DNA of 64,000 nt from Okamejei kenojei. Lineage: Eukaryota. The notes beneath the pieces were generated by a model, which made no database searches, was not told where the DNA came from, and was given only the letters and a program-made list of their open reading frames with translations. The position numbers and the translations under genes were made by a program. This document shows, in pieces, positions 1 to 64,000 of this stretch. The DNA lies in NCBI GenBank assembly GCA_035221665.1, contig CM069148.1, positions 26,164,001 to 26,228,000 on the forward strand, written 5' to 3'. Numbering within the stretch: position 1 is the first letter of the stretch; every line of letters starts with the position of its first letter.

Positions 1-142
1 AATTCTGATGGGACATGCAACGTGACCACTGAAGTTCGACTGGAACCTCGTGTAGAAGATATTGGCAGCAGTTTTGAATGCCGGGTGACACACAAGGCAT
101 TTCCAGAGCCATACACTGCGAAAGCTGCAGTGACTTTGAAAG
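1..142 (+). CDS. NCR3LG1: NCR3LG1/B7-H6-like gene: membrane-proximal IgC1 exon (5' part outside the window)
   Basis: Frame 1 reads NSDGTCNVTTEVRLEPRVEDIGSSFECRVTHKAFPEPYTAKAAVTLK, i.e. C1-set D-G strands (N-x-DGT-x-N, F-x-C-x-V-x-H). Phase-1 donor AAAG|GTCAGT at 143. The tail-to-tail position next to KCNJ11-ABCC8 matches human NCR3LG1; orthology rests on synteny and similarity. Confidence 0.75.
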
Positions 143-1905
143 GTCAGTTAGTTTTAGTTTTGGAGATACAGTGTGGAAACAGGCCCTTCAGCCCAATGAG
201 TCTGCTGACCAACTATTTTCCATACACTAGTTCTATCCTACATATTAGGGGCAATTTACAGAGGCCAATTAACCTACAAACTTGCATGTCTGGAATGGGG
301 GACAAAACCGGAGCACCCAGAGGAAACCCACGTTTGTACGGTCACGGGGAGAACGTACAAACTCTGTACAGACAGCACCCGTAGTCGGGATCGAACCTGG
401 GACTCTGGTGGTGTAAGACAGCAACTCTACCGCTGTGCTGTAGTGTTCTTTCTATTTTTTAATGAAAAGTTGAAATTTCAAACTTTTGGTTACGTTCAAG
501 TTGAGGGGTAGAGCCACGGAGTAATCCAGCACGAAAACAGGCCCTTCAGCCCAACTCATTCGTGCCGACTAAGACGCCCCATCTCAGCAAAGCCTTTTGC
601 CCGCGTTTGCCCTCTAACCCTTTCCTCTCCACGTACATATCCAAATGTCTCTTAAATGTTGTGATAGTACCTGCCTCAACTACCTCCTCCTGCAACTCGT
701 TCCATATACCCACCACTCTGTGTAAAAAAGGTAGTCAGGTTCTAATTAAATCTTTCCCCCCTCACCTTAAACTTGGGATCCGAAGTGACCTTTAGGATGT
801 GTGGAAAGTTGTAACGTGGGGTAGTCATACAGTTGTTCAGCAAGGAAACAGGCCATTCAGCCCAACGTCTATACCATCAAAATCCCCATCAAGTTTGTCC
901 CATTGGCCCACATTTGGTCCTTATCTCTCTGACCCTTTCCCATGCAAGTATTTGTCCAAAGATCTGCTAAATGTTATTATTATATCTGCATCAGCTACCT
1001 CCTTGTGCTGCTCATTCCATACCACCACCACCCTATGAATAAAAAAGTTGCCCCTCAGGTTCCTATTAAATCTTTCCATCTTACCTTAAACTATGTTCTC
1101 TGGTTCTTGATTTCCTACCCTGGGTAAAAGACATTCACCCTTTCAATTCCCCTCGGGATTTTATACACCGCTATAAGCTGAAGATAAAACAAGTATGATT
1201 TTTTAAAAATAGTTTGATAAAGGCTTTTTAAACTGAGTATTTTTATAGAACAATTATGCTAACCCAAACTCCTTTCTGCTAAATCTGTCCATGAACCTTT
1301 TTCTGCTAAATCTAAATACATCTGTAACTATAATTATCTTGTCAAAGTGTTGAGTATTTATAACTTCAATAACTTTTTTGATAAACAGTAAGTTTCACAT
1401 CCTAAGTAAAGAATTTTCTTCTTTTCTCTTTATTTCTTGTTACCTTTTATCAATGGTTTTTAAATTCTCCCGTGTGGAAGAAATTTCCTCTTGGTCACTT
1501 CCGAGTCTTTTCCCGAACATGTTCAGGCTTTTAAAAGTAGATGTGAGCGGTTAGTTCTGTACCATCTTCATCAGTTCATAAGTCATAGGAGCAGAATTAC
1601 GCCATTCTGCCCATTGAGTCTACTCTGCCATTCAATCAATCATGGCTGAGCTAGCGCTCAACCTCTCAACCCCATTCCATCTCAACCCAATTCAACTGCC
1701 TTCTCCCCATAACCTTTAATGTCTTTACTAATCAAGAACCTGTCAATCTCCACTTTAAAAATACCCAATGACTTGGCCTACACTGCCATCTGTGGCAATG
1801 AATTCCATAGATTTACCACCCTCTGGCTAAAGAAATTCCTCCTCATCTGTTTTCTAAAGGTACGTCTTGTAATCTTGTCATTTTTTTTGCACTTTTGTAT
1901 TACAG

Positions 1906-2022
1906 AAGCAGAAATTCATCTGTCCATAAGCTCAATAGTTGGAAGCATCATTGGAAGTGTAATTTTTTCTGTAATACTGTTAGCGGCTGGAATTTACCTG
2001 TACATGCGGCACATTTATAAAG
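1906..2022 (+). CDS. NCR3LG1: B7-H6-like gene: transmembrane exon (117 nt, phase 1-1)
   Basis: Polypyrimidine tract + TACAG acceptor ending 1905. Encodes EAEIHLSISSIVGSIIGSVIFSVILLAAGIYLYMRHIYK (hydrophobic helix followed by R/H/K). Donor AAAG|GTAATG at 2023. Confidence 0.85.
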
Positions 2023-2139
2023 GTAATGCTTATTTACTGTGGATGAATTTATAGAAAACGATTCAAAGAATCTTAAGTTATTTGGCTGGGGTACAATTAA
2101 ATCTTTTTGCCTTCATGCTAATTTTAGTTTCATGTTTTA

Positions 2140-2448
2140 AAAATTCAACGTGGAAACATACCCTTCAGCCCACCGAGTCCACGCCAACCATCGATCATCC
2201 GTTTACACTAGTTCGATGTTATCCCACTTTCTCATTCACTCCCTACACACTAGGGACAATTTACAGAGGACAAATAACCCACAAACTTGCACGTCTTTGG
2301 GATGTGGGAGGAAACCGCAGCACCTGGAGAAAACCCACGCTGTCGCAGAGAGAACGTGTAAACTCCACACATTCAGCCCCGAGGTTAGGATCGACCCCGG
2401 GGTTCTGGTGCTGTGAGGCAGCAGCTCTACACACTGCACCACTGTGCC
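2140..2448 (-). mobile_element. tRNA-derived HE1-type SINE (representative; other copies at ~147-440, 15714-16028, 18785-19052, 44260-44546, 48140-48430, 58550-58850, 61405-61716)
   Basis: A/B-box head (GGCACAGTGGTGCAG..GGGTCGATCC), conserved central domain, LINE-like 3' tail ending (CTAAA)n. Confidence 0.8.
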
Positions 2449-2960
2449 GACCTAATTGTATAATTTTCTAGTTAACCTGTGCTGCACAAACTTGAGACAA
2501 TTTTGGCATTGCCAAATTGTAAATGATTAGTCTACTAACTATAAATGATCGATGATATTGTTGGTTAAGTTTGGTCCCACATACAGTATTTAGCAGATAT
2601 TTGTTAATGATTATTTAAATTGATGTTCTTATTCCATTTCAAGTCCATTGCTCTGTGAAAGTGGTAACACAAGTAGATGGAGTGGTAACAAAGGCATAGG
2701 AGATGCTTGCCTTCACTGGTCGGGGCATGGCGTATAAGAGTCAGGATTTATAGGACTTTGGTTAGACCACATTTAGAGTATTGCATGTGATTCTGATTGC
2801 CCATTACAGTAAGGATGTGGAGGCTTAGGCAAGGGCGCAGAAAAGGTTCACCAAAATATTGCATGGATTATAGGATTTTAGCTGCAAGGAGAAATGGGAC
2901 AGACTTGGATTGTTTTCTCTAGAATCACCAGAGGATACGGGAGACTGGATAGAGGTATAT

Positions 2961-5900
2961 AAAATAGTAAGATTAAATGAGAACTTACCAGTTTGAAGTT
3001 TGATCCTTATTTTATGAGGAGTTACGATGAGGGATTTTGTGAAGACCCCGCCAGCACGCATGCGCGACATTCTTCAAAGCAGCGGTGTGAAATCAGAGAT
3101 AGTAGCACTGACTGGAGATAGTAAGATTAAGAGAAGTAATATACCAGTTGTCCTTATGATAGAGGGTTGGGAGCGGAGGGCACGAAATCCCTCATCGTAA
3201 CCTCATAAAATATGGATCAAACTTCAAACTGGTAAGTTCTCATTAAATCTTACTATTTTACTTCGGAGTCACGTGAGTGACTTCGTGAAGAATTCAAAGC
3301 TCTGTGGTTTCATGCCCTGGACCACGTCCATGCTCACACACTGCCGTAATAGCTGATGGAGGAAGTATGTTAACGTATTTCAGATTTGAAACAGAGCTGA
3401 AAAACAATAATGTATTTATTAATACAAACAAAAACCCCTGACTTCGGGGAACGTTTAGGGAACAGAACTTAAAACGCGGGAGCGCTCACAGGTTTATTAT
3501 AAAACCGTTGAAATGTGCCTTCATTGGCCCAGCCCGCTGTTGCGAGGACATGATCCATGGGTACCTCCATGGTCCTCGCCACTGATGTGGACGCAGCCCT
3601 GGTAGAATGAGATTTGAAAATATCAGTGTCTACCCCTGCTGCACCCAACACCACCCTGAGCCACCTGGAAATAGTCTGCACAGTTACCCTGTAATGTGGG
3701 CGTTTAAAACTGATGAATAGACCTGTTTCCATTCTCCTTATATTTTGGGTGACATTAATATAATGTCGGAGATGGGTGGCTATACAGAGGCGTATATCAA
3801 TGGGATATGCATGGAATTAAAATTTAAGATCGGTTGTTCCATGTCTATGGTGTTTAAGTAATTCATCAATGAAAAAGGTTACCTTGGTGGGGGTCGAGAC
3901 CATCCTGTCCAGTTTTAGTTTGTGGAGGGTCTGGACCCGCTGAGCTGTAATAAGTGCCATAAGCATCACCACTTTGTAGGTGAGTTTTGCCAGTGGGAGT
4001 TCCGAAACTGGTGACCAGCTCCTGAGTAGGGACAACACTACCCCAATATCCCAGGTCATATTGTATCGTGGTCTTGGAGGGTTAGAATGGAAAATACCCC
4101 TCATGAGTTTCGACACCAACTGATGGGATCCTACTCCGATAGTGAGGTAGGACGATAATGCGCTTCTAGCACTATTGATGGCACTATAGCTGAGGCCCTC
4201 ATCATAGTGAAGGCCCGTGAGGAATTCCAGCACATCTGTGATGGTGGCAGAGTCGTAGGTGATATTAGTCCTGGAACCGAAGGCCTCTCATTTCCTTACA
4301 TGGGTAAGGTATTGCTTCCTTGTAGGCCATGACTATATGGTTTTGTCTTCATAGAGACGCCAACACTGGTTTTAATATTTTAGTAAATAACCTGGGGGCT
4401 GTTGTAAGTCCATTAGGCAATGCTTTATACTGCCACAGCTGCCCCATCCAGACAAATTTTAAATATCTGCGTATAGGTACTGAATAGTATGCATCTTTTA
4501 GATCGATGCAGGCCATGACGTACCCTCTGGAAATCAGTTGCTTGGCAGTTTCAAATGTTTCCATCATGAAATGGGTTTGTTGCACAAAAGTATTCAATTG
4601 AGTTAAATCAATTATGATACGACATCCACCATCTTTTTTGGTTTTGGTAAAGATGTTAGATACAAATTCAAGAGGTTCATGTACTGTTTTCTCTATTACC
4701 CCCTTGGTATATAACCTTAATAGATCTGCATGTCCTTCCACTTTCTCTTTTGTGAGAAAGTACAAATTTCCGGCTAGGTACATGTTGAGCTGGGGGAAGT
4801 TGTCTGTTTATAAATTCAATTTCATAACCTTGAATACTGTGCAATATAAAGGGGTCAGAAGTTATGGAACTCCATGCATCCTCAAACAGACACAATCTAC
4901 CTCCCACTTGTGAGGTTATGCATGCAGCATTCCAAAGGGAACCAGACCCCCTTACCTCCATGGTTACCGGTGGGGCTTGGTCTCCTGTCCTTTGTACTTG
5001 GGTTGTTGTGGTGCTGTGGTGTGGGGTTGACGCATTTTCCATGCTGGTTGCTGTGGGCCTTGGCCTAAAAAAGACCTCTGATGATAAGGCGCGACCTTTC
5101 GGTTTGCACCCGTCACTCTATCGGGTTGAACCCGGAGCCTGTTAGATGTTGCATATGGATGCTACCGACGATATGCTGGAGGTCTGCCAGAGGAAGGCGG
5201 TTTTATCAAGCCTACCGCTTTAGCTTCCTCGTCTAGGTCTTTCACCTGTTTGGGCAGGTCATGACCAAACAACTGTCTTGGTGGTGGCGTAACGTTGGCC
5301 TTACATAAACCCACAAATTTGGGGTTGATTGTAGGACAGATAGAGCTTTTCCGGAAGCAATTGATCTCATATTGCGTATTACAGAGCAGGGCTAATGCAT
5401 CCGGCTGCTCTTCCGTCATGTCCATACCGTCGACTGACCTGGCAAACGCAGTGATGCCTGAGATCAGTAGTTTTAGGATTTTTTGAATTTTTAATTCCTG
5501 TGCCCTTTTCCCAGGGCTAATGTTCCCCCATATGGGTGTGTTCACGGTAGGGACATTCAGCAACACACAATTTTCCGGGGCCATGTACTTGCTTGTGGTC
5601 TCCGAAATTACTTGTTCCTGTAATTGGTGTGTTGTCAGGTAGCTTATGCTTGCCGCTAGCCTTGGCTGAAGAGGTTGCCCTTTCTGGGATGGTTGAGCGA
5701 ACTTAGACACCATCCCCAGAAGTTCCTCTTCTTGCATCCCTTGCAACTGTGGGTCTTCAGTCAACCCCTCTTCGAAGTCAGCTAATCCTTGACTTCTTGC
5801 GCTCCCTACTGAGGAGGGAGAGATGTTGGACAGTCCTGGTAATGGGCCTGTCGTGGACCTGCGTGATCCTTGGGACGCATGCTCCTGCTGGAGTAGGTCT

Positions 5901-7939
5901 CTCTGGAGTAGCTGCTCCATCATCCGCTCCGTATCAGCAATGCGACCGCCGTCGCTATCTGCGAACGGCAAGTCGTCTTCCCCAGATTCTGATGAATCTA
6001 TGGGGCTCTTACCGCCAGTCCGCACCTCGTCGAGGTGATGTCAATGGGACTGATACGGTAGATAGTCGGTGCTCGCCGCTCCAGCTGAGCTACACGACTC
6101 CCGCGTGGATCTGCCACTTGTCTGCGGTCTTTCGGACTGAAGCGGTGGAGAGTCGGTGCCCGCCGCTCTTGCGGGGCTACACGAATTCCTGGTAGATCCT
6201 TGTGTGTGGTTTTGCCATCGGTCCGCAATCTAGCGAACTGAAGTGGTGGAGAGTCGGTGCCTGCCGCTCCAACGGGGCTACACGACTTTTGTGCGGTTTT
6301 GCCACCGGTCCACCCTCTAGCGAACTGATGCGGTGGAGAGTTGAGGTGTGCCGTTAAACCGGACCCTGCCTTCCGCACTTTTTTGCCGCTGGTCCGCCTT
6401 CATACAGACTGAAGCGGTGGGGAGTCGGGGTCTTGGCTACCCAGCTCCCGCGCGGTCCTACCGCCAGTATGCAGCTCCCTGGACTGCTGCGGTGGAGAGT
6501 CGGGTCCTGCCGACTGATCGGGGCTCCCCGACTTCTGCGCTGTTTTCCCGGCCCGAGGTACGGGTGCTGCCGGCTCTACGGTCAGCTCCGGGGATGTTGG
6601 CCGCCGACCTCGCTCTGAAGTCCCGCGGTCTTGAAAGGCATGCTTGGACGCGGCCTTCTTTTTACTTCTTCTCTCCATCATGAAGTTTCTGTAGGGATTT
6701 AATCAACAGAAAACTAACCCTCAAGGTAGCAATGTTACAAAATTTTGAGATTTTAAAAATCAAGTCTGCAATTTATCGCATCAGATAAAGCATAAAAAGA
6801 AGTTTAATTTGACACCTAATTCACTTTCATATCATCAGTATTAAAAAGGTTATGGCCATTTTCATACTCGGAAATTAGCATCTTGTTCCCCATTGCCTTT
6901 CCATTGACTTAACTCAAAAGCTGTGATCTAGAACAGTCAAAAGCCCATAACTTTCTTAAAAATTAAGAGAACTGAATGAAATTTTCAGTTATTATAGATT
7001 GAAGCATTCTGAAACAAATATGAAACAATCTTACTTGGATGACCTGAAATTAAAGCATATAATTAGTTAGTTATCTAATTGTAGCTAATTACAAAATTCA
7101 ATTACTAGATCTAAACATCTATCCATTTCTTAAGAAAAGATAAACTTTTTAAATTGCCTAAGTGTCCAAATAACATTCACACAATAATCTACAATATAAC
7201 ATGATTTTAAAATCTCATTTTCATGAATTTATAGGCCAAATGGAAGGAATTTAGTGTTTAATGCCTGTAAATTAATGGCCATTTAAATCAACTAGAGAGT
7301 GGGTTTTAGTGGAACGCGGTGGATTGGAACATTGTGGTTTGCGGTGAATTTAACCCACAGTCGGTATGAAAAATACAGCCAGTTCATACATTTTTTTTGT
7401 CCCCTTTTCGCAACATGAAAATTTGATTAAATGCTTCCTAAGAACCACGTTTTTCTGTAAAAATAAACTGTGTACCTTCTTTTATCGCCTACGTTAGGTC
7501 CATTCTGCTGGTGGCGTTCAGAGCTTTAGAAGATGATTTTTAAACTAGTTAATAAATAAACTAGTTAATAAATAATCTAGCGTAGTTTAAAAATAGCTTC
7601 ATGAATGAAATGTCGGAGCGATTTCTCTTTAGCGACGAAATCCCCCGACATGGATCGATTTGGACTGTCTAGGGAAAAACGGCATTTTAAACCCGCCCCC
7701 CTCTGAAAGGCGCCAAAGCCGCGCACACGGGGAGTGGCAGAACAGCAGCGCCGCTAAAGGTAGGTATTGTAACATACCTACTCGAGGTTAGTAAAAACTT
7801 ACCTGAAGGGTCCTTTTAAGCTGCCGGCAGAGGAGCTGCGCTCCCCCCCAGCTTGTCGAATGCAATGCGAGCGATGATATGTCGCGCATGCGTGCTGGCG
7901 GGGTCTTCACAAAGTCACTCACATGACTCCGAAGTAAAA
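2961..7939 (-). mobile_element. DIRS1-type tyrosine-recombinase retrotransposon, copy A (degenerate, internal pol deletion)
   Basis: Contains gag (6681 to ~4964), RT (VGGRL, IDLKDAYY, LPNGLTTAPRLFTK; 4349-5042) and YR (SHSTRAAS, AGW..TFQRFY; 3469-4233). ITR ~3038-3070 is complementary to ~7879-7911; the internal complementary region ~3186-3290 is complementary to both termini. Confidence 0.92.
6727..7780. mobile_element. Non-autonomous TIR DNA transposon inside DIRS copy A
   Basis: TIRs TAGCAATGTTACAA / TTGTAACATACCTA; flanks CTCAAGG / CTCGAGG; homologous to 28516-29995. Confidence 0.8.
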
Positions 7940-8422
7940 TGATAGAAAGGATAGACAGTTGGAACCTTTTTCCCTGGATGGAAATGTCAGAGACTAGAGG
8001 GCAGAGATTTAAGGTGAAAGGGGCAAAGTTTTAAATATATGTGCGGGGCCAGTTTATTTTACACAGTTTATTATGGGTACCTGGAACCTGCTGCCAGGGA
8101 TGGTGGTGGAGGCAGAAACAATAATTTTAATTTTAGAGATTTTTAGATAGGCACATAGACATGCAGTGAACGGAGGGACATGGATCATGTGCAAGCAGAG
8201 GAGATTAGTTTAACAACATTATGATGGGCACAGACTTTGTGGGTCAAAGGGCCTGTTCCTGTGCTATGCTGTTCTATGACTATAAGTATTGGTTTAATTT
8301 GATATTCATCACTCAGAAATGCTGATACCTCTATAAGAATTAATATCCTCCATGCACTTAGTGCCATGAAATTGTAGGTGCAGTTTGATACAAATGTTTG
8401 TATTCATTAAACATTTTCTTCT

Positions 8423-9461
8423 AACTTCAGAATGGCAGGCAGTGACTAGTAGGGTACCGCAAGGCTCGGTGCTGGGACCGCAGCTATTTACAATATACAT
8501 CAATGATTTGGATGAAGGGAATCAAAGTAACATTAGCAAATTTGCAGATGACACAAAGCTGGGTGGCAGTGTGAACTGTGAGCAGGATGCTATGAGTATG
8601 CAGGGTGACTTGGACAGGTTGGGGGAGTGGGCAGATGCGTGGCAGATGAAGTTTAATGTGGATAACCTTGTGAGGTTATCCACTTTGGTATCAAAAACAG
8701 GACAGCAGATTACTATCTAAATGGCGTCAAGTTGGGTAAACGGGAAGTACAACAGGATCTGGGGATCCTTGTTCATCAGTCTATGAAAGTAAGCATGCAG
8801 GTACAGCAGGCAGTGAAGAAAGCGAATGGCATGTCGGCCTTTATAGCAAGAGGTGTCGAGTATAGGAGTAAAGAGGTCCTTCTGCAGTTGAACAGGGCCA
8901 TAGTGAGGCCACACCTGGAGTATTGTGTGCAGTTTTGGTCCCCTAATTTGAGGAAGGACATTCTTGCTATTGAGGGAGTGCAGCGTAGGTTCACAAGGTT
9001 AATTCCCGGGATGGCGGGACTGTCATATGCTGAGAGAATGGAGAGGCTGGGCTTGTACACTCTGGAGTTTAGAAGGATGAGAGGGAATCTTATTGAAACA
9101 TATAAGATTGTTAAGGGTTTGGACACGCGAGAGGCAGGAAACATGTTGGGGGAATCCAGAACCAGGGGCCACAGTTTAAGAATAAGGGATAAGCCATTTA
9201 GAACGGAGACGAGGAAACACTTTTTCGCACAGAGAGTTGTGAGTCTGTGGAATTCTCTGCCTCAGAGGGCGGTGGAGGCCGGTTCTCTGGATACTTTCAA
9301 GAGAGAGCTAGATAGGGCTCTAGTGGAGTCAGGGGATATGGGGAGAAGGCAGGAACGGGGTACTGATTGAGGATGATCAGCCATGATCACATTGAATGAC
9401 GGTACTGGCTCGAAAGGCCGAATGGCCTACTCCTGCACCTATTGTCTATTGTGTATTGTCT
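8423..9461 (+). mobile_element. 5'-truncated CR1-clade LINE (RT C-terminal half and 3'UTR)
   Basis: VPQGSVLGPQLFTIYINDL, SKFADDTKLGG, RPHLEYCVQFWSP, RTRGHSL; (CTATTGT)n tail. Confidence 0.92.
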
Positions 9462-10197
9462 AACGCATGACAGTTGTGAATTTTAACATTAGAGCAGTTC
9501 ACTTACCTTTGATCTAATTCAATATCCTTATAGGTCTGAAGTTATCTGTTAATAATGAAGACAATGTTAGACTAATCTAGATGGCAGACCTGAAATGGAA
9601 ATTAAATAAAATAAGAGGATTTCACAATTAAATCTGAGCCTTCACTACATAGAACATATAACAGTACAGGAACAGGCCGTTCAGCACATAATGCCCGTAC
9701 AAAACAAGATGTCAGGTTAAGCTACTCTCCTTTGCTTGCGTTTGAGCCATAATCCCTTCACTAAGACTTCATCATTCGAACTGATAGGAATTTTCAGGAA
9801 AAGGCAAAGCTAATCTGCACAAATGCACTGAGTCTTTGGCCCAGAGTAGGGAAATTGAGAAACATGAGGACATAGTATGGAGGTGAGGGGGGAAAGATTT
9901 AATAGGGACCTGAGGGGCAACATTTTTGCACAGAGGGTGGTAGGTGTATGGAATGAACTGCCGGAGAAGGTAGTTGAAGCAGGTATTACGACAATGTTTA
10001 AGAAACATTTAGACTGGCACATGGCTAGGATAGGTTTAGAAGGATATGGGCCAAACGCAGGCAGGTGGAACTAGTGTAGATGAGGCATGTTGATTGGCAT
10101 GGGCAAGTTGGGCCGAAGGGCCAGTTTCCACGCTGACTATGACTATAATTGGAATAATCCATCTTTAAATTTCTAATTTTCTTTCATTTATTCTCAG

Positions 10198-10611
10198 TTC
10201 CACCCAATGTATGTGATTTTCAGATGCCTGCTCGATTTATCCATCAACAACCTGCAGAGATTACCTGCCACGTGTCTGGATTCCGGCCTGCAGTCATTTC
10301 TGTTGGCTGGTATTTGAAGAGAAGGAATGATGCTGAGGAGACCTTTATTGGTGAAAGCAAAGGGGAACAGTGGACTATATGGTTTGGCAAAGCAAAGGAG
10401 CTAACAGAAATGGGAAAGAAGAATGCAACTGACGTTAATTGGAAAGTCAGACAAAGTCGTTTTGTCGTACATGATGATGGAACACAGAGCTTTTCCAGCA
10501 CTCTTGAGATTTATCCTGACTTAATGGAGGACAATAAAGCAGAAATCAGATGTAGAGTGTCGTATCCAACTGGAACTCAGGAGAAACGCACCTGTTTACA
10601 AGTTGATGGAA
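10198..10611 (+). CDS. NCR3LG1: B7-H6-like gene: post-TM IgC1 exon 1
   Basis: Acceptor TTCTCAG|; VPPNV..ITCHVSGFRPAVISVGWY..HDDGTQSFSSTL..IRCRVSY; phase-1 donor A|GTAAGC. Overlaps ORF 10224-10697. Confidence 0.8.
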
Positions 10612-11909
10612 GTAAGCATTTTACAGATATGAAGTCATTGCGTAGAAAAAAGGAACTGCAGATGCTGTTTACAAACAAAAAGGACATAAAGTACTAGACT
10701 AACTCAGTGGGCTGGGCAGTATTTCTGATGTTTAGAGTATGGACCCTTCTTCCATCAGGAAGCTTTCTGACCCAAAACGAATGAAGGAGTGTCCCGACCT
10801 GAAACGTTTCCTACCCATTTTGGAAAAAGGGTCCTGGCCAGAAAGATTGGAAGGGTTCCATCCTGAAACAACACCTATCCTTGGCTGAAGAAGGGTTCTG
10901 TCCCGAAATCTTTTTCATCGATGTTCTCCAAAGATGCTGCCTGACCCGCTGAGTTACTCCAGCACTTTGTCTCCTTTTGTTTTAAGTCAGTGTCGGGAGA
11001 CTACAGTATTGCAGACTCTTCTTCAATTTATCCAAGTTGTGGATCACCCATATGGTTTCTTGATTCATTAATTTCTGATTGTATGTCCTAGAATTTACAG
11101 TCTTTTAATTTATAAAACGGAGGTCCTTTACTTGTCACAGAGTTTGTGATTATTCACTGTGAACAGCAAACTATGCAAAAAACCGTTGGAAAATGCTACT
11201 TTCACAGTTAAAGTGATGCATCATTGAGTTATGTAATAGTTCTGCATTATTTGCCTTCGTCTTATAGATGGTTTGGTTTTAAGTATATCCACTGCAATAA
11301 GATAATTTATTTAAAAGCTTTCTTTAGGGGCAATTGTAGCTAATAGTTACTGGTATGGGATCAAAGATGTGGGACTAAAAGATGTGACTAAGAAAAACAG
11401 AAGGCACCTTCAGTTTAAAAAGTTCAGTATTTAAAAATGCACCTGGGACCACGTCTGTAGTGTCTGGAGGACTGGGGAGGAATTGTAGCAGTGAACTAGA
11501 AAGGATTTGTGGACTGGGAATCCCCTTGAAAAATAGTTGTTGGGACACTGAGATTAATAGATTTTTGTTAGGATATTTACATGGATGGCATCTTTTACAA
11601 TTTTTGGGAAACTCCACAGCATTTTTCAGACAGGGAAAAACTTTTGAGATTTAGTTATAAAGTTGGAAACAGTTTATGGCAAGAAGGTACATTAATGGAG
11701 ATATGATATAATCAAAGCCAAAAATTGGTTGAATGTTGGGATTTCCTTGTTTGCTGAATGGTGAATCTTATGCCCAAATTCCTGACAGCCTTTGATAAGA
11801 TTATCTTTCACTAAATTTGCCTTGAAACAGCACCATGGAGTCTGAAATTTACTGCAAGTGAATGAGAAATTACAGCATGAGTATGGGAAGCAAATGGGAT
11901 AGGGAGTAG

Positions 11910-12370
11910 ATAGGTTTAGGCTTATTGTCGGGTGTACCGAGGTACAGCGAACAGCTTTGTTTTGCATGCTGTCCAATCAGTTCATATAATACTGCACATA
12001 AATACAATCAATTCACACTCAAGTACAATAGGTAGAGCAAAGGGGAAGATACAGAGTGCAGAATATAGTTCTCGGCATTGTAGCGCATCTGTTCCATAGA
12101 CAAAGTCCAATGTCCGCTATAGAGTAGAGTTGAATCGGACAGTATCCTTGCTTGTGGAAGAACCATTCTGAAGCCTGATAACAGAGGGGTAGAAGCTGTT
12201 CCTGAGTCTGGTGGTGTGTGCTTTCAAGCATCTGTACCTTAAGAAGAAGGAATGACCTGCATGGGACAAGTCTTTGATTATGTCAGCTGCTTTCCTGAGT
12301 CAGCATGAAGTGCAGATGGAGACACTGGTGGGTAATCTGGTTTGTGTGATGGACTGGGCTGCATCTACAG
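11910..12370 (-). mobile_element. Rex1/Babar-like LINE 3' fragment
   Basis: The - strand encodes RYRCLKAHTTRLRNSFYPSVIRLLN followed by a 3'UTR; a related piece lies at ~22280-22430. Confidence 0.6.
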
Positions 12371-12521
12371 AAATTAAAATGTTACAAGCCTAATATGCAC
12401 AAGTTTATTGCTGACTTGTAAATGACCGTTGCATTTTGTCACTGCTATACGATAGACACACAGCATCTTTTCCTTAAGATTGCGAATGTTAAGCTGATTT
12501 TACTTTGTTTTTTCTCCTTAG

Positions 12522-12884
12522 TTGCTCCTAAGTTGGGGAACATAATCACACCTCCTGTTGTGCGTCACAACACTTCAGTGAAGCTGACTTGTCCAATAAG
12601 TTTTTTCACGCCACGTCCATTAACAATCCGTTGGTATGAAAGAATACATGGGGTAAAATCTCTTTTGCTGGAGCACAACGAGGAATATGCGGCAGAAGGC
12701 ACGGTGGGCCGGTATTCCCACTGTCTGCAGGAGTTTACCTATCCAGACCACACTTACAGCGTCTACAGCATGCTCACTTTCATTGCATCAATTCAAGAAA
12801 ATAATGGAAAAGAATATTTATGTGAAGTGAATCACGTTAGCTTGAGACAACAAGCCGAGAAACGGGTTAAGCTGGAAGTGAAAG
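12522..12884 (+). CDS. NCR3LG1: B7-H6-like gene: post-TM IgC1 exon 2
   Basis: Acceptor CTCCTTAG|; APKL..LTCPISFFTPRPLTIRWY..PDHTYSVYSML..YLCEVNHVSL; phase-1 donor AAAG|GTAACT. Confidence 0.8.
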
Positions 12885-13338
12885 GTAACTCAAACTTAAA
12901 GTCTTTGATTGCGCATTCACTATCAAACGTGTAATTGCCTTAGCTTTGCTGACGTTATTGTGAAATATTTCAGTCAGAAGCATTAAAATGGCCTTCCACC
13001 ATTCATGGGGGAGAAGGCAGGAGAATGGGGTTGAGAGGGAAAGACAGATCAGCCATGATCGAATGGTGGAGTAGACTCGATGGGCCAAATGGCCCAACTC
13101 TGCTCCTATGACTTTATACCCACCACCCTCAGCGTGGAAATGTCATCCCTCTGCTTCCCATTAAATCTTTCCCCTCTCACCTTAAACCTCTGTCCTCTGC
13201 TTCATACACACCTCGAGGGCCTTTCTCCACCTCCCCGGTCCTCAGCGACCACTTCTCAGTCAGCAGCGCCAATGTTTTAACAGCATGACTATATTTTGTG
13301 TTTACAAATGTAGTAAAATTCTATTTTCTGATTTGCAG

Positions 13339-13647
13339 CATATCCTTCACTTGATACCATCCAGAGCGAACCAGTGAATCCAGAAATTGACAAAGAAATG
13401 ACTCTCTCCTGCAGAGTGCACTCGTTTTATCCTAAAGAGATTTCTGTCCAATGGGTCATGGATAAGAAAACCATAAAAGGGAATGAAATATCTGAAATAA
13501 TCGCGAATCAGGAGAAGTTGTATGAATTCACCACGACTTGCACCATAATTCCAACGTTATCAAACAGAGAGAGTAAATATCAATGCTTTGTCACACACGA
13601 GAGCCTTCCAAAGCCAAAGTTTGCGGAATATGTTCCCGAGAATTTAG
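13339..13647 (+). CDS. NCR3LG1: B7-H6-like gene: post-TM IgC1 exon 3
   Basis: Acceptor TTTGCAG|; AYPSL..LSCRVHSFYPKEISVQW..YQCFVTHESL; phase-1 donor TTAG|GTATGC. Confidence 0.82.
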
Positions 13648-15008
13648 GTATGCTTCCTCTCCTTTCAAAGATTGTTTCTGCTATTTACACAATAAGGACA
13701 TTTTTCATTCATCATTAAATTGTGTTCTAATTTCGTAATATTATATTGTCAGCTTTCCGTTATATCATTACTTTTACCTGTACATTTGCTTCTGGTTGGC
13801 AAAAACATTATTGAGTTTAAATGCTGTAATTCCTCATGCTCGAGAACTTAGAACAGTATTCAGTATTCACTTTACTGTCATTTCACTGAGTACTTGCATA
13901 CACAGAAAAAACGAAAAATTGTTTCTCATCAGTTTTGTCATCAGTGCAATTAATAAAAACAGAAATAAATACTTACAAGTTAAAAATTACCATCTCTAAA
14001 ATAGAACTAAAATAGAACTAAAACAGACATTCAGACAGAACAATCGATCCCTAACATAGGAACAATTTAAAGTGCTGTTCAGTGGCTTCGCCTTGACAAG
14101 TGACTAGCTGTCAAGGTGTTGGGGGGGGGGGGGGGCTTAGATGTGGGTGTGTGTGTGTATGGGGAGGGGACACAGTCCCATACATTCAACATAGAACAGT
14201 ATGGTGTGTAGGAAGGAACTGCTGATGTTGGTTTATACTGAAGATGGACACAAAATGTTGGAATAACTTAGCAGGTCAGGCAGCATCACTGAAGAAAAAG
14301 AATAAGTGACATTTTGGGTCCGATGAAGAGTTCCGACCCGGAACGTCACCTATTCTTTTTCTCCAGAGATCCTGATCCGCTGAGTTATTGTTTTAGAACA
14401 GTTCAGCACTGCAACAGGACCTTCGGCCCACAATGTCAGTGCCAAACCTTTAGTCTTTAAAAATACAGCATGGAAACAAGGCCCTTCGGCCCACCAAGTC
14501 CACGCCAACCAGCGATCACCCCCATAAACTAACACTATCCTACACACTAGGGACAATTTACAATTTACAGAAGACATTTAATGTGCAAACCTGTACGTCT
14601 TTGGATAGTGTGAGGAAATGGAGCACCCATTTTGCCCCCCCTCACAGACCTATGTCCTCTGGATCTTGATTCCCCTACCCTGGCTAAACAACTGTGCATT
14701 TACCCTATCTATTCCTCTCATGATCTTATACACCTCTATAAGATCACCCATCAACTTCATGTACTCCAAGGCATAAAGTCCTAGCCTGCCCAACCTCTAT
14801 AGCTCAGGCCCTTGTGTCCTGGGCTACAATCTTCTTCGTATATAATCTTCGTAAATCTTCTCCGCACCCTTTCCAGCTTTCCAGTTGTTATTTCTAGTCA
14901 ACTTACAAACACTGATTACATCCTCATTGTACAAAACCTTTTCTGGAACATTACCTAAAACGATGTTTTAAGATGCATTTCAGCTTTTCTTATTCCTCTT
15001 TCTTACAG

Positions 15009-15335
15009 TATCTTCTCCCAAAGTAAATAAAATTTCTTGTGATCCTGTGAACCCTGAAGCCGGAAAGACATTGACTTTGTCCTGTGAAATAATGGACTTT
15101 TATCCAGCGAGTATTCAAATTGAGTGGTTTAGGGATGAAGTGAGATTAAATGAAAATACAACATATGTAATCGCTAACGAATTGATGATGAATGAACCTA
15201 GTCTCTACAGCAAAGTCACCAAATTAACCTGGAGGCCAAGCACTCATGATCATCAACATGAATACAAGGTTGAAGTTTACCATTCAAAATCTTCCTCCAA
15301 ACCTCAGAAGCAATGCTTCCAGTTACTTCTTAAAG
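15009..15335 (+). CDS. NCR3LG1: B7-H6-like gene: post-TM IgC1 exon 4 (lacks the F-strand Cys)
   Basis: Acceptor CTTACAG|; VSSPKV..LSCEIMDFYPASIQIEWF..LYSKVTKL..EYKVEVYH; phase-1 donor AAAG|GTGAGT. Confidence 0.8.
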
Positions 15336-17828
15336 GTGAGTTAAGGTTCTCTTTATCAAGCTGTGGTAAAATGAATTCCAGCTGTTATTTGGAAATCATA
15401 ATCAGCCAGAGCTGATTCTAAGACCTGAAAAAGTTAATTGAGAGTTATTTGAGTGTAATAACATCATACTGGTGACTCTTAGAAAACAGCCCTTATGGTG
15501 TTTTCCCATAATAGATTTTGTTTTTCTTTCCTCATAAATTGCATAAGAGCAAGTTTTATTTCATTTTAACGATTTTGGGCCGTGATTTATGAATTTTGTA
15601 AAGGTGAATTACAGAATTCAGACAAAAGGCTGTAACGTGGGACTTTGCTGTAATTTTCTAATGTTGTATTTTTTTAAATTTCTATTGTTTTGAAAAGGAA
15701 TAATTCAATTTTTGGGCAGTACAGTGGCGTAGCTTCTAGAGCTGCTGCCTCACAGGGCCAGAGACCCAGCTTTAATCCTGACCTCGGGTACTGGCTGCGT
15801 GTGGAGTTTGCAGGCTCTCCGTGACTGTCGATTTTGTATGGGTGCTCCTTTTTCCTCCTGCATCCCAAAGACATGCAGATTTGTAGGTTACATGGCCTCT
15901 GTAAATTGCCCCTAGTGTGTAGGGAGACTATGAGAAAGTGGGATAATATAGAACTTGTGTGAATGGTGATTGATGGTCGGTGTGGATTCGGTTGGCTGAA
16001 GGACTTGTATCTCTAAAGTAAACTAAACTTCCCAAACCTCCACCACCTAGAATGACAACACTGGTGGTGTGGGAGCAAATGGAATTCATCTGACTTGGAT
16101 ATGTGCAATAGGGTCATAGTGATACAATGTGGAAACGGGCCCTTCACCCAACTTGCCCACACTGGCCAACATGTCCCAGCTACATGAGTCCCACCTGCCT
16201 CCATATCCCTCTAAACCTATCCTATCCATATACCTGTCTAAGTTTCTTAAACGTTGGGATATTCCCAGCCTCAACTACCTCCTCTGGCAGCTTGTTCCAA
16301 ACACCCACTACCCTTTGCGTGAAAAAGTTAACCCTCAGATTCCTATTAAATCTTTTCCCCTTCACCTTGAACCTATGTCCCCTAAGTGCTGCAATTCTTT
16401 TATTGGAATGGATTATCCCTGCCTGAGTTTGCCACCCACTTGAGACCCACTTGTTGTGCAGAGAGGGCAGTGTGATTCATTCTGCACATAGGTCTCACCA
16501 ATGTTTTTTTTATATACAAAAGGGTTCTGGTACACATATTGCTCCTTGCTTTTGGTGTCGAAAGCAGATTATCATCCAATATGCTGATTAAGAGCCTGAC
16601 CGACTAATGTTATTAATTTGATTCTTTAAACATTTGTAATTTTTTTGTAATATTAAAAATGCTAAAATGTAGTTTTTAACTCTTTAGAGGAGCTGGCAGG
16701 CCATGCTGTACGTTGAGAAATGTGGGCAAACAGGACTAGCCGAAGGGCCTGTTTCCATGCTGTACAGCACTTTGACTATGATTAAATGGTGGAGGAGTGA
16801 CAACTTTTTGAAAATGACTGTGAATGTTTATCCATGTCCCCTCGTCATCTTGTACTCTTACAGATCTCAGCATTGCTTCCTGATTTCTTGGATCCATGAA
16901 AAAAAAAATTCCCCCTTCAACAAGGAGCTTTTATTATATATTCACGGTTTACATAGTATTGCATCATTCAAAACTGCTCTTCATTCAGTTTGCAACACTG
17001 ACCATCAGATTACGACATCATCAGCCCTATCCACGATGCACTCGAGCCTCCCAGGACATCTTGGCAGCTAGTGACAGCTCGGTGGATGTAGAGTACCTTT
17101 AAATTTGTCTGAAATATGTAACGGTTATAAAAATACTTTAAATATATGCGTAAATGACAAACAAATATTAACACATAAAAACTCGAACAAATAATTAATA
17201 CTAAAATTAAAATGCTGAATTTACCTATTACCTATTACCTATTTCCACTAGATTGAAGGGGACAGTTATTCATGTTAGTTTTTCTAGCAAACCTGAGGAT
17301 GAAATACAAAGTGGATTGGATCTATCTTGTCACGCATCCACCATTTAGTCAGAGAGTCGTAGAGTTGGCAAGCGTAGAAACAGGCCCTTCGACCTACCTC
17401 GTCCATGCTGACTAATTTGGAAGTCTGGAAAATCCCATTTTCCTGCATTTGGTTCATAGCCCTCTGAAAATTTCCCTCTCCATACTTCTGTCCAATGTCT
17501 TTTAAAAGTTATAATTACATCCGCTTCTATAGCTTCCGCTGGCAGCTCATTCCAGATATGGTCAACCCTCTGAATTAAAAAAATTGTCATCCCTTTAAGC
17601 CTAACCCGAATGCAGTGGGGGTGCTGGGAGGTGGTGGTGGGCAGTGGAAATAATGGCGTTTAAGAGGCTTTTAAATAGGCGCATGGATATACAGGGAATG
17701 GAAGGATCACATGCAGGCAGATAGGAATTGGTCTTGGTATCGTGATTGACACAGACATTTGTCGGCCGAAGGGCCTGTTCCTGTGCTGTACTATTCTATG
17801 TTTTAAATATATTTTATTTTCTTTATAG

Positions 17829-18137
17829 GCTCACCAACATTTTCAGACTTCAAAATGGTGCCAGAGATCCCATGGTTTGGTGAAAATTTATCCATATCTT
17901 GTTCCGTACATGGCCTCTTAAGAAAGGATTTCATTTTTGAATGGTATAGAGGATCTGAGCCGGTGAAAAATGGAGTAACTAATTCAAATTTTGTGCCTAC
18001 CGGTGGCAATTACAAAGTAGATAGTTGCCTTAAATTTTTAGTAACCGCAGAAGACTTTGAAAGAGAGTTAATCTTTCTGTGTAAAGACCGTTATAACAAT
18101 GAAGCATTCAAAAGGCGTATTCAACTGCCCCTAAAAG
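17829..18137 (+). CDS. NCR3LG1: B7-H6-like gene: post-TM divergent IgC1 exon 5
   Basis: Acceptor TTTATAG|; GSPTF..LSISCSVHGL..FEWY..GNYKVDSCL; phase-1 donor AAAG|GTGAGT. Confidence 0.75.
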
Positions 18138-19346
18138 GTGAGTGTGTTATGTAAATGATTTGTCTAACTATATTTTGATAAGTTATTATTCTAAATTTGT
18201 ATATAACCAACATTGAAGACAGTAAAGGTTTTACAATGAGTGCAGAAGAATGGCTTTTGTTGACACAAACACCCTTTTATCTACTTTCCATCTCTGGCCT
18301 TTGTCCACCCATCTGCCAAAGAAAAACTCTCACCTGAATCTACCTATCATTTGCAAGGCTTTGTCCCACTCTCACTTGTCCAGCTTTCACTACCCCTGCA
18401 AAAATCAGTATGAAGAAAAGTCCCAAACTAAAACATTGCTTATCCATGTCTTCCAGAGATGCAGCCTGACACGCTGTTATTCCAGCACTTTGTATTTTTG
18501 TTTAGCTTTTGTTCTTCATCGCCTTAAGTGAATCCCAAAATCCTGGGGCGCCATGTGCGACCGCGTTTCCCTGCCTACGCCACCACGTCTCACCATGTCT
18601 CACCACGTGCCATGCGCGCGTCATGCACGCCATGCGAGCATCACGACGCGGACGTGACACGTAAATGATGTCACGTCGTGATGCGTAAATTATGTCGCAT
18701 AAATGACGCGGAAATAACGCCCAAGTGGGACAGGCCCTTTACACAGGTTTATAGTCGAAACTTCTTATTTTTGGGTGATTAGTCTAGTTTAGTTTAGAAG
18801 TACAGCGCAGAAACAGCCCACGGAGTCCGGCCGACCAGCGATCACCTCGTACACTAACATTATTATACACACTAGGGACAATTTACAATTTTTACAAAAG
18901 CCAAATAACCTACGTCTTTGGAGTGTGTGTGGAAATCGGAGCACCCGGAGAAAACCCATGCAGTCACGGGGAGAATGAGCAAACTCCGTACAGACAGCAC
19001 CCATAGTCAGGATCAAACCCAGGTCTCTCGCACTGTAAGGCAGCACTGCTACCAGGTGTCTAGAAGAGGCTTACAAGAATGATGCCTGGATTAGTGGGTA
19101 GTAGCTGTCAAGAGAGTGTAAAAGAAGGAACTGCAGATGCTGGAGAATTGAGGGTACACAAAAGGCTGAAGAAACTCAGCGGGTGCAGCAGCATCTAAGG
19201 AGCGAAGGAGATAGGCGACGTTTCGGGTCGAAACCTTAGTGTTTTCTTTGGAACCAGAAATTGCAGGGAGACCTGTAGGAAGTGCCGGTATATAAAATTA
19301 TGAGAGGCAAAGATAAGTTAGACAGTTAAAGACGAGCATACATAGC

Positions 19347-20464
19347 TGTCAAGTCTTTTAATGTTTTTGTGCAGATTCCCCGCTTGAAGGATCTGATTTA
19401 TCCACCCCGATATGATGAACTGGATTTCACTCAATGACCAAACACTTCTTTTCCATTTTTTCCCCATTTTTTCCCCCCCTTTTTATTTTGGCAGATTCAG
19501 CAATTAATTTACAGTTCCACTTGATTTATTGCTTCAGCCATTACTTTGAAGGCATTTGGATGTTGTAGGTCTTAAGGTATTTAACAGTTTAGTCTTTTAG
19601 TAGGTTCAAAACCGGCTGCTAATCAGGTGCTGTAGATAATCAGACCTGTATGCCTTTGCTGGCGATCGCGGCGGTTTTTAGGACAGTCTCTTAGATTATA
19701 CTGTTCAAGTTTTAGCCGCAAGTCAACTTCTCTCGCGGGCCTGTCCGCTTCTCTGTTTCCCTCCCCCCACCGGGTTGACTGTTCCCGGTTGGGCTGAAGA
19801 CTCAGCCTCTGTCGGTGGCTCTCTGGACCTCTCCGTGGCCTTCACGGTACTAGGCCCCCACCCGACGTCTTTGGCTGCTGCTTGGGCCTGGCTGTAGGCT
19901 GCACAGCCCTGGATACATTCCAGACCCTTACTGCCCCTGCTTGTTTTCCTAGCTCTTCCCTGAGCTATTGCTTCCCGTTTTTACCTTTTTCCTTTTTGGC
20001 GCCAATTCAAACCCATTTGGCTTGGTGACGTTCCACTTGTTTCCAAATACTACTATTTTTAACTTTTGTTTTTGATTCTTCTTGCTGGCCTTGTTCTTAT
20101 CTTCATTCTTTTATCCTCGTCGACAATTGTTGTGTATTCGGATGCTTTGAACAGTCTTGAATAAAGGCTCGGGCACGGGAGGAATCATACAAGCTTCTCT
20201 TCTGCAGGACGCCACCTCCAGTCTTTTTCTGCTCATGCGTACTTGCCCCAGACATCACAAGACACCAATTATTTATCCTAATTATCTCATACCTAACACT
20301 CCTCCCCCTTTAACTTGGGGGCAGGTAATAACTTTTCTATTACATACACCGCACTCCTTCCCTTTTCAGTCCATTTCACCTGTACGGTATATGCTCTTTT
20401 CCTACGATTGTGTGCTTGTGATTTTAATTTAGCATTTGTCCTTTCATTACAGTTTGATTTGACA
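19347..20464 (-). mobile_element. 1.1-kb solo-LTR-like element (TG..CA, 5-bp TSD ATAGC)
   Basis: Ends TGTCAAGTC / GATTTGACA; TSD at 19342-19346 and 20465-20469; AATAAA on the - strand near the left end; homologous to 48635-57555. Confidence 0.8.
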
Positions 20465-21461
20465 ATAGCTTTAAAGTGAGAGGGGCAAAGTTTAATGTGC
20501 GAGGCAAGGTTTTTTACACAGTGAGTAGAGGGTGCCTTGAATATGCTGCCCATGGTGGTGGTGGAGGCAGATATGTTAGTGACATTTCAGAGACTATTCG
20601 ATAGGCACATGGATATACAAGGAATGGAAGGATATGGATCACATGCAGGCAGAGGAAATTGTGTTCGTTTTGCATAATGTTCAGCACAAACATTGTAGGC
20701 CGAAAGGCCTGTCCCTATGCTGTACTGCTCTATGGTCTAATCAAAGGTGGGGCCCGACATACTTCTTTGGGGTGTGGGAGAAAACGGGAGCACCTGGAGG
20801 AAATCCACACAGTCTCATGGATAATGTGCAAACTCCACACACAGACAGCACCTGAGGTCAGGATCAAACCTGGGTTTCTGGTGCTGAGGCAGCAGCTCTG
20901 TGTTTGGTAATAGGTCGTTAGTTTGAATTTGGGCCTTGTGTGTCAATATTATTGGCACTGACTATAGAAATAGGGTATCACTGCAAAAAGGGTGGCACCA
21001 TGGGGGGGGGGGGAAGCCAGAAGAGAGGTGGGGGCAGGACAAAGCCTGGCATGTGATAGATGGATATAGGTGAGGTAGGTTTTTGATTGTCAGATGGATG
21101 GACAAAGGCCAGAAATGTAAAAAAAAAGTTTCAAAAGAGGATAGAAGAGGCATGAAATTTGAAGCCAGAGGAAGTAGTGTGGGTGGATGAGAGCAAAGGA
21201 AAGGGGAAAGGAAGAATCGGGTGTGCATCCAGGTGGGGCACAGGGTGGAGAGGGTTAACAAAAAAAGGTGAGGGCAGTAAAAAGGGCAAGGGGTGTTTGT
21301 ACGGTTAATTACCAAAAATTGAAGTTTCCACTGTTCATACCGTTGGGTTGTAAGCTAACCAAGCAGAATAACATTATTTTGTTTGCCCAGGTCATTTTGG
21401 AACATAAAGTACGCATTAATTTAACTTGTATTTGATATTTGTGATTTCAATTTTTCCACAG

Positions 21462-21762
21462 CTGTGGCTCCTAAAGTATCATGTTTTAGCACCTGTGACA
21501 ATGTTCGGCCAAGAAAATATACCCTTACTTGCAAGATTGAACATTTTTGCCCAATGGATATAGAAGTTACTTGGAGGAAGGGATGGAAAGTTTGCACGGA
21601 TGATCAAATTATGAGAAAGCCCAAAATTGAAAAACAGGACTGTACTCTACAATCACAGAGATGCCAATTCTCATGGAAGAAAAATTGGTAAATTATGTTT
21701 GTGAAGTTCGACATGTAAAGACCAATGAAATTGTTGAGAAGCCATTCACACTGGAGGTTTAA
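21462..21762 (+). CDS. NCR3LG1: B7-H6-like gene: terminal IgC1 exon 6 (apparent 1-nt frameshift in the A5 run at 21630-21634)
   Basis: Acceptor TTCCACAG|; AVAPKV..LTCKIEHFCPMDIEVTW. Adding one A restores KTGLYSTITEM..NYVCEVRHVKTNEIVEKPFTLEV* (TAA 21760-21762). Confidence 0.75.
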
Positions 21763-22491
21763 ATTTGCCTTATAACTTTACTCACACCAGCCTGTGCAGA
21801 ATTATTCCAACAAATAATGAGTGGCATTACAGGGCTCTGAGAATTTATATTGAAATCTGTATGGAAGTATTTTCAGTTTAAAATCACAATATAAGAGTTG
21901 ACCTTTGTGGGCTTTATACCATTTACAAATTTCCTCCATTGTAAAGTTACCATAAGTAACAGATGCATATTACTTAATTTACACAAAGTGACATTACTTA
22001 ATGTAATAGTTTTCAGGGAGAATTTGCTATTGCCCATATTCTGAGGAAAATGAGCTAATTTCCATTTAAAATTATGACATTTGAAAAGAGTGTTTTGGTC
22101 GCTTTGTAGGCCTGTCTCAATGGCAATTGAAAGTCAACCTGAATGTTGTGTCATAGATCTGTATAGCATGGAAACAGGTCATTTGGCAAGTTGGCATATT
22201 GGGTTAGTCCAAATTGCCTGCATTTGGCCCAAAGCCCTCTAAATAACACCTGCTAATCCATATATGCATCCACATTTTTTTTGGAATCGGACAGTACCCT
22301 TGCATATGGAAGGACAATTCAGAAACTTGATAACAGAGGGGAAGATGTTGTTCCCGAGTCTGATGAAGCACATTTTCAAGCTTCTGTACCTTCTGCCTGA
22401 AGATTGAGCAGGGTGGGACAAATCCTTGATGATTTTATAGAAAATCTTGGAAGACCATTATGTTGATGATGTTATAGAAAATCTTGGAAGT

Positions 22492-23021
22492 TGTCCCACT
22501 TGGGCGACCTAATTGGCGAGTTTAGGAGAGTTTGAAAAAATGTCATGTTGAAGACCTTCGACTATGTAGAAGACCTCCTTCGACTTCCTTCGACTGTGTT
22601 GAAGACATAGCTTCGACTAGCTATGACTGACTTCGGGGAAAATTGGACACCGAATAGTGGAGAGTGAAGACGACCTCCTTCGACCTCCCTTCGACTATGA
22701 TGAAGACTATCTACAACTACCTTTGATTACCTTCACTACCCTCGATTACCTATGACTAACATGACAACCTACTACGACTAAACCTACGAGTAAAAAAATT
22801 ATAGATTTTTTCCAGCGGAACCTATTTTTACTCGCGGGCATTTTTCAACGTTGAAAAATACCCCGTTACCTAGCTGAGGCCTAGAGTATATGGGGACTAC
22901 TCCCGAGCATGAAGGAGAGTTACAAGGACCTCCTAGGACCTCGTGTCGATCATATTGCGAGTATGAGTCGAGGGCAAACTCGCCAGAACTCGCGGATTAG
23001 GTCGCCCAAGTGGGACAGCCT
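22492..23021. mobile_element. PIF/Harbinger-like MITE
   Basis: TIRs TGTCCCACTTGGGCGACCTAAT / ATTAGGTCGCCCAAGTGGGACA; internal CTTCGAC repeats; related ends at 18718-18737 and from 63863. Confidence 0.75.
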
Positions 23022-23089
23022 CTTTAGATTAAGAAAGAACTGCAGATGCTGGAAAATCGAAGGAAGACAGAGGGTGAGGCAGCATCTAT

Positions 23090-23815
23090 GGCGGTTTGTG
23101 GATTTTGGGGAGAAGGTAAAGTCGGGCTGTGTGGAGCTGGGGAACGATGAGGTTGGCAGCTTGGGAGGGCAGGGAGGCGGAAGTGATGAAGCCAGTGATA
23201 ATGTTAGAGATAGTGGCCTGGTGCTCGTCTGTGGGTCATGGTCCAAGGATAAGTAGGAGGAGGTGTCAGAGTTGGCGCGTGGCCTCAGCCTTGTAGAGAT
23301 CAGCACGCCAGACTACCACGGCACCTCCCAGGTTTGATCACCCAGTCTGGGTTGTTGCAGAGTGAATGGAGGGCTACACGTTCAGGGGGGAGGTTAGAGT
23401 GAGAAAGGGGAGTTGAAAAGTTGATGCGGTTGATGTCCCGCCGGCAGTTTAAAGTAGAAAGGTCTAAAGCCGTAGATGGCCATGAGGGGGAGTCCAAGAG
23501 GAGGGGGTCCATTGGAGATGAGAGAAGGGGGTCATCACTGCTGGGGCGAAGACTCGTTTCCATGGAAAAACACTTTGATGCGGAGGCGACGGAAGAAGAG
23601 CTCCACATCGTGTCAGACGCGGAGCTCATTGAGGTGGGGACGGTGGGGACGGAGGGGAACAAAGGTGAGGCCTCTGCTAAGGACAGACCGTTTGGCATCC
23701 GAGAGGGGGAGGTCAGGGGTGTTGGTGAACACACGGCAAGGATGGGGCTTGGTGCCGGAGGAAGGCAGGTGAGTGGACGGAGGCCGATGTGATGTCTAGT
23801 AGGGGGGTGGTGGGT
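23090..23815 (-). mobile_element. Penelope-like element ORF fragment
   Basis: Degenerate frames RVFTNTPDLPLSDA..VLSRGLTFVP, HDVELFFRR, NPDWVIKP..AVVVW..RQLSDTSSYLSLDHDP; adjoins a pLTR piece at ~23030-23090. Confidence 0.72.
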
Positions 23816-24619
23816 GGTATTTTAATTTGATTTATTTGCAAGCCATAGATGGGAAACACTGGTTTTATGCACCTAAACTTTATTGCCAATCTTGTACATT
23901 TATTAATTTATCCCTCTGTATATACTTCAGTTATTGAACCAGGTGTGTCCATATAAATCAAATGTGGCCATATTGCTTACAAATAGAATTTTTTTATGTT
24001 TAATTTAAAAAAAAACGTTAGTAGTTATTCCAGTCCTGAGGGACCAAATTCAAATCCTTGTAGTTGGCAATAATATATACAATAATATGATATGCAAAGT
24101 ATGTTCACTATTTGCTGACAGGACAGATCTGATGAACTGAAATGGGAATTGAAGTAATCTGTTCTTTTAAACTAAACTTCGACAGCTTGATGCATTAATG
24201 GTTGACAAACTTGTTGTAATACAGTTGTTCTGCTATAATGTGCATTTCCATTATCACAGATTAAATATAACCCAATTAATGGTTGGAGACATTACTTACA
24301 TTGTGTGGGCCGATTTCAATGTGCAACTTGGGAATCACTTTAAAGTTACTTTTGAAATTGACAGGCAGAAAAAAATAGCTGCCTTGGATTTAAACAGAGA
24401 GGGGACAGAAAACCTGTTTCCATGTAATTTTCTTGCAATAATCAACCATTGTCTCCTAAGAGTACAGCGGATACTTTGACAGTGGAAGTGAATTGAAATT
24501 GGAAAGCAATCATTTCCATTGACACTTATACAACCATACTCTATAAACATTGTGACATAAATACTTTGCAGTAACAAACAAAAACCTACTGCTAATGAAA
24601 ATCCTGCAGGAAAATTAAT

Positions 24620-25070
24620 GGCCCTGTCTCACGGTGCGAGTTGACCCACGAGGTACCCCGAGTGACAGACTCGTGGTTGTGCACGAGACTTCAAGTTTAT
24701 GATCAAGTGTGTAACCGAGTTCCCACGGGTATGTCATTGCTGCGATGCTCCAACTTCCTCTCCCGAGTTACCAAGTTCCTCTCCCGTTACTCTTGAGCCA
24801 ACCGTGAATGAAGGTATGTTTTAATAAAGCAACAATGTTAAAATACATCTCCATCCTGTGGCTTTGAGTTATTTCAGCGCGGCGGCATCTATTGATATGA
24901 CCTACAAAGGGAAAATGCGCATCCTCCAGTAACCAATAACGTGGTAAATGCATTTCTTGTTGTTTTATGTTTTTAAATACTTTTTTGCAATGGATCTCTA
25001 TTTTAAATAATTTTAAAAAAGGAAGCAGCTCGGGTGACTGACATTGAGCGGCCGCCGGGACCCGACAGCA

Positions 25071-25112
<42 letters not shown>

Positions 25113-25206
25113 TACACACAGACAGCAGGACTGGCCGCCACTTCCGAGGAAGGAAGCAGCTCGGGTGACTGACATTGAGCGGCCGCCGGGACCCGACAGC
25201 AGGCAG

Positions 25207-25238
<32 letters not shown>

Positions 25239-25524
25239 ATACACACAGACAGCAGGACTGGCCGCCACTTCTGAGGAAGGAAGCAGCTCGGGTGACTTTG
25301 AGCGGCCGNNNNNNNNNNNNNNNNNNNNNNNNNNNNNNNNNNNNNNNNNNNNNNNNNNNNNNNNNNNNNNNNNNNNNNNNNNNNNNNNNNNNNNNNNNNN
25401 NNNNNNNNNNNNNNNNNNNNNNNNNNNNNNNNNNNNNCGCCACTTCAGAGGAAGGAAGCAGCTCGGGTGACTTTGAGCGGCCGCCGGGACCCGACAGCAG
25501 ACACACATACAGATACACACAGAT

Positions 25525-25576
<52 letters not shown>

Positions 25577-26440
25577 GTGGCGTTTCTGCTCGGGACCCTT
25601 CTTCAGACAATCCAATGTCCCATAATATATTCTTTAAATATTAAGTTTTCTGTTGAAAGTGTGGTGCCGTGGTTACGGGTTGTCGGAAGGAAGATGATGA
25701 GTTCTGGTACAAGTTGACTTTGTTTTCAGTAATCAGGCCACCGTGTTGGCCGATTTCTGGTTGATCGAGCGTTCATACAGTTGCGAGCGAGCGAGGTCCA
25801 TATATAGGAGCAAGGAACGCGAAGCCTCTGAGGGTTCATTGTTCCCCTGGTTTGGATTGCTCCCAGGAGAGCGGGCACAAAGAAAAATTTAGGCATTTTT
25901 CTGTGGAAGGGGGAGGGCATTATAAATCGAAGCATTGTAACAGCAGCACTCTCCCCAACACGAAACACAGCGCAGCGTAAACAATTAAACAGCTTCACTT
26001 TTAAAAGCAAAGACACACGTTAACTTACATGGCCCCAAGAAATCGCCTCTCAATTGCTTCGGGGTTGGAATTGAAATATATATAAATATAATATGTATAT
26101 ACATATTATACTACTTTGGTTCAGTCCCTTTCAGATTATAAAAAAGTTCCCACGATAGACTCACGAGACACTAAGGTAAATGCACGGGCCATTACGTTAC
26201 TGCAACGAGTTTAAATGTTTCCATTTTTAACTTGAACAGTTAATTTGACTCGTGGAAAAAATCAAACATGTTTGATTTTTTTCACGAGTTAACAAGTTTC
26301 CCAAGTACCTGCCGTTAGCGCCACGAGTAGACAAGTTGAACGCGCGAGTTCCGACGTTGCCGCTACGTTCATCGTACGTGACCACCACGAGTGAAAACTC
26401 GGGGTCACTCGTGGGCCAACTCGCACTGTGAGACAGGAGT
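24620..26440. mobile_element. Harbinger-like non-autonomous element (1.8 kb) carrying a minisatellite
   Basis: TIRs CCTGTCTCACGGTGCGAGTTGACCCACGAG / CTCGTGGGCCAACTCGCACTGTGAGACAGG; TAA-rich flanks. Confidence 0.72.
25020..25573. repeat. ~125-bp minisatellite with embedded (CA)n; assembly gap at 25309-25437
   Basis: Repeated unit GGAAGCAGCTCGGGTGACT..GAGCGGCCGCCGGGACCCGACAGC-(CA)n; 129 N. Confidence 0.9.
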
Positions 26441-28515
26441 TTAACTTTGATAATGCAAGTCTGAAACTCTCATGCCCCTGTGATGGATATTCATTTTCCA
26501 AGCCAAAGGCTTGTTCACTTCATAGGCCCAAATGCTTTAGCACAGCAACTGTCCAAGGTTCAAGATGTTTGTTGTTTACTAAGTTAAAGATTTAATCAGT
26601 AGTTTGCTCACCTTGATGCAATCAAAGAAACAGTGGGTCCAAGGATCGCCTAACAAACACTTCATCCACCTAATCAAGGTATTTGAAGGATATTGCATGA
26701 TTGCAGGAAGCGGTATGTTAGAAGAAAGCCAGAGTTGGTAGGCATGGGCGGGAATCCCGGGGGGGGGGGGGGGGATAGGAGGGACGAGAAAGTGTGTGCG
26801 ATCCCCCCCCCTCCCCTCATGTTTTGATAGCGATTTACGCCCCTGGTAGGAGTTACTGGAATTAAAATGGAATAGGAGTGAGGGAGGAAGCCATAGAATC
26901 CATTCCTCAGCTTCGTTAAAAGATGGGCTCTCTCGCCATAGCCGTCCTTCTACGACGCACGACTTGTTCGACTGCAACTCATTGGTATGTTATCGTAAAT
27001 TGTAAGAATTGTACTCGTTTTTTTGGAAATCCTTTATAAACTATGATCTCGGTTATTCCTCAGAATTAAATGTGCCTCATTTATAATGCCCTATAGTGAG
27101 AGTGCGTGTAGATACTAATAACGGATAAGACTTAAAGTCTTGAGTTAGGTTTAGGGCTCTCGGGCGGTTAAATTCAATATCATCACACCCCGAACCTCCA
27201 TTGACATAATTGTCTTTATAACATCATTTTTATAACACCATCTTCACCACTTGTTATGGCAATGAGTTAAAGAATTTTAAATTAGGAATTGGTTATTGAT
27301 TGCAATTTGGGGGGAAAACAAATTCCGTTTTTCTCCTATAAGGGAGCAAATGGAATCAATGCGGCTAAATATCTACATCTACCAACACATAGTTTCAGTT
27401 TATTTTAAAAGTGGATTGTCCATTGAAACAAATAGATAAAGGGTTCACAAAAGCCCAAAATAAAAAGGCAGAGCTGGTAGAGTTGCTGCCTCACAGCACC
27501 AAAGGCCGGGGATGCTGTCTGCATGGAGTTTGCAGTTTTGGACATGACCAGGTGCTCCGCCTTCCTCCCACATCTCACAATCATGCACATTTGTAGATTA
27601 ATTGGCGTCTGTAAATTGCTGAGCATGTAGGGAATGGATGAGAAAGTGAGATAACATAGAACTAGAGCGAACAGCTGATTGGTGTCGGCATGGATGTGGT
27701 ATATCATTTAAAAAAAACGTGTTGATATACTTTGAGGCAATGAGTATGTGAGGAATGTAGAAAGCATTGTGCTAACTCCTTTCTTCCACTCTTGCCTCAG
27801 AATGTATTTGCTGTTAACACTGGAACAACGTTGAAAGAAAATAAGTAAGCCTGGAATCAATAGTCTTTAGACCCTTGCAGTAAAAAATAATGAATTCACA
27901 AATTAGGTAATTTGATTCATTGAGTCTCCTCCGCAATTCGACCATGGCTGATCTATCTTTCCCTCTCAACCCCATTCTCCTCCTTTCTCCCCATAACATT
28001 TGGCACCCTTACTAATCAAGAATCTGTCACTCTTCACTTTCAAAATATCCAACGACAGATGACAGCTCTGGAAGCGGATACAATAAAGGGAAATTATATG
28101 GTTCAAGCAGCATTTTAAGACATCTGCACAATGGATCATAGAGATTTGGGATCCTTGCTGAAAAATATAATGCGGCTGAACAAACCTATAACTGTATTCT
28201 GATTTAGTTCTAGTGTACCATGTTTCAAGCTGTTTGACAATCTCTTTCCAATTCTATCAAACTGAAACATAAATTACTGGAGGAACTTAGCGAGCCAGAC
28301 AGCATCCATGGAGGGAATGGACAGGTGATGTTTCAGTTTGGGATGCTTCTTCAGAGTCTATCCATTCCCTCCACAGATGCTGCCTGACCCAATGAGTACC
28401 TCATGCACTTTGTGTTTTCGTCAAGATTCCAGCACCCGCAGTTCCTTGTGTCTCTTCCATCAAACTAGCAGAGTACATATTTAAAGAAAATATCTATTTT
28501 CCTCAAACTATCTTA

Positions 28516-29995
28516 ATGTTACAAAATTTTAAGATTTTAAAAATCAAGTCTGCAATTTATCCCATCAGATAAAGCATAAAAATAACTTTAATTTGACACC
28601 TAATTCACTTTCATATCTTCAGTATTAAAAAAAGTTATGGCCATTTTCATACTCGGAAATTAGCATCTTGTTCCCTATCTCTTTTGCATTAACACAAAAG
28701 CTGTGATCGAGGACAGTCAAAAGTCCACAACATTCTTAAAAATGTTATTATATAGATTGAAGCATTCTGAAATAAATATAAAACATCTTACTTGGATGAC
28801 CTGAAATTAAAGCATATAATTAGTTAATTACCTAATTGTAGCTAATTACAAAATTGACCCTTGTGACGGAATAGTAATAAACACCCAGACTGCCTTGAAA
28901 AATTCAAAAATGTGATATTCTCAAGATCAGAACTTTAATATTATTTTATTATATGCTGTAAGTACGTAACAGATAGGTAAATAAATTACAATTTCTAGCA
29001 ATAGACCAAGTCTTTATGGAGAAGATCAGTTGCTAGCTGGTACGTTGACATATCATAATCAGTAGCATTATCATACTCTTCAGATTGTAACCAATAAGCA
29101 ACTATGTACACCTTGCTCTCCATGCCTTTCTGCCCACTACTTTCCCATTAAGTATGTCCTGTAGATTCCATTTTTTAAGAAAAGGATATATTTTTTAAAT
29201 AGCCTAAGTATCCAAATAACAAACTAAACCCATTCACACAATAATTCACAATATAACATGATTTTTTAATCTCACTGTCATGAATTCATATGTCAGATGG
29301 AAGGAATTTGATGTTTAATTCCCATAAATTAATCTAGAAACATCCACTCAATATAATCAACATTTTAATTTTTTTGCACAATACATGGGGCTAAAACTAA
29401 TATTTAGTATGAAAATATTGACTATGGGTAGACAGTAACACAAAATATAGACGATTTAGATGCTGTCATGACATTGTCCAAAAAAAGAGCAATTAAATCA
29501 TCTTGCGAGTGGGTTTTTCTGGAACACGATAGATTGGAATGTTGCATTTGCGGTGAATTTGAACCCCATATCGGCAGGAAAAACACTGCTGGTTCGTATG
29601 GGGCCCAAATAACATTTTCTCAACATAAAATTTGATTAAAGCCATCCCAAGAAGCAAGTTTATATGTAAAATATACGACTTACCCGTTGTTTTGTCCAGT
29701 TCATGCGATCCGTCACGTTGTAGGCGTTGAGGGCGTTAGAAGTCGCTTTTTATCTTAATCAAATTATTAAATTGTCTCGCGATTTAAAAAAAAAATTTTT
29801 TTTAAAAATCGGGAACAGAAGTCGGATCGATTATTCTTCAGCAGCTAGCAGCCCGAGGAAGTCCGCCTCTGACAGCCAGGAGAAAACGGCATTTTAATCC
29901 CCCCCCCCCCCTTCCCCCCCCCCCTTCCCTCCCTCCAAAGGCGCCTAAGTGGCAGAACTGCAGTGCCGCTTAAGGTAAGTTTTGTAACATCGCTA
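28516..29995. mobile_element. Second copy of the TAG-TIR non-autonomous DNA transposon
   Basis: Begins ATGTTACAAAATTTT and ends TTTTGTAACATCGCTA; collinear with 6727-7780 plus extra internal sequence. Confidence 0.8.
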
Positions 29996-32900
29996 CTTAA
30001 TGGGCCATGGATACAAAAAACTAGCATTAAAAATGAAAATGTGGCTTTTGAGATTATCCTTATTTTATGATTGATTGCAATAAATGCAGAACTCCACGAT
30101 GGATGAATTAATATTTACACCAAGCTGCTATACTGGATTACCCTGTCTTCTGTCCTTTGATCACTGATATTATTGAGCAATCAACCCCTTCACATTAATT
30201 TAGAACTGCAGACTCTTTGAGCAATGATAGCTAAAAAAAGACTGCTACTGTCTGTAAATTATGAGATGTAACAAAACATTTTGATTTAAATTTTGAAGTA
30301 CAATTTAACATATGAATTCAAGTTTTACTTCTTTAAAACCTTATTTTACTTTTGTTTTACTTTTTTTAATTTTACTTAATTTACTAAAATGTCACATTCC
30401 TGGATTGTGGGCTGCATTTGTATGTCACATTCCAGCTGTATTGTAAAAAAATAATATTTTATGGAAATCAAGCATTTAACCCATTCTCCACATTGTCCAA
30501 CTTGTAAATGAGAAATCTCCTGCTGATAGAGCATCAAACTTAATGTCTGGGAGTTAACTTGAATAATATTTTTTAAGCGTAAATTCATATCAGAAAATAA
30601 TTAGTACCATGTATGCAAGTATTGTTTTATTCCCATATTTCCTTATGAACCCAATGAATGAATGGAAGCACTCAATCCCTTTCCTCCACTTATTTCCCTG
30701 TGGCCTTTTCTTCCTGACATGTCCATCTCCTCCCTTCCCACCTACACAAGGGATAATTCTAATTTACCAACCCACTAGCATGTCTTTGGAGTGTGGGAGG
30801 AAACCGAGTATGGGAGGCAGCTTACTTAGCTACAGGGGGATTCCGCAACCTCCACTATGAACGCATCAGCAGATAATCCAAGTTATAGTCAGTTGAATAA
30901 AGTCAAGAATTCAGATATTGTGAAAATCTTTTATTATAATGTGTAACAGATCATTTTAAATGGTGAGTCACAAAGCTGATAATGTTTCCTTGCAGTTATG
31001 AAAATTACATTTCTGAACAATAAAGAACAGATAATAAAGAAAAGCTAACAACCTGTGAAACTTCACTCATTTTTATAACTATTATACACTGTACACTGAC
31101 ACTGTAACTAGAATGTAACTGCCTTTGTTAACCTCAAATTGTCAATTGCAAAACTGGCAGGTATTTAAGCTGTAATTACAGCAGTTCGTCGGTAGAGGTC
31201 AGATTTTCTGAGTTCTCAGAATGTTGGTTTGCTTAATACTTCACTTTTTTAACCTCTTAATGGAGCTCTATGATCTTTGATTTACGGAAACACTCAAATA
31301 GGAATTTAAGCATTGTGATATTTTAGTGAATTATAAATTGGCTATGCGAGTTCAGGGTTGACAAAGCGAAGGCACTAATATAACCTCATGAAAAGAAAAG
31401 GAGAATGATTAACCTGCAGCAATATAATTTAACTGTGGTATGGTAACATAACTAAATTTAACCTAGCTGTGTTCGGTGAAAAATATGTCATAATTCACCA
31501 ATATTAGATTGAATAATAAAAAGAGGGTAAATTGTTATAGTTCTGAATATGTAGCACATTCAGATCTAATTAAGATAAGAATAAAAATACAATTTTCGTG
31601 GGTAATGTCACTTGAAATGTTAGATTTATTGTTTTCTTTTTGGATGTAGGATTATCCTCTGATCTTAAAAATGAAACATTTAAAAAATGATCAGGTTTTC
31701 AAGTACAAAACTAACCCTGGCCTTTGATATGTGAATTAGCAGGTGGAAAGCTACATTAAACAATATTGATGATGTGATTGCCCTGTAAGAAAGACAAGAT
31801 TACCTTGGTGAAACTTTTATCATCTATTCCATTTTCAATTTAAAGAGAGTTTTTTTCCTTTCTTGAGGTCCCGCTGAATTCTAGTTTGGAGAAGATGTTA
31901 AGATCTCAAACTTGTTTGTTTTTATCTGGGATTTTGTTTGTTTCCTCAATTTAAGACTTTCTGGATGACACCTCAATGTTACTTCATGCAGAAGATGTAA
32001 AGCATAAAAATGTTGTAAATTATTATTTACTTCAGTGTATTGCCAAAGATCTCTATTTAGCACCATTAGATCATGCAATGTCAGCCAAATAATTTAATGT
32101 AATTATAGTTTTCTTTGTAGAATTTTGGATTTTAATTTTGTCCATTTCCCTATGAAAACATTGACAATTTGAGGTTAATTGATGCTAGATATGTTGGCAT
32201 TATTTAATTTACTATCTGTATTAACATTCCACCTGAAAATATCCTCGTATAATTAATGAAGTGTGCACAATAATTCACTCGCCTTCCTTTTGTGGAATTG
32301 AGCTCCTCCCCCCCCCCTCCCGATATGGGAACACATGATGCTGCTGTACATGCTCCTGATGCAGGTTAGATCAACTGGTTCAAAATGTTTGTAATCTTGG
32401 ATTGCAAACCAAGAAATCATTATTCTAACCATAGGAAACAAGCACCATCCTGGCAACGCTAACTCTTGCCATTTTTCCCTTGCACTCCAACTACATGCTT
32501 TTAGTAATCATTGACTACTTGATTCAGGAATCAATAATCAATAATTTTCTTAAAATATATGGATCCAATGTCTATATATGAGTAGATTCTGAGTAGACCC
32601 AGTGTAAATAATTTAAAGAGAAGGTTTATATGGGAATCTGAAAAGGACGTTAGAATCAGTGTCATAGGAGCACAAAACAGGCCCTTTGGCCCAATTCGTC
32701 CATGCCGATAAAGATGCCCTATCGAACTAGTCTAATTTGCCCATGTTTTACCCACATCCCTCTAAATCTTTCCTATTTATGTACATGTCCAAGAGTCTTA
32801 GAAATGCTGTTATAGTACCTGCCTCAACAACCAGTTCATTCCAAATATCAATCTTATTGCCAAAATACATTTAAATTATTTTTTTTTTTCAAATTCTCAC

Positions 32901-34079
32901 CAATAGGTAGTAGTATAAAAACCCAATTCCCCTGGAATAGAGGAAAATCCTTTTAAATAAGTCTCTGCTTTAACATATATCACTATTATTCTTCCCAATC
33001 CAAAATAAAACTTCAAGAACATTCATTTGAAACTGATCATACTTTAAGAATGCACATATTTGCATCTGAAAAGTTCAATACATATTGTATCAAAATACAG
33101 AAGATTAATAAATATATAATGTTTACAAAAACTTCTATTTCATCATATTCCTGGATACATCCCTGGGTGGCTTTTTCCATTCTTGGCCGTTATAAGAATG
33201 ATGACAGTAGTAAACTAGTTTATTTTCAATCATTCAAGTATAGTTTCAACATTTACAGGTTGAATTATTGCTTCACTCCTCAATTTTTTGGATTTAATTG
33301 TTCATACTTTGTAAATGGGGCATGGTAACAAACATCAATTTAAGGATAACAAAATAAATGTACAATAAGTCCACAATATACAATTTATCACCATAGTGCC
33401 GTAGACAAGCTTAGATACTTGCCATTAGTTTATAAAGTTATTTTGGCTGTAATGAATAGCACACCATTCTCTGCATTGTAATATACTGTCCTAAAATGCC
33501 ATTCTGTGTTTTACCAGCCTTTCTTGAGTCATGAAATTTTTCTGAACAACACATTTTCTACAATTAGTCAGCATGTATACAATTTTGGGAAGAAGTGCCA
33601 TTTGGAAGTTAAACAACAAAGTGGTATGAATAAAAATGAATGGAAGTATAGATCCAGCATGTACTGCAGTAGTGTGCACATACAATATTCGATAGGAAGT
33701 CTGAACCTTTTTCACCCAGGGTGGAAATGTCAAAGATTTGATGGGATAGCTTTACGGTGAGAGGGGCAAAGTTATTTTTTACGGAGGGTAATGTGTGCCT
33801 GGAACGCACTGTCAGGTGTGGTGGTGGAGACAGATACAGTCATAGTATTTAAGAGCCTTTTGGACAAACACATGGTTATACAAATAATGGAGGGATATGG
33901 ATCATGTGCAGGTTTAGGAAATTAGTTTAATTTGGCATCATATTGAACATGGATATTGTGGGCTGAAGAGCCTGTTCTTATTCTGTATTGTTCTATGTTG
34001 ATCTAATAAATGTATTAAGTTATTAACACAAGGCTATGTCAATACTTGAACAGTTTACTCAAACAAGCTATTCACAGGT

Positions 34080-34900
34080 GTTGAGTTAATCTACAGGATG
34101 AATAGGAAACTTAAACTTGTAACAGCTCCACTTCAGACCAACCACCCCAAACCATTGTTGAGCTACAGTATGCAAATAGTTTATCAGTCTACATATCACT
34201 TGCCAGGCTCTGTCCTGCCTCCACCTCTTTTCCAGCTTTCTCCCCCCCCCCCCCCCCCCCCCCACTAAACGTCACCTATCCATGAGATGCTCCCTGACCC
34301 CCTGAGTTTTTCCAGCACTGCATTTTTTTGGTAAACCAGCATCTGCTATACCTTGTCTCTTCAGTTTCTTTCTGTTCGGAGGCTTGGCTCCAAATTATGG
34401 CTGACTTGTTCACTAAAGCATGGCCTTATATTAAACATCTACAAAACTAAAGTCCTCTTCCAAACTGCTCACTCTACAAAACTGCCTTCTGACAATAAAG
34501 GCCATGATAAATGGGGACAACTTCACGAGCAACAGTAGCTACCTGTCTACGAAGGCATATACTGAGCATGACATTTACTACCACCTGCACAGGAACATAG
34601 GTCATAGCTTACCACATGGCAAATATTCCATCCGCCACTATGCTTACATAGTGGGAGGGCTGCACCCAGGAATGTCTAAATCCACTAGAAAAATAAGCGG
34701 ACCAATGTCAATCAATATCCTCGGCATTTGGGACCTGACTGCACCGTCAGTTCCAAGGGACAAACCGTGATTCAGAAGCAAACAGGCTACACCAAACTTC
34801 ATTAAGACAATAAATTACATGGGGAAAAGGAGTTGATTAAAAAATGTCAACAATACTCCTGTGAATCCCTGGCTCTTTGCAACTTACAATGCCAAATGGT
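34080..34900 (+). mobile_element. Ancient RTE-like LINE remnant interrupted by a short element
   Basis: Highly degenerate YR..KL..ELQYA and GLILNIYKTKVL coding traces. Confidence 0.4.
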
Positions 34901-35004
34901 ATTTATGAACTTCAAGTCAATTGATTGGAGCACACTGCAAATGGTAGAAGGGGCACAGCATTTCCAAAATGACTCATTTTCTTGCCCCGTCTCATAGAAA
35001 CATA

Positions 35005-35405
35005 GAAAATAAGTGCAGGAGGAGGCCATTCGGCACTATGAGCCAGTTCATTGAGATCATAGCTGATCATCCACAATCAGTAACCCATGCCTACCTTCTC
35101 CCCATACCCCTTCATTCCGCTAGCCCCAAGAGCTCTATCTAGCTCTCTTTTAAATTCATCCATTGCCTTCTGTGGCAGAGAATTCCACAAATTCACAACT
35201 CTGGGTGAAAACGTTTTTTTTCTCATCTCGGTTTTAAATGGCATCCCCTTTATTCTTAGACTGCGGCCCCTGGTTCTGGACTCCCCCAACATTGGGAACA
35301 TTTTCCCTGCATCTAGCTTGTCCAGTCCTTTTTAATTTTATATGTCGTTATAAGTTCCCCTCTCATCCTTCTAAATTCCTGTGAATCAAAGCCCAGTCTT
35401 TCCAA
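35005..35405 (-). mobile_element. CR1 LINE 3' fragment
   Basis: ORF 35077-35301 (ESRTRGRSLRIKG..RVVNLWNSLPQ) is similar to the end of 8423-9461. Confidence 0.8.
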
Positions 35406-36374
35406 TCTCGTGCTAGGAATTCCAATGTGGCCTTCATCAGCTACAACTGACCATAGAACTTCAGCTGGACCCAGTTATCAGATATATTTAAAAATGAAAG
35501 GCTGGGTGATTCTATGCGGGAGTGATTATCAGATTATATATATCTGGTGGTCCAGTTAGGTGTTGAGTGTATTTGCATTTTGACAAATGTGTTTCTGATC
35601 AGAACATTTGTGTGATTGTCTTGTGGTAGTATCAAAAGCAACAGAAAAATAGTGTAATGAAGCACACACTGAGTGTCTGTTCATTGCTACTAGGGCTCAT
35701 GGTTCACATATCAACAGAATTTGAGATTTAATGGCTCTGTGATATGAATGTTCCTTTAAGCCCTCACTGCGCACGATGTTCTTGGTGCTTTGTGATAAGT
35801 CAGTGGTTGCAGGTTAAGTATAGGGAACGGTTAACTTCAGCACCTCTGCTGAAGGGGAAGGGAGGTGATATGGTGAATGATGGGTGATGTGTGCATTTGG
35901 TGTGAGGAGGGCTCAGGCATGTGTGTGTGTGGAGAGATCAAGATAGGTGTGCAAGCATTGAGGGGGAGGGGGAAGAGATGTGTGTGGTGGGAAGGCATGC
36001 AGACAGGTGTGTGTACATAGATCTCCTTACCTCTCCCCCCCCCCCCCAACCTGCCCATTATCCTGGTGAAGGGGGAGGGGGTCTGTACAGATGTGTATAT
36101 GGGGGTGTCTGTAGTTCGTAGAGAGGCGCATGGAAGGGGTCTAGACAAGTGTATATAGGATGGAGTTTGTGCAGACGTGTATGGCGAATGTGTACACAGG
36201 AGGGGGGCTGTGGAGATGTATACATGGGAGGGGGTCCGTAGAGGTGTGTGTACATGTGAAGGGGTGAGTGTACATGTGAGGGGGTGTGTACCTGGGAAGG
36301 GGCGTGTACAGAGGTGTGAAGAGATCTTCTCTCCTCCCCCCACCCTGGGGAAAAAAAGGGAGGTGGGTTGCGGG

Positions 36375-37619
36375 TCACAAACAGTCGCTCTGAAACACCG
36401 AGCTTTTTCTCCTCCTAAGGCCGGGCGAGATCTCGAAGTTGACCACCTTTCCCTCCCCCTCCATCTCCACCCCCTCCTCCTCCGCCTCTTGCACCTCGTC
36501 GCCCTCCAGGCTGTCCTGGGGCCGGTGCCTCGCCTCGGCCTGCTCCATCTCCAGCTGCCGGGCGCCGAGCGGCGGCGTAGGCACTTTGACGGTGTTGCCG
36601 AACTTGGAGTAGTCGACCGAGTAGCGTCCGTCCTCCTCGCAGACGACGGGCACGAAGCGGTGGCCCCACAGGATCTCGGTGGAGAGGTAGGAGGTGCGCG
36701 CCTGCGTGGTGATGCCGGTGGTCTCCACCACGCCCTCGAGCACGACGACCAGCTCGAAGCGGGCGCGCGCCAGGCCGGCGGCCGTTAGGCGGTAGAGCGG
36801 GCTCGCGCCGTCGATGACGTGCGACACGATGATGGGCGAGACCAGGAAGATGGAGCCGCCGCTCCCCGCCGGCCCGTCCAATGAGACGTCGAGCTGCCGC
36901 AGCGGCTGCACCTCCCCCTCGGCCGTGCGCGCCCGCCCCACCAGCTGCGCGCGCACGCAGGCGCCGATGATCATGGAGGTGCGCAGGTCGCCCACGCGGA
37001 ACATGAGGCACAGGCGGCCGTCCCGCGGCGCCACCACCGCCGAGCGGCTGAAGATGAGCGTCTCGGCCCGCCGCCGCGCCTGCGACGTCTTCATGAAGAT
37101 GCAGCCCATCATGACGGCGTTCACCACCAGCCCCACGATGTTCTGCGCCAGCAACACGGCGATGGCGAACGGGCACTCCTCGGTGATCATCCGCCCGCCG
37201 AAGCCGATGGTCACCTGCACCTCGACCGAGAAGAGGAAGGCCGAGGTGAAGGAGTGGAGGCTGGTGATGCAGGGCACGGCCGGGGGGGACGGCCCCCCTC
37301 CACCTCCTCCGTCGTCCAGGTCGCCGTGAGCGAAGGCCAGCAGCCACCAGATCATGGCGAACAGCAGCCAGCTGCACAAGAAGCTCATGGTGAAGATGAG
37401 CAGCGTGTGCCGCCACTTCAGGTCGACCAGCGTGGTGAAGACGTCCTGCAGGAAGCGGCCTTGCTCTCGGATGTTGGTGTGCGCCACATTGCAGCGGCCG
37501 TACTTGTCGACGAAGCGAGCCCGACGTGGCCTCTCCCGGCAGCGGGGACGCGCCACCACCTCCTCCTGCAGCCGCAGCACGTACTCCTCGGCCACCAGCT
37601 CTTTCCTGGCCGACAGCAT
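36375..37619 (-). CDS. KCNJ11: ATP-sensitive inward rectifier K+ channel Kir6.2 (uninterrupted CDS, 414 aa)
   Basis: [43 protein letters not shown] filter, [25 protein letters not shown]. Intronless CDS directly downstream of ABCC8. Confidence 0.96.
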
Positions 37620-37676
37620 GGTGGGCCCATCGCAGGGCGAGTGCCCTCACCCGCCGGCTGGGCTCGGCTCAGCTCA

Positions 37677-37705
37677 CTGGAGGGATAAGAGAGGGAGAGA
37701 AACGG
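37677..37705 (-). promoter_or_regulatory. Likely splice acceptor of a KCNJ11 5'UTR intron
   Basis: The - strand reads TTTCTCTCCCTCTCTTATCCCTCCAG|TGAGC, 57 nt upstream of the Kozak ATG (CCACCATG). Confidence 0.55.
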
Positions 37706-38780
37706 GCAGAGAAAAACAACCAACCTTCAAACTGGGAGATCGGAGCAGTTTGGCTTCACAGACTGGAGGGGAGAGAGTGAGACGGAGAGGTGCAGTCCCA
37801 CTGCAATAATGACAGAGAGGAGTGTTCTTTCAAACGCAGTCAGAGAGAGGAGCAGTCTATTTCACTGACAGAGAGAGGAGCAGCGTTATTTCAAACAGGG
37901 AGAGGAGCAGGCTACTTCAGTGACAGTGGAGCAGTGTTTCAAATAGAGAGCGACGGAGAGAAGCAGACAATTTCAATGACAGAGGGGCAATCTACTTCGT
38001 TGACGGAGTGAGCAGTGTTTAAAACATAGAGGACGACAGAGGAGCAGTTTACTTCAGTGACAGAGAGAATTGTGTGCTTTCAAGCAGATAGGAGCATTCC
38101 ACTTCAACGACAGGGGAAGAAGCAGGCTGGCTTCAAATAGTGGAAAGAAGAGAGGAGAGCAAACCACCTTCAAAAACGGGAAGAAAAAAGAGCAGTGCAC
38201 ATTAATGACAGAGAGATAACCTTCAAACTGGGAGAGAGGCAGAACGGCAGTCTAGAGGGAGAAACACCTGCAGAGAGGAGCAGTCTGCCTCAGTAACAGA
38301 GAGAAAAATGGTCCGGCATTAAACCTGGTGGGGGCGTGAGAGAAGGAGAAAGGAGCAGTCGCTGTAAACACTGGTTGAGAGAGATAGGAATAGTCCACTT
38401 CAATGACAGACAGTGAAAAACAGAGAAAGAGAGGAGTAATCAAGCGTCAAAGGGTGGGAGAGAGTAGTAGTATTCCTGCTTTAACACTGGTAGAGAGAGG
38501 AGCATTCCGCTTAAATGAGAGCGAGAGAGAGGGGGGGGCAGGAGCAACCAACCTTCAAACATAGGGAGCGAGATGTGGAGAGAGAGAGAGGTATTCAACC
38601 TTCAAGCACTGGGGAGAGAAAGGTGCAGGGATAGAGAGACAGGTAATCAACCTTCAAGCACTGGGGGGGGGGGGGGGAGGGAACAGTCCACTTCAATCAC
38701 AGAGACAAAGATAGGAGAACCAACCTGCAAACTGGCAGAAGAGAGCAAGCAGCCTGTCTTCAAGTACTGGGAGATCGACA
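37680..38780. repeat. Degenerate purine-rich ~28-bp tandem repeat upstream of KCNJ11
   Basis: Recurrent GAGCAGT..CTTCAA..ACAGAGAGAG units. Confidence 0.65.
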
Positions 38781-39980
38781 CATAGAGACATAGACTACAG
38801 AGCTTCAAAGCCTAGTCCTGGTCGTATGTTGAAGGAGGAGGCAAGGGGACGGCACGCCAGCTGTTGCTGCCAATCATGCCTGTAACCAGATAGGGGAAGC
38901 TGATGGACTCCAATGCCAGAATGCTGAGTTAAACACAAAGTGCTGGAGTAACTCAGTGGGTCAGGCAGCATCTCAGCTGTAGCATGTCCATTTCCTGTTA
39001 ACAGTGTTACTCCAGCACTTTGTGTTTTACTCAAGATTCCAGCATCTGCAGTCCCTTGTATCTCCTAGAATTTAACATACCCCCCCCCCCCCCCCCCCCC
39101 GGGGTGAAAAAGACTGACTGGTTAACCTATCTGTGCCTCTCGCTTTGGAATCAACTTCAATCAGGTCTCTTTTTCAACCTCTCCTGAGAAAACAATGCAA
39201 CGTCTGCTTGCAGTTGAATCTCTAATTCGGACATCATTCTGGTAAAATGGAGATATTTACCTGTAGATTCTGGAATCTCGAGCAAAACACAAAGTGCTGG
39301 AGAAACTATGTTGACCCACTTTCTCATCCGCCCCCTACACACTGAGGGCATTTCACAGAGTCCAATTAATGTACAAACCTGCACATTTTAGGGATGTGGG
39401 AGGAAACTGGAGCACCCAGAGGAAACCCTCATGGTAACAGAGAGAACATGCAAACTCCGTTGCAGACAGCTCCTGAGGATCGAACCTGGGGCTCTACTAG
39501 CTGTGCCACTGTCATCCTTTTATGTCATCTTTCTGACCCAAAGCAACTTGGCCCTAATTGTAATTATACTCCTTTGTCCTGATGTCTGCCACCAAAGGAA
39601 ATTGTTTTAATCTTCCCATTTCTGGTTAATCACACATTTCTGTCGATCAGCATAAATAGCGCAATTAGATAATTCATCATTCAATCAAACAATCGTTTCT
39701 TGAAAATGTAAAATATAGAATCCTGCTTTGAGTTATTCCTGACTAATGTTATTTTGGAAGTGACACCAGTCTTGCCTCCTGAATTATTTACCATTTTCCT
39801 TTGAAGAAAATCCCAGGTGTTTTCCGTACTTGGGGTTTGAAGTTTAGCAGGATATGGTGAACAACAGATACTGATTCGCATTGCAGTTTAAGGATGCGCC
39901 AGCCTATTTTGTAGCCCAGATAACCAAAGATATCTAGGCCACTGAACACAACATTACCATTGTGCGGCCCCTGCGATTCA

Positions 39981-40115
39981 CTTCTTCTGTCGTGTGGCAT
40001 GCACAGCCTAAAGTTGTTGGACAACATGTTCTATTTGATCTTCCGTTTGTGCACGTTGGGTTGATTGCTTTAGTCGAAACAGGGCGGACCACGTAAAGGT
40101 TGCATCTTCCACCCC
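39981..40115 (-). mobile_element. Short non-autonomous element: HDV-like ribozyme 5' end + Vingi-type (GAA)n tail
   Basis: TSD TGCGATTCA / TGTGATTCA; homologous to 45302-45442; pseudoknot pairings traced by hand. Confidence 0.75.
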
Positions 40116-40526
40116 TGTGATTCACTGAAAGAGTGCTGCATATAGAGCGTCTCTCACACCCTACCTGGTTGTTGCCATTGCATTGAGGGATGCAAACTTA
40201 CAAAGACTCGCAAATATGGACGCCTAAATGGAGAACTAACCCACCTGGACCAAGCAGACTGGCGTGAAAATAGGAAGGGATGTAGGACTAATAGAACTTA
40301 CTGGCTCTGGGAGCAGGAACATGAACGGTGAAGATTGCTAACAACAATAATGGACAGTAAAAGACACTAAAACACAACGTTATTGCTATCTTCTAAAACA
40401 GAAACTGAGAATTAGGTCTTTCCCCACATTTAAAAGGCATTCGGACAGGTACATGGTAAATAGTTTACATCCCAACCAGGGAAAAAACTTTGGCCAATAC
40501 ACTGCATCGGTAAGAAATGTGCCAAT

Positions 40527-40532
40527 TTTATT
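40527..40532 (-). terminator. Candidate ABCC8 polyadenylation signal AATAAA
   Basis: TTTATT on the + strand about 40 nt past the ABCC8 stop codon. Confidence 0.45.
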
Positions 40533-40573
40533 TACAGAACAAATGAAATTACAAATGCAACTATTGCTATGTA

Positions 40574-40711
40574 TCATTTATCTGCCTGTACAAAAGAGGC
40601 AAAGGTTCCATCCCTTTGTTCCAAGAGTATACTGGGAGTGTCGTATTCCAAGATAATTCCTCTCTTCATCACAATCACCAAGTCTGCATTCAAAATGGTG
40701 TGCACACGATG
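40574..40711 (-). CDS. ABCC8: SUR1 last coding exon (human exon 39 equivalent)
   Basis: Acceptor TTTTTCCAG|; [45 protein letters not shown]. The C-terminal ADK is SUR1-type. Confidence 0.95.
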
Positions 40712-42386
40712 CTGGAAAAACAAAATAATTATTAGCATGATTTGCTTTCAAGACCAGATATTAGTTTGAAAAATATGAATCTTGGTTAGCCACTCAGCAG
40801 CGCTGGAAAGCAAAACACAGCCCGGGTTAGTTTTGGAAGCAGAATACATCTGTTTTTGCAACAATTACACACCATTCCCATACAAACCCAGCAAGTCACC
40901 TTTGTGCCTGCATCTTTATTTTCTGGACTTCACTAAAGAGGCAAATTTGCTGTCTTTGCTCATCAAATTAGATACAGAATCGTTCTCTGCTACTGTGCCT
41001 TCAAACAGGACTACAATCTGATCTGCGTCCAAAATTAGCGAAACCCGATGCTATAAAAGGAAAGGTGGAAAATCTTTCACACAGGTTCACAATAAAGTCG
41101 TAACGATGAGCAAGTCATAACGTTCCCATGATAGTTACTACTTTGGTTGGATTGAACTGGCGTTGCTCTCCATTCCATTGTCATATTATTGAGATCTGGT
41201 TTTGGCCCTGACTTCAGGTACTATTAGTTTACATGTTCTCACTGACTGCATGGGATTTCTCTGCAAGCATAAGTCTTCCCACATCCCTAAGAGATGCAGA
41301 TTTTTAGGTTAAATGGCCTGCATAAATTGTCCCAAGTGTGTATGGAGTAGAAGAGAAAGTGAGATAACATAGACCTAGTGTGAACTGGTTATTGATGGTC
41401 AGTGTGGACTCGGTGGCTTGAAGGACTTTTCCACATTCTCCAAAAACATCCATTAAAAAACAAAATTAATTCAAGAAAAAACAATATTTAATTCGCTTCG
41501 TACTTGATTATCAACTTCATACAGATTAATAAAATATATTTTGACGCATTAGATGTTTTAGGGTTCTGGTTTTACTAAATCAGTAATCCAGAGTTGAACA
41601 ATCCATAAGAGTTGGTCTAATATCCGTCCCATTAGTACTTATTGTTTTAAAAGAATAAATATACAAAATTATAATTGTTTATGTCACTTGTTTATTAATA
41701 CCTTTTGGTTTTCTAGCATAAAATCCCTTACTCCTTTTGAATTTCTGCAATGTCAGGTTTATATGGAAGATTCAGCACTCCCAATTCATTAATTAAAGGA
41801 AAGCATTTATTGTGGCCCCATTCCTAATCAGTGGTCTCAATACACAGCCCAACATCCATATTTCCAAGGTATCTATACATGGATGAAACATGAGTACCTG
41901 TCTGATATTCAATTCTCAAATTTGATCTTTAAGAATCTTCCAATCAGTGTGCTTGCAACTCAGGATCCCTAACCACAGATGTTAAACTGTTCTCATTATA
42001 TTTAAGATGGATGCAAAGCGCTGGAGTAACTCAACGGGTTGGGCAACATCTCTGGAGAAAATGGATAGGTGATGTTTCAGATCAGGACCATCCTTCAGAC
42101 TCATTATATTTGCTTGGGTTTGTTTGTTTCTCCCCAATTATGGGTGTGTGATGGGAACACACTTTGCAGTTTCAGGGCTTACCAATGCAAATCCTAAACC
42201 CGTATCACTTTTCTCTTGGTTGATGCCTCTCAGGTGAAATGATCATAAATGAAATTCGAAACACCTTTTTCTTTCGTTGACAATACCATCCTTTAAAACT
42301 CTTGGTTTATCCACAGTCAGTTACACCTACGAACCTGGAATCCTATCTTGGTGGATTCTAAACTAGTAAAGGCTGATGTTACTTAC

Positions 42387-42449
42387 AGCAATGGTCACCA
42401 CTGTTCGATCTGCAAAGGCTGTCATCACAACTTTCTGTAAAATATTTTC
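42387..42449 (-). CDS. ABCC8: SUR1 exon (38 equivalent)
   Basis: ENILQKVVMTAFADRTVVTIA; AG and GTAAGT flanks; 63 nt. Confidence 0.95.
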
Positions 42450-43049
42450 CTGCAAAAGAGCAGTATCATTTAGTGTCATTCAGCACAGAAACAGGCCCAA
42501 CGGCAGAACTCGTCTGTGTTGACCAAGATGTCTTATCTAAGCTGGTCCCACATGCCTGCATTTGGCTCATATCCCTCTAAACCTTTTGGATTCATGTACT
42601 TGTTCAAGTGTCTTCTAAAAGCTGTTTATAGTACCAACATCAACTACCTCCTAGGGCTGCTCGTTGCATATACCCACACCCTATGAGTGAAAAAGTTACC
42701 CCTATTCAATCCATCCCCTGTCATTGTAAACCTTTGTCGTCTGGTTCTTGGTTCCCCTCCCCTCAACTTAGTTGTATGTGTAAATAATAAAAATAGTGAA
42801 CAGAGGTGATTCAAATTCAGCATTTGCAACGCAAGAATTTTCTGAAAACATCCTTGAAATATATATTGGTTACACCAAACTACTTTATGTTTTATAGAGA
42901 TGTATGACTATTTTATCCCTTACCACAGATGGTAACCTGATCTTGGAAGATTTGCATGGAGTTGTTTGCTCCTCCCTGATGATGGGTATGTGATGGGAAC
43001 ACACTTTGCAGTTTCAGTGCTTGCCCGTGCAAATCCTAAAACTGTTTCA

Positions 43050-43253
<204 letters not shown>

Positions 43254-45301
43254 TCAGATATGAAAAACGTCGGAGTCATGATTCATGACTGAAGTAGTAT
43301 AATAAACTTAACATTCATTGACCTGGCAAACTACTCAACAATGTTTAGTACATTTAATTTTTAATTTAGTTTAGTTCAGAGATGCAGCACAAAATTGCCC
43401 AGGGTGGAAATATCAAAGACTGGAAGGCCAAGATTTATAGTGCGAAGGACATAGTTTAACTGAGATATGTGGGGCAGGTTTTTAAACACAGAGTGGCGGG
43501 TGCCTGGAACGCACTGCCAGAATGGTGGTGGAGATGGTTAATCTTTATTTTTAAACATTTAATATTTATTTTCCTTCGGCATAATGTGGAAAGGAATATT
43601 TGCTCTCCTGACTTTTCAAAAAAAAGCTAATTATTGCCATTGTTTTGGTCTTCAGGACAGAAATTCCTTGCAATTAAATATAAAAACGCCCAATAATCTG
43701 ACTAATATTTTGCATTGCAGATATTATACTGTTTACATTAGTCTGGGTTGATGGTAATAGTACATAGAGGCTCGCAATTCCCGCACCAAGGTGTGTACGG
43801 CCCGGGAGGTAAATTAGAATATAGAACAGTACAACACAGAAACAGACACTTCGGCCCGCAATGTCTGTGTCTGTGTCTGTGTCTGACATGGTGCCAAGTT
43901 AAACTATTCTCTGCCTGCACATGAACCGTATCCCTCTACTCCCTGCATATTCATGTGCCTCTCTAAAAGCTGTTCCAGGCACCCACCACTCTATGTTTAA
44001 AAACATTCCCTGCACCATAAAGCTATGCCCTCCAGCCTTTCACATTTCCACCCTGGGCAAAAGATTCTGCCTGTCTAACCAACCTTTGTCTCTCGTACGT
44101 TTTTGCTGTATCTCTGAACTAAATTAAATGTATTAAACGTTGAATAATTTGCAAGGTCAATTAACCCTCTGGCTATTGACATGGATGCTACTTCCCACAG
44201 CCATAAGCGTTAGTATAAAGAGCATCAGTAAACTGACCACAATTGTTTTGAATTGATTAAAAGATACAGCATTGAAACAGACCCTTCATCCCATCGTCCA
44301 CGATGACCATTGATCTCCCATTCACGCTAGTTCTATGTAATCCCACTTTCTCATCCACTCCCTACACACTAGGTAAATTACAAAGGTAAATTAACCTACA
44401 AACCCACACGTCTTTGCGACGTGGGAGGAAACTGGAGCACCAGGAGGAATCTCACATGGTCACTGGGAGAAAGTGCAACGTTAGGATCGGACCCGGGTCT
44501 CTGGTGCTGTGAAGCAGCAGCACTACCAGCTGCGACACTGTGCCGCCTTACATTTATCACTGCTAAGCCTGACCTATCTGATGTCAGTGCATACGCAGTT
44601 TCTAACAGGTCATTGAAAGATTTCCAGGAATTCCCAATATTAGAAGTCAATTACACTCTCCCTGTGCGAGATACTCACTTGGCCAGCAACAGAGATACAG
44701 CACAGAAATAGGCCCTTTAGCCTACCGAGTCCGCGCCGACCAGTGATCACCCCGTACACTAACACTATCCTACGCACTGAGGACTATTTATAATTTAGAG
44801 AAGCCAATTAACCTACAAACCTTTGGAGTGTTGGAGGAAACCCAGAGAAAGCGCACTTGATCAAGGGGCGAAGAGAAGTGGGGAAAAAAGATCTGAAGCA
44901 TGCATTCTTTAAATGCATAGTTGCCCTGCACTATAAGGTCTCCCACCTCGTATGCTTGTGCTGGTTTATTTACAACTGGATATGAGTCTGTTCCAGGAGA
45001 GTGGGATGCGCCTTGATCCTAGCTTTAATTATTTTTGATTGGGGAGACGTGTAGTTATAATTCTACTCCGCATGTCCCAACCAAAACATTCACAATTCAT
45101 TAGCGTCATGTTTATGCGGTGTAATATTTTAAAATTGCAAGCCAACCTCGAATCTATTTCACTCATGTAACTGGATCCACAGGATTGTGGCAATGTTTAT
45201 CAATGTGGCTGGTTCATTTGTCGCAAACAAATTTAAAAGTCATTTGGACAAGGCAGCACAGTGGCACAGCGGTAAAGTTGCTGTCTCACAGCGCCTGAGA
45301 C

Positions 45302-45442
45302 GGGGTAGAAGATTGCAACCTTCACGTGGTCCGCCCTGCTTCGATGAATGCAATTAGCCCGGCATGCACAATCATATAAGATCAAATAGAACAAGTTGTC
45401 CTACAACTTTAGCCTGTGCACGCCATACGGCAGAAGAAGAAG
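45302..45442 (+). mobile_element. Second HDV-like-ribozyme/Vingi-tail short element, inserted in a tRNA SINE
   Basis: TSD CGCCTGAGAC / CTCCAGAGAC (host SINE consensus CGCCAGAGAC); ends CATACGGCAGAAGAAGAAG. Confidence 0.75.
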
Positions 45443-46476
45443 CTCCAGAGACCCGGGTTCAATCCTGACTACAGGTGCTGTCAGTACTGAGTTTGCTCCA
45501 GTTTCCTTCCACATTCCAAAGACGTACAAGTTTGTAGGTTAATTGGCTTCGATAAAACTAAACTAAACGAAAGGTGCGTGCATGTGATAGGTTTAGAGGG
45601 ATAGTTGCCAAATGTGGGCAGGTGGGACTAGCATAGATGAGGACTGGTGATTGCCATGGACGAGTTGAGGCGAAGGGCCTGTTTCTGACTGTATGACTAT
45701 GACTCTAGGTCTGAGATCAACTAAATGTCATTCCCTTTATCCTGTATCTTTACACTGTGGGCTGTGTGATTGTAATCATGTATAGTCTTTCCGCTGACAC
45801 GTCAGCATGTAACAAAAAAGCTTTTCACTACCTCGGTACACGTTACAACAAACTAAACTCATCTGGAGGAAACTAAAGCTTGACCTATGCTATTATAAAT
45901 CATGGTACTATACTACATGTTGCATGCATCATGAACTACATTAGTAAAAAATGCCATTAAAAAGATTAAGACAAGGCTTTTTGTCTTCAAATTATTTTTT
46001 CTTTATCTGCCGCAAGTGGACAGAAATAAAAGATAGCTGTATAAACCAGTGTCGTCGCTGGATGCCCATTAACTTAAAAAGGCAGCGATGCTCTCTCCCT
46101 CTCATGCTGCTAAGCTTTTCCTCTGCAGTCTCACAAATTAAACTAAAAATAAACTGCTGCCAAAACTAGCTTTAGCTGGTATTGGAAACCTTTTGAAATT
46201 CTTGTTGTAGCTTCTGCTTCAATCACTTGCTTTATGGAGGTCAGGTTTGTTCAGGTGATGGTGTAAAATGAGACGGTAAATAAAAATCAATAGGTGGTTA
46301 AAATAAGCTGTCAGTGGACAACTGCACCAATCCACATTGCTGCCAAGACAAATACTATCCATCTGTTTCTTCCATTATCATTATCTTGCACTAAACATTA
46401 TCCCCTTTATCATGTATGCACACTGGACGACTCGATTGTAATCATGTATAGTCTTTCCACCGACTGTTTAGCATGC

Positions 46477-47157
46477 TTCTTCTTCTGTCGTATGTCTTTT
46501 AGACCTGCAGCTCCATTGAGGCGAGCCAGGCTAACGTGTCATCGTCCAGGTCAATCAGATCTCGTTCAACATTCGGTGGCAGGTGTTTGGGGCAACTGGT
46601 GACTATGTGCTCCACTGTCTGTGTTGGGTCCCCACAGTCGCAGGAGGCGCTGTCCATGAGGCCCCACATCTTCATCGCTACTACATAGCGTCCGACGCCT
46701 GTCCTCAGGCGAATGAGGGTTGTGCACTGCCTTCGGTGGCAGGTCCTGGCCAGGGGTCATCGATGCAATGGTGTAGCCTAGATGGTTCCGCTGACTTCCA
46801 CTGGTCTCTCCATCTCGTCTTGACCCAGGCGGCCTTGGAAGCGCCAGCCGGTGTTGTGCAGAGCAGCTCTTGGGCTTGCGTGGCAAAGGGGCGCCGTGAC
46901 TTGAGCCGCACTCGTTGTGGTGTCTCTGTGATGATCTGATGGAGGAGGTGGGATTCACTGGTCTGTGCCTTTCGAGGGCCAGCGTGGCTGCTTCTCGTCT
47001 GATGTTGGCCGGGGCGATGCCAGTGAGGACGGGCAGTTGGTTTACTGGGTGGCTCGTAGGCATTCGGAGACAGTCCGGAGGGCGCTGTTGAGGGCAGCAT
47101 CTAGCTTCTTGGCATGAGGTCTACGGCACCAAACCAGGGCGCAGTACTCGGCCGCTG
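46477..47157 (-). mobile_element. 5'-truncated Vingi/Ingi-like LINE
   Basis: SAAEYCALVWCR..LPVLTGIAPANIRR coding remnant; 3' end CATACGACAGAAGAAGAAG; TSD TTAGCATGC. Confidence 0.7.
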
Positions 47158-47661
47158 TTAGCATGCAAAAAAAATGTTTCACTGCACCTCGGTACATGTG
47201 ACACTAAACGAAACTTTCCTGCACTCTATCATCTTTGCATTCTTTTGCATATCCCCCACTCCCTTGCACTCTCTTATCTTTGTACATCTGTCATTCCTTT
47301 AAAATCCGAGGTTAATTGTTCGTACATTCAAACATGAGGCAAGAAGTGATTTGTATTTTCTGCGTACAAAATCTCATTTTCTTATCTGCTTAATGCAATA
47401 TTGGAGGATATGCAGCAAATTGAAACATACATGAAATATGTGATCCCTAACACTAACAGTTCAGTGGGTCAGGCAGCATCTGTGGAGAACATGGATAGGT
47501 GATGTTTCGGGTCGGGATACATCTTTAGACTGATCCCCACTACAATCAGACTGGAGAAGGATCCTGACCCGAAACATCACCAATCGATGTTCTCCACAGA
47601 TGCTGCCTGACTTGCTGAGTTACTATGTTTTTGTTGCATGTTAATTTTTCCGCTGTGTTAC

Positions 47662-47765
47662 CTAAACCTCCAGGTAAAGCTTTCACCAAGTGTTTGAGTT
47701 GTGCGATCTCTAAGGACTCCCACAGAATGCTGTCTGTGCATTTTTTCTCTGGGTCCAAGTTAAAT
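47662..47765 (-). CDS. ABCC8: SUR1 exon (36 equivalent)
   Basis: [35 protein letters not shown]; 104 nt; phases match the neighbouring exons. Confidence 0.95.
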
Positions 47766-50247
47766 CTACAGGAAAAAGAAAAAAACAAGTTCAGAATTCA
47801 AATTTTGCAAGTTTGTTGGATTATCTTCAAGTCATTGTGGTACGGAGACGCATTGAACCCAAGCCAATTCTTACTTGACAAAGTGTACACTGGAAAAAAA
47901 AGGGGGTGGCACAGTGGCAGAGTTGCTGCCGTGCAGCACCAGAGACCCGGGTTGCATCCTGACTACGGGTGCTGTCTGTACATAGTTTGCATGTTCTCCC
48001 AGAGGCCATATGGGTTTCCTCCTATTATCTTTGATTGGACTCTACTGGACTTTATCTTGCACAAAACATTATACCCTTTATCTTGTATTTGCACACGATG
48101 GACGGCTTGATTGTAATCATGTATAGTTTTTACTTTAGGCTTTAAAGATGCAACGCAGAAATAGGCCCTTCGTCCCACCGAGTCACGCGCCGACCAGGGA
48201 TCACCCCGTACATGAGAACTATCCCACACACTAGGGAAAATATAAAATTTTACTGAAGCTAAATAACCTACAAACCTGCACGTATTTGAAATGTGGGAGG
48301 AGACTGGAGTATCCGGAGAAAACCCACGCAATCACAGGGAGAACATACAAACTCCGTACAGACAGCACCCATATTCAGGATCGAATCTGGGTCTCTGGCA
48401 TGGTAAGGCAGCAGCTCTACCGCTGCGCCATTATGCTGCTCATCTTTTCATTGACTAATAGCACGCAACAAAAAAGCTTCTTACTGTACCTCGATATGCA
48501 TGACAATATTAAACTAAACTAAAACTAAACCTTTTATCAGACAAGTATCTGAATTTTGATTATTTTAATCTACATTGCAGCCTTCTAAGAACAAAGTCAA
48601 CATAGCAGAAATAATCTCTTATGCAAATTGACACTGTCAAGTCTTCTAATGTTTTTGTGCAGATTCCCCGCTTGAAAGGGATCTGATTCATCCACCCCGA
48701 AATGATGAACTGGATTTCACTCAATGGCCAAACACTTCTTTCCCATTTTTTGTTTGGCAGATTCAGCAATTAATTTACAGTTCCACTTGATTTATTGCTT
48801 CAGCCATTACTTTGAAGGCATTTGGATGTTGTAGATCTGAAGGTATTTAACGGTTTAGTCGTTTAGTAGGGATTACGTGAAGACCCCGTCCAGCACGCAT
48901 GCGCGACATTCTTCAAAGCAGCGGTGTGGATTCACAGAAAAAATACAACGATTGAAATAAATATAGTAAAGAAAAAATAAGAACTTAATTACCAGTTGAT
49001 CTGTATAATAGAGGGTGGGAGTGGAGGGCACGTAATCCCTCATCGTAACTCCTCATAAAATACACATCAAACTTCGAACTGGTAAGTTCTTATTTAATCG
49101 TACTATTTTATTTCGCAGTCATGTGAGTGACTACGTGAAGACTTCAAAGCTCTGTGATTCCGAACCGTGTACCAGCTCATGCTTCACTCACTGTCTGAAG
49201 ACCTTTGAGGGAGGAAGTATGTTATCACAATCAACAATAACATTTTTGTGAACAAAAAAGGTTTATTAATAACAACAAAAACCAGAGACTCCCCCGGGCT
49301 TAAATTAAATATTATCTGCAGACTCTAAAATTCTGTCTGCAAATGGAGCAGGTTCTGCCAGCGGCTTATTATAAAACCTTTGGTAAGTTCTTTCCGAGGA
49401 CCATCCTGCTCTGGCCAGAATACGGTCCATAGGCACGTCCATTCGCCTAGCCGCCGACGTGGATGCAGCCCTGGTGGAGTGAGATTTGTAAACATTAGTG
49501 TTGATTCTCGCGGACTTAAGCACCTGCTTGAGCCACCTTGAAATGGTTTGGCTCGTCACCTGACCATGGGGCTTCTTGTGGCTATCCATAAGGCTTTTTC
49601 TCTCCCTCTTAAGTTGTATGTTGTGTCTATGTAAATGGCGAGATGGGTCTTGGCACACAGCCGATGAATATTCCCGGAACTCCATAACTGGAGGCATGGT
49701 TCCTGGTCTAGTTTGTTTGACCAGACCCTGAATATGGAATGTGATACAGTCCAATGACTCTGTCATGCTGTCCAGCCTCAGAAGGTGGAGGGACTGTACC
49801 CTTTGCCATGAGCATGACTAATTTCAGGGTAAGTTGTTCCAGCGTGAGTGACCTGGGTGGTGGCCATCCCCCAAGGTACGTCAGCACAATGCTGACATCC
49901 CAGATCAGAGTGTACCTTGGTCTGGGGGAATTAGTGTTAAAAATACCCCTCATGAGTTTGACCACCAGTGGATGGGACCCCAAAGCCTGGTGTCCTGCTG
50001 CTGGAACCAAATAAGCTGACAACGCACTCCTGGCTGTATAGATGGCGCTGTAGCTGAGTCCATCCCGTTTTAATCCAACCAGGAACTCCACAACATTGGT
50101 AGCTGTTGCTGTTGAGTAGGTAGTTCCTGTTTTGGAGCAATACCGTTCCCATTTCCTTATGTTGGTCAGGTATTGTCTCCTGGTGGACTCCCGGTAGGAT
50201 GCGGACAGTTCCAGGTCCAGTAGAGGTCTTTTTAGAATCTGCAAGCC

Positions 50248-53091
50248 GGATCAAAAAATTTTAACAAAGATACTAGCACAAAGATTAAGCACAGTTGTTA
50301 ACGAATTAATTCATCCTGATCAAACAGGATTTATACCTAAAAGATATTCTTCATATAATCTAAGACGGTTATTTAATATCATATATTCGAAAAGAAGTGA
50401 TAAAAAAGACTTAGTAGTTATCTCGCTGGATGCAGAAAAAGCTTTTGACCAGGTGGAATGGCCTTATTTATTTTCGGTGATGGAAGCTTTTAAGCTTGGT
50501 GATAAGTTTACTACTTGGATCAAATTATTATATGCAAACCCAACAGCTAGAATAACAACAAACCGTATGTTATCAACTAAATTTAGTTTATCTCGAGGTT
50601 GTAGACAAGGCTGTCCTTTATCACCTTTACTGTTTGCGTTAGCAATCGAACCTCTTGCCCAAAGGGTAAGATTGCACCCGGAAATATATGGATATGATAC
50701 TAAAGATACTAAGAATAAAATCTCGTTATATGCGGACGATGTATTACTTTATATCACTAAACCGGAAATAAGTATCCGTAATTTGTTAAAACTAATAACG
50801 GAATTTGGTTTAATTTCAGGATACAGTATCAATTGGAATAAAAGTGAACTTATGCCAATAACCAAGAATAACTTACAGATATTACAACAATTTCCTTTTA
50901 AGATAACAAATGAAAATATTAAATATCTTGGTATTTTTGTTACAAAAAGATTTGACTCTCTATTTAAGTCTAATTTCCCGTTATTACTGAATAAATTAAA
51001 TAAAAATATTTTATACTGGAAAAGTTTACCTATTTCAATGTTAGGTAAAATAAACGCAATAAAAATGATTTTTCTCCCACAATTATTATATTTATTTCAA
51101 TCAATCCCGATATATCTCCCTAAAAATTTTTTTTAAAAAAGTAGACTCTATAGTCACTAACTTTATCTGGGATTATAAGAACCATAGAATAAATAAAAAA
51201 CACTTATGTAAAGCTAAAATAAACGGGGGTTTAGCATTACCAAATTTTATGTTTTATTATTGGGCAGTTAATATTAAAAATATGAACTTCTGGTTAGAAG
51301 AAACAGATAATAAACCAAACTGGTTAAAAATGGAAAGAGAAGACTGTTTTCCATTTGAAATTAGCTCTATAATATTTGCTAATATTAATGTACCTAAGAA
51401 AATTTATAGTGAAAACTCGATAATAGAAAGCGGAATCCGTATTTGGAAACAAATAAAGAAAACATTAAAACTAAAATTTATACCGCTAGGTCTTACTATT
51501 GCCAACAATTTTACGTTTAAACCCTCAACGATGGATAAGGCTTTTATACAATGGAAAAATAAAGGAATTTTAAATATAGGGGATCTTTATAAGGAAAATT
51601 TTTTTCTCTTTCATTTCAAGAGTTACAACAAGCTTACGGGCTTCATAATAATGAATATTTCAGATATTTACAAATCAGAAACTATATCTCTGCAAATACA
51701 CAAGAATTCAGAAATAGAAAGAGTGAAATTTTAAATGAATGCTTGAATAAACATCCAAATACAGAAAAAATGATATCATATATTTACAATATTTTGTTGG
51801 AAAGTGATATTCCATCATCGGAAATACACAGACAGCGTTGGGAAAATGAATTAGGTCAAATAATAAGCCCAGAAATATGGGAAGAAAGCTTACAACACAT
51901 ACATTACTGCTCGTTAAATGCTAAACATGCTCTTATACAGTTTAAAATTTTACATAGATTACATTACTCTAAATCTAAATTACATAATATATTTCCAAAA
52001 TTATCGCCTATATGTGATAAATGTCAAATCTTAGAAGCAAATTTGTCACATTCATTCACTAATTGTACGAAGATTGTAGAATATTGGAACAAATATTTAA
52101 GATAATCTCGAATGTTGTTAATATTACTATGATTCCTGATCCAAAGTTAATAATACTTGGAATACCGGAAACGGAACAAATAATTACAAGGAATCAAAGA
52201 ACTTTTATCGACTATTCTCTAATAATTGGGAAAAAATTAATACTAAAATTTTGGAAAGGCCCTGCATCCCCAACAATTAAAATGTGGAATACAGAAATGT
52301 CGGAGACACTTCACTTGGAGAGATTGAGACTTGTCCTTATGGATAGGTTAGATCTCTTCAAAGGGATTTGGTCTCCATACATTAAATATTTACAGGGTCA
52401 TAATGGTTCGGCGCGGGGACTTGACTGAGGCCTGAATATCTGAATGGATGAAGAAATACATATAATAAATCATGAATGTATCTCCAAGAACGGATTATTT
52501 AGTAATATTTTAATCTCCACCAAACTTTTCACATTTTCTTTTCTATTTTCTACTTTCTATCTCTATCTTTCTATCTTTAAGTAGGGAAAAAAAGTATAGA
52601 AACATATTATATATATTCTTAATATTAGTATGAATACACCTATTATTAGTTGTATGAAAATATTATAGATGTCTTAAATTTGTAATTATATAAAATTGTG
52701 CATTTTCAACTATATAATAATTTTGAAATATAAAGTTAATAATAATACAAACACTCTTAATATTATGAAAATATCATGAATATCATAGAAGTTTGGTTAA
52801 GATTGGGTATTATGTAGTTATATTAGGGGGGATTTGTATTTGGTAATTAGAAGAAATATGTGTGGTATGAGAAGTGTGAGTATATTGCTTATTTTAGGAA
52901 TATACTACATACACTCCCAATTATACAAAATAAATAACCAGGAAATGTATAATGGATAACATTACAAATAACACAAACAGTATCAATTGATAATCAATAT
53001 TATATAATTTTGTATATTATATAATTTTTAATGCCGTATAAGAGTGTACTCTGTATACATTGTTTCTATAATAAAAAAATTTAAAAAAAAA
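50248..53091 (+). mobile_element. 5'-truncated L1-clade LINE inside DIRS copy B
   Basis: DQTGFIP, SLDAEKAFD, GCRQGCPLSPLLF, YADD, Cys/His C-terminal region, 3'UTR and A tail. 14-bp TSD AGAATCTGCAAGCC at 50234-50247 and 53092-53105. Confidence 0.93.
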
Positions 53092-53384
53092 AGAATCTGC
53101 AAGCCAGGAGATTGACTCTGTCATGGCACGGGTGACTAATGCCTGTCACTGGGTGGATTAATAATTCTGGACTGCTGGGGAATTCCAACAGTGTTTCGAT
53201 AGCCATGTCGAGGGCCACTGGGAACCATGGCTGTGTAGGCCAGTCGGGTATTATCAAGATTCCTGAAGCAGAATCCAATTGAATCTTGCGTAATACCCGA
53301 CTGATGAGGCAGAAGGGAGGAAAAGCAAAGAAGAACATTTTCTCCCAAATGCAGTGTGAATGCATCAACTGCTGCTGCCTCAGG

Positions 53385-53578
53385 TTTTAAAGAAGGAACT
53401 GCAGATGCTGGAGAATCGAGGGTACACAAAAAGCTGGAGAAACTCAGCGGGTGCAGCAGCATCTAAGGAGCGAAGGAGATAGTCTGAAGAAGGGTCTCGA
53501 CCCGAAACGTCGCCTATCTCCTTCGCTCCTTAGATGCTGCTGCACCCGCTGAGTTTCTCCAGCTTTTTGTGTACCCTC
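53385..53578. mobile_element. Penelope-derived short fold-back element with a minimal hammerhead motif
   Basis: Inverted pseudo-LTR halves around CTGAAGAAGGGTCTCGACCCGAAACGTC. 14-bp TSD GCTGCTGCCTCAGG at 53371-53384 and 53579-53592. Confidence 0.8.
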
Positions 53579-56500
53579 GCTGCTGCCTCAGGGTCTGGTT
53601 CCCAAGCGACATACGTTGGTACCTGGTGATTCAGCCTAGATGCAAATAGATTGATATCTGGTGTGCCATATTGCTTTGTAATTTCAGCAAATACTTTGGG
53701 ATTTATCGTTATCATTAAATTTGCGTGACCTGGTGTCTGCCACTGTATTTTGCTTACCTGGTAGGTAAGTTGCTGATAACCAAATATGTCTTTCGACACA
53801 CCATTGCCAGATTACGTTGTCCAAATTGTCACATGATATCGACTTTACACCACCCATGTGGTTGATATAAGCCACCACCGTGGTATTATCTAATTGCAAC
53901 CGGACATGTGCGTGATGCATATTAGATGAATATGCTTTTAAACCATAAAACGCACCCAACATTTCTAAGTAGTTAATCCCCCGTGTCTGTAGGCAAGATG
54001 ATTCAAAATTAGTCCATCTGCCCCCTGTGCTGTATTGCATGTTAGTTGCTCCCCAGCCCAAAGCACTGGCATCCATTTGAATGGTTAATACTGGGTTGGT
54101 GATTATTATGGGACTGGAGCTAAGCCTAATGTTCCTTGTCCACCATTGTAACTCTGGAAATGGATTCAGCAGTTAAATTAATAACTCGGTCAAAGTGATC
54201 TGAGTTTTTCTTTAGCGCATGCACTTTTGTTCTTTGTAAATTTTGATAGTGCAGAGGCCCAAATTGTACAGCTGGAAAGGCTGCTACTATTTTCCCAATG
54301 ACACTAGCTACCTGCCATATGGTTGGCTGATGATTAACCATTAGTTCGTTGCATGATTGTGCCAACTGTGATGCTTTCCCCTTCAGCAGAGTTACAGTCA
54401 TGCGAATAGTGTCAATCGTAAATCCAAGATAATCCATGATTGTGGACGGTGTCAAATTGGATTTATCTGGATGTATGACAAACCCCAAAGTTGCATACAA
54501 ACGTTTGGTGGCTGCTACTGCCGAAATGGCTGTCTCCAAGGTTTTCCCTACTATTAAAATGTTGTCAAAGTACGCCATGACTATATGCTTTTGTTTCCTT
54601 AATAATGCCAAGGCAGGTTTTAAGATTTTTGTGAATAAACTTGGAGCTGAGGTTAGCCCATTTGGCAAGGCTTTAAATTGCCATAGCTGTTTCATCCAGA
54701 TAAACTTTAGGTATTTACGATGTTCCTTGTGTATGGGTACTGAGTAGTAGGCATCTTTTAAATCAATGCTTGCCAGAAAGTACCCTCTAGAAATCAATTG
54801 TCTGGCTGTTTCAAAAGTTTCCATCTTGAAATGTATATACTTAACAGATTTGTTAAAAGAAGTTAAGTCAATGATGATGCGACATCCACCATCTTTTTTA
54901 GTTTTAGTGAAAATATTAGACACAAATTCCAAAGGTTCATGTTTTGTTCTTTCAATGACACCTTTTGCTAGTAGCCTCATCAGTTCAGCTTGACCCTCTT
55001 GTTTCTCTTTGACTGAGAGGGTGAATACCCTTTGGGGTATATGCTGAACCGGCGGCATGTTTTCATGAACGAAGTCAATTTTATAGTCATGAATGCTGCT
55101 GAGTATATATTTGTCATTAGTGGTAGACTCCCATGCATCCAAAAACAAGTGCAATCTCCCCCGTTAGTATAGAGCCCCTACTGCTCATATGCTGAGAGGA
55201 ACCAGACCCACCTACCTCCATGGTTACTGGTGCTTCTTCTGCCCCTTCGCTGGATGATGAGGTGTCTGCTGGGGTGTAGACGGCTGCTGTTGATGTTGAT
55301 GTTGATGAGGGTGGCGCATTCTCCATGGGGTCCGCTCTGGGCCCTGGCCTAAAAAAGGCTTACGGGGAATGGTTGCGGACCCCCAGCTTTCACCAGTCCC
55401 ATATGGTGGATGCCATGGGGTACTGCCGCCTGGGTTTGTTAGGTCTGCTCGGCTCCAAACCTACCCTCACGAGACCAAAGGTCTTGGACTCTTCCTCCAG
55501 GTCTTTCACCTTTTTTGGAAGGTCATTTCCAAAGACCAGAATTGGAGGTTCTGAACCCGGTGTTTTGCAAAGTCCTGCAAACTTAGGGTTGAGGGCAAGC
55601 TTGATGATTTCCTTCCGTAAATTGTTAATCTCGAATTGAGTGGTGCACAGCAGAGCTACTGTACCTTGCTGATTAGTGGTAATGTCCACACCATCTATGG
55701 ACCGAACATATGAAACTATTCCTGCTGCCAGGAGTTTTAGGGTTTTCTGGAGCTTCAACTCCAGGTTCCTGATATTCTGCCCCAAATGTCCCCAAATTTG
55801 GCTGTTTACAGCTGGTACATTCAATGATGTACAATTTTCTGGGGCTGAATATAGTTCAAGAGCCTCATTGACCACCCGTTCTTGTAGGGGTTTTGAGGAC
55901 AGGTGGTCAATGCTGGCTGCAAATTTTGGCTCTGAAGGCCAACCCGCTCGTGGAGTGACCACATAGCGGTTGACCACACCCAGCAGCACTTCCTGATCCT
56001 GTACACCCTGCGTACTCCGGACATCTTCAGCCAGCGACCCCTCTTCTTGACCAGCCCAGACCTGGTCGCCAATGCTGCCTTCAATAGAAGGTGAAGCAAT
56101 GGCCAGTGCCGCAAAGGGCACTGCGGGAGTGCCTGAGCTCCCTTGGTGCGTCTGCTGCTGCTCTCTCAGCAGATCTCGCTGGAGCAATTGCTCCATAAGC
56201 CACTCCATTCGGCTTAGACGGCTGCCTTTGCCGCTCTCGAGCGGTGAGGCATCTTCATCTGAATCATCGGATACTACCGCCCGGTTCTGGCTGCAGGTAC
56301 CTCCAGCCCGCTGCTCAGGCTGCACTAGCGGTGCTGGGCTCGGCTCGGTAGTTAATCCTGCTGCCTCTCGCCCCCCCTCCAAAGAACGCTCCTCAACGGG
56401 AGATGAACGGGGGCGAGCTACAGATTTCTTTCCTCTGGTCTTGCCCATTCTTTCTGGAACACAAAGCAGACCACAGAGAAAATACACACGGCCACGGTAA

Positions 56501-57612
56501 AACACTTACCTGTCGGCCCGACTTTCAAATTGTAGCAGGAGCGACTTGAACTCCCGTTCGTCGCGGGTGCACTGCACGAACGCTAATGTCGCGCATGCGT
56601 GCTGGACGGGGTCTTCACGTAGTCACTCACGTGACTCCAAAATAAAATCGGGTGCTGTAGATAATCAGTCCTGCATGCCTTTGCTGGCGATCGCGGCAGT
56701 TTTTAGGAGTCTCTTAGATTATACTGTTCAAGTTTTAGCCATAAGTCAACTTCTCTCGCGGGCCTGTCCGCTTTTCTGTTCACTGTCGGGCTGACTCTGA
56801 TCCCGACTGGGCTTTCTCTGTTTTCTCCCCCCACCGGGTTGACTGTTCCCGGTTGGGCTGAAGACTCAGCCTCTGTCGGTGGCTCTCTGGACCTGTCCGT
56901 GGCCTTCACGGTACTAGGCCCCACCCGACGTCTGTGGCTGCTGCATGGGCTTGGCTGTGGGCTGCACAGCCCTGGATACATTCCAGGTAAGCTGACACCG
57001 TGCTTGCTGACCCTTGCTGCCCCTGCTTGTTTTCCTAGCTCTTCCCTGAGCTATTGCTTCCCGTTCCTACCTTTTTCCTTTTTGGCGCCAATTCAAAACC
57101 ATTTGGCTTGGTGCTGTTCCACTTGTTTCCAAATACTACTTATATTTTTAACTTTTGTTTTTGATTTTTATTGCTGGCCTTGTTCTTATCTTTGTTCTTT
57201 TATCCTCGTCGCCAATTGTTGTGTATTCGGATGCTTTGAACAGTCGTGAATAAAGGCTCGGACACGGGAGGAATCATACAAGCTTCTCTTCTGCAGGACG
57301 CCACCTCCAGTCTTTTTCTGCTCATGCGTACTTGCCCCAGACATCACAAGACACCAATTACTTATCCTAATTATCCCATAACTAACGCTCCTCCCCCCCT
57401 TTAACTTGGAGGCAGGTAATACCTTTTCTATTACATACACAGCACTCCTCCCCTTTTAAGTCCATTTCACCTGTACGGTATATGCTCTTTTCCTACTATT
57501 GTGCGCTTGTGATTTTAATTTAGCATTTGTCCTTTCATTACAGTTTTACTTTACAGACACAGATTATTGTTTTTGAACTACATGCATCAAAAGCTGATTC
57601 GCACATGAATTA

Positions 57613-57891
<279 letters not shown>

Positions 57892-59081
57892 TTAAACCAG
57901 TACTACTACACAACATTTAAGAAACATTTAGACAGGTACATCGATGGGATAGGTTTAAAGGTTTATGGGCCCAATGTAGACGTCAGACTAGTGTAGATGG
58001 GGCATGTTGGTCGGTGTGGGCAAGTTGGGCCGAAGGACTTATTTCCACGCTCTATGATTGACTCTCCGATACAGTCTGAAGAAGGGTCCTGACCCAAAAC
58101 GTCACCTATGCATTCCCTCCACAGATACTGTATAACCCGCTGAGTTCCTCCCGCACTTCGTGTTTTGCTCAAGATTCCATTACATGTGGTTCCTTGCATC
58201 TTCACTATTTTGTAGTTCTTTGGCACAAGCACATCCATAATGATCTTACAAGAGTGACTAGTACAGAGTAATTTATGATACAACAAGATAAAACTATTCG
58301 ACTCAAACTTTTCTATCGCTTATTACATTAAAATATGCTAGGACTAATTTTCGTTTAGCTTGGAATTTCAGCACATTGCTTAAAGGTTTATTTCTAAGTC
58401 TGAAGAAGGGTCCTGACCCAAAATGTCAACCTATCCATGTTCTCCAGAGATACTGCCTGAACTGCTGAGTTATTCCAGAATTTTGTCTTTTTTTTTGTTG
58501 TAAACCGACATCTGCCGTTCCTTGTTTGTGTCTACTCTGCCAGTACCATTGTTTGTTTAGAGATACAGCGTGGAAATAGACCCTTTGGCCCACTGAGTCC
58601 ATGCCACACAACGATCACACACACACTAGTTCTATGTTATCTGATTTCATCTCCCTGCACACTAGCGGCAATTTACAGAAGCAAATTAACCCACAAACCA
58701 GTACATCTTTGGAACGTGGGAGGAAAATGGAGCATCTGGAGAAAATCCAAGCAGCCACAGGGAGAGCATGCAAACTCCACACGGACCACCTGGGGTCAGG
58801 ATCGAACCCGGGTCTCTGGTGCTGTGAGGCAGCAACTCTACCAGCTGCGCCAAGAGATGAAATACCCAACACTGCATTTGTTGACATTCCTTAACTCCTG
58901 GTTGCAATACCACAAACAAATATTTTCAGTCGCTAACTCTCCTTTGTTTTCCAGAACTTGGTGCTATGTACCCATTTTTAAAAAACTTGTTGACATGTAT
59001 AGGGGGGAATAAAAACAAAAGTACACAAAAAAAAATTAAATGAGAGAATGTGTGAAAAGCAAATTCAAGTTAAAACTTTAC

Positions 59082-59160
59082 CTTCAAACATATCTACCAT
59101 TCTGAAAAAGGCTAAAGAAAAGGAAGATTTCCCACTGCCAGTCCGTCCACAGATTCCAAC
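59082..59160 (-). CDS. ABCC8: SUR1 exon (34 equivalent): NBD2 Walker A
   Basis: [26 protein letters not shown]; 79 nt. Confidence 0.95.
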
Positions 59161-62100
59161 CTGTGGACCAAATGGATTCCATTGTGAAGTATTATCAGTA
59201 CATGGTAAAGCATTTAAACAATGTGCTACACCAATGCGAACATTGTCGTATTTTTAATCAGTCATTCTAGAAATTTTATAAATCATGACCTATATCTGGG
59301 AATAAAATGAAGCAAAGAGCACTCATTATTTTGTTGTAGAGTAAATCTGCAGCTGCAACTAAACATTATGGAGATCCAAAAATGGTGCTTCTCCCTTGAC
59401 CTAGATGCACAGAATCTCTTGCCCAGAGTAGGGGAATCGGTGACCAGTGGACATAGGTTCAAGGTGAGGGGGAAAAGATTTAAAAGGAATCTGAGGGATA
59501 ACATTTTCCCTTAAAAGGGTGGTGGGTGTTTGGAACAAGCTGCCAGATGAGGTAGTTGAGGCTGGAACTATCCCAACTTTTAAGAAACAGATAGGTACAA
59601 GGGCCTGGGTTTCCACACTATATCACACAATGCCATGTAGAAAGAAGGGGTGATAGACACAAAAAGCTGGAGTAACTCCAGCAGGTCAGACAGCATCTCT
59701 GGTGAAAAGGAATGGGTGAATTTCGGGTCGAGACCCTTCTTTAGACTTCTACAAAACAGGGTTTTGAAAGACATGTAAGGAAGTAAAGTGTGTAGGAAAG
59801 GAACTGCAGATGCTGGTTTAAACCGAATATAGACACAAAATGCTGGAGAAAACCAATGGGTCAGGCAGCATCTCTGGAGAAAAGGAATAGGTGACGTTTC
59901 GGATAGGAACCCTTCATCAGATTTAAAGATGTGACATTTCTGTCCCCACTTAACATTCACCATTAACATCCCAGAAGAACTGGTGTTTTCTTAACTGTTA
60001 ATTATTTGGTAGAAACAAGGAACTGTAGATGCTGGTTTACGAGAAAAGTCACAAAATGTTGGGGTAATTCAGTGGGTCAGGTAGCATCTCTGGAGAACAA
60101 GGATAGGTGACTTTACTTTAGACTTTACAGAAATAGTGTGGAAACAGGCCCTTCGGCCCACTGCGTCAGCGCCAACCAGCGATTGCCCCATACACTAGCA
60201 CTATCCTACACACCAGGTACAATTTACATTTTTTACCAAAACCCATTAACCTACAACCTTGTTCATCTTTAGAAGAAACCAGAGAACCAGGAGAAAACCA
60301 ACGTGGCCACATGGAGAATGTACAAACTCTGTACAGACAGCACCTGTAGTCGGGATCGAACCTGCGTCTCTACCGCTGCTCCATGCTTCAGATTGGGACC
60401 TCACTTCCCGACCCAAAATGTCACCTCTCCATGTTCTCCAGAGATGTTCCCTGATTCAACTTGCTCAAGATTTCAGTATCTGCAGATCCTTGTGTATCCA
60501 TTTTACTGAAAAGACTCCCATCGCTTGCCAGGCTTAGTCCCACCCCACCTCTCTTTCCCAACTTCCTCCCCCCTACTACATTCAGTCTGAAGAAGGGTCT
60601 TGACCTGAAACATCATCTGTCCATTCAGATGCTGCCTGACTGGCGCTTTTTGTTTTGCTAAAAATTCCAACAGCTGCAGTTAACATAGAAAAATAGGTGC
60701 AGGAGTAGGCCATTTGGCCTTTCGAGCCAGCACCGCCTTTCAATATGATCAAGGCTGATCATCTAAAATCAGTACTCTGTTCCTGTTTTTTCCTCATCTC
60801 CCTTGATTCCTTTAGCCCTAAGAGCTAAATCTAACTCTTGAAAACGTCCAGTGAATTGGCCTCCAGAGCCTTCTGTGGCAGAGAATTTCACAGATTCACA
60901 ACTCTCTGGGTGAATAAGTTTGTCCTCATTTCTAACTGTTCTGCCATTTTCTCATCCTGCCATAGTTCCTTGCTTAATTGCTATCTGGCAGTGAGGATTT
61001 TTTTAATCTGACCAAAGAGCTACATTTACCTACCCAATAAATCATAGATCATTTCAAAATTAATTTGCAAATGCATTTTTCTCACAATTCAAATGAATGT
61101 TATTGGGTAACTGAAATGTCGATGAATTTGTGTTATAATAGCAAATAAAATAGTCATGCTGCACCAGTGTTCCATAAACAGTAATGGCTTTACTTTTATT
61201 TTGGTTACAGAGAAAGAATATTGAAGAGAATACTAGGGAAAACTGCGTCTTAGTTGGATTGCATTAGCCTGAATAGACAGATGTTAACTCATCTGGCAAT
61301 TCTGTATCTTGACCTGCTGCAGATTAAGATCCAGTTGCAGTGTCGGATTAATCCATAACCTTTCATCTGAGGAGTGGGTTTTCTTAGGCTGATCTGAGAT
61401 AACAATTTAGTTTAGTTTAGAGATACAGCGTGCAAACAGGCTCTTTGGCCCACCGAGTGCTCGCCGACCAACGATCCCACCACACAAACACTATCCTACA
61501 CACACCAGGGACAATTTACAATTATACCAAAGCCAATTAGCCTTCAAACAAGTACGTCTTTGGAGTGTGAGAGGAAACCGGAGCACCCGGAGAAAACCCA
61601 CATGGGTCAAGGGGAGAACGTACAGAGTCCATACATACAGCACCCGTAGTCAGGATCGAACCTGGGTCTCTGGCGCTGTAAGGCAGCAGCTCTACTGCTG
61701 CACCACTGTGTTGCCCACAGTGCATTGATAAGGTGATTTTTATGTATAATATATTATAATGTCATATCTCCTCTTTCTTATACACTTGATAACAGTATTT
61801 CATATTACGAGTGACATAGGAAGGGTAGAAATTTCTATGCAGGGTAGAAATGTCAAAAGACTACAGGGCATAGGTTTGAGGTGAGAGGAGCAAAGTTTAA
61901 AGCCCATGTGCGAGGCACGTTTTTGCACAGAGGGTGGTAGTGGTCTGGAACACACTGCCAGGGGTGATGGTGGAGGCAGATACGATAGTGGCGTTTTAAG
62001 AGGCTTTTGGATTAGCACATGGATATGCAGGGAATGGAGGGGCCTGGATCACACGCAGGCAGAGAAGATCAGTTGAACCTGGCATCATGTTCCGTGTGGA

Positions 62101-63649
62101 CATTGTGGGCCGAATGGCCTGTTCGTGTGCCGTATTGTTTGGTCTGCAGATAATTCCCGATGTGAAAATTCCCAACCCATGTTTCCCCAGAGATGCTGCC
62201 TGACCCACTCAGTTACTCCAGCATTTTGTGTCTTTTTTTTGTAAACTAGCATCTGCGTTTCTATATTGTAGCCTTTCATGTTCTAAGTTAATCAACTATT
62301 ATTAGTAATATTATTTTTAGTCTATTTGGTTTACATTGCTGCCTTTTAAAGGTTTTAGAATTCTAATCTTTGCCATCTTCTCGATAAATACCCAGTTGTT
62401 TCAATGCCTTAACTCTCTTTAATGTAAATTAATTAATGCTCCAAGGTTTCTATTTTCAGGAATAGAAGACCCAAATCTCTTTTTTTAAGTACCTTTCTCT
62501 CCTTTCTTTCCTTTCTCCCGAGGACATCTACTCTAGTGTGAGTATACGCTCCACTTCAGTAGTAGCCCTATGGCATTATACATTTTAAAAGCCTGTCACA
62601 GCATGCTTAACTATGGACAGGGTGTATACTTTAACCTTGCCATTGAAACTCCAGCATAAGGGTCTGCTACATACACCAGAAATACAGCCTACTGAACCAG
62701 AGAGATTATTCAAGTAGAGTGTGGAAGAAAAAATGCTTTCTATTACAATGAGCAGTGCTTTTAAACATCAATGCATTACCTTGCTCTCTTTTAGTTTAAT
62801 TCAGTGGGTCAGGCAGCATCTCTGGAAAAAAGGAATAGGTGACGTTTTGGGTCTAGACTCTTCCTCAGACTGAGAGTCAATGGAGAGGGAAAGTAGAGGT
62901 ATGAAAAGTTACAAAGAACAAATGGATGAAAGGTATGGAAAGAACAAATCAAAGCCATCCACTCTATCCGGCCTTTCATTATTCGGTAGGTTTCAATGGG
63001 ATCTGCTGCCATGGTTTCAATGAGATCCTGGTAAGTACTGTGAGATCTACACTCTATATTGCCTGTAATGCTACAGTTAAACATGAAAACGGGTAATTTA
63101 TATCTTTAGAGTTTAGTTTAGAGGTCCAGAATGGAAACGGGCTCCGCAACCCACCGAGTCCACGCCGACCATTGTGCATGCGTTCACACTAGCTCTATGC
63201 TATGCCACGTTTGCTTTCACTCCCTGCACATGAGGGGCGTTAGGAAATCCCTTCAACAAACAAAAGTAAGAGACTTTCTGTAAGATATGTAGCAGAAACA
63301 GTTAGTTTTAATTCAGAAAACTGGCAGTAGTTTGCATTGATTGATTGAAAGATACAGCGTGAAAATGCCCTTTAGCCCACCAATGCCCACCATGCCGGCC
63401 ATTAATCACCCGTTCCCCCTCGTTCTATGTTATTCCGCTTTCTCATTCATTCCCCACACATTTGCCGCAATTCACAGAGGTCAATTAATCTACAAATCCA
63501 CATATTTTTGGGATGTGGGTGGAAAGTGAACTTCCCAGAAGAAACCTATAGCTCAGGCCCTGGCAACATCCTCATAAATCTTAACTGCACTCTTCCCAGC
63601 TTAATTCCATCCTTTCTACAGCAGGTTGACTATAACTTAGCCATCTTAC

Positions 63650-63780
63650 CTTCTGCCCTGGACTGATGTGAACATTCACGTTCTTTAGCACTGGCTTAAG
63701 GGTGCTGTCGTACCGAACGCTGAGATTCTGGATTTTGATCTCACCCTCATCTGGCCAATTAGGAGGAATCTGAGAAGGTG
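63650..63780 (-). CDS. ABCC8: SUR1 exon (33 equivalent)
   Basis: [44 protein letters not shown]; 131 nt; CTACAG acceptor, GTAAG donor. Confidence 0.94.
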
Positions 63781-63862
63781 CTGTAGCAATTTATCCAGGA
63801 GAAGAAACAAATAGTTAAAAGATTGTTTGCTGGCATAACTAATTGGTCATTGGCATTCTAAT

Positions 63863-64000
63863 GGGCCTGTCCCACTTAGGCGATTTTCTGGGCGACTGCC
63901 GCAAAATTTTCAACATGTTGAAAAATTTCGGCGACAGTGGCGACAATTTTTGCTGTTGTAGGTTGTCGTAGGTTGTCGTTGGTTGACGTAGGTTGTTGTA
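63863..64000. mobile_element. Harbinger-like MITE left end (continues beyond the window)
   Basis: GGGCCTGTCCCACTTAGGCGA TIR, same family as 22492-23021. Confidence 0.65.

What the first reader, a model, noticed from the sequence alone, without database searches (positions are those of the whole stretch)
1..21762. B7-H6/NCR3LG1-like receptor with six tandem IgC1 domains after its transmembrane helix
Seen: C1 exon, TM exon, then six more C1-set exons (10198, 12522, 13339, 15009, 17829, 21462), all joined by phase-1 GT-AG junctions. I found no stop, signal peptide or second TM between or after them, and basic residues follow the helix (YMRHIYK). Known: human NCR3LG1, at the same syntenic position, is a V-C1-TM NKp30 ligand whose tail is Gag-like rather than Ig; C1-set domains are normally extracellular (Ig, TCR, MHC, B7). 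Inference: a type I receptor with a ~670-aa cytoplasmic C1-Ig array, perhaps an intracellular scaffold for reverse signalling. I have an unverified recollection that cytoplasmic Ig domains were noted for some amphibian B7H6-like genes, so novelty must be checked.
Basis: partly seen in the sequence, partly recalled or inferred. Interest (0 to 1): 0.88.

Follow-up and report, generated by a model that had tools for sequence, protein, structure and literature searches.

The report
B7-H6-like receptor with Ig-domain tail
This skate gene for an NK-cell-ligand-like surface protein really does carry six antibody-type (C1-set) domains after its membrane anchor, an arrangement conserved from sharks to alligators. 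It is an unstudied oddity of an ancient gene family, not something peculiar to this genome.

Summary
The exons are real. The window holds the end of an ectodomain C1 exon (1-142), a TM exon (1906-2022) and six C1-set exons, all GT-AG, phase 1 and multiples of 3.

One correction: the sixth exon has a 1-nt frameshift at an A5 run (21630-21634). It gives an in-frame stop at 21689-21691, 71 nt before the ancestral stop at 21760-21762.

A 3882-nt spliced contig from a near-identical skate joins tail exons 1-4. Little-skate transcript contigs encode one uninterrupted 949-aa protein that reads C1 | TM | first tail domain. So the TM exon is joined to the Ig exons in mRNA.

The same V-C1-TM-(C1)n layout occurs in sharks, rays, chimaera, coelacanth, bichir, lungfish, amphibians and alligator. 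There are two ancient paralogue clades.

Indirect evidence fits a cytosolic tail. The canonical disulfide cysteines are invariant in the ectodomain but lost in four of the six tail domains. N-glycosylation sequons sit at chance level in the tail.

A TM-less (secreted) isoform is annotated in a caecilian. Topology and function remain untested.

The gene models are public. I found no accessible paper that describes the tail, and the key 2012 paper could not be read.

The scan also noted a similar B7-H6-like gene 24 Mb away in this genome (s1-880198).

The parts
1..142 (+). 3' end of the ectodomain C1 exon, truncated by the window edge. The V and leader exons lie upstream, outside the window.
   Evidence: Translation is 45/49 identical to the little-skate orthologue. 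GT donor at 143-144. Weak Pfam C2-set_2/C1-set match.
1906..2022 (+). Transmembrane exon (117 nt, phase 1-1). It has an acidic N-side flank, about 23 hydrophobic residues with a small-xxx-small motif (GSIIGS), then YMRHIYK.
   Evidence: AF2 of the orthologue gives a helix at 265-284. The exon is present in all skate and chimaera transcript-derived proteins.
10198..10611 (+). Tail domain T1: a C1-set exon (414 nt) with a long, poorly conserved insert between strands C and E.
   Evidence: Pfam C1-set 32.5 bits. Laid at record positions 1164-1579 of the X1 spliced contig. Low pLDDT in the insert.
12522..12884 (+). Tail domain T2: C1-set exon (363 nt).
   Evidence: Pfam 36.2 bits. Joined to T1 and T3 in the X1 contig. 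Cys-Trp-Cys kept in 20 of 21 orthologues.
13339..13647 (+). Tail domain T3: C1-set exon (309 nt), the most canonical of the six.
   Evidence: Pfam 52.9 bits. PDB hits to Ig light-chain constant, IgE, IgA, MHC-I alpha3 and UrIg2 domains, down to E 3e-17. Cys-Trp-Cys kept in 22/22.
15009..15335 (+). Tail domain T4: C1-set exon (327 nt) that lacks the F-strand cysteine.
   Evidence: Pfam 43.7 bits. The F-strand Cys is replaced by V/I/M/L in all 22 orthologues. Joined to T3 in the X1 contig.
17829..18137 (+). Tail domain T5: C1-set exon (309 nt).
   Evidence: Pfam 23.6 bits. 93/102 identical to little skate. The canonical Cys pair is kept only in skates (3/21).
21462..21762 (+). Tail domain T6: the last C1-set exon, frameshifted. 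One base is missing at or next to the A5 run 21630-21634. The in-frame stop is TAA at 21689-21691. The ancestral stop at 21760-21762 is reached only in the other frame.
   Evidence: Orthologues are intact and end at the ancestral stop. The X1 contig is colinear with no net indel.
21763..22456 (+). Probable 3'UTR. It contains a repeat copy at 22284-22365 that is shared with the intron at 12132-12214.
   Evidence: X1 record positions 3710-3792 fall on 22284-22366 if the contig is colinear. The contig would then end near 22456. No AATAAA or ATTAAA between 21763 and 22800.
36375..37619 (-). Neighbouring gene used as a synteny anchor: an intact inward-rectifier K+ channel ORF (KCNJ11-like, 414 aa), tail-to-tail with the Ig gene.
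   Evidence: Pfam IRK (2e-55) and IRK_C (3e-63). That human NCR3LG1 is adjacent to KCNJ11 is from my own knowledge.

Best explanation
This is the skate member (clade A) of an ancient B7-H6/NCR3LG1-like family. Its main mRNA encodes a signal peptide, a V domain, a C1 domain, one transmembrane helix and then six C1-set Ig domains.

By ordinary membrane-insertion rules the V-C1 part faces outward. By homology it is an NKp30-type ligand. The Ig array that starts about 7 residues after the helix then lies in the cytosol.

The tail domains are real, foldable beta-sandwiches that have been kept one-to-one for more than 400 million years. They evolve about as fast as the V domain and have repeatedly lost their disulfide cysteines.

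I infer that the tail acts as a bulky, modular cytoplasmic arm. It would anchor, space or cluster the ligand, or be bound by intracellular partners. The nearest formal analogy is the cytoplasmic FnIII array of integrin beta4. Mammals replaced this arm with a Gag-derived tail.

Shown: the exons, the splicing, the conservation and the C1-set identity. Inferred: the cytosolic location. Guessed: the function.

In this particular genome the last domain is cut short by a 1-nt frameshift.
For: Exons and splicing:
- Exon structure and Pfam C1-set matches.
- The spliced X1 contig joins T1-T4, with 1163 nt upstream of T1 and about 1300 nt downstream of T4.
- Three full-length and two partial Logan transcript contigs, near-identical to the little-skate RefSeq model, read C1 | TM | T1 without interruption.
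- A chimaera UniRef entry (V9K7L7, which I take to be cDNA-derived) has the same layout.

Spread of the architecture:
- 95 of the 150 best 50%-identity cluster representatives hit by T3 have an internal TM followed by 2-14 Ig domains.
- Named examples come from sharks, rays, chimaera, coelacanth, bichirs, lungfish, caecilian, salamanders, frogs and alligator.
- Domains align one-to-one, and the family splits into two old clades.

Hints about topology:
- Cys-Trp-Cys is kept 22/22 in V and in the ectodomain C1. In the tail it is kept in T1 16/22, T2 20/21, T3 22/22, T4 0/22, T5 3/21 and T6 16/22.
- Sequon density is 1.18 per 100 aa in the ectodomain (shuffle expectation 0.84) and 0.62 in the tail (shuffle 0.62).
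- The TM helix is conserved, with acidic residues on its N-terminal side, basic residues on its C-terminal side and a small-xxx-small motif.

Fold and homology:
- AF2 gives T2-T6 a pLDDT of about 90 and a TM helix at 265-284.
- The ectodomain matches human NCR3LG1 structures.
- KCNJ11 is the neighbouring gene.
Against: - No experiment shows the topology.
- C1-set domains are otherwise known only outside the cell or in the ER lumen.
- T2 and T3 keep their cysteine pairs in essentially every species, which would be easier to explain in an oxidising compartment.
- A TM-less isoform is annotated in Microcaecilia (P0174). A TM-less fragment also exists (P0046).
- For this species itself the TM-to-T1 junction was not seen. 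Both candidate upstream exons end in AAAG, so the X1 contig does not tell them apart.
- The tail evolves fast: 14 nonsynonymous against 4 synonymous among the 18 listed differences from X1. Here it has also lost half of T6. A tightly constrained scaffold would not be expected to do either.
- The homodimer test gave no answer.
Confidence: 0.62

Rival explanations
1. The TM exon is a cassette. The Ig array works mainly in a secreted eight-Ig protein (V-C1-T1...T6), for instance as a soluble NKp30-family ligand or decoy. The TM-containing mRNA would give a membrane form whose cytosolic tail is a by-product.
For: - All exons are phase 1 and multiples of 3, so skipping the 117-nt TM exon keeps the frame.
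- RefSeq annotates exactly this isoform in Microcaecilia (P0174 reads ...FTVK | VSPKVSQ...).
- P0046 joins the ectodomain C1 directly to a tail-type domain.
- T2 and T3 keep their cysteine pairs in 20/21 and 22/22 species.
- The protein ends right after T6 with no second anchor, like a secreted Ig chain.
Against: - Every transcript-derived skate protein and the chimaera entry contains the TM exon.
- Nearly all RefSeq models do too.
- The TM segment is as conserved as the Ig domains (0.64 mean identity among elasmobranchs).
- Four of the six tail domains have lost a canonical cysteine in some or all lineages, whereas the ectodomain never has.
- Tail sequons are at chance level.
Confidence: 0.22
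2. The tail is a functionally inert leftover. It was an ancestral tandem duplication of C1 exons that became trapped behind the TM exon, and it now drifts. In this skate it is beginning to decay, as shown by the T6 frameshift.
For: - T6 is frameshifted, probably in an independent transcript too.
- The nonsynonymous-to-synonymous ratio against X1 is close to the neutral expectation.
- The canonical cysteines have been widely lost.
- The number of tail domains varies from 2 to 14 across the family.
Against: - One-to-one domain orthology, open reading frames and confidently predicted folds are kept in more than 20 species spanning over 400 million years.
- T1-T5 here have no stops and have intact splice sites.
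- The out-of-frame half of T6 is still 30-32/40 identical to other skates, so the lesion is recent.
Confidence: 0.12
3. Two separate genes (a V-C1-TM gene and a downstream multi-C1 gene with its own promoter and leader) have been wrongly read as one.
For: An 8.2-kb intron full of transposons separates the TM exon from T1. For this species the junction itself was not observed.
Against: - Uninterrupted transcript contigs in little skate cross the junction.
- The X1 contig has 1163 nt upstream of T1, far more than a leader exon would need.
- T1 begins in phase 1 without a start codon or signal peptide.
- The architecture recurs in 95 of 150 cluster representatives.
Confidence: 0.02

Closest known systems
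Human B7-H6 / NCR3LG1 (ligand of NKp30)
   Same: Type I protein with a V plus C1 ectodomain and one TM helix. The skate orthologue's residues 45-239 match solved human NCR3LG1 chains 6yjp, 4zso and 3pv6 at E about 1e-18. The gene lies next to KCNJ11 (the human position is from my knowledge). NCBI names the thorny-skate and alligator relatives NCR3LG1.
   Different: The human protein is 454 aa, with an intracytoplasmic domain homologous to GAG polyprotein that carries ITIM-like, SH2-binding and SH3-binding motifs (Brandt et al. 2009, PMC2715080). Here the tail is six C1-set Ig domains. I saw no ITIM-type motif in the short juxtamembrane segment, by eye only. In a quick tree the window's gene falls in clade A, while alligator 'NCR3LG1' falls in clade B. 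One-to-one orthology with the human gene is therefore not settled.
Public gene models of the same family (for example thorny skate XP_032894882.1, little skate XP_055505482.1, Callorhinchus LOC103174893/5, Latimeria LOC102345720, alligator NCR3LG1 X1)
   Same: Same architecture and the same exon-for-domain layout. The window's exons are 84% identical to the two skate proteins.
   Different: Those models have an intact T6. Most are labelled 'uncharacterized protein', and no source annotation I saw comments on the position of the Ig domains relative to the TM helix.
Ig heavy-chain constant regions and shark UrIg/UrIg2 (tandem C1-set arrays)
   Same: Tandem C1-set exons, one domain per exon, all phase 1. 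T2-T4 hit IgA, IgE, IgM, Ig light-chain constant and UrIg2 C domains by sequence.
   Different: In those proteins the array lies before the TM segment or is secreted, and the disulfides are kept. UrIg2 is VJ followed by nine C1 domains and then TM/cytoplasmic (PMC12227049). Here the array follows the TM helix, and T4 and T5 lack the disulfide.
Integrin beta4 (cytoplasmic FnIII domains) and butyrophilins (B7 relatives with an intracellular B30.2 domain)
   Same: These are precedents, from my own knowledge, for a single-pass receptor with folded beta-sandwich domains in its cytoplasmic tail. The domains are used for cytoskeletal linkage (beta4) or for intracellular ligand sensing with inside-out signalling (BTN3A1).
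   Different: No sequence relationship. This is an analogy of layout only, and nothing here was tested for such a function.

Membership tests
B7-H6 / NCR3LG1 | V-set plus C1-set ectodomain with sequence similarity to human B7-H6 | tested here: met
   Tested through the orthologue. P0191 residues 45-239 match NCR3LG1 chains at E 1.4e-18 to 2.4e-18. The window holds only the last 47 codons of the C1 exon, and they are 45/49 identical to P0191.
B7-H6 / NCR3LG1 | Single-pass type I membrane protein | tested here: met
   There is one internal hydrophobic segment, with acidic residues before it and basic residues after it. The signal peptide is seen in orthologues only. Sequence-based prediction, not an experiment.
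B7-H6 / NCR3LG1 | Genomic position beside KCNJ11 | tested here: met
   A Kir-type ORF lies at 36375-37619 on the minus strand, 14.6 kb past the stop codon. The human arrangement is from my own knowledge.
B7-H6 / NCR3LG1 | Binds NKp30 | not testable with these tools
   No NKp30 sequence of this species was at hand, and the V exon lies outside the window.
B7-H6 / NCR3LG1 | Gag-like cytoplasmic tail with ITIM, SH2-binding and SH3-binding motifs (human form) | tested here: not met
   The tail consists of six C1-set domains. The human tail is described in PMC2715080. This is a mammalian feature, probably not an ancestral one.
Immunoglobulin C1-set domain (PF07654) | Profile match above Pfam's gathering score | tested here: met
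   All six exons score 23.6-52.9 bits against a cut-off of 21.
Immunoglobulin C1-set domain (PF07654) | Canonical B-strand Cys, C-strand Trp and F-strand Cys | tested here: inconclusive
   In the window, T1, T2, T3 and T5 have all three. T4 lacks the F-strand Cys, as in all 22 orthologues. T6 has the F-strand Cys only in the shifted frame.
Immunoglobulin C1-set domain (PF07654) | Extracellular or lumenal location, as in all characterised members | not testable with these tools
   The predicted position is C-terminal to the only TM helix, hence cytosolic in the TM-containing isoform. Indirect signs (cysteine loss, chance-level sequons) agree with this.

The most novel reading that the evidence does not exclude
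The post-membrane C1-set array is a genuine cytosolic module and the ancestral state of the NKp30-ligand family. It would be a fast-evolving intracellular arm that is bound by host or viral cytosolic factors and controls display or clustering of the ectodomain. This is inside-out signalling like the B30.2 domain of butyrophilins. It would be the first case of C1-set domains, the hallmark domain of Ig, TCR and MHC, working inside the cell. Mammals later swapped this arm for a Gag-derived tail.
Probability: 0.15. Interest if true: 0.85.

Novelty: new variant of a known kind. Interest (0 to 1): 0.55.

Why it matters
C1-set domains are regarded as the signature of the jawed-vertebrate adaptive immune system, and all characterised ones work outside the cell or in the ER lumen. 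Here an old, syntenic relative of B7-H6 carries six of them behind its membrane anchor. It does so in cartilaginous fish, lobe-finned and basal ray-finned fish, amphibians and crocodilians.

If the tail is truly cytosolic, two things follow. It changes what C1-set domains are thought able to do. It also suggests that the NKp30 ligand originally had a large intracellular arm that mammals replaced with a retroviral Gag fragment.

If instead the secreted isoform is the working one, the family would include soluble eight-Ig proteins of unknown role.

Either outcome can be tested with simple topology and isoform experiments. As a sequence it is not new: the gene models are public, and this window adds only one more orthologue, with a damaged last domain.

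Tried and rejected
Searches that found nothing useful:
- A size-limited protein search with T1 alone found nothing, because full-length relatives are outside its length range.
- A last search with the thorny-skate protein found no protein of the window's own species and no TM-less skate isoform.

I could not fetch the Logan contigs and rely on their translated proteins and contig lengths.
- I spent it on 9400-15399. I therefore could not lay reads on the TM donor, on T5-T6 or on the A5 run.
- In that call the upstream letters of the X1 contig were not shown. Both candidate upstream exons end in AAAG, so TM inclusion in that contig is undecided.

Tests with no verdict:
- Complex prediction on two copies of T3-T6 of the little-skate protein gave no answer (score 0.00). 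It counts neither for nor against dimerisation.
- Foldseek of the whole AF2 model returned only generic tandem-Ig structures such as titin I65-I70, DSCAM, the IgM B-cell receptor and UrIg2.
- The ESM Atlas gave only Ig-family clusters.

Literature:
- All ten paper searches found no accessible paper that links B7H6 with cytoplasmic or intracellular Ig domains.
- Flajnik et al. 2012 (PMC3709836), Ohta & Flajnik 2015, Ohta et al. 2019 and Flajnik 2018 are not held.

Rejected after checking:
- Cysteine counts per domain are no use as a topology marker, because the ectodomain C1 also has odd counts.

Every search used single exons by reference or database proteins.
- The N run at 25309-25437 was left alone.


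Full report
**1. What is in the sequence**

The window opens inside an Ig exon. Bases 1-142 encode the last 47 residues of a C1-type domain and end at a GT donor. Next comes a 117-nt exon (1906-2022). It encodes an acidic stretch, about 23 hydrophobic residues and then YMRHIYK.

Six further exons follow: T1 10198-10611, T2 12522-12884, T3 13339-13647, T4 15009-15335, T5 17829-18137 and T6 21462-21762. A script confirmed that every internal exon has an AG acceptor, a GT donor and a length divisible by 3. All junctions are therefore phase 1.

Translated one exon at a time, all six pass Pfam's gathering threshold for the C1-set domain. Their nearest solved relatives by sequence are Ig light-chain constant, IgE, IgA and IgM constant domains, MHC class I alpha3 and shark UrIg2.

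All searches used single exons by reference or proteins returned by the databases.

**2. One correction to the observation**

T6 is frameshifted. Its first half reads in the frame of base 21464 and runs into TAA at 21689-21691. Its second half reads in the frame of base 21463. That half holds the C1 signature around the F-strand cysteine and the stop at 21760-21762.

Orthologues have an intact domain ending at that second stop. Compared with them, one base is missing at or next to the A5 run at 21630-21634. The out-of-frame half is still 30-32/40 identical to other skates, so the lesion is recent or an error.

Indirect evidence favours a real lesion. In the spliced contig of run X1, the position of a 3'UTR repeat (record 3710-3792) maps exactly onto window 22284-22366. 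This holds only if T5, T6 and the UTR are colinear with no net insertion or deletion.

**3. Is the TM exon really joined to the Ig exons?**

The run search found a data set (X1, organism A) that holds about the exonic share of the query. Laid on 9400-15399, one 3882-nt contig covers 10196-10611, 12522-12882, 13337-13645 and 15007-15336 as one continuous stretch of the record (positions 1164-2579). Another 1163 nt lie upstream and about 1300 nt downstream, with about 1.5% mismatches. That is a spliced transcript of a very close relative or another individual. The other three runs carried unspliced pieces spanning exon and intron, so they are genomic DNA of relatives.

The letters upstream of T1 were not shown. 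Both the TM exon and the ectodomain C1 exon end in AAAG, so this contig alone does not prove TM inclusion.

The protein databases fill that gap. A cluster that holds the little-skate and thorny-skate RefSeq models also holds proteins predicted from Logan assemblies on contigs of only 3886, 3802 and 3140 nt. Each of these encodes an uninterrupted 949-aa protein. The locus spans more than 21 kb, so these contigs must be spliced mRNA. They read ...AAVTLK | EAEIHLSK...YMRYIYK | VPPNVCD..., that is, ectodomain C1, then TM, then T1. The window's exons are 84% identical to these proteins.

**4. The architecture is old and common**

A search of 1.84 billion cluster representatives with T3 gave 222 proteins at E up to 1e-10. 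Of the best 150, 95 have an internal hydrophobic helix followed by 2-14 Ig domains.

The source names I looked up cover:
- sharks, rays and sawfish
- two Callorhinchus genes (one UniRef entry, V9K7L7, I take to be cDNA-derived)
- coelacanth, bichirs and lungfish
- a caecilian, salamanders and frogs
- alligator, where NCBI calls it NCR3LG1

In a 22-species alignment the domains line up one-to-one.

A quick maximum-likelihood tree (careful search unfinished, midpoint root) splits the family into two groups. Clade A holds the elasmobranchs, Callorhinchus LOC103174893 and Microcaecilia, and the window's gene belongs here. Clade B holds Callorhinchus LOC103174895, second copies in Pristis and Narcine, bichirs, coelacanth, lungfish, salamanders, frogs and alligator. 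Clade support is 99 and 96 SH-aLRT.

AlphaFold2 on the little-skate protein with 33 aligned relatives gives a mean pLDDT of 82.9, a helix at 265-284 and about 90 for T2-T6.

**5. Identity of the gene**

The skate ectodomain matches solved human NCR3LG1 chains at E about 1e-18. An intact Kir-type channel ORF, KCNJ11-like by position, lies tail-to-tail 14.6 kb downstream. This is the arrangement I know for the human locus.

Human B7-H6 differs in its tail. It is a 454-aa type I protein whose intracytoplasmic domain is homologous to GAG polyprotein and carries ITIM-like, SH2-binding and SH3-binding motifs (PMC2715080).

**6. Where does the Ig array sit?**

Nothing here measures topology. The default reading is that a cleaved signal peptide, one TM helix and basic residues on its C-terminal side put the array in the cytosol. 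Three indirect observations agree with this.

- *Cysteines.* The canonical Cys-Trp-Cys triad is kept in 22 of 22 species in both ectodomain domains. In the tail it is kept in T1 16/22, T2 20/21, T3 22/22, T4 0/22, T5 3/21 and T6 16/22. T4 has lacked its F-strand cysteine since before the split of cartilaginous and bony vertebrates.
- *Sequons.* N-glycosylation sequons are enriched in the ectodomain (1.18 per 100 aa against 0.84 after shuffling). In the tail they sit exactly at the shuffled level (0.62 against 0.62). Two ectodomain sites are shared by 15-16 species.
- *The helix.* The TM segment is as conserved as the Ig domains and keeps a small-xxx-small motif.

Two observations pull the other way. 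T2 and T3 keep their cysteine pairs almost everywhere. RefSeq also annotates a caecilian isoform that skips the TM exon and would be secreted as an eight-Ig chain (P0174). A second TM-less fragment exists as well (P0046).

**7. Constraint on the tail**

Among 14 elasmobranchs the mean pairwise identity is 0.63 for V and 0.74 for the ectodomain C1. The tail domains range from 0.51 to 0.65.

Of the 18 listed differences between the window and the X1 transcript in T1-T4, 14 change the amino acid and 4 do not. That is close to neutral, though the sample is small.

The tail is therefore kept as a set of folded domains but is not tightly constrained in sequence. In this genome it has lost half of T6.

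**8. Mechanism**

My best reading (0.62) is a membrane-bound NKp30-type ligand with a large modular cytoplasmic arm made of Ig domains. The arm would anchor, space or cluster the ligand, or serve as a binding platform. The nearest formal precedents, from my own knowledge, are integrin beta4 and the butyrophilins.

The rivals are:
- a mainly secreted eight-Ig product (0.22)
- an inert, drifting tail (0.12)
- two genes misread as one (0.02, nearly refuted)

A homodimer prediction for T3-T6 gave no verdict.

**9. Novelty**

The sequences are public and some carry the NCR3LG1 name, so this window adds one more orthologue. None of the ten full-text searches linked B7H6 with cytoplasmic or intracellular Ig domains. 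The papers most likely to mention it are not held.

I rate it a new variant of a known kind. The chance that specialists have already noted it is substantial, roughly 40%.

Earlier notes of this scan cover the TM exon's three possible products on this same window (s1-880165) and a similar B7-H6-like gene 24 Mb away (s1-880198).

Noticed in passing
window 21630-21634 (A5 run) and 21689-21691: A 1-nt frameshift in the last Ig exon gives a premature stop. Colinearity of an independent spliced contig suggests it is real in this lineage and not an assembly slip.
   Followed up: partly
window 36375-37619 (-): Intact 414-aa inward-rectifier K+ channel ORF (KCNJ11-like) in a 63% GC island, tail-to-tail with the Ig gene.
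   Followed up: partly
window 2023-2054 and 2096: Reading through the TM exon's donor gives ten more codons and a stop at 2052-2054. An ATTAAA follows at 2096. This is a possible short-tail isoform, already noted by the scan as s1-880165.
   Followed up: partly
window 3469-6025 (-) and 49305-56505 (-): Two copies of a retroelement with reverse-transcriptase (RVT_1) and tyrosine-recombinase-like (weak Phage_integrase) ORFs, so DIRS/Ngaro-like. The first is a broken copy inside the 8.2-kb TM-T1 intron. The second is more complete.
   Followed up: partly
window 8385-9370 (+) and 50453-52428 (+): LINE-type ORF remnants. The second has a clear RVT_1 match and is inserted into the DIRS-like copy. 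The first gave no Pfam match for the ORF tested.
   Followed up: partly
window 12132-12214 and 22284-22365: An 82-nt repeat is shared by the T1-T2 intron and the gene's 3'UTR, with 68 of 82 bases identical. Read laying placed the transcript's UTR copy on the intron copy.
   Followed up: yes
window 25309-25437: A 129-N gap flanked by long (GT)n/(CA)n-rich sequence.
   Followed up: no
P0195 (little-skate Logan contig); window 12885-12934: An intron-retaining transcript reads from T2 into the following intron (...KGNSNLKSLIAHS...). The same read-through ORF exists in the window. It is probably unspliced precursor.
   Followed up: no
P0001, P0004, P0037, P0070 (frog and other representatives): Some family members carry 11-14 Ig domains after the TM helix (up to 2158 aa). 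This points to large tail expansions, mostly in amphibians.
   Followed up: no
P0003 (Bolinopsis microptera, 'mucin-22-like', 2018 aa): A ctenophore record with 20 matched C1-like stretches ranks third among the T3 hits. It is odd for a domain thought to be restricted to jawed vertebrates. Contamination or convergence was not examined.
   Followed up: no
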